Below, piece after piece: positions 1 through 64,000 of a stretch of 64,000 bases of DNA. The DNA lies in contig NC_057719.1 of the NCBI RefSeq assembly GCF_004010195.1, positions 15,220,974 to 15,284,973 on the forward strand, read 5' to 3'. Every line of letters begins with the position of its first letter. Position 1 is the first letter of the stretch. The notes under the pieces are model-generated. The model ran no database searches. It was not told the origin of the DNA and saw only the letters and a program-made list of their open reading frames with translations. The translations under genes were made by a program, and so were the position numbers. The DNA is from Chiloscyllium plagiosum (Eukaryota).

Positions 1-19
1 ATTGAACTAAGCAAAATCG

Positions 20-360
20 ATTCATAATACTGACGGGATGGGTGTGGGAAAGGGAAGAGGAGAGCTGCAGTTACTAAATGGCAAAGGACCATGTGATAGC
101 GAGGTTGAGAGATCCATCTTGCAGGAAGGGGTTTGAGAAGGAGGGGTGAAGGGGGTTTAAATGAGGTGTTAGAGGAAGATGTTCTGATTTCAGGGTGAGG
201 AAGGAGATCAGAAATTTGAAGGGGGATTAGATGCCTGTGTTGGGGAGGAAGATCGGAGGCTGTATAATACAGGCAAGAAAGGCGATTGGAAGATTGTGGT
301 ATGATCAGATGTCTCAGGGATAAGGCAGAGTGGAAAAGTACAGTGTGGTCCAAACATGGA
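20..360 (-). mobile_element. Possible ancient LINE (L2-like) relic
   Basis: Strong purine skew on the + strand and C/T-rich minus strand, as in L2 endonuclease remnants; no clean motif readable. Confidence 0.3.
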
Positions 361-854
361 GGCACCTCAGCACGCACACACAATCCAAATTGTGTGTGAA
401 GCCAGTGATCATCTGATACCAGTAAGCCCTCACCTTGGTGAAACTAGTAAAAATGCCTGGTCCTGAAAATCTAGTCAACAAGAGTTAAAAGCTGAAAATC
501 TGAAGCACATTGAGGCTGGCAACCTCTCCGATTTAAAGTTTCAACCTTTCTGTCTAGAGTATTAGTCATCCACCCACTTCCAACTTCAGTTACAGCTACA
601 AGCGATTTTGAGAGAGGTTGGTTTAGCTCAGGAATTGAATTCCTCACCTGCCACTGCTTAAAATAATATTTTTCCCTTCTCCCCAAAGTGCAGTTTGTTC
701 AACTAAAAGCAAAGGCTTATTTGTCACCTAATGATGGTTCCTATGACTAAAACTATGCTTTTGGGATGTTTGAAAGACAGGAATGTATATGCAACTTAAA
801 GGTGAAGGTGTCACCCATGCCTCAGCTGGCAGCACTCATCACTGAACTACAATA

Positions 855-1013
855 GGAGAAGGTGCAGACTACAGATGCTGTAGATCAGAGTGGAGAGTGT
901 GGTGTTGGAAAAGCACAGCAGGTCAGGCAGCATCCGAGGAGCAGGAGAATCGACGTTTCAGGCAAGAGCCTTCATCAGGATTCATGTACTTTTCCAACAC
1001 CACACCCTTGACC
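855..1013 (-). mobile_element. Short PLE terminal-repeat insertion (family A) with a partial inverted arm
   Basis: Matches in reverse the 3' ends of the coding PLE copies at 22800-22927 and 43260-43387; flanked by direct repeat CTGAACTACAATA (842-854, 1014-1026). Confidence 0.88.
947..983 (-). ncRNA. Minimal type I hammerhead ribozyme motif
   Basis: RNA GAAUC-CUGAUGA-AGGC UCUU GCCU-GAAAC-GUC-GAUUC: 5-bp helix I, 4-bp helix II, intact core, helix III reduced to palindromic ACGU. Confidence 0.75.
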
Positions 1014-1069
1014 CTGAACTACAATATCCCTATTTTGGGTTATGAATGCATAACAGCCAAAGCTCCAGA

Positions 1070-1300
1070 GCCATGCAATGTCCGAGGTGCTGTCTTTTGA
1101 ATGAGATGTTAAGTCCAGGATCCCATCTGCCTGATCAGATCAATGTAAAAGACTGCATAACACTTTTTCATAGAATAATAGAGGAAGCATCCCTGCTGTG
1201 TTACTAAACTTCAATAACATCACATAATGAAGAAACAGATGCTCTGGTTATAGTCAACTTTGTAATTTAAAAAAATGTTGGTGCAATACAGATATATTAG
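1070..1300 (+). mobile_element. DeuSINE-like (SacSINE1/AmnSINE-type core) remnant
   Basis: GAGGTGCTGTCTTTTGAATGAGATGTTAAG...CATCTGCC...TGTAAAAGA resembles the recalled Deu domain. Confidence 0.6.
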
Positions 1301-1374
1301 TCTTTAATGCTTGACACAATTGAAGCAGAACTCAAATGCAAAACAACAGTCAAAGCATTTCATGAAGTTCTATA

Positions 1375-1505
1375 GCAAAAGCCAAATACTGTGGAAATCT
1401 GAATTGAAATCAGAAAATGCTGAGACACCCAGCAGGTTTGATAATGTCTGTGGAGACAGAAACAAAGTTAATGTTTCAGGTCTGTAACTATTCTTGAGAG
1501 CTACA
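1375..1505 (-). mobile_element. Old PLE terminal-repeat remnant (family C)
   Basis: Degenerate AATGCTG..CAGCAGGT..TCTGTGGAGA..GTTAATGTTTC; similar copies near 3650, 13860, 20190, 32420, 35630, 36190, 36930, 39010, 54110. Confidence 0.6.
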
Positions 1506-2829
1506 AAAAAAAGTCATATTATTGAGTGGAATTTGGCATCGAACAGTGAACAGCTCAGCCATTTTAATTGTGAAGTAGAATTACTTAATTGCTCAGATAA
1601 TTACTTCATAATTCTACTGGGGAACCTGGGGAGGAAGAATTATAAAATGTCACATGATGCACTAGCAATTTAATACACTCAAAATATTATACTCAAAACG
1701 GTAATACACATTCAGTTGTTAGAAGACATTATTTTTGCATTGATTGTAGACATCAATAATAATGTTAGCATTTGTTGCCCATTGCTAATTATCCTTGAAT
1801 TGAATGGCTTGTTAGACCATCTCAGACAACAGTTAAGAGTCAACCACATAGGTGTAGGTCTGGAATCACACATTGACCCAATCAGGTTACAATGGCGTAC
1901 TCACTATGACCCCTGAAAAATATGACACTTAAGCAAAATGTGGAAATGACTTCAAAGAAAACAATCTGGAGAAGAAATAATTTGAATACTTTCCAAAAAT
2001 CAGTAAGTGTTAATAATAAAAGTAAAACCTGAATATTAAAGGTAGAGGCTAATTGCAAAAGAAAGCAAAAATGCTTCAATTTCTTTTCAGCGACAAAAAC
2101 AAAACAAAGTTGATGGATGGAAAAGCAAGGAAGGATGGAAAAGCAAAATCAGTTGATGAAATAGGATGAAATTTTTTGTTGTCTTTGCTCTCCAAAAGGA
2201 AAAAAAGGTTGATACATTTTTTCATATTTAAAAATGGATGAAAGAAACAGTAGTAATATAACTCAGTTTCTTTTTTTTAAAAATATGTTGTACTCCTGTG
2301 TTCCTCAAAACTGCATGGTACAGGAAAACAAGATCATAACTGCTCTAAGCTAATAGCTTATTGGATCTGAGAAATGTGTAGGCACAAAAATTCCACCAAG
2401 TCCACAGGGATTTTGCTTTACTTTTGAAGAAAATGCAATAGTCATGGCTGCAGTAGAATACCATGAAAGCTCTTTAGATGTAAGGATGTTAAAAAATGGG
2501 CTGTTTTGCTTCTTCACGTACTATTTATGGCTGAGAAGCCAAAAGGTCAAAGATGAAAGGTAAGTGCAGTAAAACTGAATAATAAAACCAGCTTGAATAC
2601 ATAAAACATAAGATAATCACTGACTGTGTTCTCTCTTCTGCATTCATGAGTGACATCATACAGGTGATCTTAAAGGTGTACAGTATTTGATATCGACATG
2701 AGATTTGATAAGGAAACGATAAGTGGAATATTCATCATTGCTCATATCAAGTAGCTTGGGAAAAGGTGCTGATGTTGAAAATCAAAGATGACCATAGGAA
2801 TTGAACGGTAATAAGAGAATCTCACCAAC

Positions 2830-2964
2830 TTTAAGGGCATTTAAATGGTCATTGGATAGACATAAGGATGAAAATGGAATAGTGTAGAGTAGATGGGCTT
2901 CAGATTGGTTTCACAGGTCGGTGCAACATCGAGGGCCAAAGGGCTTATACTGCGCTGTAATGTT
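2830..2964 (+). mobile_element. CR1 LINE 3' end; tail resumes at 3255-3272
   Basis: GGCATTTAAATGGTCATTGGATAGACAT...GGGCCAAAGGGC..TACTGCGCTGTAATGTT; similar to 41782-41984; TATGTTC tail. Confidence 0.75.
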
Positions 2965-3254
2965 TTAGAACAAGCCAAACAGAGACACTCATGAGTATTC
3001 TGAGAAGCATGACATTCCAACCGGAACTCTATCAACAAACACATTGAGTTAGACCCCATCTACCATCCCCTGAGAAAAAGAACAGGAAATGACATCACCA
3101 CAGAAAATGACATCGCCAACCCAAAGAAACCCAAACATATAAATAGAAAACAGGAATTATCAACAGTGCTTCGTCTGGAGGCCCACTGAAGATGTTACCT
3201 GGTTGGGTGACAAAATGCCTGGAAATGAACCTTCCAGCTCACATCTACATCCAA
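2965..3254 (+). mobile_element. PLE 3' fragment of a different family (Poseidon-like)
   Basis: Degenerate GIY-YIG C-terminus QAKQRH..E..EA.HSNRNSINKHIELDPIYHPLR, then a decayed hammerhead core at 3186-3218; AATGTT on both sides. Confidence 0.7.
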
Positions 3255-3834
3255 AATGTTCTATGTTCTATATGAAAGTCATCTTATTAAAGTGCTTCTG
3301 TTCCAATTCCTCCTTTTGATTCTATAAACTGTACAACTCTGATATTTCAGATTCATACATCAATTCTTTTTATCGCATAACAAAAGTTGTACTTTAAAAA
3401 ACACTTTAATGCATAAATTCCAACAGAGGTATACACGCTATAAATTTCTCCACTCACTGGCGATGTATGAATTTTAGGCCAAGGTAGATATTCTTTGCTG
3501 TGCTTAATAACGGCACTCATTTTTTTTTCCAGGGCTAGAGAAAGTTCCCATCCCTCTGAACATCTGAGACCCCGTCACAATGTCAAATTATTGCTTTAAT
3601 GATTTCACAATTTTTGCTTCCTTTAACCCCTTCCTGGAACTTAAACAAAAAAAAACTGTGGATGCAGGAAATCAGGAACGAGATCAGAAATTGCTGGAAA
3701 AATGTCAGGTCTTGCAGCATCTCTGGAGAGAAAGCAGAGTTAAGAACAATTCTGAAGAATGGTCACTGGACCCCTCTGTTCCTGGTTCATTGCTTCATCT
3801 CCCATTGCTCCTTTGCGATACATTTCCAGAACTA

Positions 3835-4476
3835 CAGAGGAACCTCGATGATCTGAACAAGATGGGTGGGCACAATTTCATTCAGATAATTATTTGGATA
3901 ACCAATTTGACCTTAAACAAGGGAAGCCATACTGATCTAATGCTGTGCTCTAACAGATAGTTTGTTTAAATCTATAATTTTGATCAGTTTGCTATTTAAA
4001 CAAACTAGCCTTTGCATGCTACAAATTGCAGATAAAATGAAGGACTAAATCCATACCATCACATAAATATATGAAATCCTAGTAATAAACAAGATCCCAA
4101 ACAGTTTCTACTGTCACAAGAACATTTATCAGTTTCCATGAACTCTGTCGAAATAGAAAAACAGAAGTACCGTGTCGTGTATGTATTTACTTTCTCCGTC
4201 ATTTCTTTTCATGAATGGCCCAGTGAAGTGATGGGAATAAAGCACTTACTTTTGCAAAGGGCTGTGTAACTATCCCTTATGTAAACAGAAAATTGAATCA
4301 CTGTTGCTTGAGGTGCTTGTATTTCATTGTTTTTGCTAGCATTTTCACATGTTCTTCAGTACAGATAATCTGAATTCACATTCCTCTTTGATGTAACATT
4401 TTTATGGCACCTTGAGATCATCTTCAAATAATCCGAAATTCAGAAGATTGATATTCAGATAATCAAGGTTCCTCTG
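3835..4476. mobile_element. Non-autonomous Tc1/mariner-pogo (Tigger-like) DNA transposon
   Basis: 23-bp TIRs CAGAGGAACCTCGATGATCTGAA / CAGAGGAACCTTGATTATCTGAA (2 mismatches), TA on both flanks, no ORF. Confidence 0.88.
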
Positions 4477-4944
4477 TATTTCTTAAAATAGTGCTACCTG
4501 GACCCCACACTACAAACAATAGACTATATGTTGCCCTGCTCTTGCTAACAATGGAGCACAAAGAGGCAAATTATGGACAAGTAGAAAAGCGAAGACTGGC
4601 AGAAAAGGATGAGATTTGGAAAATCTGGCACTTATATCTTTTGAATAAAGGAGATTGAGCAGATCATAGTGTACAAAACCATGACAGGCTTGGATAAGAC
4701 AGAGAAAGAAAACCAGCTGCTATTGCAAGGGCTGGGAGATAGAGGTGTAATGTTTTGGGCATGAGGTGCAGGAAAGATGTGAGGAAGTTAGTTAGTTAGT
4801 TCAGCATTTCATGGAGATATACTTGTAAGGCTACAGGGATAAAACAAGAACAGTTTTTGACTGCTTCATAGTTAGCTGGAATAAAGTCAATGGGCTGAGT
4901 GACCTCCTTCTGGGCGATAATATCTCTGACTCCAAGTAAGGAGG

Positions 4945-7230
4945 AAAAATTCTAAGAGAGAGGTAAACCCAATCACGGTTAGTCAAGGAGGTTAGAGGGA
5001 ATTAAATTTAAAGAAAAAGCATAAGAGGAGGCTGGAGACGGTGATAAACCTGAAGACTGGGAGAAATTCAAAATCCAGCAAAACATAACAAAGACAGAGA
5101 AAATAAGCAATGAGTACAAACTAGGTGAGGTACATAAAAACATACGAGTTTCTTTAAATATATAAAAAAGAGAGGAGTCAAAGTGAACTTGAGCCCCTTA
5201 GAAAATGAACCAAGGAGACAATTTTGGGGAACAAGGAAATAGCTGAGGAGTTAAACAGATATTTTGCAACAATCTTTACCGAGGAAGATACTTGGAACAT
5301 TCCATTAATACTAAAGAATCGGGGGAGGAAATTGAATACCATCACCATCACTAAAGTAGTAGTATTAGACAAACTAATGGGGCTAAAAGCAGATAAGTTC
5401 CATAGCCCCAACAGCTTGCATCCTAGTTTTATGTCATCAGCAAATCCTAAGTGGAAAGGCAGTTTGTGAGGGATTGAGTTTACAGAGAAATATTTATAGA
5501 TTATGTAAGTGAGCAAAACGTTGGAAAATGGAGTATAATGAGGGATAGTGTGAAGTTGGAATTTAGAAATGGAGAACAAAAGAACACACTATTTAAATGG
5601 AGAGTAATTGCAGAAAACTGCAACACAAAAGGCACTTGGGGGTACTTGTACACAAAGTACAGAAATCTAGCACACAGATGCAGCAGATAATCAGGAAGGC
5701 TAATGGAATGTTGGCCCTTATTTCAAGGATGTTTAAGGATAACAGTAGGGACGTCTTACTGCAATTGTACAAGGTGCTGGTGAAACCACACCTGGAATAC
5801 TGTCAGCAGTTTGGCCCTCTTATTTAAAGAAACATTTAAAATATCATTACGTTGGAGGTATTATCGCCAGGGAGCTTATGGCCTAGTAGTATTATTGCTG
5901 GACTATGCCATTCCTAATGAAGGGCTTTTGCCCGAAACATCGATATTCCTGCTGCCTGATCTGCTGTGCTTTTCTAGCACCACTCTAATCTTGACTATTA
6001 ATCCAGTCAGGTAATGTTCTGGGGACCAGAGTTTGAATCCCACCATGGCAGATGGTGGAATTTGAATTCAAGGAGAATCTGGAATTAAGGGTGTCATGAT
6101 GACCACAAAATCATAGCTAATAATCAGAAATACCCATCTGGTTTGCTAATGTTCTTCAGGGAAGAAAATCTGCCATCCTTACACTGTCTGGTATACATGT
6201 GACTCCAGACCCACAGCAATGTGGTTGACTTATTTCCCTCTGGGCAATTAGGGATGGGCAATAAAGGCTGGCCTAACCAGTGACATTCTCATCCTGTGAA
6301 TGAATTTTTAAAAAAAAGTTCAGAGAAGGTTGAAGGTGGACAGGCTGGGGCTTTTTTTTTCCCCCTCAAGCGAGGGAGGCTGAGGGGTGACCTTATAGAG
6401 GTTTACAAAATTATGAGGGACAGAGATAAGATGAATAGTTAAGGCTTACTTCCAGAGGTAGGGGAGTCCAAAACTAGAGGGTATAGGTTTAAGGTGTGAG
6501 GAGAATGATTTAAAAAGGGACCTCAGGGGCAATTTTTTCACACAGGGGTGGTGATGTATGGAATGAGTTGCCAGAGGAAGTGGTCATAGTAGGTACAATT
6601 ACATTTTAAAGACATTTGGACAGGTACATGAACAGGAAAGATTTAGAGGGGTTTGTACCAAACACAGGCACATAGAATCCCTGAAATCCCTGATTGGAAT
6701 GGATGAGTTGGGCCAAAGGGTCTATTTCTGTGCCGTATGACTTATGACTCTAAGTTTTACTTGTATAATCCCCGCTATGTCAGAATTGTGTTATGAGTAA
6801 AGGCTAAACAGGTCGGGACTCTAAATCACTGGAGTTTAGAACAAGAGGTGCTCTTAATGAAACACATCGGATTCTTAAGGGGCAGAGTAGGGTAAATGTT
6901 GAGAGCCTATTTCCCCTCGGGGACAACCTAGGACCAGAGGGACATAGTCTTAAACTGGAACCCCTTCTTCTGAGACTGAGATGAGGAGAAATTGCTTCTC
7001 TCAGAGGGTTGAGTGTCTTTGGAACTCTTTGCCACACATGGTGTGGTCAGAGTCTGTGTGTATATTTAAGGCTGAGATAGATTCTTGATTTACAGGGGAA
7101 ATCAAGAGTTCAAGGAAAGTTCAGGAAAGTGGATGTGAGAAATGTCAGATCAGCCATGATCCTACTGAATGGCAGAGCAGGCTCAAGGGGCCAAATGACC
7201 TACTTTGGTTTCTATTTCTTATGGTCTGAT
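4945..7230 (+). mobile_element. Fragmented CR1 LINE ORF2 and 3' ends, interrupted by a SINE and a second CR1 3' end (about 6335-6750)
   Basis: KEIAEELNRYFATIFTEED, RHLGVLVH, LLQLYKVLVKPHLEYC; tail units TATGAC(TC). Confidence 0.85.
5868..6310 (+). mobile_element. tRNA-derived SINE (family 2) containing a family-A PLE insert at about 5907-5992
   Basis: A box TGGCCTAGTAGT, B box GTTTGAATCC, tail GGGCAATTAGGGATGGGCAATAAA; related copies at 10270, 10890, 49005, 57805. Confidence 0.82.
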
Positions 7231-7402
7231 AAAAAAGTGTCATACACACCTCAGTCCTTGAAGTCCAATCACACCCCTCATCCTAACTGCCTTTATATCT
7301 TTCCGTGGGGAAAATAGAGGGGACCTAAGAAGGGGTGGAGACAAGAAAAAGTGTTACTGTCGTCCAGTGATTTTTAGCATCTGTTAATGGGACAATTTGT
7401 TA

Positions 7403-7608
7403 CCAGGAGAAAGTGAGGACTGCAGATGCTGGAGATCCGAGCTGAAAAATGTGTTGCTAGAAAAGCGCAGCAGGTCAGGCAGCATCAAAGGAGCAGGAGA
7501 ATCGATGTTTCGAGCATAAGCCTGAAGAAGGGCTTATGCCCGAAACGTCGATTCTCCTGCTTCTTTGATGCTGCCTGACCTGCTGCGCTTTTCCAGCAAC
7601 ACATTTTT
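7403..7608. mobile_element. Palindromic PLE-derived mini-element (family A)
   Basis: Inverted arms about 7443-7522 and 7530-7610; flanking direct repeat CAATTTGTTA (7393-7402, 7609-7618). Confidence 0.9.
7522..7549 (+). ncRNA. Minimal hammerhead ribozyme core
   Basis: CUGAAGA-A-GGGC UUAU GCCC-GAAAC-GUC. Confidence 0.65.
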
Positions 7609-7799
7609 CAATTTGTTAACAGTTATAATTGATATAATAGCAGAGCATTCAAATTCACATGAAATAAACAAATAGAGTAGACATGGCTCCGTGAGGGGAA
7701 AGTTATTTATTATAGTTATTTGAAGTAGTAACAAGCAGAATAGATAGGCCAAATGGCCTACTTCAGCTCCTATATCATATGGAATTATGATCTTCAACC

Positions 7800-8503
7800 A
7801 CTTGAATAACCTTCCTTCCCTGAAGACAGAAGTGGAGAGGTTTGCTGATGATCAGACAATGTTAAGCACTACTTGAAACTCCTCAGATGCGAAAGCAGTC
7901 TGTAACCAAATGAAGCAAGACTTGGACCATAACCAGGCTGACAAATGCAAGTTACATTCACATGAAACAAGTGTCAGAACAGAGAATCCATCTATTATCT
8001 CTCAACATTCAATTACATTACCATTTGCTGAATCTCTCATTATCAATGTCACGGGGCCACCATTAATGAGAAAGTGGGCAAGTTGTATAAATATTATGGC
8101 TAGAAGAGTGGGCTTGATGTAAGGAATTCTGCAGTGAGTAACTCACCTCCCAACTTCCAAAACCCGTCCACCATCTACAAGGTAAAAGTCAGGACTATGA
8201 TGGAATACTTCTCTATTGCCTGGATGAGTGCAGCTCCAACACCACCAAAACAGCCCACTTTGTTGGCACCACATCTACAAACATTCACTCCCTTCACTAC
8301 TAATGCATAGTAACTGTTGTGTGTGCCATTTATTAAATGATGTAGAGATGCTGGTGTTGGACTGGGGTGGACAAAGTCAGAAGTCACACAACACCAGGTT
8401 ATAATCCAGCAGGTTTGTTTGAAATCACAAGCTTTCAGAGTGTTGCTCCTTCATCAAGTGAACATGGTGACATGTGACTTCTGAATTTAGAAAATGCACT
8501 GCA
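7800..8503 (+). mobile_element. CR1-group LINE (second family), RT to 3' region, degenerate
   Basis: GAAGTGGAGAGGTTTGCTGATGAT = EVERFADD; homologous to 29585-31790 and 55800-56620. Confidence 0.7.
8342..8488 (-). mobile_element. PLE terminal-repeat insertion (family B) with a short inverted arm
   Basis: Minus strand TTGATGAAGGAGCAACACTCTGAAAGCTT (decayed core); AAAGTCAGAAGTCACA inverted as TGTGACTTCTGAATTT; same family as 23315-23575. Confidence 0.72.
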
Positions 8504-9880
8504 GTGTCTGACATTAGACCACAAATTCATTGACAGACTGTTTCAAGCTATGTGTACTAACTGGAGAGTGACCCATATTTCATCAGTGCTCCACTATCCT
8601 TGCCCAAACTGTCCAGCAGAATCATAGTGCATATCATCTTATCTAGGATTGTCAAGTGTCGAGAAATATAGCAAGATTTTTGCTTTGTTTTGTCAAATTT
8701 TCATGCAACACCAACGGGTAAGGAAACATGAACTCCAGCTCAACGTCTGCAAGGTAACGTAAGGAAAGCAAGTTTTAACTGTCTTGTCAAGCAACCAATT
8801 GCCTAACTATTCTAAAGCACATGGATATTATTATTCAAAGACAAAGGAGAACGGAAGAGATGCATGACCAACAACCAGGTAGAGAACCATCAGAACTATA
8901 TATTGGGCAGCTAGTGCTCATCAGAAATACATTCATAATTACTTGGATATCAGCAAAAGGTTCTATAACATGCACTTAGTCCAAATAATACAATGTTAAT
9001 ATGGATCATGGTTCTACATTGCCAAGAAACAAAAGCCTGATCAAACCAATCTTTGACATGCCAATCGAGCACAAAAAAGTGAGGAAGAAAATGGAGATAA
9101 TTGTATATGATCTGGAGCGATAGCAAACTGCAGCAGGGCAACCAAGAGCAAATGGGACCAACACATACCTCTCAATATTGGTATACGATCATCAGATCAA
9201 ATGACCGGTCAAACCTTTAAAATATTACACTGAAGGTTGAATTGTTAAGCGTGTCAACTCGGTTTTTATCTGTTTTATATGAGATAAAATTAGATTAGAT
9301 TCCCTACAGCATGGAAACAGGCCCTTCGGCCCAACAAGTCCACACCGACCCTCAGACGAATAACCACCCAGACCCATTCCCCAACCTTATAATTACCCCT
9401 GACGAATGCACCTAACACTATGGGCAATTTAGCATGGCCAATTCACCTAAACTGCAAAATTTTGGACTGTGGGAGGAAACTGGAGCATCCGGAGGAAACC
9501 CATACGGACATGGGAAGAATGCGCAAACTCCACAGAGTCACCCAAGGCAGAAATCGAACTTGGGTCCCCGGTGCTGTAAGGCAGCGGTGCTAACCTCTGA
9601 GCCACCATGCCGCAAAATAGTTATTTAATTGACAACCCTGGCCTATTTATAACCATGTACACATTTAGGATTTTTTTTCCTTCTGGATAGAGGGGATGTG
9701 TTACATCACAAAATGAGCAGCAAGTATACCGTTAAGAAACATGCTCATGATATCATCACAATATCATAGACGATGAGATATATCAAAGATTGAGGGTATT
9801 CAGGTCACAGGCTCCATCTTAACAAAGACCACTTGGAAAATGACACACTGATGAGTAAGTATGATTTGTAACCAAACATC
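8504..9880 (+). mobile_element. Ty3/Gypsy LTR-retrotransposon relic (integrase C-half, polypurine tract, probable 3' LTR)
   Basis: VSDIRPQ/FIDRLFQAMCTNWRVTHISSVLHYPCPNCPAE resembles VSDNGPQF...WGI.H.TSSPHYPQSNGLAE; GATAGAGGGGA followed by TGTTAC at 9699; right boundary uncertain. Confidence 0.7.
9291..9613 (-). mobile_element. HE1-type V-SINE
   Basis: tRNA-like head, V-domain GGGTTTCCTCCGGATGCTCCAGTTTCCTCCCACAGTCCAAA, (TCTAA)n tail, AAAAT on both flanks. Confidence 0.88.
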
Positions 9881-10264
9881 TCAATAGTCATGCTTTCTTT
9901 TCTTCATTTGCTAATTTTCTCCCACCCTTAGATGGCATTGGGGCTGGTGAGTTGTTCAGCATAGACTCAAGGGACTCCCAGCCTGTAGGTGAAGCCTGGC
10001 CAAAGATGAAGACCAGCAACTTGTCTGCTTTTATTTTTTGCCTCTTTCTATGCTTTAAAAGTTTAGCATTACAGTTCTCTAACTTTATTTCTTTATTCTT
10101 CTAACTTATACTTAATATTTTGTACCTAGACACCTTTGTACCTAAGATGGCAGCAGAAATGGTGACTTTGTGGACTTTTCAGTGTACTCCTGTATCTCTG
10201 TACTTCAGTACAGAGACAATAAAACCTAATTCTATTAGACACTGAAGTACCTATGCCTTTTTTA

Positions 10265-10615
10265 AAAATTCACTCACAGCTCAGGGCGTTGCTTACTAGG
10301 CAGCATTTATTGCCCATCCCTAATTTGTTGATAGCAGTTAAGAGTCAACCACATTGCTATGGGTCTGGAATCACATGTAGGCCAGACCAGGTAAGGACAT
10401 CAATTTCTTTTCCTAAAGGACATTAGTGAACCAGATGGGTTTTTCCAACAATTATCAATAGATTTATAATTATTATTAGACTCTTAATTCCAGATTTTAT
10501 ATTGAATTCAAATTCCACCATCTGGGCACCGAGGTTTGAACTGAGGTCCCCAGAACATTACCAGGGTCTCTGGATTGACAGTCCAGTTGTAGCACCACCA
10601 GGCCATCACTCCCCT
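10265..10615 (-). mobile_element. tRNA-derived SINE (family 2)
   Basis: Reverse-complement match to 5868-6310 and 57805-58140. Confidence 0.82.
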
Positions 10616-10889
10616 TGTTGTGATGTATTCATACATACCAGGATCTGTAATGAACGCTCTTGGAATCTTTCAGTACCACATTACGAGTTCTTACATAATG
10701 GGAATTTACGAAATCATTGCCTCAATGGGTACAATAACCTCCCTAAACCACAGGTCTACTTTATGGTTACAGATCAGGTTGTAGCAGTTGTGGTTGGTAA
10801 TGTGCTGTTAGAGGAACCTTGAGAGTTGCTGGTAGCATAGAACATACAACAATATAGTGCAAGAATAAGCCCTTTGGCCCTCGATGTTG

Positions 10890-11255
10890 CGCCAAGCGTG
10901 GTGGAAATATGCCTGCGTTAGTAACCCATAACCCCAGATTAATGTTTTGGGGACATGGGTTCAAATCTCACTACAGCAGATGGTGAAATTTGAATTTAAT
11001 GAAATTCTAGAGTTGAAAATTAGTTTAATGTGACCATTGTCAATTGTTGTTACAAACCCATTCAGTTCTCTGCCCTTTATAGAAGTAATTTGATCTTCTT
11101 GTCTGAATTACATGTGAATCCAGACTCTCGTCTGAATTACATGTGAATCCAGACTCTCAACAATGTGGTTGACTCTCAGCTGCCCTCCAGGCAATTAGGG
11201 TTGAGAAATAACTGTTGGCCTAACCAGCGGTACCCACTTCCCAGATATGAATAAA
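10890..11255 (+). mobile_element. tRNA-derived SINE (family 2)
   Basis: B box GGTTCAAATC, GCAGATGGTGAAATTTGAAT, tail GGCAATTAGGG...ATGAATAAAA. Confidence 0.8.
11101..11158. repeat. Perfect 29-bp tandem duplication
   Basis: GTCTGAATTACATGTGAATCCAGACTCTC x2. Confidence 0.95.
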
Positions 11256-14200
11256 ACAATTGTCCCAAACCTTGGCTCACCAACCAACTTAGATCCTACT
11301 TATTCAATCATATTTGACATTTACAGCTCATGGATCCTGCTGTGCAATTGCCAATGAGCAAATTAATCTTTATAGTCAGCTCTGAACAATTATAGAAACA
11401 TTGAATCTTATTGGAGCTATTTCAGTCCTTTGAAAGAACCATCCAACTCCTTCTCTATGCCCATTTTCTCTCTGTTGCCCTGGAAATGTTTTCTTTTGTG
11501 AGTTACTATTACATTTGCTTCATTATTCTTTCAAAGTATGTGCAATCTAAATCATAGCTTCTATCACTATAAACAATTTATGCACACAGCTTTCCTGGTC
11601 TCCTTACAAGCCAGGAAATCTCAACTACTCTAGTATGATTCGATTACACTGGAGTTTTTTTTTTAAAACTCTTTTTATAGTTCTCAACCTGCTAATATTC
11701 ATTAGGAATTCATAACCATTGGCCTCCTTCATAAACCAGGATGCTGTCATATTCATTTATAAATTAGTCATGAAGTTTGTAAATATTTGAAACTCATGTT
11801 AAGACTGCCTCTGCAGCTGTACCCAGGAGACTAAACAAACTTTACAATATATGTAATAAGTTGAATAAGGCCAAAAGGTGGCTTTTTAAAATTTTTGTAT
11901 TGTGCCTGATTTAAAAAGGCAGCTCGCTGACCAACACAGAACAAAAATGCTTCACATTTGCCAATGCTACAGAATGAACATCTGGCTCCAGTGTGTTAGA
12001 AGAACTTACACATGGCTCAAGTTTGTTGCCCTAATATTGTAAGCGTTCAAGTACGGTGGTGCACAACAGACTTGTGCACCATTACTTAATACAAATGCTT
12101 CCGACATTCTAACTATGAAGCTGACTTCCCCTCCGGGCTACGCAAAGAAGTTTGTGTGAGCTCTCTCTGCTTTGAGTTGCTTCTCCATTTTAACACCTCA
12201 CTTCAGGTCTGAAGATCATATACAAACTACAGGAAGCACTGGATTTCTTAACACTGAAGGAATTCTAGAAATATGAAACAGAATTGTTTGGAAACATGTT
12301 TCATAGGTCACAAGCTTAAACCACATTGGGACTGCATACCCGTTGAACACAAAGAATGCACTCCCTTTGCATCGGCACAGTGAGAAGATTCAATTTGCAG
12401 CTTATCCATTGGGTACAGGCCGCAGTTCAAAAGCAATAGAAAGATGAGAGAAGATGAATATGCCTTAGATATTGAATAGAGGTTAGTGGTGATATGGGCT
12501 TTGCTATCCTAAATTAAATAGCTGAAAATCAATACTGTTGACCCCAAATGCAGATGGAACAAATTTTACTAATTTTTTTAAAACACTGGCATCCTTCTGC
12601 ATAGCAACTAAATGATTTCTGAGACCGTTGCTCGTTGACAATATGGAATCCAGGGAAACTTACAGTGTTTGATAGCTAATCTATTCTGCCTTACAAGTCA
12701 CCTTACATATCCTTTATGTGAATAGGGATATTAAAAGATTGCAAAGTTAACTGCTGTTTGCTTCATTTCTGGTCATTTCAAAAGCAGAAAAAAAATACCT
12801 GGTTCTCACTTCTAAAAGATTCTGTAAAATGTCAACAAATCATGTCAACAAATGAACAAAGCATGGCATCTGGACTATAATGGAGGCTGTCAAAACTTTT
12901 ATAAACATAGATAAAATGTTTAATATTTCCTTGTTACACCACATTGTTGAATTTCAGAAAAGGATTCCAAAAAGTGATAAAAAGACCACACCACATTAAT
13001 TTAGCTACTTTTAATCATAAACAGTATAAATATTTGAAAATGATAAACCAAGAGCATCCATACCATCAAGCATTGCAAACAGGATTCAAAATATAAAAAT
13101 CTTAACCAGACAAAGAGATAACATTCAGTTCACAGCCAAACACCATTGAGCTGGATTATTTACTTGGTATTTAATTAAAACCATCTGAGTCTAGCAATAC
13201 TAATGAAGTGTGTGAGAACATTTACTTTGAAATGATCAACACATGATTCAGTGCATTCTGTAAGCAAAGTTCAGTTTAAGCTTATTTACTTTTTCCCTTT
13301 GCACATTCTCCAAGATCACCTTCTTATTAATAACAGTAATGAATGGAACTGTGCTACTGGTCTTGCTGCCAAAATAGTCACTGCATCAGTTATATAGCAC
13401 TACACTCTCACTCAAGACCATCTTATGAAAGTTGATTTGTAATGAAGCTCTGGAATGGCCAAAACCAACATTAAAAAAAACTCTGGCATTCGCAAAGTGA
13501 GCAAGAATCAGATCAAATGTGTTTCTGTGAACAACAATGCCTTCATTTGTTAAATACTTCTGTGATCTAGGACAAGAAAGTCCCACAGACTACACAACTT
13601 GCTAGCATTTTTTTTAATGCTGCAACAAAAAAAAACAAATTCTATATTCAAGTTGAACTCAACACTGATGTGCTGAAAATGTCTGCTCAATCTGTTTTGA
13701 AAAAGACAAAATGGTACAAAAGGTGCTAGCCAGCAAATATATGTCAGCTGCCTGTCGTCTAAGCATGTCTGCAATGAGTGTGATAGATTAAGACAGAAGA
13801 CTCCTACACTTCATAAAACAGTTCACCAACAGAAGAAACCCATGAATTGTTAAGTAAAAGCAGAAATTACTGGAAGTACACAGCTAGTCTGTTAGCATCT
13901 GTAAAGACGAAAAAAACAAATTGACATTTCAGATATAGATTCTACATCATAACTTGAAAGTGAGACTGTATTATCTTACAGTCTGGAAAAATATTCCCAA
14001 TCAAAAAGTCTCCTTTTGCATCTGCTGACAGACTTGCTGTGTATCTCTTGAACTTTGTTTTTTTTATTTAACAATTGCACTTTCTTATATCAAATCACAG
14101 TGGAATACACACAGGGGCACGTAGTTTCCATTCAAGTTGGAATCCTGATACTAATGACTCCCAATAAAGAAATGCCACACAGCAATTTTTTAAAATCATG

Positions 14201-15104
14201 CCACACACCTCCATTAGTGTATCTATGCACTTCAAAGGCTTTTCTTTCAGAATGAATTAAAAGCTGTCAAAAAAACTTCATGTTACGAACTAAAGGATTT
14301 TGATAAAAATAAATTACAATTTTAATTTAAATGTCCTTCCTGGACATTTTTAACTTGTCTGCATTTCAGCTGGCAGTAATGTGTCCACATTGGTAGGAAA
14401 TGTCTGCTCAGTATCTGTTCACAGTAATAAATGTCTCCACTCAGTAACTGGAAAACATCTGCTATGAAACATTTTAAAAATACAGAATTGATAAAATGTT
14501 AATTATTAAGTAGTCTAATTAATTTGACTTTTCCTACCTATGTCTTCTCCTTGTTTTCAGCAATAAATGAAAAAGAATCAGAAGACCACAACTTGATGTT
14601 GTGACAACTTTGAAAAGCAATTGATTATCCTTTCACTGTTACACACTCTCATTTTAATGCTGGAGCCTTCCGACACCTGTGCCTCTTATCCTTCTCATTA
14701 TACACAGTCATAACATTGGAAAAGCTTCCCTCTGGCGCTCTTCCTCAAAGTCTTTTACAAATCCTTTCACCACCCATAGCCGCCTGCTTACCACACACTC
14801 TCATCTCCAAATCTATTTCCAGATATTTAAAATGACTGATATAAATATGATTGGTTGAAACACCCACACAATCCCCCTAAAAGGGGTAAAAGTACTGTGT
14901 GCATATGTATAAACACTAAGAAACATACTTACAAAATGTAAAGAAAATGCAAGGCAACTTACCAGTATACAATCTCTATACCTTGGTTATTAATTGTTAA
15001 TATTTGGCTGCTTTCCTGTTGAATTTATAATAGTTGGTTTAAGCAGCAAAGTCACAGTCAGTTCAGCTATGTAGAGTGTCAAGACAGTAAGGCAAGGCTG
15101 GATG

Positions 15105-17775
15105 GTCTTTACTTCAGCTATGAGAGTAATAGGTAAAACTGATCAGTTAATGGCATGGATTGACACATGAAAACAGGATATTGTTGCCATTGCAGAAGCA
15201 TGTCTGAGGGAAGAGCAGGACTGGCAACTCAATATTCTGGGCTATAGGATCTTTAGATGAGACAGAGGAGGGTGTAAAAAGGGTAGTGGAGGAGCACTAT
15301 TGATTAAGGAGTCGATTACTGTAATAAGGAGAGATGATATCTTGGAATGTCCTCAAATGAGACTTTGTGGATAGAATTTAGGAATAATAAGGGGGCAGCC
15401 ACTTTATTCTGAGTGTATTATATGCCTCCAAAAGGGTCAGCAGGAAATAGTACAGCAAATATGCAAACAGTTCACAGAGGTGTGCAAGAATAATAATCGG
15501 ATAATTATATACTTGGGATTTCAACTTTGCCAACATAAATTGGGATAGTCATAGTATTAAGCATTTAGAGGGGGTAGACTTTTTGAAATGTATCCTGGGA
15601 TTTTATTTTTAATCAATATGTAGAAAACTCAAGGGACGGCGCAGTGCTGGATCTGTTTCATGTGAAAGAAGCTGGACAAGTGTCCGATGAAGCAGTAGGG
15701 ACACATTTTAGTGAAAGCGATCACAACATAGCACAGCTCAATTTTGTTCTGGACAGTTGACTGGGAACACCTCCTTATGGGTAAGTTTACCGTGGAGCAG
15801 TGGGGTCAATCATAAAGGAGCGAGGAAGAGTACAGATCCAACATGTATCCTTTAGAGGGAAACGTAGGAGCAATAAGTTCAGAAAACCCTGGATGTCTTG
15901 GACAATTCTGGACTGGATGTGGAAGGGGAGTAAGAGCAAGTTCAAAGGGAGCAATTCAGCTGTGGCCCAAGAGGAATAAAAGAAAGCAGGAGGGAATTTA
16001 AAGGAATTAAAAGAGCAAAAATGGGGTATGAAAAAGAACTTGTCAACAGAATACCAAAAATCCTCAGATATTTTATAAATACATTAAAGTGAAGGGGTTA
16101 ACCAGGGAAAGTGTAGACCCCATTAGGGACAAAAGGGGGCAATGTGTGCGTGAATCCACAGGATATTGGAAGGGTGTTAAACGAATACTTCTGTTCAGTC
16201 TTCATTCTGGAAAAGGAGAACATAGGTACAGAATTCAGGAAAAGGGTTGTGAGGAAATTGCACTGTTTGAGATAGGAAGTGGGGAGATATTAGAGACTCT
16301 GTCGGACTTTAAAAAGGACAAATCCCCTGGCCTAAATGAACTGCATCCCAGGCTGCTGTGGGAGGTGAGGCAGGAAACTGCAGAGGCTCTGACACAAATT
16401 TTTTATTCCTTTCTGTCCATGGGGGTGGGGGGAGGTGGGGGAGTGCCAGAGGACTGGAGGACGGTTAATGCAGTTTCACTTTTCAAGAACAATGGTAGAG
16501 ATAAACCAGGAAATTACAGACTGGTGAGTCTCACATCATGGTAAGGAAATTATTGGAGAAAATTCTGAGGAGTAAAATAATACCCACTTAGGGTTAATTA
16601 CAGATAGTCAGCATGACTTTGTCTGAGGGAGGCCTAACAAATTTGTTAGAACATCTTAAAAATGTGATCAAGTGTGTGGATGAGGGAAGTTCAGATGATG
16701 TAGTTTATATGATTTTTAGCAAAGCTTTTGACAAGGTTGCACGGGTAGACTGATTGAGAAGGTTAAAGCACATCAAATTGGGGGAAACTTGATGAGATGG
16801 ATCAGAAACTGACTTAGTAAAAGGACACAAAGGGTTGTGTTAGAAAACTGCTCAAGTGGCTAGGCTAGTGTCCAGCGGTATATCACAAGGATCAGTTCTG
16901 AGACCCGTATTGATTGTTATATACATAAACGATACAGATGAAAATGTGGTGGGACTGTTAAGCAAGTTTGAAGATGACACCATGATTGATTAATAGCAAA
17001 AAAAAGATGGTTGTAAGTTTCAGGAAGATATAGACATGTTGGTCAGATGGTACTTACCCTTGCTAAGTGTAAGGCAATGCACTTTGGAGGAAGAAGCAAG
17101 ATGAGGGAGTATTTAAATGAATGACGGGACACTGGATAGGTTAGAGGAACAGAGGGATCCTGGGTATTTATTCATAGATCCCTGAAGTTGGCAGAGCATG
17201 TGCATAGGATAGTTAAGGTAGCATCTGAGAGACTTGCCTTCAACAATTGTGGCATTGAATATAGAAGCAAGGAGGTAACGTTGGAGTTGTACAGAGCATT
17301 GATTAGGCACAGCTGGAGTACAGTCTGTAGCTCTGGTCACCTCACTACAGGAACAAAACGATTGCACTAGAGGTGGTACAGAGGATGTTCACCAAGATGT
17401 TGCCGAAAATGGAGAAACTGAGCTTTAAAGAGAGACTAGATAGGCTTGGATTGTTTTCTTTAGAGCAGAGAAGACTGAGGGGAGACATGATTGATGTGTA
17501 TAAGATTATGAGGGGTGTGTACAGAGTAGGTAGACAGCAGCTGGTTGAGGAGGTCAATCGCGATAGGACAGAGTTTCAGGGTAAGGGGCAAGGGGAAAAA
17601 AAAACTTTTTCATTCAGCAGGTAGTGAGAATTTGGAAGGTAGTGGAGGCTGAAAACCTTAGAATATGGGACAAGTGCAGGAAATTGGGATTAGCGCACCC
17701 TTATAGTGGCAGTTACGTTGGTGCAGACTTGATCAGCTAAAGAACCTTTTCTGCACTGTACGAGTTTATGAATTC
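15105..17775 (+). mobile_element. CR1 LINE ORF2 (endonuclease plus RT), degenerate with deletions
   Basis: WQLNILGYRIFR.DRGGCKKG, DKSPGLNELHPRLLWE, PGNYRLVSLTS, SKFEDDT, LGLFSLEQRRLRGDMI; many stops and frameshifts. Confidence 0.92.
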
Positions 17776-18081
17776 AGTTAAACATGCTTTAAAAATTGCT
17801 GAATTTTGCAATGAGCTTTTGCTTTTACGTTAGCTCCACCTTTCATATAACAGCTTTGTGATTTAATCCTGTTTAATGTAGTTTAGCTAGTAAACTAAAG
17901 TTTGCATTAAAAACAATGGTACTTTTATATGAGGAAGAAGAAAGACAGTGTACGGAATCTATTGACATGAATGAACTCAAAGATTACACTCGAGGGAGCT
18001 TTAGCATGTAGTAGCTGTCTTAAATGCACTGTCTCTCATAACAAACTATCGTGGTAGTAAAAGAATCCCCTGAACTACGCA

Positions 18082-18233
18082 CAGAACAACCTCGATTGCC
18101 CAAATGAGACGGGGTGGGGAGTATTTTGTTTGGATAACTGATTGTTCGGATAATGTTTTTATGGGCCTTTGAGAGCTTGTTCAGATAATCCGAAATTTAG
18201 ATAATTGATGTTTGGAAAACTGAGGTTGTTCTG
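18082..18233. mobile_element. Short pogo/Tigger-like MITE
   Basis: TIR CAGAACAACCTC / GAGGTTGTTCTG, TA on the right flank; internal similarity to 3835-4476. Confidence 0.8.
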
Positions 18234-21139
18234 TACAACTTCCTGCCCAGTTTAACCTAACAAAATTCTACTTTGAAAGTATTTCTGCATTTTCCTTCCA
18301 GGAAGACGCAACTCATTTTTGCAAGGTCACTTCTGGGTTTTGTCTCAATCATATTCTTGCTACAATTAATTCCTGCAGTTCAAGTTGAGAGTCACGAACC
18401 AACCTGATACTAAAGGAAAAAGAAATGGTCAGATGTTCTTCCACTTTTCTTTGAAGTTAGTTTTGCCCTTAACACTCAATTCACACTTGTAAGTTTAGCA
18501 TCATTCTGAAGCTGTGCTCTAACTTCAAATTTCCATTTAAATGCAGAATTTGCTGCGATAGTCTTGTCTCACTGCATCAAACACTCAGGAGCAGATCATA
18601 ATAATTCCCTCGTCCATTCAAAATCTCACCCAAAGTGCAACACAGTAGCTTGCATTTAGCTGCCTGAAGAACTGTATTAAAAGTTAAAACCCTGGATAAA
18701 TCAGATCTGTATTTGTAATAACTCCATAATTATTCCCACAAAATGGACTCTTCATAAGAATGAGCCCTGTGAAATTCTAAATCATTCGTACCTTCAGATC
18801 ATCAGAGAGGCTGAAAGTGCCACATTGATACAGCAGCGCAATCATTTTAACTTAGAGACTCTTTCAGCACTTTTCAAAGCCAATGTTACAAGTTTGTAAG
18901 AACTGTTCAAAACAGTGCGAAGATTTAATAAAAAGCAAGCAATGATAGGGAGTGAAAGTAGTTTGAAAGCAGAAGTCCTTTTCACTTCATAAGGTGCATG
19001 ATTTTAAAAAAACTATTTTCAATAGGAAAGCATTCATTTCAGCGAACCAACTCACCTGACATATTAGCAGAGGCTCTAATGTGGAACGTAAAGTTGCTAT
19101 AGCTTGCTTCTACTTTAACAATTTTGTTGTTCCTTTAAGCAACCATTTTAATTTGCAAACTGATGACATTAAACAGTACCATTCAAACTCTGGTTACTCA
19201 CTGTCAAGAAGACATCAAATTCCAACAAAAACAAAATAACAAGTGAATGCTTCTCACAAGCTCTAAAAACCAAATGCATTTAATTACTGTGACATGATTG
19301 AGGAATATAATAGAAATATAAAAGAAGGAAGGCCATAACTCTACTTCTAGGTGTGCAATAAGAAGCCAAGTTACAATAAGTGCTGTGAACTACAAATATG
19401 CTTCGATTGTTTACAGTCACAACCTTCTTTGCTCCCTAACCTGTATGAGAATATCTGGATTGAAAGTTTGCCATGAGCGTGTAGAGGAATGCAGATGATA
19501 GTTTTTTTTTGACAGACAATGGACGTGGGAAGATTCATGGTCCGTATGAACTACATCCCTCCTTATTACTGGTATTTGAGTGGATGATTAAAATCAGGCC
19601 ATAACAAAGAAAAAAAAACCCTGATTTGAAGTCTACTTTTGTTTTCTGTAGACAATACAAGCATAATCTTAGCTGAGATCTGAAACCAGAGACAAACACA
19701 GTCACCACCCTCTGTACTTCAGCTTGTGATATCCCTGTAGTAATAAAAAGGCAAGATCCATGCGGTCCAGCTGGCTTCCAGTTGCACTGTGAAACCTGCC
19801 TTTAAAACAGCATTTTACTCACATTAGACAACCCACAAAATAATTACTAACTTCCAACTAGAATCATCTGTATATACCACAACCTGACATAACATGCATC
19901 AGCTTAATCTCAACCACGTAAAATAATCAATTCTTTGAAGGAAGTCCTCATGACAAGGCTCCTAATAACAACCTCTTCAGAAAGTATTTAACATATAACT
20001 GAGAATTAGAAGTACTTATTTTCTATCGCTAGTGATCTTAGATTTTTCTGTGAATGTTATATGGTACTGTATTTACTATTGGAGACCTTTCGTGCTCCCA
20101 CGTTCGATCCCACTCATTGGTGATCAACTCATTCTTTGTCTACTTCACTATCTTAATTATGGAGTATAATCCCGAAAGTTGTGAATTCTGATGAAAGTTC
20201 ATTGCCGTGAAATGTTCACTCTGTAGCTCTCTCCGGAGATGCTAAGTTCTTTCCAGTATTCTGTTCTTACTTCACATTCCCAACATCTGTACTTCAACTT
20301 TACTAACAGTCAAACTGGAAATATAAGTGAAATATGAACTGAAAACAGTGCCTCCCTTTTGAAAGTCTGAGATTGGCTGGCACCCGTCTCAGTGGTTCAG
20401 CAAATGATGCAGCTTATGGAAAAAATGCAATTATTTGAAGGTTTGAGATGTGCTGTGACAGTCATTAATCAAGGAGGAGGCCAGCAGTGAGGCTATAGTT
20501 CAATGAACAGGACAATCTAGAAGACAGGTCTTAGAATCTGGCATTGCTTTTGGTTTCTTTCACAGTTGAGTGCCCTGTACCAAGGTCAGTGCAAAATCAT
20601 AAAAAACTCTCAATGGCTTGCAGTTGCAAGTCAACGTACCAACTCCTTTTCAGTGTGTGCTCAAAATGCTGTTTGACAAAGAATATTGTGTGCTCCAGGA
20701 ACAAATTGACACGGAGCTTGAGTGGCTGCTTGCAAACATTCAAAGTTTTTCTACTTTCTGACAAACCAATCAGATAATCAAATCTTGAAAACAATCTCCC
20801 CAGACAGAGTCATTTGTAAATCAGACAAATATGCAGAAGACTGATGCTGATCACGGAACCTGAAAAACATTCCCCTTCATTTTGGAATGAAGTGTTTGTA
20901 TGTAATGTTGGCATTACGGTGGAGTTTGGAAAATGTTGACTGGAGCATGCTGATCATCTCACCATCTTTCAGCAACTGAACAATCAGATTGGAATACCAT
21001 TGCTCAATCCATTTCTGTCTTGGAAGTGGCAGACAAATGGGCAAACCATGTCAATCTTAACTTCGCAGTCCCTGGACCCTGAATTTTTCGCAGCATACCA
21101 GAGGATAGTTTCACTTTGTCATGTCCCAAAGCCTCATGA

Positions 21140-21242
21140 TTACAGCATTCCAAATCCTTCACTGCCTTCATTAATAGCCAGTTTCAGCATTTTGTGCAGT
21201 TCTTCGTAGGAATCATAAGTAGGAAGGCACAACTGGTTAAAG
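21140..21242 (-). CDS. AREL1: AREL1 last coding exon, 103 nt to stop
   Basis: ccag|(C)FNQLCLPTYDSYEELHKMLKLAINEGSEGFGML TAA (21140-21142). Confidence 0.97.
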
Positions 21243-24200
21243 CTGGATATGGATAAAGAGAATTGGTCAATACAAAAATCAGGAACTGGAAACTGGCCTC
21301 AGTAATGGTAGCTATGAAACTATCATTAAAAGAAAAAAAACATTTGGCTTGTCCTTAGGAGATCTGTTTTCCTTATCTGGTGTGGCCAACATGTTTGGTG
21401 CACCAATCTGTACACCACTGAAGCCAGGCGCCAACTCACAGACACCTCCTTCTACTGCCCCCTCGACCATAACCTCACCTCTCATCACCAAATCATCTCC
21501 CACACCATTCACAACCTCATCATCTCAGTGGATCTCCCATCCATAAATTCCAACCTCACAGTCTTGGAACCCCACACCATCCAGTTCTACCCCTTACCCA
21601 AAATTCACAATCCTGACTGCCCCGGTTGACCCATTGTCTCAGCCTGCTCCACGGAACTTATTGCCTCATATCTTGACACTGTCCTGTCCCTCTTAGTCCA
21701 GGAACTCCCAACATACATTTGGGACACCACCCACACCCTCTACCTCCTCCATGACTCGTTTCCCTGGCCCCCAACACCTCATCTTCAGAATGGACATCTA
21801 GTCCCTATACAAGTCCACCTGCCAAGGCAAAGGCCTCCAAGCCTTCTGTTTCTTCCTTTCCCGCTGACCCAACCAGTATTCCTTCACCGAGACACACATT
21901 TGATTGGCTAAACTGGTCCTCACCATCAACAACTCCTTCGAATCCTCCCACTTCCTTCAGACCAAAAAGGGTAGCCAGGGGCACCTACATAGGCCCCAGC
22001 TATGCCTGCCTCTTCATCTGATACATGGTTATACTCAATCTTGCATAGTTACAATGGTACTATTCCTCACCTTTTCCTCCGCTGCACTGATGACTGTATC
22101 GGCGCCACCTTATGCTCCCATGGGGAGGTTAAACAGTTCATCAACTTCACGAACACCTTCAACCCTGACCTCAAGTTCACCTGGACCATCTCGGACACCT
22201 CCCTCCCCTTCACTCCTGGCACCTTCCCTTGCCACCACAAGAGATGTAAAACCTGTGCCCACACCACCCCCTCCATCCAAGGCCCCAAAGAATCCTTCCA
22301 CATCCGAGATCTTCCTGCACATCCAAACACCTCATCTACCACGTCCGTTGTACTCGATGTGGTCTCTACACTGGGGAGACAAGGCGCCAACTTGTGGAAC
22401 GTTTCAGACTACGTCTCTGGAACACACGCACCAAACAACTCCACCACCCTGGGCATCCTCCACTGTAAAATCCTCGCCACCTGGCGCCTGGAGGAAGATC
22501 ACCTCATCTTCTGCCTTGGGACCCTCCTACCAAACGGCAATGATGATTTCACCATTTTCCTCATCTCCCCTCCCCCACCTCATCCCAGATTCAACCCTCC
22601 AACTCAGCACCGCCCTCTTGACCTGTCCTACTTGTCAATCTTCCTTCCCACCTATCCGCTTCACCCTCCACTCCAACCTATCACCATCATCACCCACCTT
22701 CATCTATCTATCGCCTTCCAAGTTACCTTAACCCCAGCTCCAGACCTCCCTCCTATTTGTCTCTCAGCCCCCTTCCTACGCAGACCACCCCTCCACATTC
22801 CTGATGAAGGGCCTATGCCCGAAACGTTGACTCTTCTGCTCCTTGGATGCTGCCCGACCTGCTGTGCTTTTCCAGTGCAACACTTTTTGACTCTGATCTC
22901 CAGCATCTGCAGTACTCCCTTTCTCCTACATGCTACTCCAGATCTACAGCAATGTGGATTGGCTATTAATTGCCTCTGGATTGGCCTGTCAACCCACTCA
23001 GCTCAAGGACAGTTAGGGTTGAACAACAAAATGTTGGTCTTGCCAGCAACACCCACACCCATGAAAGAAAAATAAGTATTATACAGGAAATCAGCTTTTC
23101 AGTCCCTAGAGTCTGCTCCACTATTCAATGAGATCATAGTTGATCTGTATCTAAATTTTATTCAGCCGCCTTGGCATCATGTATGTTTAAATGCCTTTCT
23201 GTCTTGCAATGATTTGTTCATCTCAGATTTTAAGCTATTTATGGAGTTAGTTTTTTGGAGCAGATCATTCCAAATTTCCACCAACCTGCATGCCGAGAAG
23301 TGTTTCCCAGCTTTGATGGAGATGTACAAAGTTAAAAATCACATAGCAGCAGATCATAGTCCAACAGGTTTAATTGGAAGCACGAGCTTTCCGGGCACTG
23401 CTCCACATCAGGTGGTTGTGGAGTACAAGATCGTAAGACACTGTAAACTTTTGCAATAAATTCTGTGTCTTATGATCTTATACTTCACAACCACCTGATG
23501 TAGGAGCAGCACTTCGAAAGCTAGTGCTTCCAAGTAAACCTGGTGGACTATAACCTGGTGTTGTGTGATTTTTAATTTCCTAGCTTAGGAGGGAGTTCTT
23601 GAGGTGTAGAATTCAGGGGGTTGGTGCGGAATTAAAGCACACAGTGCCTAGAAAATGCACATCTGCTATGCATGCAACTACATCCCAGTAGTGTTCCTTT
23701 TACCGAACTACTTACCAGGTATGAGCTGTGGGCAAGGTATTCTGCGTAGGTGCTGCTATGATCTGAAAAGATGGGCACATTGCCACAAATCCTCCTGGAG
23801 GGAGTTGGGAAGAACCTGTCGTGAACTGTAACAACCGAGCAAGCTCTTCCTGTGTGAAACTGGACACTGCTGTCCAGAACCACTTCATTACCTGTGGGTG
23901 GGGTGGAAAAAAAAGAGTAGAGTTTTAAGAATTTTGACTATCGCACGCATGACTATGATTTGATGCCGCTAATTTGACTGCAGTTCCTGGTCAGCAAAAG
24001 TTTCTGAATGAGACATTCTCTATTCCTCGATCATGCCAATTAAAGACAATTCGCCATTCCACTGACACAGAGACCTCTCCCCATCATCTGACATACAAAT
24101 GCAAGCAAGACTTGCCCGAATTCAGATGAAAATGGCTGCTATAACAAACATTAATAAATGGTGAGTTAAATAGTTAAATGTTTGTTCCGATAAAAAAAAG

Positions 24201-25202
24201 GACATACACCCAAAGCATTTTTTGGGGCCACATATTTCAAACATTTTGTGTTTCATAAAAAACGCCTTAGTTTGCCTCTAATAGAGAAAGCCCTGAGCTG
24301 TACCAACAACTCCTGTTATAGCTCCACAATTTGTCATTCTCTCTGGTTTACCTTCTCTCGGAAGTGCCAGGACCCTCCAACAATGACAGCATGGGTCTTG
24401 AAATCAGGTACACTGATGTTGCCAGTCCCACACATCAACAGCTGGAGGTCAAAATTTAACAATCAGAATCAAAGAAAGTTTCATTTACAACAATTAAGAA
24501 AGGTAAAGTCACATGTATGTAATTTATGTAGAAAAGATACCAGATGGAGACAGGGCAATATTTTCCACAGTCTCAGTATTGAGGAATGCAAAGAGGGTAG
24601 GCTATTGCTTAGAAAGAAATAAGGAAATAAATGGTGGGAGAGTGTAATCAAAGATGACAAATTCACATTCTGTTGCCATTATAACTGCGGGCAGAGGAAT
24701 TTATAATTGAAAATGTTGGCAGCTGTTTGGAAATGAAAGCTTTGTATAATTTGTTACACAATATATGTTCTGTATCTGAGAAACAACTTCAAAAGAGACT
24801 GGTTGGAAGGAATACCTGGTGAAAGAACTGCTATAATTCAATGACAAAATGGGTAATTGTAAATGCTGATAATCTAAGAAGAGCTAGAAGCATACAAAAG
24901 AAAAAGAAAGATTACTGTTTCGAATGACACACTGTCTATTTCATTCAGAGACCAATAAATCCATTGCGCATTTCCTGCTTTCAGCTCGAGGATCTCAGTA
25001 TCACACGGCATAAGTACAGGATTTTAACTCATGGTTGAAAACAGAGAAGCTGCAACTGCAAGCTCAGGGTACTGTGGATAAAGGATATGCTGAGAAACAG
25101 TGATGACAGAGCACTCCTCGGATTTTGAAGAACAGGTGTAAATAGGTTGGAAAAGCGAAATAAGATACAAGAAGTAAGATGACTGAACTTAGCTTGTGAC
25201 AC

Positions 25203-25237
<35 letters not shown>

Positions 25238-28200
25238 CTACGTATATCTCTATAGAAAGATATAGAGATAGCTCAAAAGGAGAAACAAACTAATTCACTC
25301 TGTTCTTTTGTGACTGAAAATTTTCAAAGACTTTTCCCGATGTCAAGGTATTGTGTACACACTGTATACAGCAATGCTGCATTAAATTACTGTGAATGAA
25401 GCTCCATTCATAAAGACACATAAATGCATCTCAGTTGCTTCTACACCAGGAGAGGGAGAAAGTCAGGAGACCAGGAGAGCTGTGTGTGCATAATTCTTAA
25501 ACCCTAGTAGGTAGAAGGTGGACAACACAGTAGCTCAGTGGTTAGCACTGCTACCTCACAGTGCTAGGGTTTAATTCCAGTCTCGGGAGAACTACCTGTG
25601 TGGATTATGAACATTCTCCCTATGTCTGCATGGGTTTCCTCCCATAGTCCAAAGAAGTTTCCTCCCACAGTCCAAAGGTTAGGTGGATTGGCCATGTTAA
25701 ATTGCCCATAATTTCCAGGGATGTGCAGACTAGGTGGATTTGCCACGGGAAATGCAGGGGTACAGGAATAGGGTATTGGTTTGGTCTGGGTGGGATGCTC
25801 TTTCGAGGGTCAGTGTGGACCCAATGGGTTGAATGATCTTAGCAGGACTTATACACTTAATGATAAGATCCTAGGGAGTGTCGCTGAACAAAGACACCTT
25901 GGAGTGCAGGTTCATAGCTCCTTGAAAGTGGAGTCACAGGTAGATAGGATAGTGAAGAAGGCATTTGGTATGCTTTCCTTTATTGGTCAGAGTATTGAGT
26001 ACAGTAGTTGGGAGGTCATGTTGCGGCTGTACAGGACGTTGGTTAGGCCACTGTTGGAATATTGCGTGCAATTCTGGTCTCCTTCCTATCAAAAAGATGT
26101 TGTGAACCTTGAAAGGGTTCAGAAAAGATTTACAAAGATGTTGCCAGGTTTGGAGGATTTGAGCTATAGGGAGAGGTTGAACAGGCTGAGGTTGTTTTCC
26201 CTGGAGCGTCAGATGCGGAGGGGTGACCTTATAGAGGTTCACAAAATTACGAGGGGCATGGATAGTGCAAATAGGCAAAGTCTTTTCCCTGGAGCCGGGG
26301 AGTCTAGAACTAGAGGGCATAGGTTTAGGGTGAGAGGGGAAAGATATAAAAGAGACCTAAGGGGCAACTTTTTCACGCAGAGGGTGGGACGTGTATGGAT
26401 GTGTAATGAGCTGCCAGAGGAAGTGGTGGAGGCTGGTACAATTGCAACGTTTAAGAGGCATTTGGATGGGTGAATGAACAGGAAGGGTTTGGAGAGATAT
26501 GGGCCAGGTGCTGGCAGGTGGGACTGGATTGGGTTGGGATATCTGGTCGGCATGGACCGAAGGGTCTGTTTCCATGCTGTACATCTCTATGACTCTACGT
26601 CTAAACAGGTTGATTTATATATTAAAACAATCCAGGTGCAATAGTGCCATCTAGTGATATGAGGAAATGATTATGTTGCTTGCTTCATAATCATCACAGC
26701 AAAAATCAAAAACAAGAGAATGAAAACTGTGACATCTTACAGATTGTCCAAAAGGCAAGGTCCAAATGGTGAGCCACTGTGAGCAGTAAAGTTTAAGACT
26801 TTCTGCAGGTTCTGGCTGTTTAGGAGGACGTACAAAAGAAAGTCAACCAAATGAATATCTTCACACTGAGACAAATTTCTCAAAATGTCAGCTTGAAGAC
26901 AGAGTCACAAACAATTTTGCCTGTAAACCCATGCTTGGCTATCTAGCAACCACAAAGATGCAGGATTTTCACAATTTTTGTCCCCTTTAAGATGCCACAC
27001 ATACATGGTGGTGCAAAAGAAGTGGTATAATGCAGTGAAATAAACAGGCTGTGAACAAGAAAAAACATTTAGAGGGAGCATTAGTCACAATGATATTGAA
27101 TGAGTCACTTCATAAGCTGTTACATACCTCCAACTCATTTTCATCAAATATAGCGAGAAGATTTTCTGGAATCAACTCATTCAAGCCTGTATAAAAGAGG
27201 GTAAAAAAAGGAAGCTGGCATTTAAAGAAGCTTCATTAATTCATGTTCCCTTTTTTTAAACAGTGACAAACTGTGAAAGTAATTAATTAGCTGGGAAATA
27301 ATTCTCTGAGATGTCCCGAAGGCAATGAAACATTAAACAATTTCAATCTTGTTCTTCCTTTTCGCATTTTTATTCCACTGTTCTTTGCCTGCACGGATGA
27401 ATGATAAAGCTACACCTTTCTTCTAAATTAGTCATTGCCCTAACAAACACCCTTTTATCAATTAATTTATAGAAAGCAGGTGGTGCTGGATTGTCTATCC
27501 TGAACTGTCTTTCCTCTCAATGCCAAGATTAGAGTGGTGCTGGAAAAGCACGGCAGGTCAGGCAGCATCCAGGAAGCAAGAAAATCGACATTTCGGGCAA
27601 AAGCCCTTCCTGATGCTGCCTGACCTGCTGTGCTTTTCCAGCACCACTCTAATCTTGACTCTGATCTCCAGCATCTGCAGTACTCACTTTCGCCTTCCTC
27701 TCAATGCATCCATTTCAAGTGAGGGTAGTGACTCAAAATCATGGCAGTAGATACTTTTCTCAGCCACTTTCAGAGTAAATCTCTCCACCTCTTTGGCACA
27801 GTTGATTCAGAGTCTGATGGAATATTTAAGTATTCATGAGGCTTTCAGATTTGACACTGCACTTGAGAGAATATGTGCTCAGGATGGAGGAGATAGCACC
27901 TCCTGGATTAAAAATAAATTGCAATCTATCTGCCCTAATACTTAGATCACAAATATTTACAGAACTCTGCTGTAGTATGTGTCTTCACAATTTTTAAAAA
28001 CTTATTTTTATTTTCCTTGTGGAACAAATCTCTCAATTTATAATGTCATTTCACTTTTGTCAAGGTAAAGTTTACCATGGTACCAAATGCATGAATGTCA
28101 ACTTAGAAGTGAGAAAATGAATACAACCGAGATTGAACCACTTCACACAGAAGTTGATAAACAAGTGGGTTGGTGTATACTAGAATCCTTATGGTGGTCA

Positions 28201-31200
28201 GCATCAATAGCATGTTGTCCTTAGAACAATGGACTGTTTGATGATTTATCAGAGATGACTGTCTTACATTTCTTGGGAAACATGCAAAAGCCAAAATCAT
28301 GTTGCTTTTTGCTAAGAAGACCATTGGCAGGCTCAGAGGGCCTCTGAAAACAAAAATGTAATTGTCCAAGCAAAAAAAAAGGAAATATTGGGTCATAAAC
28401 AAAGGGCAATCTTAGGTCCTTGTGTTAAACACGTAACGTTTTGACTACTTAGAAAAAATATACAGGATTCCACAACAATAATAATATTCTGGCTTCATTT
28501 CTATTCATTTTCCATCACTGCTCACTCGGAGCAGTATCATACCTTTAAGGAAATACTCCACTTCTTGCCGCACCTGACTGGCCAATCTGTACTGTGCCAG
28601 CATGTTCAGGTAGAATATCTTGTTGTCATTGGTTACTGGCATCTGTGCACCTCCAGCTATCAACTCTATAACCTGAAAGAATAAAATATGAACAATCTCA
28701 AATTAGTGATCTAAGAAAGAACATGTGAAAGCTGCATCCTTGATCCGCCCAGTCGACTCTAATTCCAGGATTGTGTTGCTTCCAAGGTGGCAGGATAAGC
28801 TGCCGGGGGGAGGGAGGGACAGAGAGAGAATTAGCCAGAAGTTACGATTCAAATCAGAACCTTTAACGTAGACGCGTTACAGGATTCACAAAAGCATGTT
28901 TCAAGATCTAATGTTTAAGGTTTAAGTAAGGCATCTCAAACACAGTAAATGAGTCATAGAGATGTGGAGCACAGACACAGACCCTTCGGTCCAACTCGTC
29001 CATGCCAAATAGATATCCTAAATTAATCTAGTTCCATTTGCCAGCACTTGGCTCATATTCCTCTAAACCCTTCCTATGCATACCCATTCAGAAGCCTTTT
29101 AAATGCTGTAATTATACCAGCCTCCATCACTTCCATACACACACCACACTTTGCATGAAAATGTTGCCCTTTGGTCTCTTTTAAATCTTTCCCCTCTCAC
29201 CCTAAATGTATCTCAGAACCAAGTGATAATATTTATACCCAAGTGACTGGCATTCAAATATTTCATGTCTGTAAAAGTTAACAACAGAAGTAAAAACAAG
29301 AAATCCATTGCTTATATTCTACGTCTTTAGATACAAAACAATGTAAGAACAATTAACTTTAAAATTACTCAGGCTGCAGTTGGGGCTATTATATAGAAGT
29401 TGTAGCAGCCAGTCTGAAGAATGACAGAATGATACTCCACAAAAGAAAATCACATAATCTAAAGAGTCCCACTCTCATGATCTTTCACCATTGTTCTGCA
29501 CTTAACAAATCCTTTTTGTAAGTTATCACTTCCATGACCTTCTCAGCAATGTATTCTAAGTCACAATTTTCCACTTAACCTTTCATTTGCTCGTGGAATG
29601 TGGCCATCGTTGGCTTGGCCAGCATTTAATGCCCACAGCTAATTGTCCTGAGGTGGTAGTGGTGAGCTGCCTTCTTGAACCACCGCAGTTCTTGTGGTGT
29701 TGGTACAATCACAATAAGGGGGTGGTCAGCCAAGCTAGCTGGAAGGCTGGTTTGCGATGCAGTGTGATGCTGACAATGTGGCCTCTATCAGCCGAGGTTA
29801 CCATAAAGATCACACCTTCTCAACGTTGCCCCTTGCCTGAGGTATTGCGACTGTCTGGTTAAATCACCAGTTGTCTCTCTGCAATGAGAGAGCAACCCTA
29901 GGGTTGGGTAGGTCTACAGCAACTTTGTTTTTACCTTTTACATTAACAATGTTATTATGCAATGAGTCCAGCATTTTGATCCAGCAACAGATAAGGATTA
30001 ACAATATAGTTTCAAATAAGGATGCTGTATACCATGGAGAGGAAATCCATGGTGTTGTTTCCCTGCATCTGTTGCCCTTGACCGTCCAGGTGGTAAAGGT
30101 CATGCATTTTGAAGGTGCTGTCAGAGCCGCCTTGGTGTGTTGCTTGTAGTGCACCTTGCAGACACTAAACACAGCTGCCATTGTGCATTATTGGTGAAGG
30201 TAGTTGAATATTGAAGTTCATGGATGCGGTGCAAATCAAACAAATTGATTTACCCTGGATGGCGTCAGCTTCTTAGGTATTGCGAGGATGAGTGCAACTC
30301 CAACAAAGGCAAGTATTCAAGCACAACACTCCTGACTGTTGCCTCGCAGATGATGGACAGGGACTGAGGAGTCAGGAGGTGAATTACACACCAGAATTCC
30401 TAGCCACTGACCTGCTCTCATTTCCACAGGATGTTGATGGTGAGGATTCAGTGATGGTAATGTCATTAAACATCAATGAGCAAATGGTTAGATTTGCTCT
30501 TGTTGGAGATGGTCATTACCTGGACTTGTGGTCTGAAAGCTAGCTGAAACAACCGAGGCTGGCTGTGGTTTGGGTTGCTGCATTTGAACATTGACTGCTT
30601 CAGAGTCCGAGGCAATGCAAACGGTGTAGATCATTATGAAGTCATCACAGAACGTCCCCACTTCTGACCTCATGATGGAGCAAGGGCATTCAGGAAGCAG
30701 CTGAAGATGACTGGCCGTAGGACACTACCCTGCAGGACTCCTGAAAGATGTTCTGGATCTGAAATGACTGACCTCCAATGAGCACAATTTTCCATTGCAA
30801 TCGATATTATACCAACCAGTGGAGAGTTTTCCCCGATTCCCATTGACTCCACTTTTGCTAGGATTCCTTCAGGCCATATTTGGTCAGATGCTGCCTTGAT
30901 GTCAAGGGCAGTCATTTACCCCTTTCATCAATGAGCAGATTATCCCTTTACAAATGCTGCTTTCCCCTTCTATTATTTTATTGATGATCGAGAGTATACT
31001 GATAGGGTGGTAATTGCTTAGGCTGGATGGGTCCAGTCTTGGACCACAGGACATACCTGGTCAATTTTCCACATTTTTGGGTTGATGTTATTATTGCACT
31101 TGGCCTGGACCAGCTAGGCTCGGGCTTCTGGAGCACAAAATTTCAGTATTATTGTCGGAATATTGTCAAGGGCAATAACCTTTGCAATATCCCACACTAC

Positions 31201-34200
31201 CAGCTGTTTATTGACATCTTTAATGCTGTGGTCAATGTTTCTTCTTAGCTGTGTGGCTGCATGACCAGGCAACTGTCCCAATGCTCCATACCCAATGATC
31301 GGAATCAGCCAATCTGAAAGTAGCTGTTGCACATGGGCCTTGGAGGCCGCACAGCCAGGAAGGAAATTACACGGAATGCTTGTGGTGGTTTTGATGGATC
31401 ATGCATTTGTCGCTTCTTTCTGAAGATGGATGCAAATACCTTAGCCTTCTTTTTCGCATTTACGCGCTCGACTTCCCTGTTGTTTAGGATGGGATATTTG
31501 TGGAGCCTCCAACTCCTGTTCAAAGTTTAACTGTCTACCACCATTCATGATTTGACATGGCAGACTGCAGAGCTTAGATCTGATCTGTTGGTTGTGGGAT
31601 TGTTTAGCCTTACGTATAGCATGCTGCTTTCTACTGCTTGTAGTCTTATGTTGCAGCTTCACCTGGTTGATATCTCATGTTTAGATATCCTTGGTGCTGC
31701 TGGTCACAATACCTCCTGCACTCTTCACTGTAGCAGGTTTAATGGTAATAGTAGAGAGGGTGAATTGGGGGGTAAGAGGGAGTAATAAGCTAGGTTATGA
31801 GGCTGTGGACAGCGGTTACTAACATATGAACAGGAAACAAGAACTAGGCTACTCTGCTTTTCAACCCTGTTCCATCCTTCAATAAGGTCATGGCCAACCT
31901 GACTTTAGCCTCATTTCTAATTCCTCCATACTCCTGATTATCTTTCACCCTTTGCTGATCAAAGATCTGTCTGCCTCTGCCTTAGAATATGTAAAGATTT
32001 TGCATCCATTGTCTTTTGAAGAAATTTCGAAAACTCTCAACACTCAAAACAAATTCCCTTAGCTCCATTTTAAGTGGAAGGCCTATCATTTTTAAACTAT
32101 GGCCCCAATTCTAGGTCCTTCCACATCCACCTGATGAAGGTCTCTCAGGATCTTATGTATCCCAATTAAATTGTCTCTGGTTCTTCTAAACTCCAGACGA
32201 TACAGGCCTAGCCTGACTAATCTTTCCTCAAAAGGTGATCTGCTTATTCTAGATATTAGTCGGAACTGCTCCTAGAATATCCATCCCTTGTACAATGACC
32301 AGCACTATACACGTTGCTCCAGATGCAGTCTCACCAATGCCTTATATAACTGATGTACAACCTCCCTACACTTGCTTTCAATTCCCCTCTTGATAAGACA
32401 GTATATTCTGTCAGTTAGAAATTGAAATTGCTGGAAAAGCTGAGCAGATCTGGCAGCATCTGTGGAGAGAAATCAGAGTTAACGTTTTGGGTCAAGTGAC
32501 CCTTCCTCAGAACTGTTGGTTGCTAGGAAAATGTTGGCTTCTATGCAGATGATAGGCTGGGAGAAGTGGGTAAGGAGTAAATGATAGGTGAGGACAGAGC
32601 TGAAAGGGAGAGAAGAGCAATTAGATAGACAAAGGAGTGGAAAATGATCTGGCTAGGGGGGTGATTACCTATTAATGGGTACTGTTAGTTATTAACAATT
32701 GGTGGGGTGCAACGTCAAGGTCTGGTGTGTGAGGGTTGGGGTAAAGATGTGAGAGAGCTTGCAGATGACACGTATATGGATGTGTTGTGGACAGTGAAGA
32801 AGGTTACCTTAGAACACAACAGGATGGTGATCAGATGGCCCAAAGGGGTGAGGAGTGGCAGACGGAGTTTAATTTAGGTAAATGTGAGGTGCTGCATTCT
32901 GGAAAGACATATCAGAGCAGGACTTATATATTAAATGGTAAGGTCCTGGGGAGTGTTGCTGAACAAAGAGACCTTGGAGCATAGGTCCATTGTTCCTTGA
33001 AAGTGGAGTCACAAGTAGATAGAATAGTGAACGAGGCACTTTGCATGCTTGCCTTTATTGTTCAGTGCACTGAGTGTAGGAATAGAGAGCTGAAAAATGT
33101 GTTGCTGGAAAAGCGCAGCAGGTTAGGCAGCATCAAAGGAGGAGAAGCAACGTTTCAGGCATAAGGTCTTCTTCAGGAACGAAGCTCTCTCCAGCATCTC
33201 CTAGAGGAGTTGGGATGTCATGTTGTGACGGTGCAGAACATTGGTTAGGTCAGTTTTGGAGTATTGCATGCAATTCTGGTCTCTCTCCTTTAGGAAGGAT
33301 TTGTGAAACTTGACAGGATTCAGAAAAGTTTTACAAGAATGTTGCCAGGCTTGGGGGATTTGAGCTATTGGGAGAGGATGGATAGGCTGGGGCTATATTC
33401 CCTGGAGCGTCAGAAGCTAAGGGATGACCTTATAGAGTTTTATAAGATCGTGAGGGGCATGGATAGAGTAAATAGGCAAGGTCTTTTCCCCAGAGTAGGG
33501 GAGTCCAAAACGAGAGGGCATGGGTTTAGGGTTAGAGGGGAAAGATATAAAAAGAACCTAAAGGTGACTTTTCACGCAGAGGGTGGTTCACGTATGGAAT
33601 AAGTTGCAGAAGGAAGTGGTGGAGGCTGGTACAATTATAACATTTAAAAGGTATCTAGATGGATACATGAATGGGAAGGGTTTAGAGGGATATGGGCCAA
33701 GTGCTGGTAAATGGGACTAGACTTATGTAGGATATTTAGTTGGCATGGACGAGTTGGACCAAAGGGTCTGCTTCTGTCCTGTATACCTCTATGACTCAGT
33801 GACTGTGAACCCTAAAGTTACTGAACTCTGTATTGAGTCCGGAAGGCTGCAAGGTCCCCAAGTGTAAAATGAGGTGCTGTTCTTCCAGCTTGTGCTGAGC
33901 TTCTCTGGAGCACTCAGCAAGCCTGTGAAAGAGATATCAGCAGGGAATAGGGTGGAGTGTTTAGGTGACAGGCAACTGGAAGCTCAGGGCCTTTTTTGCA
34001 TAAAGAATGCAAGTTTTCTGCTAAGCAGTTTTCTGGTCTATGCTTCATTTTCCCAATGTAGAGGTGACCAGATTGTGAGCAGTGAATGCAGTCAACTAGA
34101 TTATATCAAATGCAGGTAAAGCATTGCTTCACCCGTAAAGTGTTTGGGCCCTCGGATACTGAGAAGGGAAGAAGTAAACGTATAAGGTGTTACAACTTCT

Positions 34201-37200
34201 GTGGTTGCAATGGAAGGTGCCATGAGGCTGTAAGGTCTCTGATTTACAGCATCTTTTGTTTTTTATTCTGTCAATTACTTCCGTTCAATGTTTGACCAGT
34301 TTGGCATCGTGGTAGTGCTGTACACATGATGGAGAATATCCTCACTGTGAAGGAAGGGCTTTGCCTCCTCACATCATCTCTAACCACTGAAAGGGTTCGT
34401 CATCAACAAGGCATAACATGAGACTTCATTTCAGACCCAAGGGAATTTCTTAAACAACATTACCTTCTCTAAGTGTCCCGACTTGTTGTATTTTTCCTCA
34501 GCAAAAACGAGGTCCATTTCACTCACATCATTTTTCAAGATGTAACATACTTTACTCTTGTAGAATTCTGGATCATCTGTTGCAAAATACTGCGAGCAGA
34601 GGTGACAAGATAGAGATGGTTCATAATCACACAAGCAACATTTTGGCACTTGTGAAAGGAGTAAAGACATGAACAGTGAAAATGCGATTTCATACTACTT
34701 TTTGGGCTACTGACACTATTAGAAGACGTGGGCAAATTTGCGATTTCCTTTCCTGTCGTATTAGTGTGAGCAGTGCCCTATATTTATAATCTGTGTCAAC
34801 ATCCAGTCAGAAGTTAATGGATTAGTCAGAAAAAAATACAGAGCATAAAGTAACTAGCAAGAACACTGCCATTAAAACCCAGACTTCAGCAATTTAGGGA
34901 GAAACGTTAAAGTTATGTCTTCAATCTAGAGCTTTCATTTGAAGTCTTACTCCCTGAAAAATCTGCAGCTCCATCCTCAAAACAACCATTTGTTTCAGTG
35001 GTATCTGAAAACAATTTAACTTAGAGTCATAGAGATGTACAGCACAGAAACAGACCCTTCAGTCCAACTCTGCCAAGCCAACCAGATATCCTAACCTTAT
35101 CTAGTCTCGTTTGTCAGCACTTGGCCCATGTCCCCCCAAACCCTTCCTATTCATATACCCATCCAGATGCCTTTTAAATGTTGTGATTGTACCAGCCTCC
35201 ACCACTTCCTCTGGCAGTTCATTCCATACACGCACCATCCTCTGCGTGTAAAGGTTACTCATTAGATCCCTTGTTAAATTTTTCCCCTCGCACCCTAAAC
35301 CTATGCCCTCTAGTTCTGGACTCTCCCATCCCAGGGAAAAGACCATGTCTTTTACCCTATCAATGTCCCTCATGATTTTATAAACCTCTATAAGATCACC
35401 CCTTAGCTTCCGACACTCCAGGGAAAACAGCCCTAGCCGACTTAGCCTCTCCCTATAGCTCAAATCCTCCAACCTTGGCAACATCCTTCTAAATCCTTTC
35501 TGAATGCTTTCAAGTTTCACAATATCCTTTGATAGGAGGGAGAAGTTGGAGAAAGAATTGAGAGAAAGGAAATCCAATCAAGTGCACAGTGTTGGAATTC
35601 AAAAGCTTGTCTTACAAACAGAAGAGTTCTCTGTTAACTTTGCTTTCTTTTCGCAGATGCTGCCAGGCCTGCTAAGATTTTCTAGCAATTTCTGATTTTG
35701 TTTCTGATTTCCAGCATCTGTAGTATTGATTTTTTTTTTTGTTTAGGTCTGAGTTTTGTTGGATTGAAGAGGGATGATTGTGGAGTGAATGAGTGGTGCT
35801 GGTAGAGGAAGGGCAGGAATAAAAAAAAGGAACCAAATGAGAAACGATTAGATTAGATTAGATTAGATTCCCTACAGTTTAGAAACATGCCCTTCGGCCC
35901 AACAAGTCCACAACAACCTTCCGAAGAGTAACCCACCCTCTGACTAATGCACCTAACACTATGGGCAATTTAGATTGGCCAATTCACCTGACCTGCACCA
36001 TCTTTGATCTGTGGGGGGAAACCCATGCAGACATGGGGAGAATGTGCAAACTCCACACAGTCACCCGAGGCTGGAATCGAATCTGGGATCCTGGTGCTGT
36101 GAGGCAGCAGTGCTAACCACTGAGCCACCGTGCCACCCACTTCACAACAAATCACTGTTGGCCAATTTAAAATCTTCGTGAGCTCAAAGTGCTGGAGAAA
36201 CTCAGCAGATCTAGCAGCACCTGTGGAGAAGGAAACAGAGTCACCATGGAGTCCTTTGACTTAGTTGGAATGAAGCACCATTGGATTTAAAATGTTGACT
36301 GAGTTTCTTTCTCCAGAGCTTAAAACTGTGTTGCTGGAAAAGCACAGCAGGTCAGGCAGCATCAAAGGAACAGGAGAATCGACGTTTTGGTCATAAGCCC
36401 TTCTTCAGGAATGAGGAGGGTGTGCCAAGCAGGCTAAGATAAAAGGTAGGGAGGAGGGACTTGGGGGAGGGGCATTGGGAATATGATAGGTGGAAGGAGG
36501 TTAAGGTGAGGGTGATAGGCCGGAGAGGGGGTGGGGGCGGAGAGGTCGGGAAGAAGATTGCAGGTCAAGAAGGCGGTGCTGAGTATGAGGGTTGGGACTG
36601 AGAAAAAGTGGGGGGAGGGGAAATGAGAAAGCTGGAGAAATCTGCATTCATCCCTTGTGGTTGGAGGGTTCCTAGGCGGAAGATGAGGCGCTCTTCCTCC
36701 AGGCATCGTGTTGCCATGGTCTGGCGATGGAGGAGGCCAAGGACCTGCATGTCCTTGGTGGAGTGGGAGGGGGAGTTAAAGTGTTCAGCCACGGGGCGAT
36801 TGGTTCCTGATCTGAGTTTCTCCAGCAATTTCTGTTTTCTTTTTTATTTCAGAACGCCAGCATTCACAGTACTTTTTTTTCCCAATTTAGAAAACATCAT
36901 TACATCAAGTTGAGTATGAAACAAAAAGCAAAATACTATAGATGCTATAAATATGAAATAAAAGCATTAAACACTCAAAAATGTTCAGACTGTCAGGGGT
37001 AGCATCTGTGAGAGACAAACTGAGTTCATATTTCAGATCAATGACCTTTCAGCGTTAACATGCTACTAATCTTCAACATGTGACGAAATATCAAATGCAT
37101 TCAAAAGACACAAAGGCCACATTAACTAATGAGCCCTCATTACCTTATAGTGCATCCTGAGTCCAATAATTTGTGCCAAGAATGAACGAGTAAAGCGAGC

Positions 37201-40200
37201 ACAAACTAGCTGTTTGTACGCTCCACCCTGTGCAGATTCATACAAGCACTTCCCAACTATTTTCCCTGCAAATTCATACAACTTCAGTCGAAGATGAGGT
37301 GATCGGTCTGGGTTTGGGTGTACCTAAACAACCAAACAAAACACTTCACTTATTCATTACGAAAATATGGTTTGTACAAAAAAAGATATGCTCAACAATA
37401 AATAAATAGTAGACTATATGTGCAGACTCAAATTGTTATTTCCTACCCCAAACAGAAATGGCCAGGCTTGTACTTTCAGGAAGTACCTTACGTAACCTCA
37501 GGATTTCTGAAAGTACTTTATACAACTTTGCAGCTAAGTCACAATTATTGGGAAACGTGACAACCGGTTTGCATAAGGACAGCATCGTTATTAACAGCTC
37601 TATGATAGAAGTTGAGAGATAAACGCAAAGGAAACACTATTATCCAAAGGACATGGGTGGGGAGTATTTCGATCTGTTCGTCAAATGCCGATTAATTGAT
37701 GCCGGATAACACAGTTAGCCACACATCGGGACCTCGCAATCTTGTTCGGATGATCTGAAGTCTGGTCAATCAAAAGCCGGATAATCGAGGTTCCTCTGTA
37801 GTAACCAGGCTAACTGGAGAATTCCCCATGGGATCTCGTACATCCACAAGAGAGAAAAGATGGGAACGGTGTTTACCATCAGCTCTGAAAAACATGATCT
37901 GTGACAATACAAAGCTGCCTCTGTACTCACTGCAGTATCTGCCTAGATTTGGTGCACAAGTGCAGGAATGGCACAGAAATTCATAATCTTCTGAATAAGA
38001 GGCAGTGTCAAACTACTGAACCAAGGCTGGCACCTGCTTTTCTCCATGCACATTTTATCAACAATGAAACAAATGATCAGATAATAAAACTTCTTCACTT
38101 CTAAAATACAAATTCAGATAAATATTTCAAATTAATTTGGCAACCTTTGAATAAGGGAATCACTTTAAACTCACCATAATGGACTCCTTCAGTGAGCAAA
38201 GAGGGGCTTTCACAACAATATTTACGACAGGAATTAGAGGTGACAGGACAGGATTTGGTTTCTGTCGCATTATGTAATACTGTCCCCTTCTCTATCTGTC
38301 ACATTTAGAATAGCACTACTCCTCAGAGAGAAAAAAATACTTTCTTGGCACTTAAACAATTTATCAGAAATTAGAAGTCTTACTATCCTGAATATTAAGT
38401 GAAATTTATACTCACCAGCCCCTGGTTATTGTCGCTGAAGTGCATGAACAGACCATTGCTTTGATCAAAGAGTGCTTTACACATCAATTCAAACCACTCC
38501 CTGCGTGGGCCACCCCAGTCCAATGCTGAAACAATACACAAGTACCTCAGAATAATAAAGTTATTTTCTCTTATTATGATGCTGACATTTGACATATGTA
38601 GTGCCTACATGAGGAAACTGATCTTCACAATAAGGACGATCAACATACAACCACAAAATCGTTAAGATAGAATTGTTGCAATGGGGCTAGTTTAGGTTCA
38701 TTCTGGAGAAGTAAATTAATGATCTGAATGTCATCCCTCAGTTGCAATTATCATGTGATCTTGCATCAAAATGCTTTGGATATTGATAGACAGTAAAATA
38801 CAACTGGGACAAATTCAAATCGAATTAAGTCAGCTGTGTAGACCATTACCAAATAAAGAAACTTAACTGCAAAAGCAAGTTTAAGCAGATTCACAATTAA
38901 ACAGACCACACACGATAACAGATCTCAATTCCCTTCTGTTCTCTCATGCACGGTTTCTCCTCCACCCTCATCTGACCTCAGTAAATTATATTTCTACCTT
39001 TTCCCAGTTCAGATGGAAAGTCATTTATCTTAAATGCTAATTCTGCTCTCTCTCTCTCTCTCTCTCCATAAGTGCCGCCCAACCTACTGACTATTTCCAG
39101 CACATTGTGTTTACATTTCAGATGTCCAGCATGTACAGTAGTTTGCTTTTGTGCAGGTAAGTAATGAGTTAGCTGGCCTACTCTTGTGCTGTTTGTGCCT
39201 GATCTCAAATCCATACAGCAGCATTTGTGTGGATACAGAAACAGGTTTCTCAAGGCTGGTGACTGTACACAGAGGTTACAGGAAACAGAAGAGTGCAGGA
39301 ACTAATAGATTCGCATCAATACAACAGAACTGACATTTCATGGCCTGAATATTTTTCTTACTGCAATGCTGCTAATTTGTGTCATTTGGTGCTGTGGGTT
39401 AAATCCTGAGAGAGGCAGTCAACAAAGTTAAATCTCTCAAGTATCTGTGAAATCCTACATCATCCAAAATAAACCCAATAAAATCTCAGTCATATCAATT
39501 TATCATCGTAGCCTATATTTGTCAAACTTAAAGCAATTCGATTTTACAGCAAGTAGATTTACCCCATTAATGCATACAGCAGCCGTGGAAAATGTTGACA
39601 TGCCTTTGGTACTGACCTTCTTCATCCTGAAAAATCACTTCAAAATTCTTGCTCCAATCAGAGACTGAGAAGTTTCTTGTTGCTTTCAGGGACTATTAGG
39701 ATGCAGAAATTAAACAAAAAAGGCAAAGTGAATTTTAATTATAATTGCTACTGAATTAAAATAAATCAAGATACATAGAGTCAGAGATATGTACAGCATG
39801 GAAACAGACCCTTCGGTCCAACCCGTCCATGTCGACCACATATCCCAACCCAATCTAGTCCCACCTGCCAGTACCTGGCCTATAACCCTCCTAACCCTTC
39901 CTATTCATAAACTCATCCAAATGCCTCTTAAATGTTGCAATTGTACCAGCCTCCACCACTTTCCTCTGGCAGCTCATTCCATACTCGTACCACCCTCTGC
40001 GTGAAAACGTTGCCCCTTAGGTTCCTTTTATATCTTTCCCCTCTCACGTTAAACCTGTGCCCTCTAGTTGTGCACTCCCCGACCCCAGGGAAAAGACTTT
40101 GCCCATTTACATGCTGGACTGGATTTTTAAAACTACAATGTGCACTTGGCTGACGAATGCCTGAAGGTACACATTAACAGAAATTTCCTAAGGTGGGAAA

Positions 40201-43200
40201 TAAAATAATTGACCTAGGTTAAAGAGTACTTTATTTCTGGAGACGAGAATTTTAATAATAGGTCATTAATTATCAAAGTAGATGGACTGCAATAATGCAG
40301 GGAGCACATGAAACTCACCGACTCAAGGAAACTGTGACGGCTGATTTTCAGTACAATCTTTGTATGTGAACGTTTCATGTGCATTTGACGAAGTTCTCGC
40401 TGAAAGAAATTCACTTTGTCTTGGAAAGTTTCAGAACCACCTGTGATGTGATATGGTAACAATCCACAAGGTTATATTTCATACCAACAGTTCATACGTT
40501 CATAAGATATAGGAGCAGAATTAGGCCATTTGGCCCACTGAATCTGCTCCGCCATTCGATATGCTCACTCCCATTTTTCTGCCTGCTATCCTTATCCCTT
40601 CAACCCATTAACAATTAAAAACCTGTCTAACTCCTCCTTAAATTTACTCACTGTCCCAGCACCCAGCACACATTGGGTTAGCGAATTCCACAAGTTAATA
40701 ACCCTTTGAGAGAAATAAGTTCACTTCAACTCGGTTTTAAAATATGCTACCCCAAGACTGTGACCTCTTGTCCCAGAATGCCCCACAAGAGGAAGCATCC
40801 ACTCCGTGTCTATTTTATCCACACCTTTTATTAAGATCTTGAATACCTCAATTTAATCTCCCCTCATTCTTCTAAATTCCAAAAAATATAGGCCTAAACT
40901 GTTCAATCTCTCTTCATACGACAAACCCCTCATCTCTGGGATCAATCTAGTCAACCTTCGCTGAACTGCCTCCACTGCCACTACATCTTTCCTCAAATAA
41001 AGGGACCAAAACTGTACACAATACCCTAGGTAGGGTCTCACCAATACCTTGTATAGTTGCAACAATACTTCCTTATCTATATATTCTATTCCTTTAGCTA
41101 TAAAAGCCAACGTTCCATTCACTTTCTTTATTATCTGCTGTGTCTGCATGCTAGTTTTCTGTGACTCATGAATGAGTACTGGATTAGAGGTGCTGGAAGA
41201 GCGCCTCATCTTCACCATGGATACCTAATCCCTCTACACCTCCATCCGCCATGACCAGGGCCTCCAAGCCCTCTGTTTCTTCCTCTCCCGACATCCCCAA
41301 CAGTACCCTTCCACCGACACACTCATTCGTTTGGCCAAACTGGTCCTCACCCTTAACAATTTCTCCTTCAAATCCTCCCACTTCCTCCACAACAAAGGAG
41401 TAGCCATGGGCACCTGTATGGGCCCCAGCTATGCCTGTCTCTTTGTTGGCTACGTAGAACAATCCATCTTCCATAATTACACCGGCACCACTCCCCACCT
41501 CTTCCTCCGCTACACTCATGACTGCATTGGCGCCACCTTGTGCTCCCACGAGGAGGTTGAGCAATTCATCAACTTCACCAACACATTCCATCCTGATCTT
41601 AAATTTACCTGGACCATCTCTGACACCTCCCTCCCCTTCCTGGACCTCTCCATCTTCATTAATGACAACCGACTTGAAAGCAACATTTTTTTACAAACCC
41701 ACCGACTCCCACAGCTACCTGAACTACACCTCTTCCCACCCTACCTCATGCAAAAATGCCATCCCGTATTCCCAATTCCTCTTTTCTTTACTCAGCGAGT
41801 CGTGAGTTCATGGAATGCCCTGCCAGTAGCAGTGGTGGACTCTCCCTCATTATGGGCATTTAAGCGGGCATTGGATAGGCATATGGAGGATAGTGGGCTA
41901 GTGTAGGTTAGGTGGGCTTGGATCGGCGCAACATCAAGGGCCGAAGGGCCTGTACTGCGCTGTATTCTTCTATGTTCTATGTTCTCTGCCTCCACCGTAT
42001 CTGCTCCCAGGAGGACCAGTTCCACCACAGAACACACCAGATGGCCTCCTTCTTTAGAGACCGCAATTTCCCTTCCCACGTGGTTAAAGATGCCATCCAA
42101 CACATCTTGTCCACATCCCACACCTCCGCCCTCAGACCTCACCCCCCCCAACCGTAACAAGGGCAGAACGCCCCTGGTGATCACCTTCCACCCTACCAAC
42201 CTTCGCATAAACCAAATCATCCGCCAACATTTCTGCCACCTCCAAACAGACCCCACCACCTGGGATATATTTCCCTCCCCACCCCTTTCCGCCTTCCGCA
42301 AAGACCATTCCCTCCATGACTACCTGGTCAGGTCCACACCCCCCTACAACCCGTCCTCCCATCCTGGCACCTTTCCCTGCCACCGCAGGAATTGCAAAAC
42401 CTGTGCCCACACCTCCGCCCTCACCTCCACCCAAAGCCTTAAAGGAGCCTTCCACATCCATCAAAGTTTTACCTGCACATCCACCAATATAATTTATTGT
42501 ATCCATTGCTCCCGATGCGGTCTCCTCTACATTGGGGAGACTGGACGCCTGCTAGCAGAGCGCTTTGGGGAACATCTCTGGGACACCCGCACCAACCAAC
42601 CACACTGCCCTGTGGCCCAACATTTCAACTCCCCCTCCCACTCTGCCGAGGACATGGAGGTCCTGGGCCTCCTTCACCGCCGCTCCCTCACCACCAGACG
42701 CCTGGAGGAATAATGCCTCATATTCCACCTTGGAACACTTCAACCCCAGGGCATCAATGTGGACTTCAACAGNNNNNNNNNNNNNNNNNNNNNNNNNNNN
42801 NNNNNNNNNNNNNNNNNNNNNNNNNNNNNNNNNNNNNNNNNNNNNNNNNNNNNNNNNNNNNNNNNNNNNNNNNNNNNNNNNNNNNNNNNNNNNNNNNNNN
42901 NNNNNNNNNNNNNNNNNNNNNNNNNNNNNNNNNNNNNNNNNNNNNNNNNNNNNNNNNNNNNNNNNNNNNNNNNNNNNNNNNNNNNNNNNNNNNNNNNNNN
43001 NNNNNNNNNNNNNNNNNNNNNNNNNNNNNNNNNNNNNNNNNNNNNNNNNNNNNNNNNNNNNNNNNNNNNNNNNNNNNNNNNNNNNNNNNNNNNNNNNNNN
43101 NNNNNNNNNNNNNNNNNNNNNNNNNNNNNNNNNNNNNNNNNNNNNNNNNNNNNNNNNNNNNNNNNNNNNNNNNNNNNNNNNNNNNNNNNNNNNNACTTTC

Positions 43201-46200
43201 TCCCCACCCCCACCCTCCTCTCACTTATCTCTCCACCCTTCAGGCTCTCTGCCTGTATTCCTGATGAAGGGCTTTTGTTTGAAACGTCGATTTTACTGCT
43301 CCTCGGATGCTGCCTGAACTGCTGTGCTCTTCCAGCACCACTAATCCAGAATCTGGTTTCCAGCATCTGCAGTCATTGTTTTTACCTCAGGAATGAGTAC
43401 ACCTAGATGCCTCTGCACTGCAGCACCCTGAAGCTCTCCCCATTAAGATAATAGGTCACCTTACCTTTTTATTGACCCAAATGCATGACCTCACACTTAC
43501 CCGCGTTAAATTCCATGTGCCACATTTTGGCCCACTCTCCTAACCTATCTATATCCATTTGTAAGGTCCTTATTTTCTCATTGCAATTTACTATACTTTT
43601 GTGCCATCAGGAAATTTCGCTATAGAGCCTTCTATCCCTGTATCTAAGTCGTTAATGTCCGTTGGTAAATAGCTGGGGCCCAAGGACCGAATCCTGCGGC
43701 ACCCCGCTAATTACACTTTGCCATCCAGAAAAAAAACCATTTATCCCGACTCTCTGTCTTCTGTCCATCAGCCAGTCATCTATCCTGGTTAATTACTCCT
43801 AATCCCATATGATCCAACATTGTTAATTAACCTTTAGTGCGGCACCGTTTAAATGCCTTTCAGAAGTCCAGATAAATTACTTCTACAGCATCCCCACACT
43901 GCTTGTTACATCTTCAAAGAACTCTAACAAATGAGTCAAACAGGATTTGCCCTTCATAAAACCTTGCTGACTCTGATGGATGGCTTTTTGACTTTCCAAA
44001 TGTCCGAATATTGCTTCCTTGATTCCAACACTTTCCCAACATCAGTTGCTAAACTGACTGGTCTGCAATTTCCCGCACTGTTCCCCCCTCCCGTTTTGAA
44101 TAAAACTGTTATATTAGCCATTTTCCAATCCACTGGAAGCTTCCCCGTGTCCAGGTATAGTGGACTAAGTTGATCAATCACAAACAATAAATTGTTGCCA
44201 TTATCTCAAAAAAGATACATAACATATAACAATGTTGCTTAGGCAGACAGTTCAGCCTCAGTTTAATATTTCATCTAAAGACCATCACTGACAATAAAAC
44301 ATTACTCATTATAGTGTCTAAAGTACCAGTTTGGATTATGTGTTCAACAGTTAGAACAATTTAAAATTATAATACATGGCAGGTAATAATTCCTAAAGGT
44401 CAATTTGCACCGCGACAAACACATGTAAAGGATTGTAGTAGCTAACTGTACACTTAGAATCTTGAACATCTGAAGCAACTGTACACAAGATATTTAATAC
44501 CAAGTGTATAAATATAGAAGAGTGAAAATGAACTGCAGTGATAGAAGACAGCTAACACAAAGGAACATGAGAAATAAACTGTAGATTGGTCTCAATCAAA
44601 CCAAACTTCTCTTTATATTTTAACCAAACGTACAAGATTTTCTTTCTTTAAATAGGCTTTTCATGTCCAATTTTATTTTGTAGTCCTGAGGCAATGGGAC
44701 AGACATAACTCAATTCAACCAAATGAAAATTTAAAATGACTCAGATGCTAATTTTTCTTCCCTTTTGCATCCAAATAAATTTTCTAGCCATCACTTGGCA
44801 TCTCCTCAAAACAGCTTTCCTGACAGACCTGAAGACATGGGAGATTTGCCGTAACAGAAATCAGGAGCAGAATTCGAATCCAAGCGGTGCTTGGCAGTGA
44901 TCTGATACTGGGGTGTTTGCTCTTTAGCTGTCCAGTTCAAACTATTTTCCCAAATTTAACAGCATTTTTTTTCTCTCTGATACACAACATTTACATATCA
45001 GACAAGTACAGTCAAAGTTTCAGTCCTTACCAATGTTCTTATGTAAGAAACGAATAAATGTTGCTGCCATGATGTTTCTTTCTTTACAACTGAGTTCCAC
45101 AGGAGGCTGTATCCCATCATCCACCACTAATGTGAGGAACTTGTGCACTGGATCTAGACTATGGTAGTAAAACTGAAGATAAAAAGATACAATTTTATTT
45201 TCTCCCCCAATCAATTTCTCGTCTCAACTTCTCTGAACTCTATTGAGACTATCAACACCTGTGGAGATTCTACTTTCGGTTCTGTTTAAGCAAACTGACA
45301 AGAAAATATCCTGCACTTACTCATGGAGGATCATTGACGATCGAAGCAGTCAATCTTCATTACTGTGTCTAGACAGTGGCAAACTATTTATAAGTTGGAA
45401 TGAAAGGTGTGGAGAATCAGAATCAAATTGGCTCAGTCTTCACTGGGTGCCTACATACTATAGCAAGCCAACAAAAACACACTGGACTGCAGTGAGGACC
45501 AATAATGTTAGTTAATTCTTCCTGTAGGTCTGTAACCAAAATTAATTGCAGAACTTTCCTGCAGCTTTGGTCAAGATTAGTTAACGCTTAGCAATTAAAC
45601 ATCAGATAGATCTTGTCAATAGAAATATATAACACACAAGGTATATTTAGCCCATTATGTTTCCTTTTGGTTGTACTGCAGAGTAATTAAACACCAATTG
45701 AAAGTTGCTCCCTGTCCACCAAAATCTCATAATTGGAATAAAAGACCTACCTTTGTTCCTGGACATACTCTGCAAGTAAAAAGTCTCCAGGGTATGATTT
45801 TCAGATAAAACTCCTTCACTGAGAATTGCTGCAAAACAAATATTCTTTTTACTGTTCAGTTTGCATCAGCTGCTGAGTATATTAATTTGAATTTCTTTGG
45901 GTTTTAACTTTAAGCATGTTTCAGTAATAGGTAAAGGATGAGAATACCACAAGCTCTCAAATAATGTTTCTGCCTTCACTGGTATTCCAAAGCTCAATGG
46001 AATGTACTAGTAAGGGAAAAAGAGGTTGTGAAATAAGGGTTGCAGCAACAACTGCTGCAGCAATTAAAGGGCACAAGAGACAAATAACTTCAAATGGCCA
46101 GGGTTCCAGCTTCTGACTGTTGTGTATCACCCCTCGTGAATGCATGCACATCAAGGATCGAAGTAAAGATACATTCATATTCAGCCTCAAGGGCCTTGAC

Positions 46201-49200
46201 AGTAAGCTAGGAACAAGAGACTAACCATAAATGGTCAGTAGGAGAGATCACTAGAGGGTAATTAACATGAATGTAACTACATTCTAACAAGGAACCATTT
46301 GTTTTCAAGGGAGGAAAAAAAAAGAGAAAATTGTCAAAAAATAATTAATAAAAAGAATGCTGCTCAGATTTTCAAATGAGCACATGTGCCTTGGCTGAAG
46401 ATGGGCCTAAAAATCTGAACAAGTTGAAGGAAAAATTAACAAAACAGAAAGCCTGATCTTTACACCACTGGAGCACAACCTACCTAATAACTTCTAGAAA
46501 AGCCACACATTAAGCACATGAAAACATTTTCACAACACTGAATAGTGAGTGTTTCAGTATGTATAACTGAAACATAATTCCATCCTCTTATTTTGAGTTC
46601 CTCTGGTAATAAAGGGCACTGTCCCATTAGATTTCTTGATAATGCTACAAATGTAAAATTTCTAATTTGCAGATGAAACAAAGCTATATAAGAATTTTTA
46701 TTCCAAGGAAAATGCAAAACATTTTCAACAGGATTTGGGCAGGTTTTGTGATTGGATAAGAACACAGTAGATGGAATATAAATGTGCAACAATGTGAGGT
46801 TATCCACTTTGGTAGGAAGAACAGATGTGCAGAGTATTTGTTAAATGGTGAGAAGTTGGAAACTGTAGATAATCAAAGCAACTACGGTGCTGTCGTGAGC
46901 CTTCAGTGACTTGCTGACATGTAGCAAGTTATTAGGAAGGCAAATGGAATATTAGCCTTTACCATTAAAGGTGGTAAAAAAATTGAGTACATGAGTCATG
47001 AATTCTTGCTTCAATTGTGTAAGAGCTTGGTTAGTCTGCAACTAGAGTAGAGTGCGCAGTTTTGGTCTCCATATCCCAGGGAAGGTATTATAATTGCCAT
47101 AGAGGGAGTGTAAAGAAGATTCACCAGATTTGTTCCTGGATGGCAGGATGGTCTTGAAAGAGGATGGGCAAACTAGGCTTGTATTCTCTAGAGTTTTGAA
47201 GAATAAGAGATGATCTCATTGAAATCTACAAAATACTGAACAGTATAGACCGGGTAGGTGCATGCAAGATGCTTCCCACAATTTTGGAGTCTAGATCCAA
47301 GAAGCACAATTCAAAATTAAGGCGGATGCTTCATAAGTCCGTGAATAAGAAAATTTCTTTTACTCAGTAGGGGGTGAAATCTTTGGAATTTTCTACCCAC
47401 AGGAAGCTGTTAGGTTCAGTCTTTGAGTACATTTAAAGCAGAGTTAGATGAATACTTTGATCAATGGCATGAGGGTTATGAAGATAGTATGGGAAAAAGC
47501 CTGGGTTCAAGTCCCACCTACTTCAGGGTTGTATTTTCACATCCCTGAATAGGTTGATTAAATAATACCTTCAAGTAGGTTGAGCAAGGGGCAGAAATCT
47601 GCCACATTTCATTTTCCCACATTATACTCAAAGTTGTTCACTTTGGCAGGAAGAATAATAAAACAGAAGATTATTTAAAATGAGAATGAATTTAAAATTT
47701 CAAGGTGCAGAGAAATCTAGGTGCTTTAGTGCATGAGTCACAGAATGTTCGGATAGGCTTGCAACAAAAAAATTGTAAGGCTAGTGGAATTCCATCCTTT
47801 GCTATTTGAAAAATTGAGCCAAAAAGTAAGGGGGTTACGTTTTAGTTAAGCAGGGCATTGTTGACAGCACATCTTGAATACCCATGCAATTTGGATATGC
47901 TTCTCGAAAGGACGACGCAAACACTTTGGAGGTGATTCAGAGGTGTTTACTAGATTGATATTTTGGATGAGTGGGATGTCTTACATGGAAACGTGGGACA
48001 GGCTGGGCTTGTTTCAACTGGATTTTGAAAGAATGACTGATGACTTAATTGAAATGGATGAGATCCTAAACTGTCTTAACAAGATAGATTGGGAAAGGAT
48101 GCTTCCTCTTGAGAGTGAGTGAGTCAAAAATTAGAGGGCACCATTTAAAAATTAAGTGTCTCCTGATTCACCCTGTAATATTTCCTTCACTCTCAATCAT
48201 CGAAGAAAATAGCATCCATGTACCATCATTGATTCACAAGATCCTAAGTGGGAAGCATCCTTGCAGTGGCATTGGAAAAGCACAGCAGGTGAGGCAGCAT
48301 CTGAGAAGCAGGAAAATTGACGTTTCAGGCAGGAGCCCTTCATCAGGGATGAGCTCATTCCTGATGAAGGGGTCCTGCCCAAAACGTGATTTTCCTGCTC
48401 CTCGGATGCTGCCTGATTTGCTGTGCTTTTCCAGCACCACTCTAATCGTGACTCTGATCTCCAGTATCTGCAGTCCTCACCTTCGTCTTGCAGTGGCATT
48501 GTTGATCATCTTTCACAGGCACTCAAAAAAATCTTTTTAAAAAAATGAATATTCTCGTCTAGCTTACAGTCCATTGACAGTACACTGCCACCAAAGGCTT
48601 TGCATGGGCCACTGAGGGATAAAAAGAAGAATAACCCACCCTCCAGAGGTTGCTGTGAGGTAGATTAGATTAGATTAATTACAGTGTGGAAACAGGGCCT
48701 TCGGCCCAACAAGTCCACACCGCCCCGCCGAAGCACAACCCACCCATACCCCTACATTTACCCCTTGCCTAACACTACGGGCAATTTAGCATGGCCAATT
48801 CACCTGACTTGCACATCTTTGGACTGTGAGAGGAAACCGGAGCACCCGGAGGAAACCCACGCAGACACGGGGAGAACGTGCAAACTCCACACAGTCAGTC
48901 GCCTGAGGCGGGAATTGAACCCGGGTCTCTGGCGCTGTGAGGCAGCAGTGCTAACCACTGTGCCACCGTGCCGCCCACCAGGGAATTTTGTTTTTTTAAA
49001 TATTTATTCATGGGGTAAGAGTGTCACTGGCTAAGCAGCATTTACTGCCTATCCATGATTGCCCAGGAGGCAGTAAAGACTCAATCACAATACTGTGGGT
49101 CTGGAGTCACCGTAGATCAGACCAGGTAGTTCCCTTTCCTAAAGGACATTTGTAAACCAAATAATTTGCTGGTAGTCTACACTTACTAGCAGGCTCGAGA

Positions 49201-52200
49201 TGGCCGGAAAGAATCACTAGCTGGCCAACTCAATGGTTAAACCGCGCTTCCTATGGGAGCACATGTCTCACCTTTCCTGCCACTGGCAGAACTGCACGGT
49301 AACAGAAAAAAATGTCAGACATCCATTTTTGATGCCTTCCTTCCTGCCATCCCACACTAAAGGGCTGGTAATGTTCATCCTTTTGTGTTTTTATTGTAAT
49401 ATTAACTTTCAAGACATTATTTCAATGTCATAGGCCCTTTCTTACCTTTGGTGATATGTAACAATAGACCTTCTTGGGTTTTTTCACTTTTTCAGCCGTC
49501 TGACTTTCCTGATCCAAATCTTTCTCATCATCTTCTTCATCTGTATTGGTTGATGGGTGCCGACCCATGCTCGACGGTGGTATTGGTGGTAATTGCCACT
49601 GAGAATTAGCATAATTTGCAGTGTTATACAAGTATGCTTCAAAACAAACACTGGTTCCTGGAGTTGAGACGTTCTTTTCTACCGTGTTCTTTTCATTTTC
49701 TATTAAGGCAAATAGTGAATACACACAATTATTTCCACTCAGAACCCATTCAGTCAGAAGCTCAGGTCACACTTTATGTCAATCACTGCAATCCCAAACA
49801 CAGTCTCTCTCAGAGGTCTTTTTAGGAAACTTGCAACAAGGAATGATGGAATTCAAGTCTATTTATATGATTTCTCCAGACAGTGAACTCCTACTTTCAA
49901 TGCACAGTTATAGTGGATGCTGGTTCCAACAGGAAGACTTGAACAAAACTAAAACTTGAAATCTCAACACAGTTCCCTTCTTAAATCCAGTCAGCATGCC
50001 AATTTTCAAAAAGTATTAATGTCTGATACTGAAATGCTGTTCTGACAGGCTGGCCTGAGGTTTAATTACAGCAATAATAAGCATTTGCATAACAAAATTG
50101 ACAGAACCCTTCATTTTTAAAAAAAATCATTTTTGGTTGAAACTATGAGCTAAGAGTTGAAGGTAACCTTTGGACTGTGAGCAGTAGTTTTTTTTTAGAA
50201 CAGAGAAACTGACAATTGTTTATAGGACCTGGCCTGGAAGGTAATTGCAGGTTGATTCTTACATAAAGAACACTGTAGACCTTTCAGCTGTGGAGATGCA
50301 TTGTGCTCCCATGTTGCCAAATGTTTGGATGTTAACAGGGAGGCCCTTGCTAACCACTCCTAAACAAAAGACTATTAGAAAAACTCAAAGTTATAAACTA
50401 TGCTTTTGTCAGATGAATTATAGCTGCAAAAGCTACAGGATTGGGGTTTGATTGATCCCTGCTTATCCACCCATTATCAACATATTGAAAATTTGGAAAA
50501 TAGAATACCAGTTACAAGAATTAAGTGAAATATTCCTCAGTGCCCTCTGGAAGCTATTTGCAATGATGTGTACACTCAGAAAGCAAGCAAGATACAATCC
50601 TATGTGCCGATGACAACATTGAAACTGCTTAAGTGAACTGGCCAGTTACATCTCTCATTTTTCGTCTGGTTTATTCCTTAACTGTGCCTGTCTGTCTGAG
50701 AGTGGAAAGCTAGAATCAAAAGGAGATCGGGTTTAAGTCATAGACATCAATTAGTTTACCTTTGCTCAGCTAAAGGTATTGAATTAGTAATACATTATTA
50801 ATTGTTTTGTTTAAGTTATACACTTGTTGGTTGATATTGGTTATTCAAAAGGTCTGACTAAAAAATGCTGTGGCAATTTGGAGGGTTGGCTTTTATTGTA
50901 TTGTGAATACAGGGATGGGAGCTCATTTCATTGTTTATCTGTGTCATAACACAATGCCCTCAGATTCTTCATAGGTGCATGATCAAACAAAATTGGATAC
51001 CAAAGCTGGAGACAATAGGATGAATAGCTAGGTCACAGAGGGAAGGAGCATCTTAAAAGAAAAAGATGAGTTGAAGCAAAGATTTACAAGAAAATTCCAG
51101 GAAATCAGAACCTTTGCAAATGAAGGAACATAGGAACAGGAACAAGTCATATGGCCCCTCAAGGCAATTTGTCATTCAAATCAGATCGTTGCTGATCTGT
51201 AACCTTAATCTCTATAGCTTGTCTTTGACCAATATCACTTAAAATCCCTGTTTAACAAACATTTGTCAATCTTAGACAATCTTAGATTTAAAATTAATTT
51301 GTGCATTATCAAAGGCAAATCATGCACAAATCAATTCTACACTTCTTCTCTTTGCAAGCATTAATGTACTTTAATTTCATTCCTCCAATTTTTAGACCAT
51401 GGCCCTCTTAGAGACTGCCAATAGCAGAAATACTTGGTCCCTCTCTATCCTAACTATCCCCCTTCTACCACAAAAAAATTTTCAAAAGATTCTGCAACGT
51501 TCTAAATTCTAAAAACTGAATCCTAGTTTTTTACAACATGGACTTGAAATCTAATCCTTGACTAGGTGTAATTCAAATAAGCCTACAGAACATTCCTTCC
51601 AAACCCAATTTTGCTCTTTCAAGATTGGTACTGAGAACTGCTCACAATGGTCTTCCATAACCTCTACCCTCTCATATTCTGTCCACTGGTTAAAAGGCCA
51701 GCACTCCAATGAACTTGCTAATTTGTTTCTGCATCTGCACATGACATTTTGTGATCAACATACAAGAGCCCGAAGTCTGTTTGGTGTTCCTCGCTTTTCA
51801 TCATTTAGAAATACCCTGTTCTATCATGGGTAAATACAGGGGAATGGGTCTGGGTGGGTTACTCTCCGGAGGGTCGGGCTTGTTGGGCTGAAGGGCCTGT
51901 TTCCACACAGGAGGGAATTTAATCTAATATTTAAGGGCCCAAAACAGATCCTTGAGGAATTGCATCCTACCAATTAATGACCCTGCTCATTATCTTTAAT
52001 CGCAATTTCATTCACTCAGCCATTGTATAAATCCAGTGAATAAATTTACCTTCAGTTCAACAAGTTTCAGTTTTATTTCACAGCCTAGCGAGGCTTTTAA
52101 CAAATGCCTTCTCAATGTCTGTATAAGTAACATCCATAGACCTGGACAGCATTTCATTAATTGAGGCACAGTTGCCAGTGTGGATAAATGTGAACCAAAT

Positions 52201-55200
52201 CGATTAATACCTTAAATGAATGAGTTGCTTTGAGGAAAGGTTGGACAGGATAGACTTGTAGCTGCTGGCATTTAGAAGAGTAAGTTGAGACTTAATTGAA
52301 GATGCAGAAAGATCTGCGTTGGGTGCATGTGGAAAGGATATTTCCTCTTATAGGAGAATCTAGAATTAAGTTCACTGGTGCCAGTCAATAATCACTTTGT
52401 CTAAAAACAGAGATAAGGAATTTTTCTCAAAGTTGAATGTCTTCACAACTCTCACTCTCTCAAAAGACAGTGCAAGCAGTGTCCTTGAATATTTGTAAGG
52501 CAAAAGTAGATAGACTTCTTAATAAGCAAGAGATGAAAAGTTATCAGAGGAACGTGAAGTTATCAGATCAGTAATGATCTTATTGAATGACAGAACAGGC
52601 TCAAGTGATTTACTCCCAATTCTAATTTATAAGCATTTTTGAGGCAATATAGGACAGGACCAGATTATGACTTGATAGATTGAGAATAGAACCAGCTGAA
52701 AGGAATCCTACCTTCTGCATGATAGAGAAGAAGTGCTAGAGGAAGATGAGGAGATTGGTCCTCTCAAAAGTGTCAGGCAAATCATGTAGTATGACACAGT
52801 GATCACACAGTATGATCATTGTTACACTGGATTCCAATTGTGATGTTGATTCGGGCAGTACCTCTATAGAGAAGTAAAGCTTAAACTCAGCATTGCAAGA
52901 AAAAGAATAGAGATTTGGGAAATGAGCAGATCTCAAAAAGAAAGGAAGGTTGGAAATGGGGCAGTAGTTTACAAGGTCAAATAAAAGACATACTGTTAAC
53001 CAGATTACAAAATTTTAGCTTGAAACTCTACTCACCACTGAGAACAATGATGTCAAACACCCCATTACCAATCAATTGGTCCCAGTAGGTAACAGATGCT
53101 CGAAAACAACCTTTTCTCCACAATGTCAAGTTCAGAAGCACTAGGCACTTTGACTTATTCAAGGAAATGGTTTTATGAAACAAAACATCTGACATTTCAT
53201 TTTCAGGGCCACCAAGCTGAAATCCAAGCGAAGGATAGAGTACTCAGTTACAAATTAAAAAGAGGCAAGTTGAGCTATTTAAAAGGTTGTTTTCACAATA
53301 TTAGCGCAAATATTCAAAAATACACAGACTCAGGTGGCACAATGCATGCAACATTATGTATTGGATACAATTACAACCATGATCTGCTACATTGCTGACA
53401 TAATTGATTTCAGCTGCGTTGCTATGGGCAATGCAGAGTGGGAGCCAGTCTCTTCCCAAAGGGAGAGAAGATAAATGGAAGGAGAGTTACTATGCTAATG
53501 TTGCACATCTCATGTTTATTGTATAACAAAATCAGTGCAGTCCCCAGATGTTCACTTCTCTTTAAGCAAGTACAGGGAATGGAAAAGCATGGATACAATT
53601 CAACTATCTAAAACAAATAAATTCATAGTTTTGAAACTCAAATAAAAGGCCCACTATTGACATGAATAAATTCTTACATTTAAAGATGTTACTATTTCAA
53701 GCTACAAGTGCCTTCACATTTTCTTCCCTTATTTCTACTTTCCTTGAACCTTGTATTCCTGAGCAAGGATTATTTATTCAAGACTTCTGCCAAAAAAGAA
53801 AGCAAGAGCAGCTTAAGGTCTAATGCAGTTTTAACGTTATCTCCTTTTATGTCAAAGACCTAATCTCCAAAGACTTGAATTTTCAACAGTTAGCTTGAAC
53901 CTCTATCTTGTAACCTTGATACAGAACAATGGCAACACAATATGCCCAGCCTGTCACCTGGAAGTTTGCAATTTCTTAAATGTTTAACATTCTGCACATC
54001 CAATCAGGAATTAAGAAGCATCACCTGTCAATGTGTGCATATGGGGATATCACTAGTTGGGACATCTCATCCAATATTTTTAAACAAACACGGGAAACAT
54101 TCACAAAAGTTCTGAAGAATCATACCAGACTCAAAACATTGACTCTGTTTCTCTCTTCACAGATGCTGCCCAACCAGCAGAGTTTCTCTAGCATTCTGTG
54201 TTTCCAATTTCCAACGTTTTGCATTCAATGATTTTTTTAAACATGGCTGCTCTGCTAATTAAAGCAATAATATTGTGCTGGTTCGAAAGATGGGTTTTGA
54301 AAGTCAGAAACTTGCTAGCACGTGTTACTGAAACAGCAGAAACCAAACATCTCTTTGGGTCAGATTCAATGAATCATTTCAACACTAATTTTAAATAGCA
54401 GTGTTATAGCAAAGTAAATGTATCTGAATTTCCACATTTCCCACCCCACTCCCAAGGACAATGATTTTAGAAAAAAAGAAAACCTTTATGAGACTATCTA
54501 GTGGAATATGGTGCCTTTGAGCCAGAAGCCCTGGATTCAAACCTTGGATTCAATGGCCAAGGCGGCGTGTTTGTGACACAGCCAAACAGGTCAAGTATTG
54601 ACCTGCAAATCTTTCCATCATACATCAGAGGCAGGGTGCAAGAATGGGAGGGATTCCAAGTCAATAATGTAATGGAAGGAATGTTGGAGCCTCTTCCATA
54701 ACTACCTAGAGCTCCAAACTACAATACTGCAAAACATGCATGTCAAAAACCATGTTGCCACAATAGCTCTGACCATGTGAAACATTTCATATCACTATCA
54801 TATTGTAGAATCTCTTGAGATGCTCAGGACCACAAGCGGAAGAGCGGTAAAAATGAAACAATAACTTGCTGTCAAGATCAAAACGCCTGGAAACCAAGAC
54901 ACCAGAAAACAGAGCAATGGAAAAGTTAGGAACTTCTTTTGTCATGTTCTCTCTCAATACTGAAGTAGAACGTATTCTCAGATTATTTTCGGAGTATAAG
55001 AGAAAGGCAGTTCTCCAAAGCTAGCAGGACCATGCAGGATTTAAATAACAGCAGTTATTTCAGAGAACAGTAAATCAGTCTAAACTTTAATGTAGGATCT
55101 CTTATAAATTCTGGAGATTCACTTACATGTAACTCATCACTCACCTCTTTGATTTGGACTTTGTAATCATCCTGCCCAATGACAGACAATGCATTACTTG

Positions 55201-57607
55201 TTGGGTTATCATATTCATCACGTGGGGCAATCTGCAATGTGTGCTGCTGTCCACTGGTCAGTACCAAAGTGGAGAAATGGTAGAGAATTTTTGTTTTTGC
55301 TGGAAATACAGATCCTATAAATGGAACGGGAGAGGGAATACATATTATCCATTTCAGAATTGGGTACAGAGATGTGTAATTTATTCAACTATCTCGATGA
55401 GAGAATTAACATTTTTTTTGGTTCCAGCTTCAAAAGTATCAGTGGACAAAATAAAAAAACTCCAATTTTTGTAATTTTTTTTTAGAAGTTAATTACATAC
55501 AGGATACCACGTGGTTTTACAAGATGGGTAAAATAAATTTTGATATTTAACTCTTTATCACACAAATGAAGTACAGTGTCCTTGATCTATTATACTGTGA
55601 CACTTGCGTTTAAAAGCTTCGAACAATAACAATTTCTGTTTATGTGCACAAAGCAAGTACCAAGGAGCATCATAAAATATTAAAAACTTAGCCATATTTG
55701 CACTTAAAAGTACCACACAATGACCATTCCTAGTGAGGGTGAATCAAACCTTCCCCTGAAGCTTAATGGTATTTACATCATCAAAAATGCTAAATCAACA
55801 TCATGGGGGTTTTCATTGATCTAGATCTACAAGAACAGGTCAGAGGCTGCAAAATCTGAGGTGAAAAGCTTACCTTCTGACTCCCAAAGCCCATCTGCCA
55901 TAGTCCATTAACTGTTATAGACCATGTGCTGTCATTACAGTGAAACTGCCATCAACAAGGCGGAAGTCAGGAATGAGACAGAATATTCTCCACTTGCCTT
56001 TATTAATGTGGTGCCAGCAATACTCAATATGGTCCACACCATCCAAATGAATGCAGCCCACTTGATCAGCATCTCACCCATTACCTTAAATGTTCACTCT
56101 GCCCACTAACATTGCCAGCGGTGTTGTAACAATTTGTCAAAGTTTGTTCCAAACCAGAGACCTTCATTACGTTTAAAGGGATGACAGCAGATGCATGACA
56201 GAATCAGCATCAACAAGCTCCTCTTCACGTCACTCGCTATCCTGACTTGAAAAGATATTGTCATGCCTATACTGTCACTGGGTCAGATTTATGGAACTCC
56301 TTCCATAACAACATGTGGGTGTAGACACATTCAGCTCAGCTAGTTCTGTTGGCTGGATAGCTGGTTTGCAATGCAGAGTGAAGTCAACAGCACAGGTTCA
56401 ATTACTGTACTGGGTTAGGTAATCCTGGGGTTAAACATTGAGTGTTGTCATTCAAATAACACTTACTACCTACGGCCTTCTGGGACAACGGAAACTTTCA
56501 TTTCACTGTAACTACATCATATGGACTATAACAGTTCAAGAAAACAGCTCATCATCACCTTCAAGAGCAATGAAGGACAGTAGTAAACACTAGTCATTAG
56601 GGATGCTCACATAGGTGAACATATATGAAACAAATTATGTGCATTTTTGCAAATGAGTTTAAGGTATATTCTGGTTTAACTTCTTGGATTCCCATAACAA
56701 TCTGATAAACCTCTTAAGGTTGCCGATCAGATATTGTTTTTAAGCAAAAATACCCAGTTTCTTTAGAGCCTAACTCACATTTTTGACACAAAGAATACAT
56801 AAGAACAAGTTACTCAAATAAATCCCCTAGCTCATTGTCTCGTTGCAGCCTTAATTATTCTGGATTGTTGATATGTTGAGCTTTGGATCTGATAAGGTCC
56901 CTGAATCTTTTACAGCATCACTCTTAACAATTTCAACTTAATTCACTCAATGTGCGTGTCATTTGTTTTTCCTTTTTCTTTGCAGTGCTAATGTGCTTTC
57001 AATTATTACCAAATCATAGACATTATTTGCAGTCTAAGGATTGGATTAGAATTATTCAGTGTCATTTCAATTTGAAATCCACACATGCAGCAAAGAAAGG
57101 AAATTTCTAGCTCAAGGATCTAAGCTTTTTCAGAACTTAAATTCCAGAAAGCAGGAAGGTCAAGCAACATCCTCTACACCACTTTTAGAATAAAGACTAG
57201 ACAGCAAGGTATAAAGAGCTGCATTTAAGTACCATTGGTGGTCAATTACCTAATTATTTAGGGAAGCCTTTATTCAAGGTGCTTAGTAATCAATGCGGAC
57301 AAATGTATAGACAAAGAAAAGATAGGCAATCTCAATCCCCAGTAAGAACATACGCACGATCACACCTACCAGGTTGAAAGGTTTTATAGTATGGGCTGTA
57401 AGCCACATTCGATCCTCCGACTTTGACAGAGAGTTCGTACCTTCCTGCCTTTCTCACTGTGAAGCCCACCTTCACCACATTGCTCTTCTGTGCATGGAGT
57501 ACTTCCTGTGTGACTGGAACATCCAACCCAAGCTCCATGTGTGAAATGTGAATCCGTAATCCCACAGGACGGTGAGCAGGAAATGGTCGGCCATTCTTGT
57601 AGAACAA
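21140..57607 (-). CDS. AREL1: AREL1 apoptosis-resistant E3 ubiquitin ligase 1 (filamin-like domain plus HECT), 5'-partial spliced CDS, 16 exons
   Basis: Exons joined by hand: 57370-57607, 55145-55314, 53036-53216, 49446-49699, 45751-45828, 45031-45172, 40319-40440, 39617-39692, 38416-38525, 37144-37323, 34464-34589, 28543-28672, 27128-27186, 24352-24441, 23716-23891, 21140-21242. Total 2235 nt, phases consistent, all GT-AG. Protein runs LFYKNGRPFPAHRPVGL...LPTAHTCFNQLCLP...EGFGML*. Confidence 0.97.
21394..22927 (+). mobile_element. Penelope-like element (Neptune-type), 5'-truncated and internally deleted, inserted in a family-2 SINE
   Basis: RT motifs (LPKIHNP, LVLTINNSF, FLRCTDDCIG, LKFTWTIS), C-terminus LEEDHLIFCLGTLLPNG, terminal repeat; ACATG on both flanks; SINE halves at about 21275-21393 and 22928-23075. 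Confidence 0.9.
22801..22828 (+). ncRNA. Minimal hammerhead core in the PLE terminal repeat
   Basis: CUGAUGA-A-GGGC CUAU GCCC-GAAAC-GUU. Confidence 0.65.
23315..23575. mobile_element. Palindromic PLE-derived mini-element (family B)
   Basis: Imperfect palindrome 23332-23575 centred near 23455; decayed core CTGATGT-A-GGAG CAGCA CTTC-GAAAG-CTA at 23495-23523; flanks TTTCCCAGCTT / TTTCCTAGCTT. Confidence 0.82.
23716..23891 (-). CDS. AREL1: AREL1 exon, 176 nt (HECT C-lobe)
   Basis: acag|VMKWFWTAVSSFTQEELARLLQFTTGSSQLPPGGFVAMCPSFQIIAAPTQNTLPTAHT TG|gtaag. Confidence 0.97.
24352..24441 (-). CDS. AREL1: AREL1 exon, 90 nt
   Basis: ccag|LLMCGTGNISVPDFKTHAVIVGGSWHFREK|gtaaa. Confidence 0.96.
25207..25233. 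repeat. (TA)n microsatellite
   Basis: About 13 TA units. Confidence 0.95.
25520..25833 (+). mobile_element. HE1-type V-SINE lacking its final tail
   Basis: TAGCTCAGTGGTTAGCACTGCT head, V-domain, ends at CCAATGGGTTGAATG. Confidence 0.85.
25834..26597 (+). mobile_element. CR1 (HER1-like) LINE 3' part, relatively young
   Basis: Open frame to 26473 (LYRTLVRPLLEYCVQFWSP...RGDLIEV..FFTQRV); tail CTCTATGACTCTA. Confidence 0.93.
27128..27186 (-). CDS. AREL1: AREL1 exon, 59 nt
   Basis: acag|(G)LNELIPENLLAIFDENELE|gtatg. Confidence 0.96.
27524..27694. mobile_element. Palindromic PLE-derived mini-element (family A) with central deletion
   Basis: Inverted arms CAAGATTAGAGTGGTGCTGGAAAAGCAC / GTGCTTTTCCAGCACCACTCTAATCTTG; perfect 13-bp flanking repeat TTCCTCTCAATGC (27511-27523, 27695-27707). 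Confidence 0.92.
28543..28672 (-). CDS. AREL1: AREL1 exon, 130 nt
   Basis: tcag|VIELIAGGAQMPVTNDNKIFYLNMLAQYRLASQVRQEVEYFLK G|gtatg. Confidence 0.96.
28950..29210 (-). mobile_element. CR1 LINE 3' end
   Basis: Reverse match to 26340-26597. Confidence 0.88.
29585..31790 (-). mobile_element. CR1-group LINE (second family) ORF2, degenerate
   Basis: TALDIKAASDQIW, SGVLQGSVLRPVIFSCFLN, EVGTFCDD; 3' tail similar to SINE family 2. Confidence 0.88.
29716..29945 (+). mobile_element. Short SINE-like insertion (family 3) in the LINE 3' end
   Basis: GCTGGAAGGCTGGTTTGCGATGCAG similar to 56324-56506; ACAAT on both sides. Confidence 0.65.
31820..32415 (-). mobile_element. Older CR1 3' part
   Basis: Reverse similarity to 40495-41179. 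Confidence 0.75.
32415..34240 (-). mobile_element. PLE 3' fragment (family C) split by a CR1 insertion
   Basis: Terminal repeat with CTGAGGA-A-GGGTCA CT TGACCC-AAAAC-GTT on the minus strand; GIY-YIG remnant (HLILHLGTLQPSGLN) at about 33830-34200. Confidence 0.78.
32758..33805 (+). mobile_element. CR1 LINE 3' part containing a family-A PLE insert (about 33085-33205)
   Basis: ADDT, EFNLGKCEVLH, LRDDLIEFYKI; tail CTATGACTC. Confidence 0.9.
34464..34589 (-). CDS. AREL1: AREL1 exon, 126 nt
   Basis: gcag|YFATDDPEFYKSKVCYILKNDVSEMDLVFAEEKYNKSGHLEK|gtaat. Confidence 0.96.
35020..35540 (-). mobile_element. CR1 LINE 3' end
   Basis: ORF 35101-35577 LGLFSLECRKLRGDLIEVYKIM...VWNELPEEVVEA. Confidence 0.92.
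35846..36138 (-). mobile_element. HE1-type V-SINE
   Basis: GGGTGGCACGGTGGCTCAGTGGTTAGC head, GGTTCGATTCC-like B box, (TCTAA)n tail. Confidence 0.88.
36320..36800 (-). mobile_element. PLE (family A) 3' fragment inserted in a family-C remnant
   Basis: PVAEHFNSPSHS...LEEERLIFRLGTLQPQGMN plus terminal repeat with a mutated core. Confidence 0.9.
37144..37323 (-). CDS. AREL1: AREL1 exon, 180 nt
   Basis: ttag|VHPNPDRSPHLRLKLYEFAGKIVGKCLYESAQGGAYKQLVCARFTRSFLAQIIGLRMHYK|gtaat. Confidence 0.96.
37480..38032 (-). mobile_element. DeuSINE-like remnant
   Basis: Degenerate reverse match to the recalled Deu domain and a tRNA-like head near 38030. Confidence 0.5.
37626..37798. mobile_element. pogo/Tigger-like MITE
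   Basis: Right TIR GGATAATCGAGGTTCCTCTG followed by TA; decayed left TIR CAAAGGAAACACTATTATCC. Confidence 0.72.
38416..38525 (-). CDS. AREL1: AREL1 exon, 110 nt
   Basis: tcag|(A)LDWGGPRREWFELMCKALFDQSNGLFMHFSDNNQGL|gtgag; HECT signature D-x-GG-x-x-REWF. Confidence 0.97.
39046..39066. repeat. (CT)n microsatellite within a family-C PLE remnant
   Basis: About 10 CT units. Confidence 0.9.
39617..39692 (-). CDS. AREL1: AREL1 exon, 76 nt (HECT start)
   Basis: atag|SLKATRNFSVSDWSKNFEVIFQDEE G|gtcag. Confidence 0.95.
39775..40110 (-). mobile_element. CR1 LINE 3' end
   Basis: Reverse match to 26270-26597. Confidence 0.9.
40319..40440 (-). CDS. AREL1: AREL1 exon, 122 nt
   Basis: acag|(G)GSETFQDKVNFFQRELRQMHMKRSHTKIVLKISRHSFLES|gtgag. 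Confidence 0.96.
41782..41984 (+). mobile_element. CR1 3' end inserted in the PLE
   Basis: FFTQRVVSSWNALPVAVV and (TTCTATG)n tail; PLE frame YSQFL|CLHRIC resumes after it. Confidence 0.9.
42773..43194. other. Assembly gap (422 N)
   Basis: Run of N. Confidence 1.
43261..43288 (+). ncRNA. Minimal hammerhead core with weakened helix II
   Basis: CUGAUGA-A-GGGC UUUU GUUU-GAAAC-GUC (three G-U pairs). Confidence 0.5.
45031..45172 (-). CDS. AREL1: AREL1 exon, 142 nt
   Basis: tcag|FYYHSLDPVHKFLTLVVDDGIQPPVELSCKERNIMAATFIRFLHKNI G|gtaag. Confidence 0.96.
45751..45828 (-). CDS. AREL1: AREL1 exon, 78 nt
   Basis: gcag|QFSVKEFYLKIIPWRLFTCRVCPGTK|gtagg. Confidence 0.96.
46730..48160 (+). mobile_element. 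Two degenerate CR1 3' parts in tandem with a SINE fragment between
   Basis: ATCCACTTTGGTAGGAAGAA, CAGTTTTGGTCTCC, GATCTCATTGAAATCTACAAAAT and a second WDRLGLFQL..DDLIEM copy. Confidence 0.8.
48275..48486. mobile_element. Palindromic PLE-derived mini-element (family A) with a hammerhead core on each arm
   Basis: Centre ATGAGCTCAT (48349-48358); flanking repeat CTTGCAGTGGCATTG (48260-48274, 48487-48501). Confidence 0.92.
48319..48346 (-). ncRNA. Minimal hammerhead core, sense to the AREL1 pre-mRNA
   Basis: CUGAUGA-A-GGGC UCCU GCCU-GAAAC-GUC; helix I poor. Confidence 0.55.
48661..48976 (-). mobile_element. HE1-type V-SINE, young copy
   Basis: A box TGGCACAGTGG, B box GGTTCAATTCC, intact V-domain, CpGs retained, (TCTAA)n tail. 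Confidence 0.92.
49446..49699 (-). CDS. AREL1: AREL1 exon, 254 nt
   Basis: aatag|AA AAT GAA = (E)NEKNTVEKNVSTPGTSVCFEAYLY...KVKKPKKVYCYISPK|gtaag. Confidence 0.96.
50038..50953. mobile_element. Probable solo LTR
   Basis: Starts TGTTCTGAC and ends GTCATAACACA; ATGC on both flanks (50034-50037, 50954-50957); no coding content. Confidence 0.5.
51128..52630. mobile_element. Degenerate CR1 pieces (minus about 51128-52150, plus about 52200-52630) with a V-SINE tail at about 51825-51928
   Basis: Similarity to other CR1 3' ends in the window. Confidence 0.65.
53036..53216 (-). CDS. AREL1: AREL1 exon, 181 nt
   Basis: tcag|CTT GGT = LGGPENEMSDVLFHKTISLNKSKCLVLLNLTLWRKGCFRASVTYWDQLIGNGVFDIIVLS G|gtgag; not in the ORF track. 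Confidence 0.93.
55145..55314 (-). CDS. AREL1: AREL1 exon, 170 nt
   Basis: tatag|GA TCT GTA = (G)SVFPAKTKILYHFSTLVLTSGQQHTLQIAPRDEYDNPT...QIKE|gtgag. Confidence 0.95.
55800..56620 (+). mobile_element. CR1-group LINE (second family) 3' part with a family-3 SINE insert at 56324-56506
   Basis: Homologous to 8100-8340 and to the reverse of 29585-30420; TGTA on both sides of the insert. Confidence 0.75.
57370..57607 (-). CDS. AREL1: AREL1 exon, 238 nt (filamin-like region)
   Basis: tag|TTG TTC TAC AAG = LFYKNGRPFPAHRPVGLRIHISH...YSPYYKTFQP G|gtagg. Confidence 0.96.
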
Positions 57608-57802
57608 CTACACAACAATATAAGAAGATTTTCTTTCTGAAAAATGACATGCATTACGATTCGTCCTTGTTTAAACATCTTGTATAATGTTTACACAACA
57701 GAAGGAGGCTGTTGAGTCCATCATTTCCATGTCAGCTTCCAGCAAGAGGAACTCAGCAAGTCCCATTTCTTTGTATTATCCCTGTAGCCCTATAAGAAAT
57801 GG

Positions 57803-58145
57803 GGATGACATGGCCTAGTGGTATTATCACTGGACTATTAATCCAGAGAACCAGGTAATGTTCGGGGGATATAGGTTCGAATCCCACCATGGCATACGGT
57901 GGAAATTGAATCCAATAAAAGTCTGGAATCAACGCCATGAAACCATTGTCAATTGTCAGAAAAACCCATCTAGTTTGCTAATGCCCTTTAAGGAAGGAAA
58001 TCTACTGCCCTTACCAGGTCAGGCCGACATGTGATTCCAGACCCACAGCAATGTGGTTACTCTCAACTGCCCTCAGGAGCAATTAAGGATGGACAATAAA
58101 TGTTGGCCTGGTCATTGACGCCTACATCCCATGATAAATTTAAAA
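57803..58145 (+). mobile_element. tRNA-derived SINE (family 2) within an old minus-strand CR1 (about 57680-58840)
   Basis: A box TGGCCTAGTGG, B box GGTTCGAATCC, body and tail as 5868-6310. Confidence 0.85.
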
Positions 58146-59124
58146 AGGGTCTCATCAAGTAATTACTCAAAATCCTTTTGAAAACAACAACCAAATCTGT
58201 TTCCATCAGATACTTAGGCAAGCACGTAGATCCTCAAAACATGCTAAGAAAAAGAAGTTTTTCCACATTTCACCTCTGTGCTCTTTGACTATCAGCTTAA
58301 ATTTGCATCTGCTCGTTCTTAACTTTTTCCTTCCATGGGAACATTTCATCTTTGCATACTACATCCAAACTCTTCATGATTTTGAAGGCCTCCATCAAAC
58401 ATCCTCTCAATGCTCTCTTCTCGAAGGAGAATTGTCTCAAATTATCCAAGCTACCTTTGAACTAAAGCTCCTCGTCTCGACAACCATTCTTTTTTCTCTG
58501 CAGCCTCTTCACTTATACCCTCAAAGTTCATTATCCAGAATTGAACACAATATTCCAGTGAGGCAAAACCACCTATTTACATAATGTTGAGAACTACAAA
58601 GAGGCATAAATTACAAAAATACAAAAGTTATGGTGAACCTTAAGTTTTATCTGCTACATGTCCAACATTTCCAGCCTGTCTACATCCTTTTGACATCCAT
58701 CATTACCCTGCTCAAAGTTCACTATAATTCCATGTTTTGTGTCATCTGCAAACTTTAAAATTGCACCCTGCACATCACAAGTTTACATAATTGAAATGGT
58801 TCAGGAAAAGCAGTGGTCTGACCACTGGGAAACCCCACTGCAAACTGGATGAAGAGGTGCAAGCATTCAATTGATTCAGAGTTGTCATGATGAAAAGGGT
58901 GTCAGAGTTAGGAATATGGGTGCTTTTAAGGATCAACTTTACAGTTGACTGAAAAAAGGTGTGTTCATTTGATTTTTGTTTTTAACAGCAGTGTTCTTAC
59001 TGGGGCGATTTGGTGATGGAAGAAAAATGTTTACACCTGTGTAAGAGCACTTCTGAACAGAAACGAAAAAGAGGGAAAGAAATGGAAAAAAACAAAACAA
59101 AGGTAAAGCAAGGTTCTTTTCAGA

Positions 59125-60252
59125 GTGCTTGTGGTACAATGGCAGGGTCTGAGCCAGGAAACCTGGGTTCAAGTGCCATCTACTCCAGAAGTGTAGAAGA
59201 ACATTCCTGAACAGGTTGATTAGAAAACATAGAATTCAAATGTAACTTTCAGTTCAGGAGGGAGGATCATTGGCAGCACTCCATGCCAATCACAAGCTGC
59301 GAGTAACTGGTATAGCAACATAAAATATTGCCTGCTCATGATAATGTCTGAAGCACTTGCTTAACAAGAATGTATGTACTTCTGCCTTAAAAGCATTCAA
59401 AGATCAGAATTCTTCTCAGGGCTCTTGTGGTAGTGAGCCCATCACTGAGCCAGGAGACCTGGGTCCAAGTCTTAACTGCTCCAGAAGTGTGAAATAACAT
59501 CTCTAAATGGGTTGATTAGAAAATACCCAAAAGGACAGTCGTTAGAGCTCTTGAGGCATGGTGGGAGTGCCCGTACTTCTGGACCAGAAGATCTCAATCC
59601 AAGTCCCACTAGTTCCAGAGGTGTGTTGCAAGATTTCTAATAATCTAAATATATAAATATCTGAAATAAATTGCAACACCTCAATCAGCTATGTGGCCTA
59701 ACTAATCAAGTTTGTATCGCTAATGGCTCTTGTTGTGCAATGGTAGCAATCCCACTTCTGAGCAGGAGACTTGGTTTCAATTCCCACTTGCTCTAGAGGT
59801 GTACCATAACATCGTGGAATAGACTGATGAGAATAAAAAAAAATCAACATTCTTACTAATGCTCCTAATACTTTTAGAGAAAGTCTGACACGACAAGGGC
59901 TGGAGTGCTTTATTTCCCCCTCCCTCACCTTTGGTGGTCTGCATTGTCCTTAATGGAATTTTGTATGTAAACTGATCCATTAGAAAACATGGGTGATCTA
60001 CTAGTGGTATTAATATACAAAGAAAAACACAGGTGACTTGGTGATGACAGCAAAGCTGTTTGGTCATGTGAGATAACACTTCTGGATATTAAAGAGTGAG
60101 CAGAGTTCTTTAAGGGCTCTTGCACAACAGTGGTACCATCCCTACCTCTAAGCCAGAAGGTCTGGGTTCAAGTCCTATTCCACAGATGTGTCATAACACC
60201 TTTGAACAGGCTGAATAGAAAATGGTTGATTAGAAACAGGTTGATTAAAATA
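59125..60252 (+). repeat. Cluster of five tRNA-like SINE-head units of about 110 bp
   Basis: Units near 59125, 59419, 59545, 59724 and 60113 share GCTCTTG..TGGTAG..CTGAGCCAGGAGACCTGGGTTCAAGTCC..CTCCAGA.GTGT..AACA..GGTTGATTAGAAAA. Confidence 0.8.
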
Positions 60253-63200
60253 AAAGCACTACATTTCCAAGACAAGAAAGGAGTAATGTTGAGCGTATTT
60301 AGCCTCATCCCTCTTAATCTCACCACATACTGTGCCTCCTTTATGGTCACAATGGTGGAAAACAATGCTGTCACTGTTCCCAAGAAAACTGGGAGCTCCC
60401 TAGCATATCACTGTGTCTTCAATCTCTCTTTTGTTTGGAAAGATCTACCCTTTGCTTGGTGCCTTCTGATGTTGGCACAGTTGGGTTTGCAATTCTGTCT
60501 TGAGAAATCCCATTGACAGTTCAATTTGGTGTCAGCAATGGCTTGGTTGTAACACTTTTCTTCTGAATCAGAAGATTCAAGTTTCATTCAACAACTTCAG
60601 TTCAAAAGTTAATACTGCAATGGTGCCAGTGCCATACCACAGACGAGATGTTAAACAGAGGGTACATCTGCCTGCTTCAGGTGGATATCAAATATCTAAT
60701 ATTTCAGAGAAAGGTAGGGGAAGCTATGCCTATTGTTCTCATCAACAGTTATCCGTCAATTCCACACATTGAAATTGGTGCTGTTTCCTGTAATAGTGAC
60801 CACACTTCAAAGAAGTATCTTAGTAATTTAAAGTACTTTGAAATATCCAGTAGTCATGAAACATACTCATCTAAATACTGTTAGATCCTATAAGTGATTC
60901 AGTATATGGCAGCTCATAGTAAATCTCATTACTCCAAATATCTCAATTGTTTCTCAGACGGGCCAAAAACTACATAACTCTCTCTAATGGTGCTTTTGAG
61001 TAATGGGTCTTATATCAACTTGCACCAAGCACATTAGCAACACTGGTTTTGTTAAAATATTGTATTAATACTTAAACAAAAAGTGAACAACTCCTTTCCA
61101 AATGATAAAGGTTTCAGGTTATTAGCATGTACTGGGTATGACAATACTGAATTCAGTGCAAGTTTATGAAATAGAACTGTTTTCCTTGCTGTGCAACTGC
61201 TGAGAAGAATAAACAATTCTCTTGCTGTCCCTGTGAAAGCTGGAAGCTCTTTAAAATCTGTTCAAACTTCTCTTCTTCAAGTAGAAAAGCCCCAACTTAA
61301 GTCTATCTACATAACTGAAGTTCCTCAACCCTTCACATCCTTCCTAAAGTGTAGTGTTCAGAATTGGATGTAATGTTTCTGTTAAGGCCAATACAATATT
61401 TAAACCAGCCAGGTTTAAACCAGATTCCAGTATGTTCTTAATTGCAACCTCAACTTCACAGTGGAAACAAACTGCGCTTGGAAAGCCCCACTTTGTAGGT
61501 CCAATATAAATTTCTTCTTGCCTGCTTGATAAACACAAGATAAACTAATGTTTGTGCTTGTTTAAACTGGTCTAAGTTGTGGATGTATCTGTTGGGACCA
61601 TGTCAGAAGCCATATTAGAATAGATTCACTGCCACAAATCTTGCTTTTGTTATTAGTTGAAGTTACTGATATCAATTGGGGTATTATGCCCACACATAAC
61701 CTTTGGCATATCCATTCTTATTTCCCTCGATGATTAAAGGCTTAACTGTAGCTCAGAACACAAAACCTAGCACTCATCCTATAAGCAACTAAAAACATGT
61801 CAAGAACTGAGTATAATGCTGGAGGCAATAGATAATCCATTTAGAATGTGGCAAATACCATCCTTAGTTACTGGAGTATTGTTCCCATTTCAGAGAACTA
61901 TACTTTAGGAAGGATATCACATCTTGGGAGAAGATGCAGAGTGACACCAAAAAATAAGGACTTCAATTATGTGGTGAGATGATAAAAAATGGCATTTTCT
62001 CTTTTCAGCTAGACAAGGCCAGAGGGAGAGATAAAGTAGTATTCAAGATTGTGAAGGATTCTGATAATATTCTAAGAAGTGTAAAGCTGCTTCCAATGGC
62101 AGAAGGATCAGAACAAAGACATTGACAGTACTGAGCAAAAGAGATGGAGAGAATCAGTCTTTCACAGTGAGTTATGATGATTTGAAATGCATTATCTGAG
62201 CAGGTGGTTGAAGCAGATTCTATAGTAACTTACAAATTGAATTAGATAATCACTTGAAATGATTACATAGCTGGGAAAACAGTAGGAATGGTGCTGAATT
62301 GGATGTTTTTAAAAAGAGCAGTACAAGCATAAATCACTGAATTAATCTCTTCTTGTGTTATTTCATGTTCTAATTGCACAGTATTCTGTATCTTTCATCA
62401 TTCTCCATACTTTCCAAACTCCACTCATCACTGTGCTAAGTTTATTTCAAAAATCTGGCCCACGTTTTTAAATTGCTCTGCAGTCTCAATATATCTTCTG
62501 CCAACAGCTCTGTGTGGACACACTTTTTTAAAAAAATATGGATTGCAGAGGGATAGCTGCAGTACTCAGGGAGGTTTGAAATGTTGGATGAATTGAGTTA
62601 TTAATTTGAGTTGTCAATGGCTCTCTCTGTATCCTATGAAGGATCCTATGAAGATACTATGAGGTGGAGCTGGAGTTTTAGGTTTAGTGACCTGGCTGGT
62701 ATTCATGCCTCAATTACAAAAGTCACACTTTGGTCATTATCACATGGGAGCTTGCTGCCAACAAACTGGTTGCCGTATTTCCAACATCAAAAGTACTCCA
62801 GTGACTATGAAATTCTTTGGAATATCTTTAACTTGTAAAATCTGCTTTACAAATTCAAGACCCAATCCAACTGTTACTCAGTCTGATCCTCTGACTCGCT
62901 GCCCCCAATTCCCTCCATCTCCCCCCCGCTTCCAAAAATCTATTAGAACTTTAGCTTTACCCTATCCAGCCCAAAATTCTCAATTTCTCCATTTTTGCCT
63001 CCTGTAAATAACTCAGATTTTAGCCTCATTGATACAAAACACTTAGAGATATCACACTGAAAGTGTGACTATTAACTGATCATTTGTGACCACAAATCTC
63101 AAAATTATACTTTTGGGAGTGATCTGATAGCTCAGAATTTGATTGTGAGAAAAATTCAATGTAGTTACTTTTTGCAGTATCTGATTGCCGCAGATGATTT

Positions 63201-64000
63201 TTTTCTTAGTATCTCCAGAAGGTTGACGATTTAAATATCAGTAGACCCACCTGAAAGTTCTACTCCAGACTCCTCATCAAGATGTTGTGGGACTATGCTC
63301 CTTCATTGTCACTGGGTCAAAATGTTGGAACTCCCTACACAAATGGCATTGTGACAATACCTTACGCAAGATGAATATCTGCAATTTAATATCGCCCTTC
63401 ACTACCATCTTCTCAAGATAGTTAAGAAATAATCAATAAAACAGACCCACTCTATGAATCAATAACTTTTAAAAATAAAAAGATGACATAATCAAAAGTG
63501 GTGTGTCAGTGCACATTAGTTTTACAGGTAGCTGTCTGTAGATGACATACCAAGATGAAAGTCTGGCGTTCCATTGGCTCATATGCACTTTAAGGTGTTC
63601 CGTCAGAGCAACAAATTGTTCTTCTAGTGGCCTGACAATATCACGCCCTCAATCCGACAGCACAGATTAGCTAGTCAATTATTACAATGTTGTTGTGGAT
63701 CTCCCCGGGTAATGCTGTCATTGGGTTGATATGTACGCAACTCTTTGAAACATTTCTGAGAATACTAATAAAGTGCTACGTGACGACAAGTCCTTTTTTT
63801 CCACTTGATGCAGTTACTGAACCCTGACACTACTCAGTTTTATTTGCTTCATTTGTACCTAAGATTTCAAGTCCAGATTTTGTACACTCTTATAATCAAT
63901 ATTATACGTAAAGTCTCAAACCTGGATGCATGAATTTGCTCAAAGTTTTTTTTGTTACAGTTCTTGTGTGAACAAATTATTGCAAACTTTGACATCCACA

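Follow-up and report, generated by a model that had tools for sequence, protein, structure and literature searches.

Four inserts of the 64-kb window (the whole stretch of Chiloscyllium plagiosum DNA analysed here) are, in all probability, dead-end, extremely short insertions of autonomous PLEs of the Neptune/Nematis type. We hold it as very likely that they formed at integration and do not represent a replicating family, and we lean slightly towards two priming events per insert. The claim of a new ribozyme retroelement does not stand; the value of the inserts lies in the evidence that they offer on the formation of inverted PLE ends, a process that the PLE literature cited below calls unresolved.

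The coordinates assigned to the inserts in an earlier note on this DNA proved exact (Table 1), and each insert consists, as proposed there, of PLE terminal-repeat sequence alone, arranged head-to-head. The inserts are palindromic, as was also stated, yet lopsided, the inverted arm of insert 1 measuring only ~30 nt. Perfect direct repeats of 13, 10, 13 and 15 nt flank inserts 1 to 4. Among 1500 similarly spaced pairs of random boundaries (±5 nt slack), an 8-nt repeat occurred once and one of 9 nt or longer never, which upholds the reading of the flanking repeats as TSDs. The set of four is real but incomplete: the single-arm stump 5907-5994 and the long copy 41180-43390 belong with it, and so, probably, does 33082-33201 as a decayed fifth stump. 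The last, 2.2 kb long and protein-coding, has the same layout of inverted arm, tail and TSD as the short inserts. The target site of 5907-5994 is present once, without the insert, in a paralogous repeat (57800-57890), and a paralogous copy at 25945-26050 is free of the stump at 33082-33201. The flanks of the four listed inserts have no usable paralogue within the 64-kb window, so that the empty sites are those of 5907 and 33082 only.

Table 1. PLE-derived features of the window. Element positions are given on the ruler of copy 21420-22926, in which 22926 = -1.
Feature	Position	Strand	Description
Insert 1	855-1013	-	Tail-bearing arm, element about -131 to -1 (minus, 855-985); ~30-nt inverted arm, element -64 to -36 (984-1013)
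Insert 1 TSD	842-854	+	13 nt; second copy 1014-1026
Insert 2	7403-7608	-	Tail arm, element -117 to -1 (minus, 7406-7522); tail-less arm, element -127 to about -39 (plus, 7521-7608)
Insert 2 TSD	7393-7402	+	10 nt; second copy 7609-7618
Insert 3	27524-27694	+	Tail-less arm, element -121 to -38 (minus, 27524-27609); tail arm, element -88 to -1 (plus, 27606-27694)
Insert 3 TSD	27511-27523	+	13 nt; second copy 27695-27707
Insert 4	48275-48486	+	Tail-less arm, element -133 to about -56 (minus, 48275-48353), fused head-to-head with tail arm, element -133 to about -3 (plus, 48354-48486)
Insert 4 TSD	48260-48274	+	15 nt; second copy 48487-48501
Probable fifth stump	33082-33201	-	Within LINE-like repeat; tail-less arm, element -129 to -33 (minus); tail remnant of ~20 nt; degenerate ~7-nt TSD
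Single-arm stump	5907-5994	+	Tail-less arm, element -133 to about -38; 6-nt TSD
Long 5′-truncated PLE copy	41180-43390	+	Broken RT, Cys linker, GIY-YIG with CCHH; 24-nt inverted arm at 5′ end (41180-41203, element -62 to -39), tail at 3′ end; 10-nt TSD (41170-41179/43391-43400); includes assembly gap of N
Second long PLE copy	21420-22926	+	Internally deleted, tail at end; 5′ boundary approximate
~500-nt 5′-truncated PLE copy	36314-36811	-	No tail; subfamily of insert 2; 10-nt flanking direct repeat (36299-36308/36812-36821)

The arms correspond to the final ~130 nt of a PLE that is also represented in the window by broken RT and GIY-YIG genes, in agreement with the PLE origin proposed earlier; no full-length PLE copy was found in the 64 kb. 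The EN region shares 86% identity with a Chiloscyllium protein and also matches proteins that combine RT and GIY-YIG; one relative, P0007, scores above the Pfam cut-offs for both RVT_1 and GIY-YIG. The RT piece, which itself gave no RVT_1 match in Pfam, is identical at 134 of 156 positions (86%) to P0011, which bears RVT_1 and DKG. Ten of the 11 window frames searched with Pfam were without a match, and one gave a weak GIY-YIG match (42150-42710, E = 0.0008, short of the curated cut-off). The translation of the 41205 frame has two Cys between GIY and YIG and His residues downstream (CCHH), and both long copies carry a CX4CxxC-like motif upstream of the EN, with the last Cys read as in C-K-T-C. 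The CCHH motif and the CX2-5CxxC RT-EN linker of Neptune/Nematis are taken as defined in PMC8557442. With an RT followed by a C-terminal GIY-YIG endonuclease, the parent falls among the EN+ PLEs and, by its predicted Cys linker, is of the Neptune/Nematis type.

Each of the six two-armed inserts (the four listed, 33082 and 41180) has one arm with a tail and one without. The tail-less arm ends at -32 to -39 (±3 nt) in seven of eight cases, the exception being insert 4, in which it ends at -56. Outer ends recur at the element 3′ end and ~35 nt earlier. The TSD of insert 4 is partly similar to the element where the arm stops. An inverted 5′-truncated repeat, a tail at one end and TSDs of 10-15 nt in the listed inserts give these loci the layout of a PLE insertion. 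They resemble EN+ PLE insertions such as Adineta vaga Pen2a, which, according to PMC3846280 and PMC8557442, have a head-to-head inverted arm that falls short of the 3′ repeat by about 35-39 nt, a tail at a single end, a TSD of about 10 bp and a parent with a C-terminal GIY-YIG. The former gives an inverted pLTR 37 bp shorter, a 31-bp tail and a TSD of 8-10 bp, and the latter a tail of 30-40 bp at one end only. Unlike Pen2a, the shark inserts hold neither an ORF nor captured DNA between the arms, the whole insertion measuring 120-210 bp, and their TSDs reach 13-15 nt, compared with 8-10 in the cited text.

A biochemical precedent is PAc, a Poseidon element of the lizard Anolis. According to PMC11167929, both strands are cleaved and extended in vitro, RT begins at two sites bounding the tail (starting near +111-118), RNA up to +172 is required, and HHR cleavage is unnecessary. 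The shark inserts share with PAc the two recurrent 3′ ends bounding the tail, a hammerhead a little over 100 nt upstream, the copying of an uncleaved hammerhead into DNA, and the lack of RNA ends at the cleavage site. They differ in the Cys linker of the Neptune/Nematis parent, which is absent from Poseidon, and in target sites that are not markedly AT-rich.

Under the preferred explanation, dead-end insertion, the GIY-YIG endonuclease would nick both target strands 10-15 nt apart, as the TSDs suggest. Each 3′-OH would then prime RT within the PLE RNA, at either of two start sites separated by ~35 nt, yielding one arm with a tail and one without. The outer ends are observed; their identity as RT starts is suggested by PAc, whose biochemistry is extrapolated here from the Poseidon clade to a Neptune/Nematis-type parent. 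Both cDNAs would terminate at a length of 25-135 nt, in many cases immediately 5′ of the hammerhead. Their head-to-head joining, in some inserts via a microhomology of 2-4 nt, would account for the junctions that we observe. Gap filling would finally duplicate the target. The hammerhead would be carried along simply by virtue of its position, 100-130 nt from the element end. At the centre of insert 3, a start at -88 with 4-nt microhomology is simpler than a start at -129 followed by deletion, and the latter was dropped. The 5′ inversions produced by LINE-1 twin priming show inversion, truncation, TSD and centre microhomology, as the shark inserts do; the L1 pieces cover different parts of the RNA, whereas both shark arms cover the same region. 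A literature search for PLE, twin priming, inversion and GIY-YIG together found nothing, and subscription papers (Arkhipova 2006, Evgen'ev 2005) may describe such stumps.

The centre differs in every insert, as had been noted, also within one subfamily (insert 3 versus 4; insert 2 versus 33082). Differing centres would not by themselves prove that the inserts formed independently, since a long palindrome may also lose its centre at a later stage. The closest match of the inverted arm was its own partner in all five cases tested (own partner versus next: 80 versus 70, 94 versus 92, 90 versus 84, 82 versus 79 and 92 versus 62 percent, the second and fourth margins being thin), and arms group by insert and subfamily, of which there are four, not left-with-left. 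This pairing by insert and the shared layout of the 2.2-kb coding copy favour one of two alternatives offered earlier, extreme 5′-truncation/inversion arising independently at integration. Conversion inside the hairpin could be another source of arm similarity. Arms of the same subfamily would also be accounted for directly by fold-back after one priming, in which the first cDNA primes and copies itself into an inverted arm, as proposed for rotifer PLEs (PMC3846280). Insert 4, a blunt head-to-head fusion with both arms reaching -133, and insert 1, whose inverted arm lies wholly within the element interval covered by the tail arm, fit this course. However, the tail-less arms of inserts 2 and 3 hold about 10 and 33 nt absent from the tail arm and thus, barring a later loss of the centre, are not copies of it; the stop at -35 needs a separate cause. 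Overall, we consider fold-back unlikely.

Our junction statistics comprise 15 arms of one window and the listed joints from public contigs. Six of the 15 inner ends cluster within 7 nt immediately 5′ of the hammerhead (-127 to -133; post hoc P about 0.02 or lower). Such a cluster is not favoured by random deletion, and the arms meet without body sequence in all four inserts; both points weigh against the stumps being longer insertions whose interior was later deleted through recombination between inverted terminal repeats. The inverted repeats around the 2-kb body of 41180-43390 and the tail remnant at 33181-33201, itself deleted, speak for later deletion, to which we give very little credence. 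Truncation by HHR cleavage was rejected, as the cleavage site (about -98) coincides with 0 of the 15 inner ends. Splicing was rejected as the cause of the cluster: the three long copies do have AG-ending pyrimidine tracts 15-35 nt upstream of the hammerhead, but these lie away from the cluster. Within the preferred explanation, the cluster hints that RT ran off an RNA with a fixed 5′ end. We suggest, tentatively and with more doubt than confidence, that the stumps record the second half of PLE integration. Both nicked strands would prime on PLE RNA, one always at the tail site and its counterpart at the upstream site. Short products would run off the RNA at a fixed 5′ end, a transcription start located 3-7 nt before the hammerhead core. 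If so, the ~130-nt repeats that are very abundant in the shark would have arisen as strong-stop-like cDNAs, with the 5′ terminal-repeat copy as the site of priming, and the model could be tested from genomes alone on tens of thousands of such junctions.

The hammerhead core CUGAnGA...GAAAC-GUC is intact in three of the four inserts, as previously reported (insert 1, minus strand from 978; insert 2, plus, 7522; insert 4, minus, 48346). The plus-strand copy in insert 4 has GAAA changed to AAAA, and insert 3 has no core. Inserts 1, 2 and 4 (minus) display minimal type I features, namely the core, a base between 9 and 10.1, G10.1-C11.1 and a palindromic stem III. Metazoan PLE minimal hammerheads (PMC4209133) share the CUGAnGA, the extra base before G10.1, GAAA, the palindromic stem III and GUC; the shark main family differs in a stem II of 4 bp and in a stem I complete in insert 1 only. 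The same paper also reports paired motifs on opposite strands, separated by 100-700 bp, and numerous solitary motifs that derive from truncated PLEs. Among 11 decayed copies, 83.7% of stem II cells and 56.4% of stem I cells were paired; the covariation score, reached in 53 of 500 shuffles, was not significant, and the both-side changes were reached in 14 of 500. The ribozyme call is a motif reading, not a covariance-model match, an Rfam scan having returned no hammerhead among seven matches at E ≤ 1. In insert 1, the core lies outside the long duplex and has a 5-bp stem I. The core of insert 2 at 7522 is without the 5′ strand of stem I, and its GAAA is paired in a hairpin of ~80 bp (unpaired probability 0.00); both cores of insert 4 are paired in the hairpin, with an unpaired probability of 0.00 for CUGAnGA on both strands. 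Absent in one insert, predicted to be locked in a long hairpin in two and free in one, the hammerhead is, on these models, a passenger.

The other alternative raised earlier, expressed also in the title word "family", was a non-autonomous ribozyme-bearing class. In such a retrozyme-like palindromic family, hammerhead-processed hairpin RNAs would use the PLE RT in trans, and centres would diverge later by deletion. Non-autonomous PLE derivatives do exist (PMC8557442; bioRxiv 10.64898/2026.07.22.740005). The non-LTR retrozymes of the preprint are likewise short, non-coding and PLE-pLTR-derived, with a type I hammerhead; they are head-to-tail tandems with at least two same-strand ribozymes, whereas the shark inserts are head-to-head singles with at most one usable core. 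We found no tandem units at the insert loci, where the arms are inverted and at most one core is foldable. The arms pair by insert across four subfamilies, the fold is blocked in two of the three core-bearing inserts, and no inner end marks the cleavage site. By analogy with PAc, copies ending at the RT start may also lack the binding site (PMC11167929). We judge a palindromic family highly improbable.

Public contigs and reads were mapped onto one 600-nt copy (36281-36880), which was matched by 85,012 and 70,845 contigs in two species. The family is abundant, and junction statistics could therefore decide between two-strand priming and fold-back. The terminal ~100 nt reached a summed DNA-contig depth of 6-23 million versus 0.8-3.8 million for the PLE body, and an RNA-read depth of about 2350 versus 40-110; this step would favour a palindromic family, but the divergence of subfamilies upstream of the hammerhead is a confounder. 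No high-depth shared joint appeared among the 15 joints listed of 110 for this copy (depth at most 113 versus summed depths of millions); contigs break at perfect palindromes, so that a high-copy palindromic master could be hidden from the joint list. With all centres different and no such joint among those listed, the recurrent shared junctions of a replicating family did not emerge. Joints to 36812 mark where an older flank repeat begins to resemble the arm, and left ends alone were therefore used. One listed joint (36380-36413, single-copy depth) touches the cleavage site. A search for expression listed no RNA data set for 27001-37000. RNA reads lay on both strands, 96% continuing into unrelated sequence, and the proposed pile-up of read ends was absent from this polyA single-cell run, a type of data ill-suited to capturing ribozyme-cut ends. 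Annotators should be aware that hairpins of this kind may be mistaken for MITEs, SINEs or miRNA precursors; the Rfam matches were to hairpin-driven miRNA-precursor and snoRNA families, all below their gathering scores (mir-3622, 57 bits versus a cut-off of 78).

The four small inserts of inverted terminal repeat in the earlier note proved to be correctly placed, with exact direct repeats of 13, 10, 13, and 15 nt bounding inserts 1–4, respectively. Among 1500 random boundary pairs (spacing of 155–215 nt, slack of 5 nt per side), repeats of at least 6 nt occurred in 55, of 8 nt in one, and of 9 nt in none. Two further stumps, at 5907–5994 and 33082–33201, have empty paralogues, which supports a target-site duplication (TSD) reading for both. 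Three longer Penelope-like element (PLE) copies (∼21420–22926, 36314–36811, and 41180–43390) have 3′ ends that match the insert arms. The inserts are real, PLE-derived, and formed at integration.

PLE-related features in the window
Feature	Position (nt)	Remarks
Insert 1	855–1013	
Insert 2	7403–7608	
Insert 3	27524–27694	
Insert 4	48275–48486	
Further stump	5907–5994	Paralogous repeat 57800–57890 without insert, flanking motif present once
Probable fifth two-armed stump	33082–33201	Inside LINE-like repeat; tail remnant deleted; paralogue 25945–26050 empty, flanking motif once
Long PLE copy	41180–43390	Broken RT, Cys-rich linker, GIY-YIG domain with CCHH residues
Pyrimidine tracts with AG end	22760–22800; 36420–36450 (minus); 43220–43256	
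Older PLE terminal repeats	3660–3790; 13860–14070; 32428–32516; 35630–35735; 36189–36260; 36900–37050; 39020–39140; 54110–54210	

Positions were numbered from the element 3′ end (22926 = −1; ±3 nt, owing to subfamily indels). All six two-armed inserts (inserts 1–4, 33082, and the long copy 41180) combine one arm at or near −1, the tail arm, with one inverted, tail-less arm stopping earlier; in seven of the eight tail-less arms the stop falls at −32 to −39. The exception is insert 4, whose tail-less arm stops at −56, where the target site resembles the element. This layout of inverted arm, tail, and TSD is already published for PLEs: in Adineta, the inverted terminal repeat (pLTR) is 37 bp shorter than the full pLTR, with a 31-bp tail and an 8–10 bp TSD (PMC3846280); a 30–40 bp tail is often present at one end only (PMC8557442); and PMC8969392 summarizes the insertion layout likewise. 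The literature searched, with most subscription journals outside its coverage, yielded no paper on these shark stumps.

By the segment from −60 to −35, at least four subfamilies can be told apart among the copies, and the two arms of any one insert are of the same type. In 5/5 inserts aligned with both arms, the best match of the inverted arm among 13 other arms was its own partner (80, 94, 90, 82, and 92% identity vs 70, 92, 84, 79, and 62% for the next best, two of the five margins being thin). Such likeness could also arise by conversion inside a hairpin. The centers, where inner ends meet, are unlike even among inserts of one subfamily. Four public runs were mapped onto the copy at 36281–36880 at 85% likeness, and DNA runs of two species gave 85,012 and 70,845 contigs. 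The 15 of 110 joints listed had depths of at most 113 vs summed depths of millions, so that no abundant shared center was seen among them, in a list partial for one run (X1), from contigs that break at perfect palindromes and with only near-subfamily sequences mapped. Together with the published inverted-arm layout, these observations favor truncation and inversion at integration over the non-autonomous replicating family that the earlier note had also proposed. The insert loci contain no tandem units and thus fall outside the definition of a retrozyme, a non-autonomous hammerhead retroelement, which includes such units (bioRxiv 10.64898/2026.07.22.740005).

In PMC11167929, PAc, a Poseidon-clade PLE of Anolis, is described as nicking and extending each of the two target strands, with its reverse transcription (RT) beginning at two internal sites bounding the tail. 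By analogy, we infer that a two-priming scheme may apply to the shark PLE, in which a staggered double nick and one priming per RT start site would place an inverted tail-less arm, followed by a tail arm, between the two TSD copies. What was observed is the TSDs, a pair of outer ends that recur, a single tail in each insert, and arms from the same subfamily; the nicks, priming, and joining steps we infer. Center microhomology amounts to 2 nt in insert 2 and 4 nt in insert 3. Alternatively, the inverted arm could originate from one priming event, with a single cDNA folding back and priming itself. This fits inserts 1 and 4, whereas the tail-less arms of inserts 2 and 3 carry ∼10 and 33 nt not in the tail arm, which argues against fold-back unless the centers were trimmed later.

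Six of 15 inner ends lie at −127 to −133, 1–7 nt upstream of the hammerhead core. With simulated exponential arm lengths, six ends in any 7-nt window gave P = 0.024 (mean 60), 0.003 (mean 100), and 0/20,000 trials (means 200 and 400) in a test selected post hoc, after data inspection; with insert 4 counted once and three long copies left out, 5/11 fell in the window (P = 0.021). Four of the 15 joints listed (of 110) end at the same edge, 36411–36413, with differing partners, as do 4 of 12 rows in a further table from this mapping; subfamilies also diverge at this edge, biasing the clipping. A fixed RNA 5′ end would account for the inner-end cluster, an explanation that we consider possible but less likely than not.

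The hammerhead core attributed to three inserts is present in them and matches the minimal type I motif, but its GAAA or CUGAnGA element is paired in inserts 2 and 4; insert 3 has no core. In whole-insert folding, the unpaired probability of GAAA was 0.97 for insert 1; for insert 2, which folds as a single hairpin of −157 kcal/mol (z −20), it was 0.00. For CUGAnGA in insert 4, the corresponding value was 0.00 on either strand. An Rfam scan detected no hammerhead, and covariation over 11 decayed copies gave no clear signal either way. Positions 27532–27649 of insert 3 scored 57 bits against Rfam mir-3622 (cut-off 78), owing solely to the long hairpin. In PMC4209133, minimal hammerheads occur paired on opposite strands 100–700 bp apart, many single motifs derive from truncated PLEs, and activity is as same-strand dimers. 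Inverted arms cannot supply such a dimer. No inner end among the 15 coincides with the cleavage site, indicating that the templates were uncut there, as in PAc (PMC11167929). The earlier note had looked to RNA read ends at the GUC site; one polyA single-cell run (∼2 in 100 of it read), a library ill-suited to cleavage ends, gave no pile-up. On 36281–36880, 2,963 of 12,955,460 reads mapped, on both strands, and 96% continue into unlike sequence, which fits passive read-through.

The GIY-YIG endonuclease (EN) part of 41180–43390 had 12 relatives among 525 candidates, a Chiloscyllium protein leading (86%), with whale shark, zebra shark, and ray proteins among the others; the longer relatives contain both RVT_1 and GIY-YIG. 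The RT part was identical at 134/156 positions to an RVT_1-bearing relative (P0011), which has a DKG motif. By features described in PMC8557442, the predicted parent is a C-terminal EN+ PLE of the Neptune/Nematis type. Within this copy lies an assembly gap of ∼420 N (42774–43194), and its RT frame is broken by a ∼200-nt piece of another repeat (41782–41985; second copy at 2831–2967), presumably resembling a LINE 3′ end. A 500-nt copy (36299–36821) with a 10-nt direct repeat sits inside an older PLE terminal repeat, recalling the in vitro nicking by PAc of its own pLTR. All three long copies carry a pyrimidine tract ending in AG, 15–35 nt upstream of the hammerhead, resembling the intron end beside the hammerhead in Drosophila Penelope (PMC4209133).

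The older terminal repeats, which belong to related PLE families and are more decayed, have hammerheads with a longer stem II and a different stem I; those at 13860–14070 and 3660–3790 resemble inverted pairs, and several likewise seem to start immediately upstream of the core. At 44829–44860 lies a motif that resembles the core, has a longer stem II region, and is unrelated to the arms. An ∼80-nt repeat has three copies in 59149–59835 (spacing 296 and 312 nt) and a fourth at 47487.
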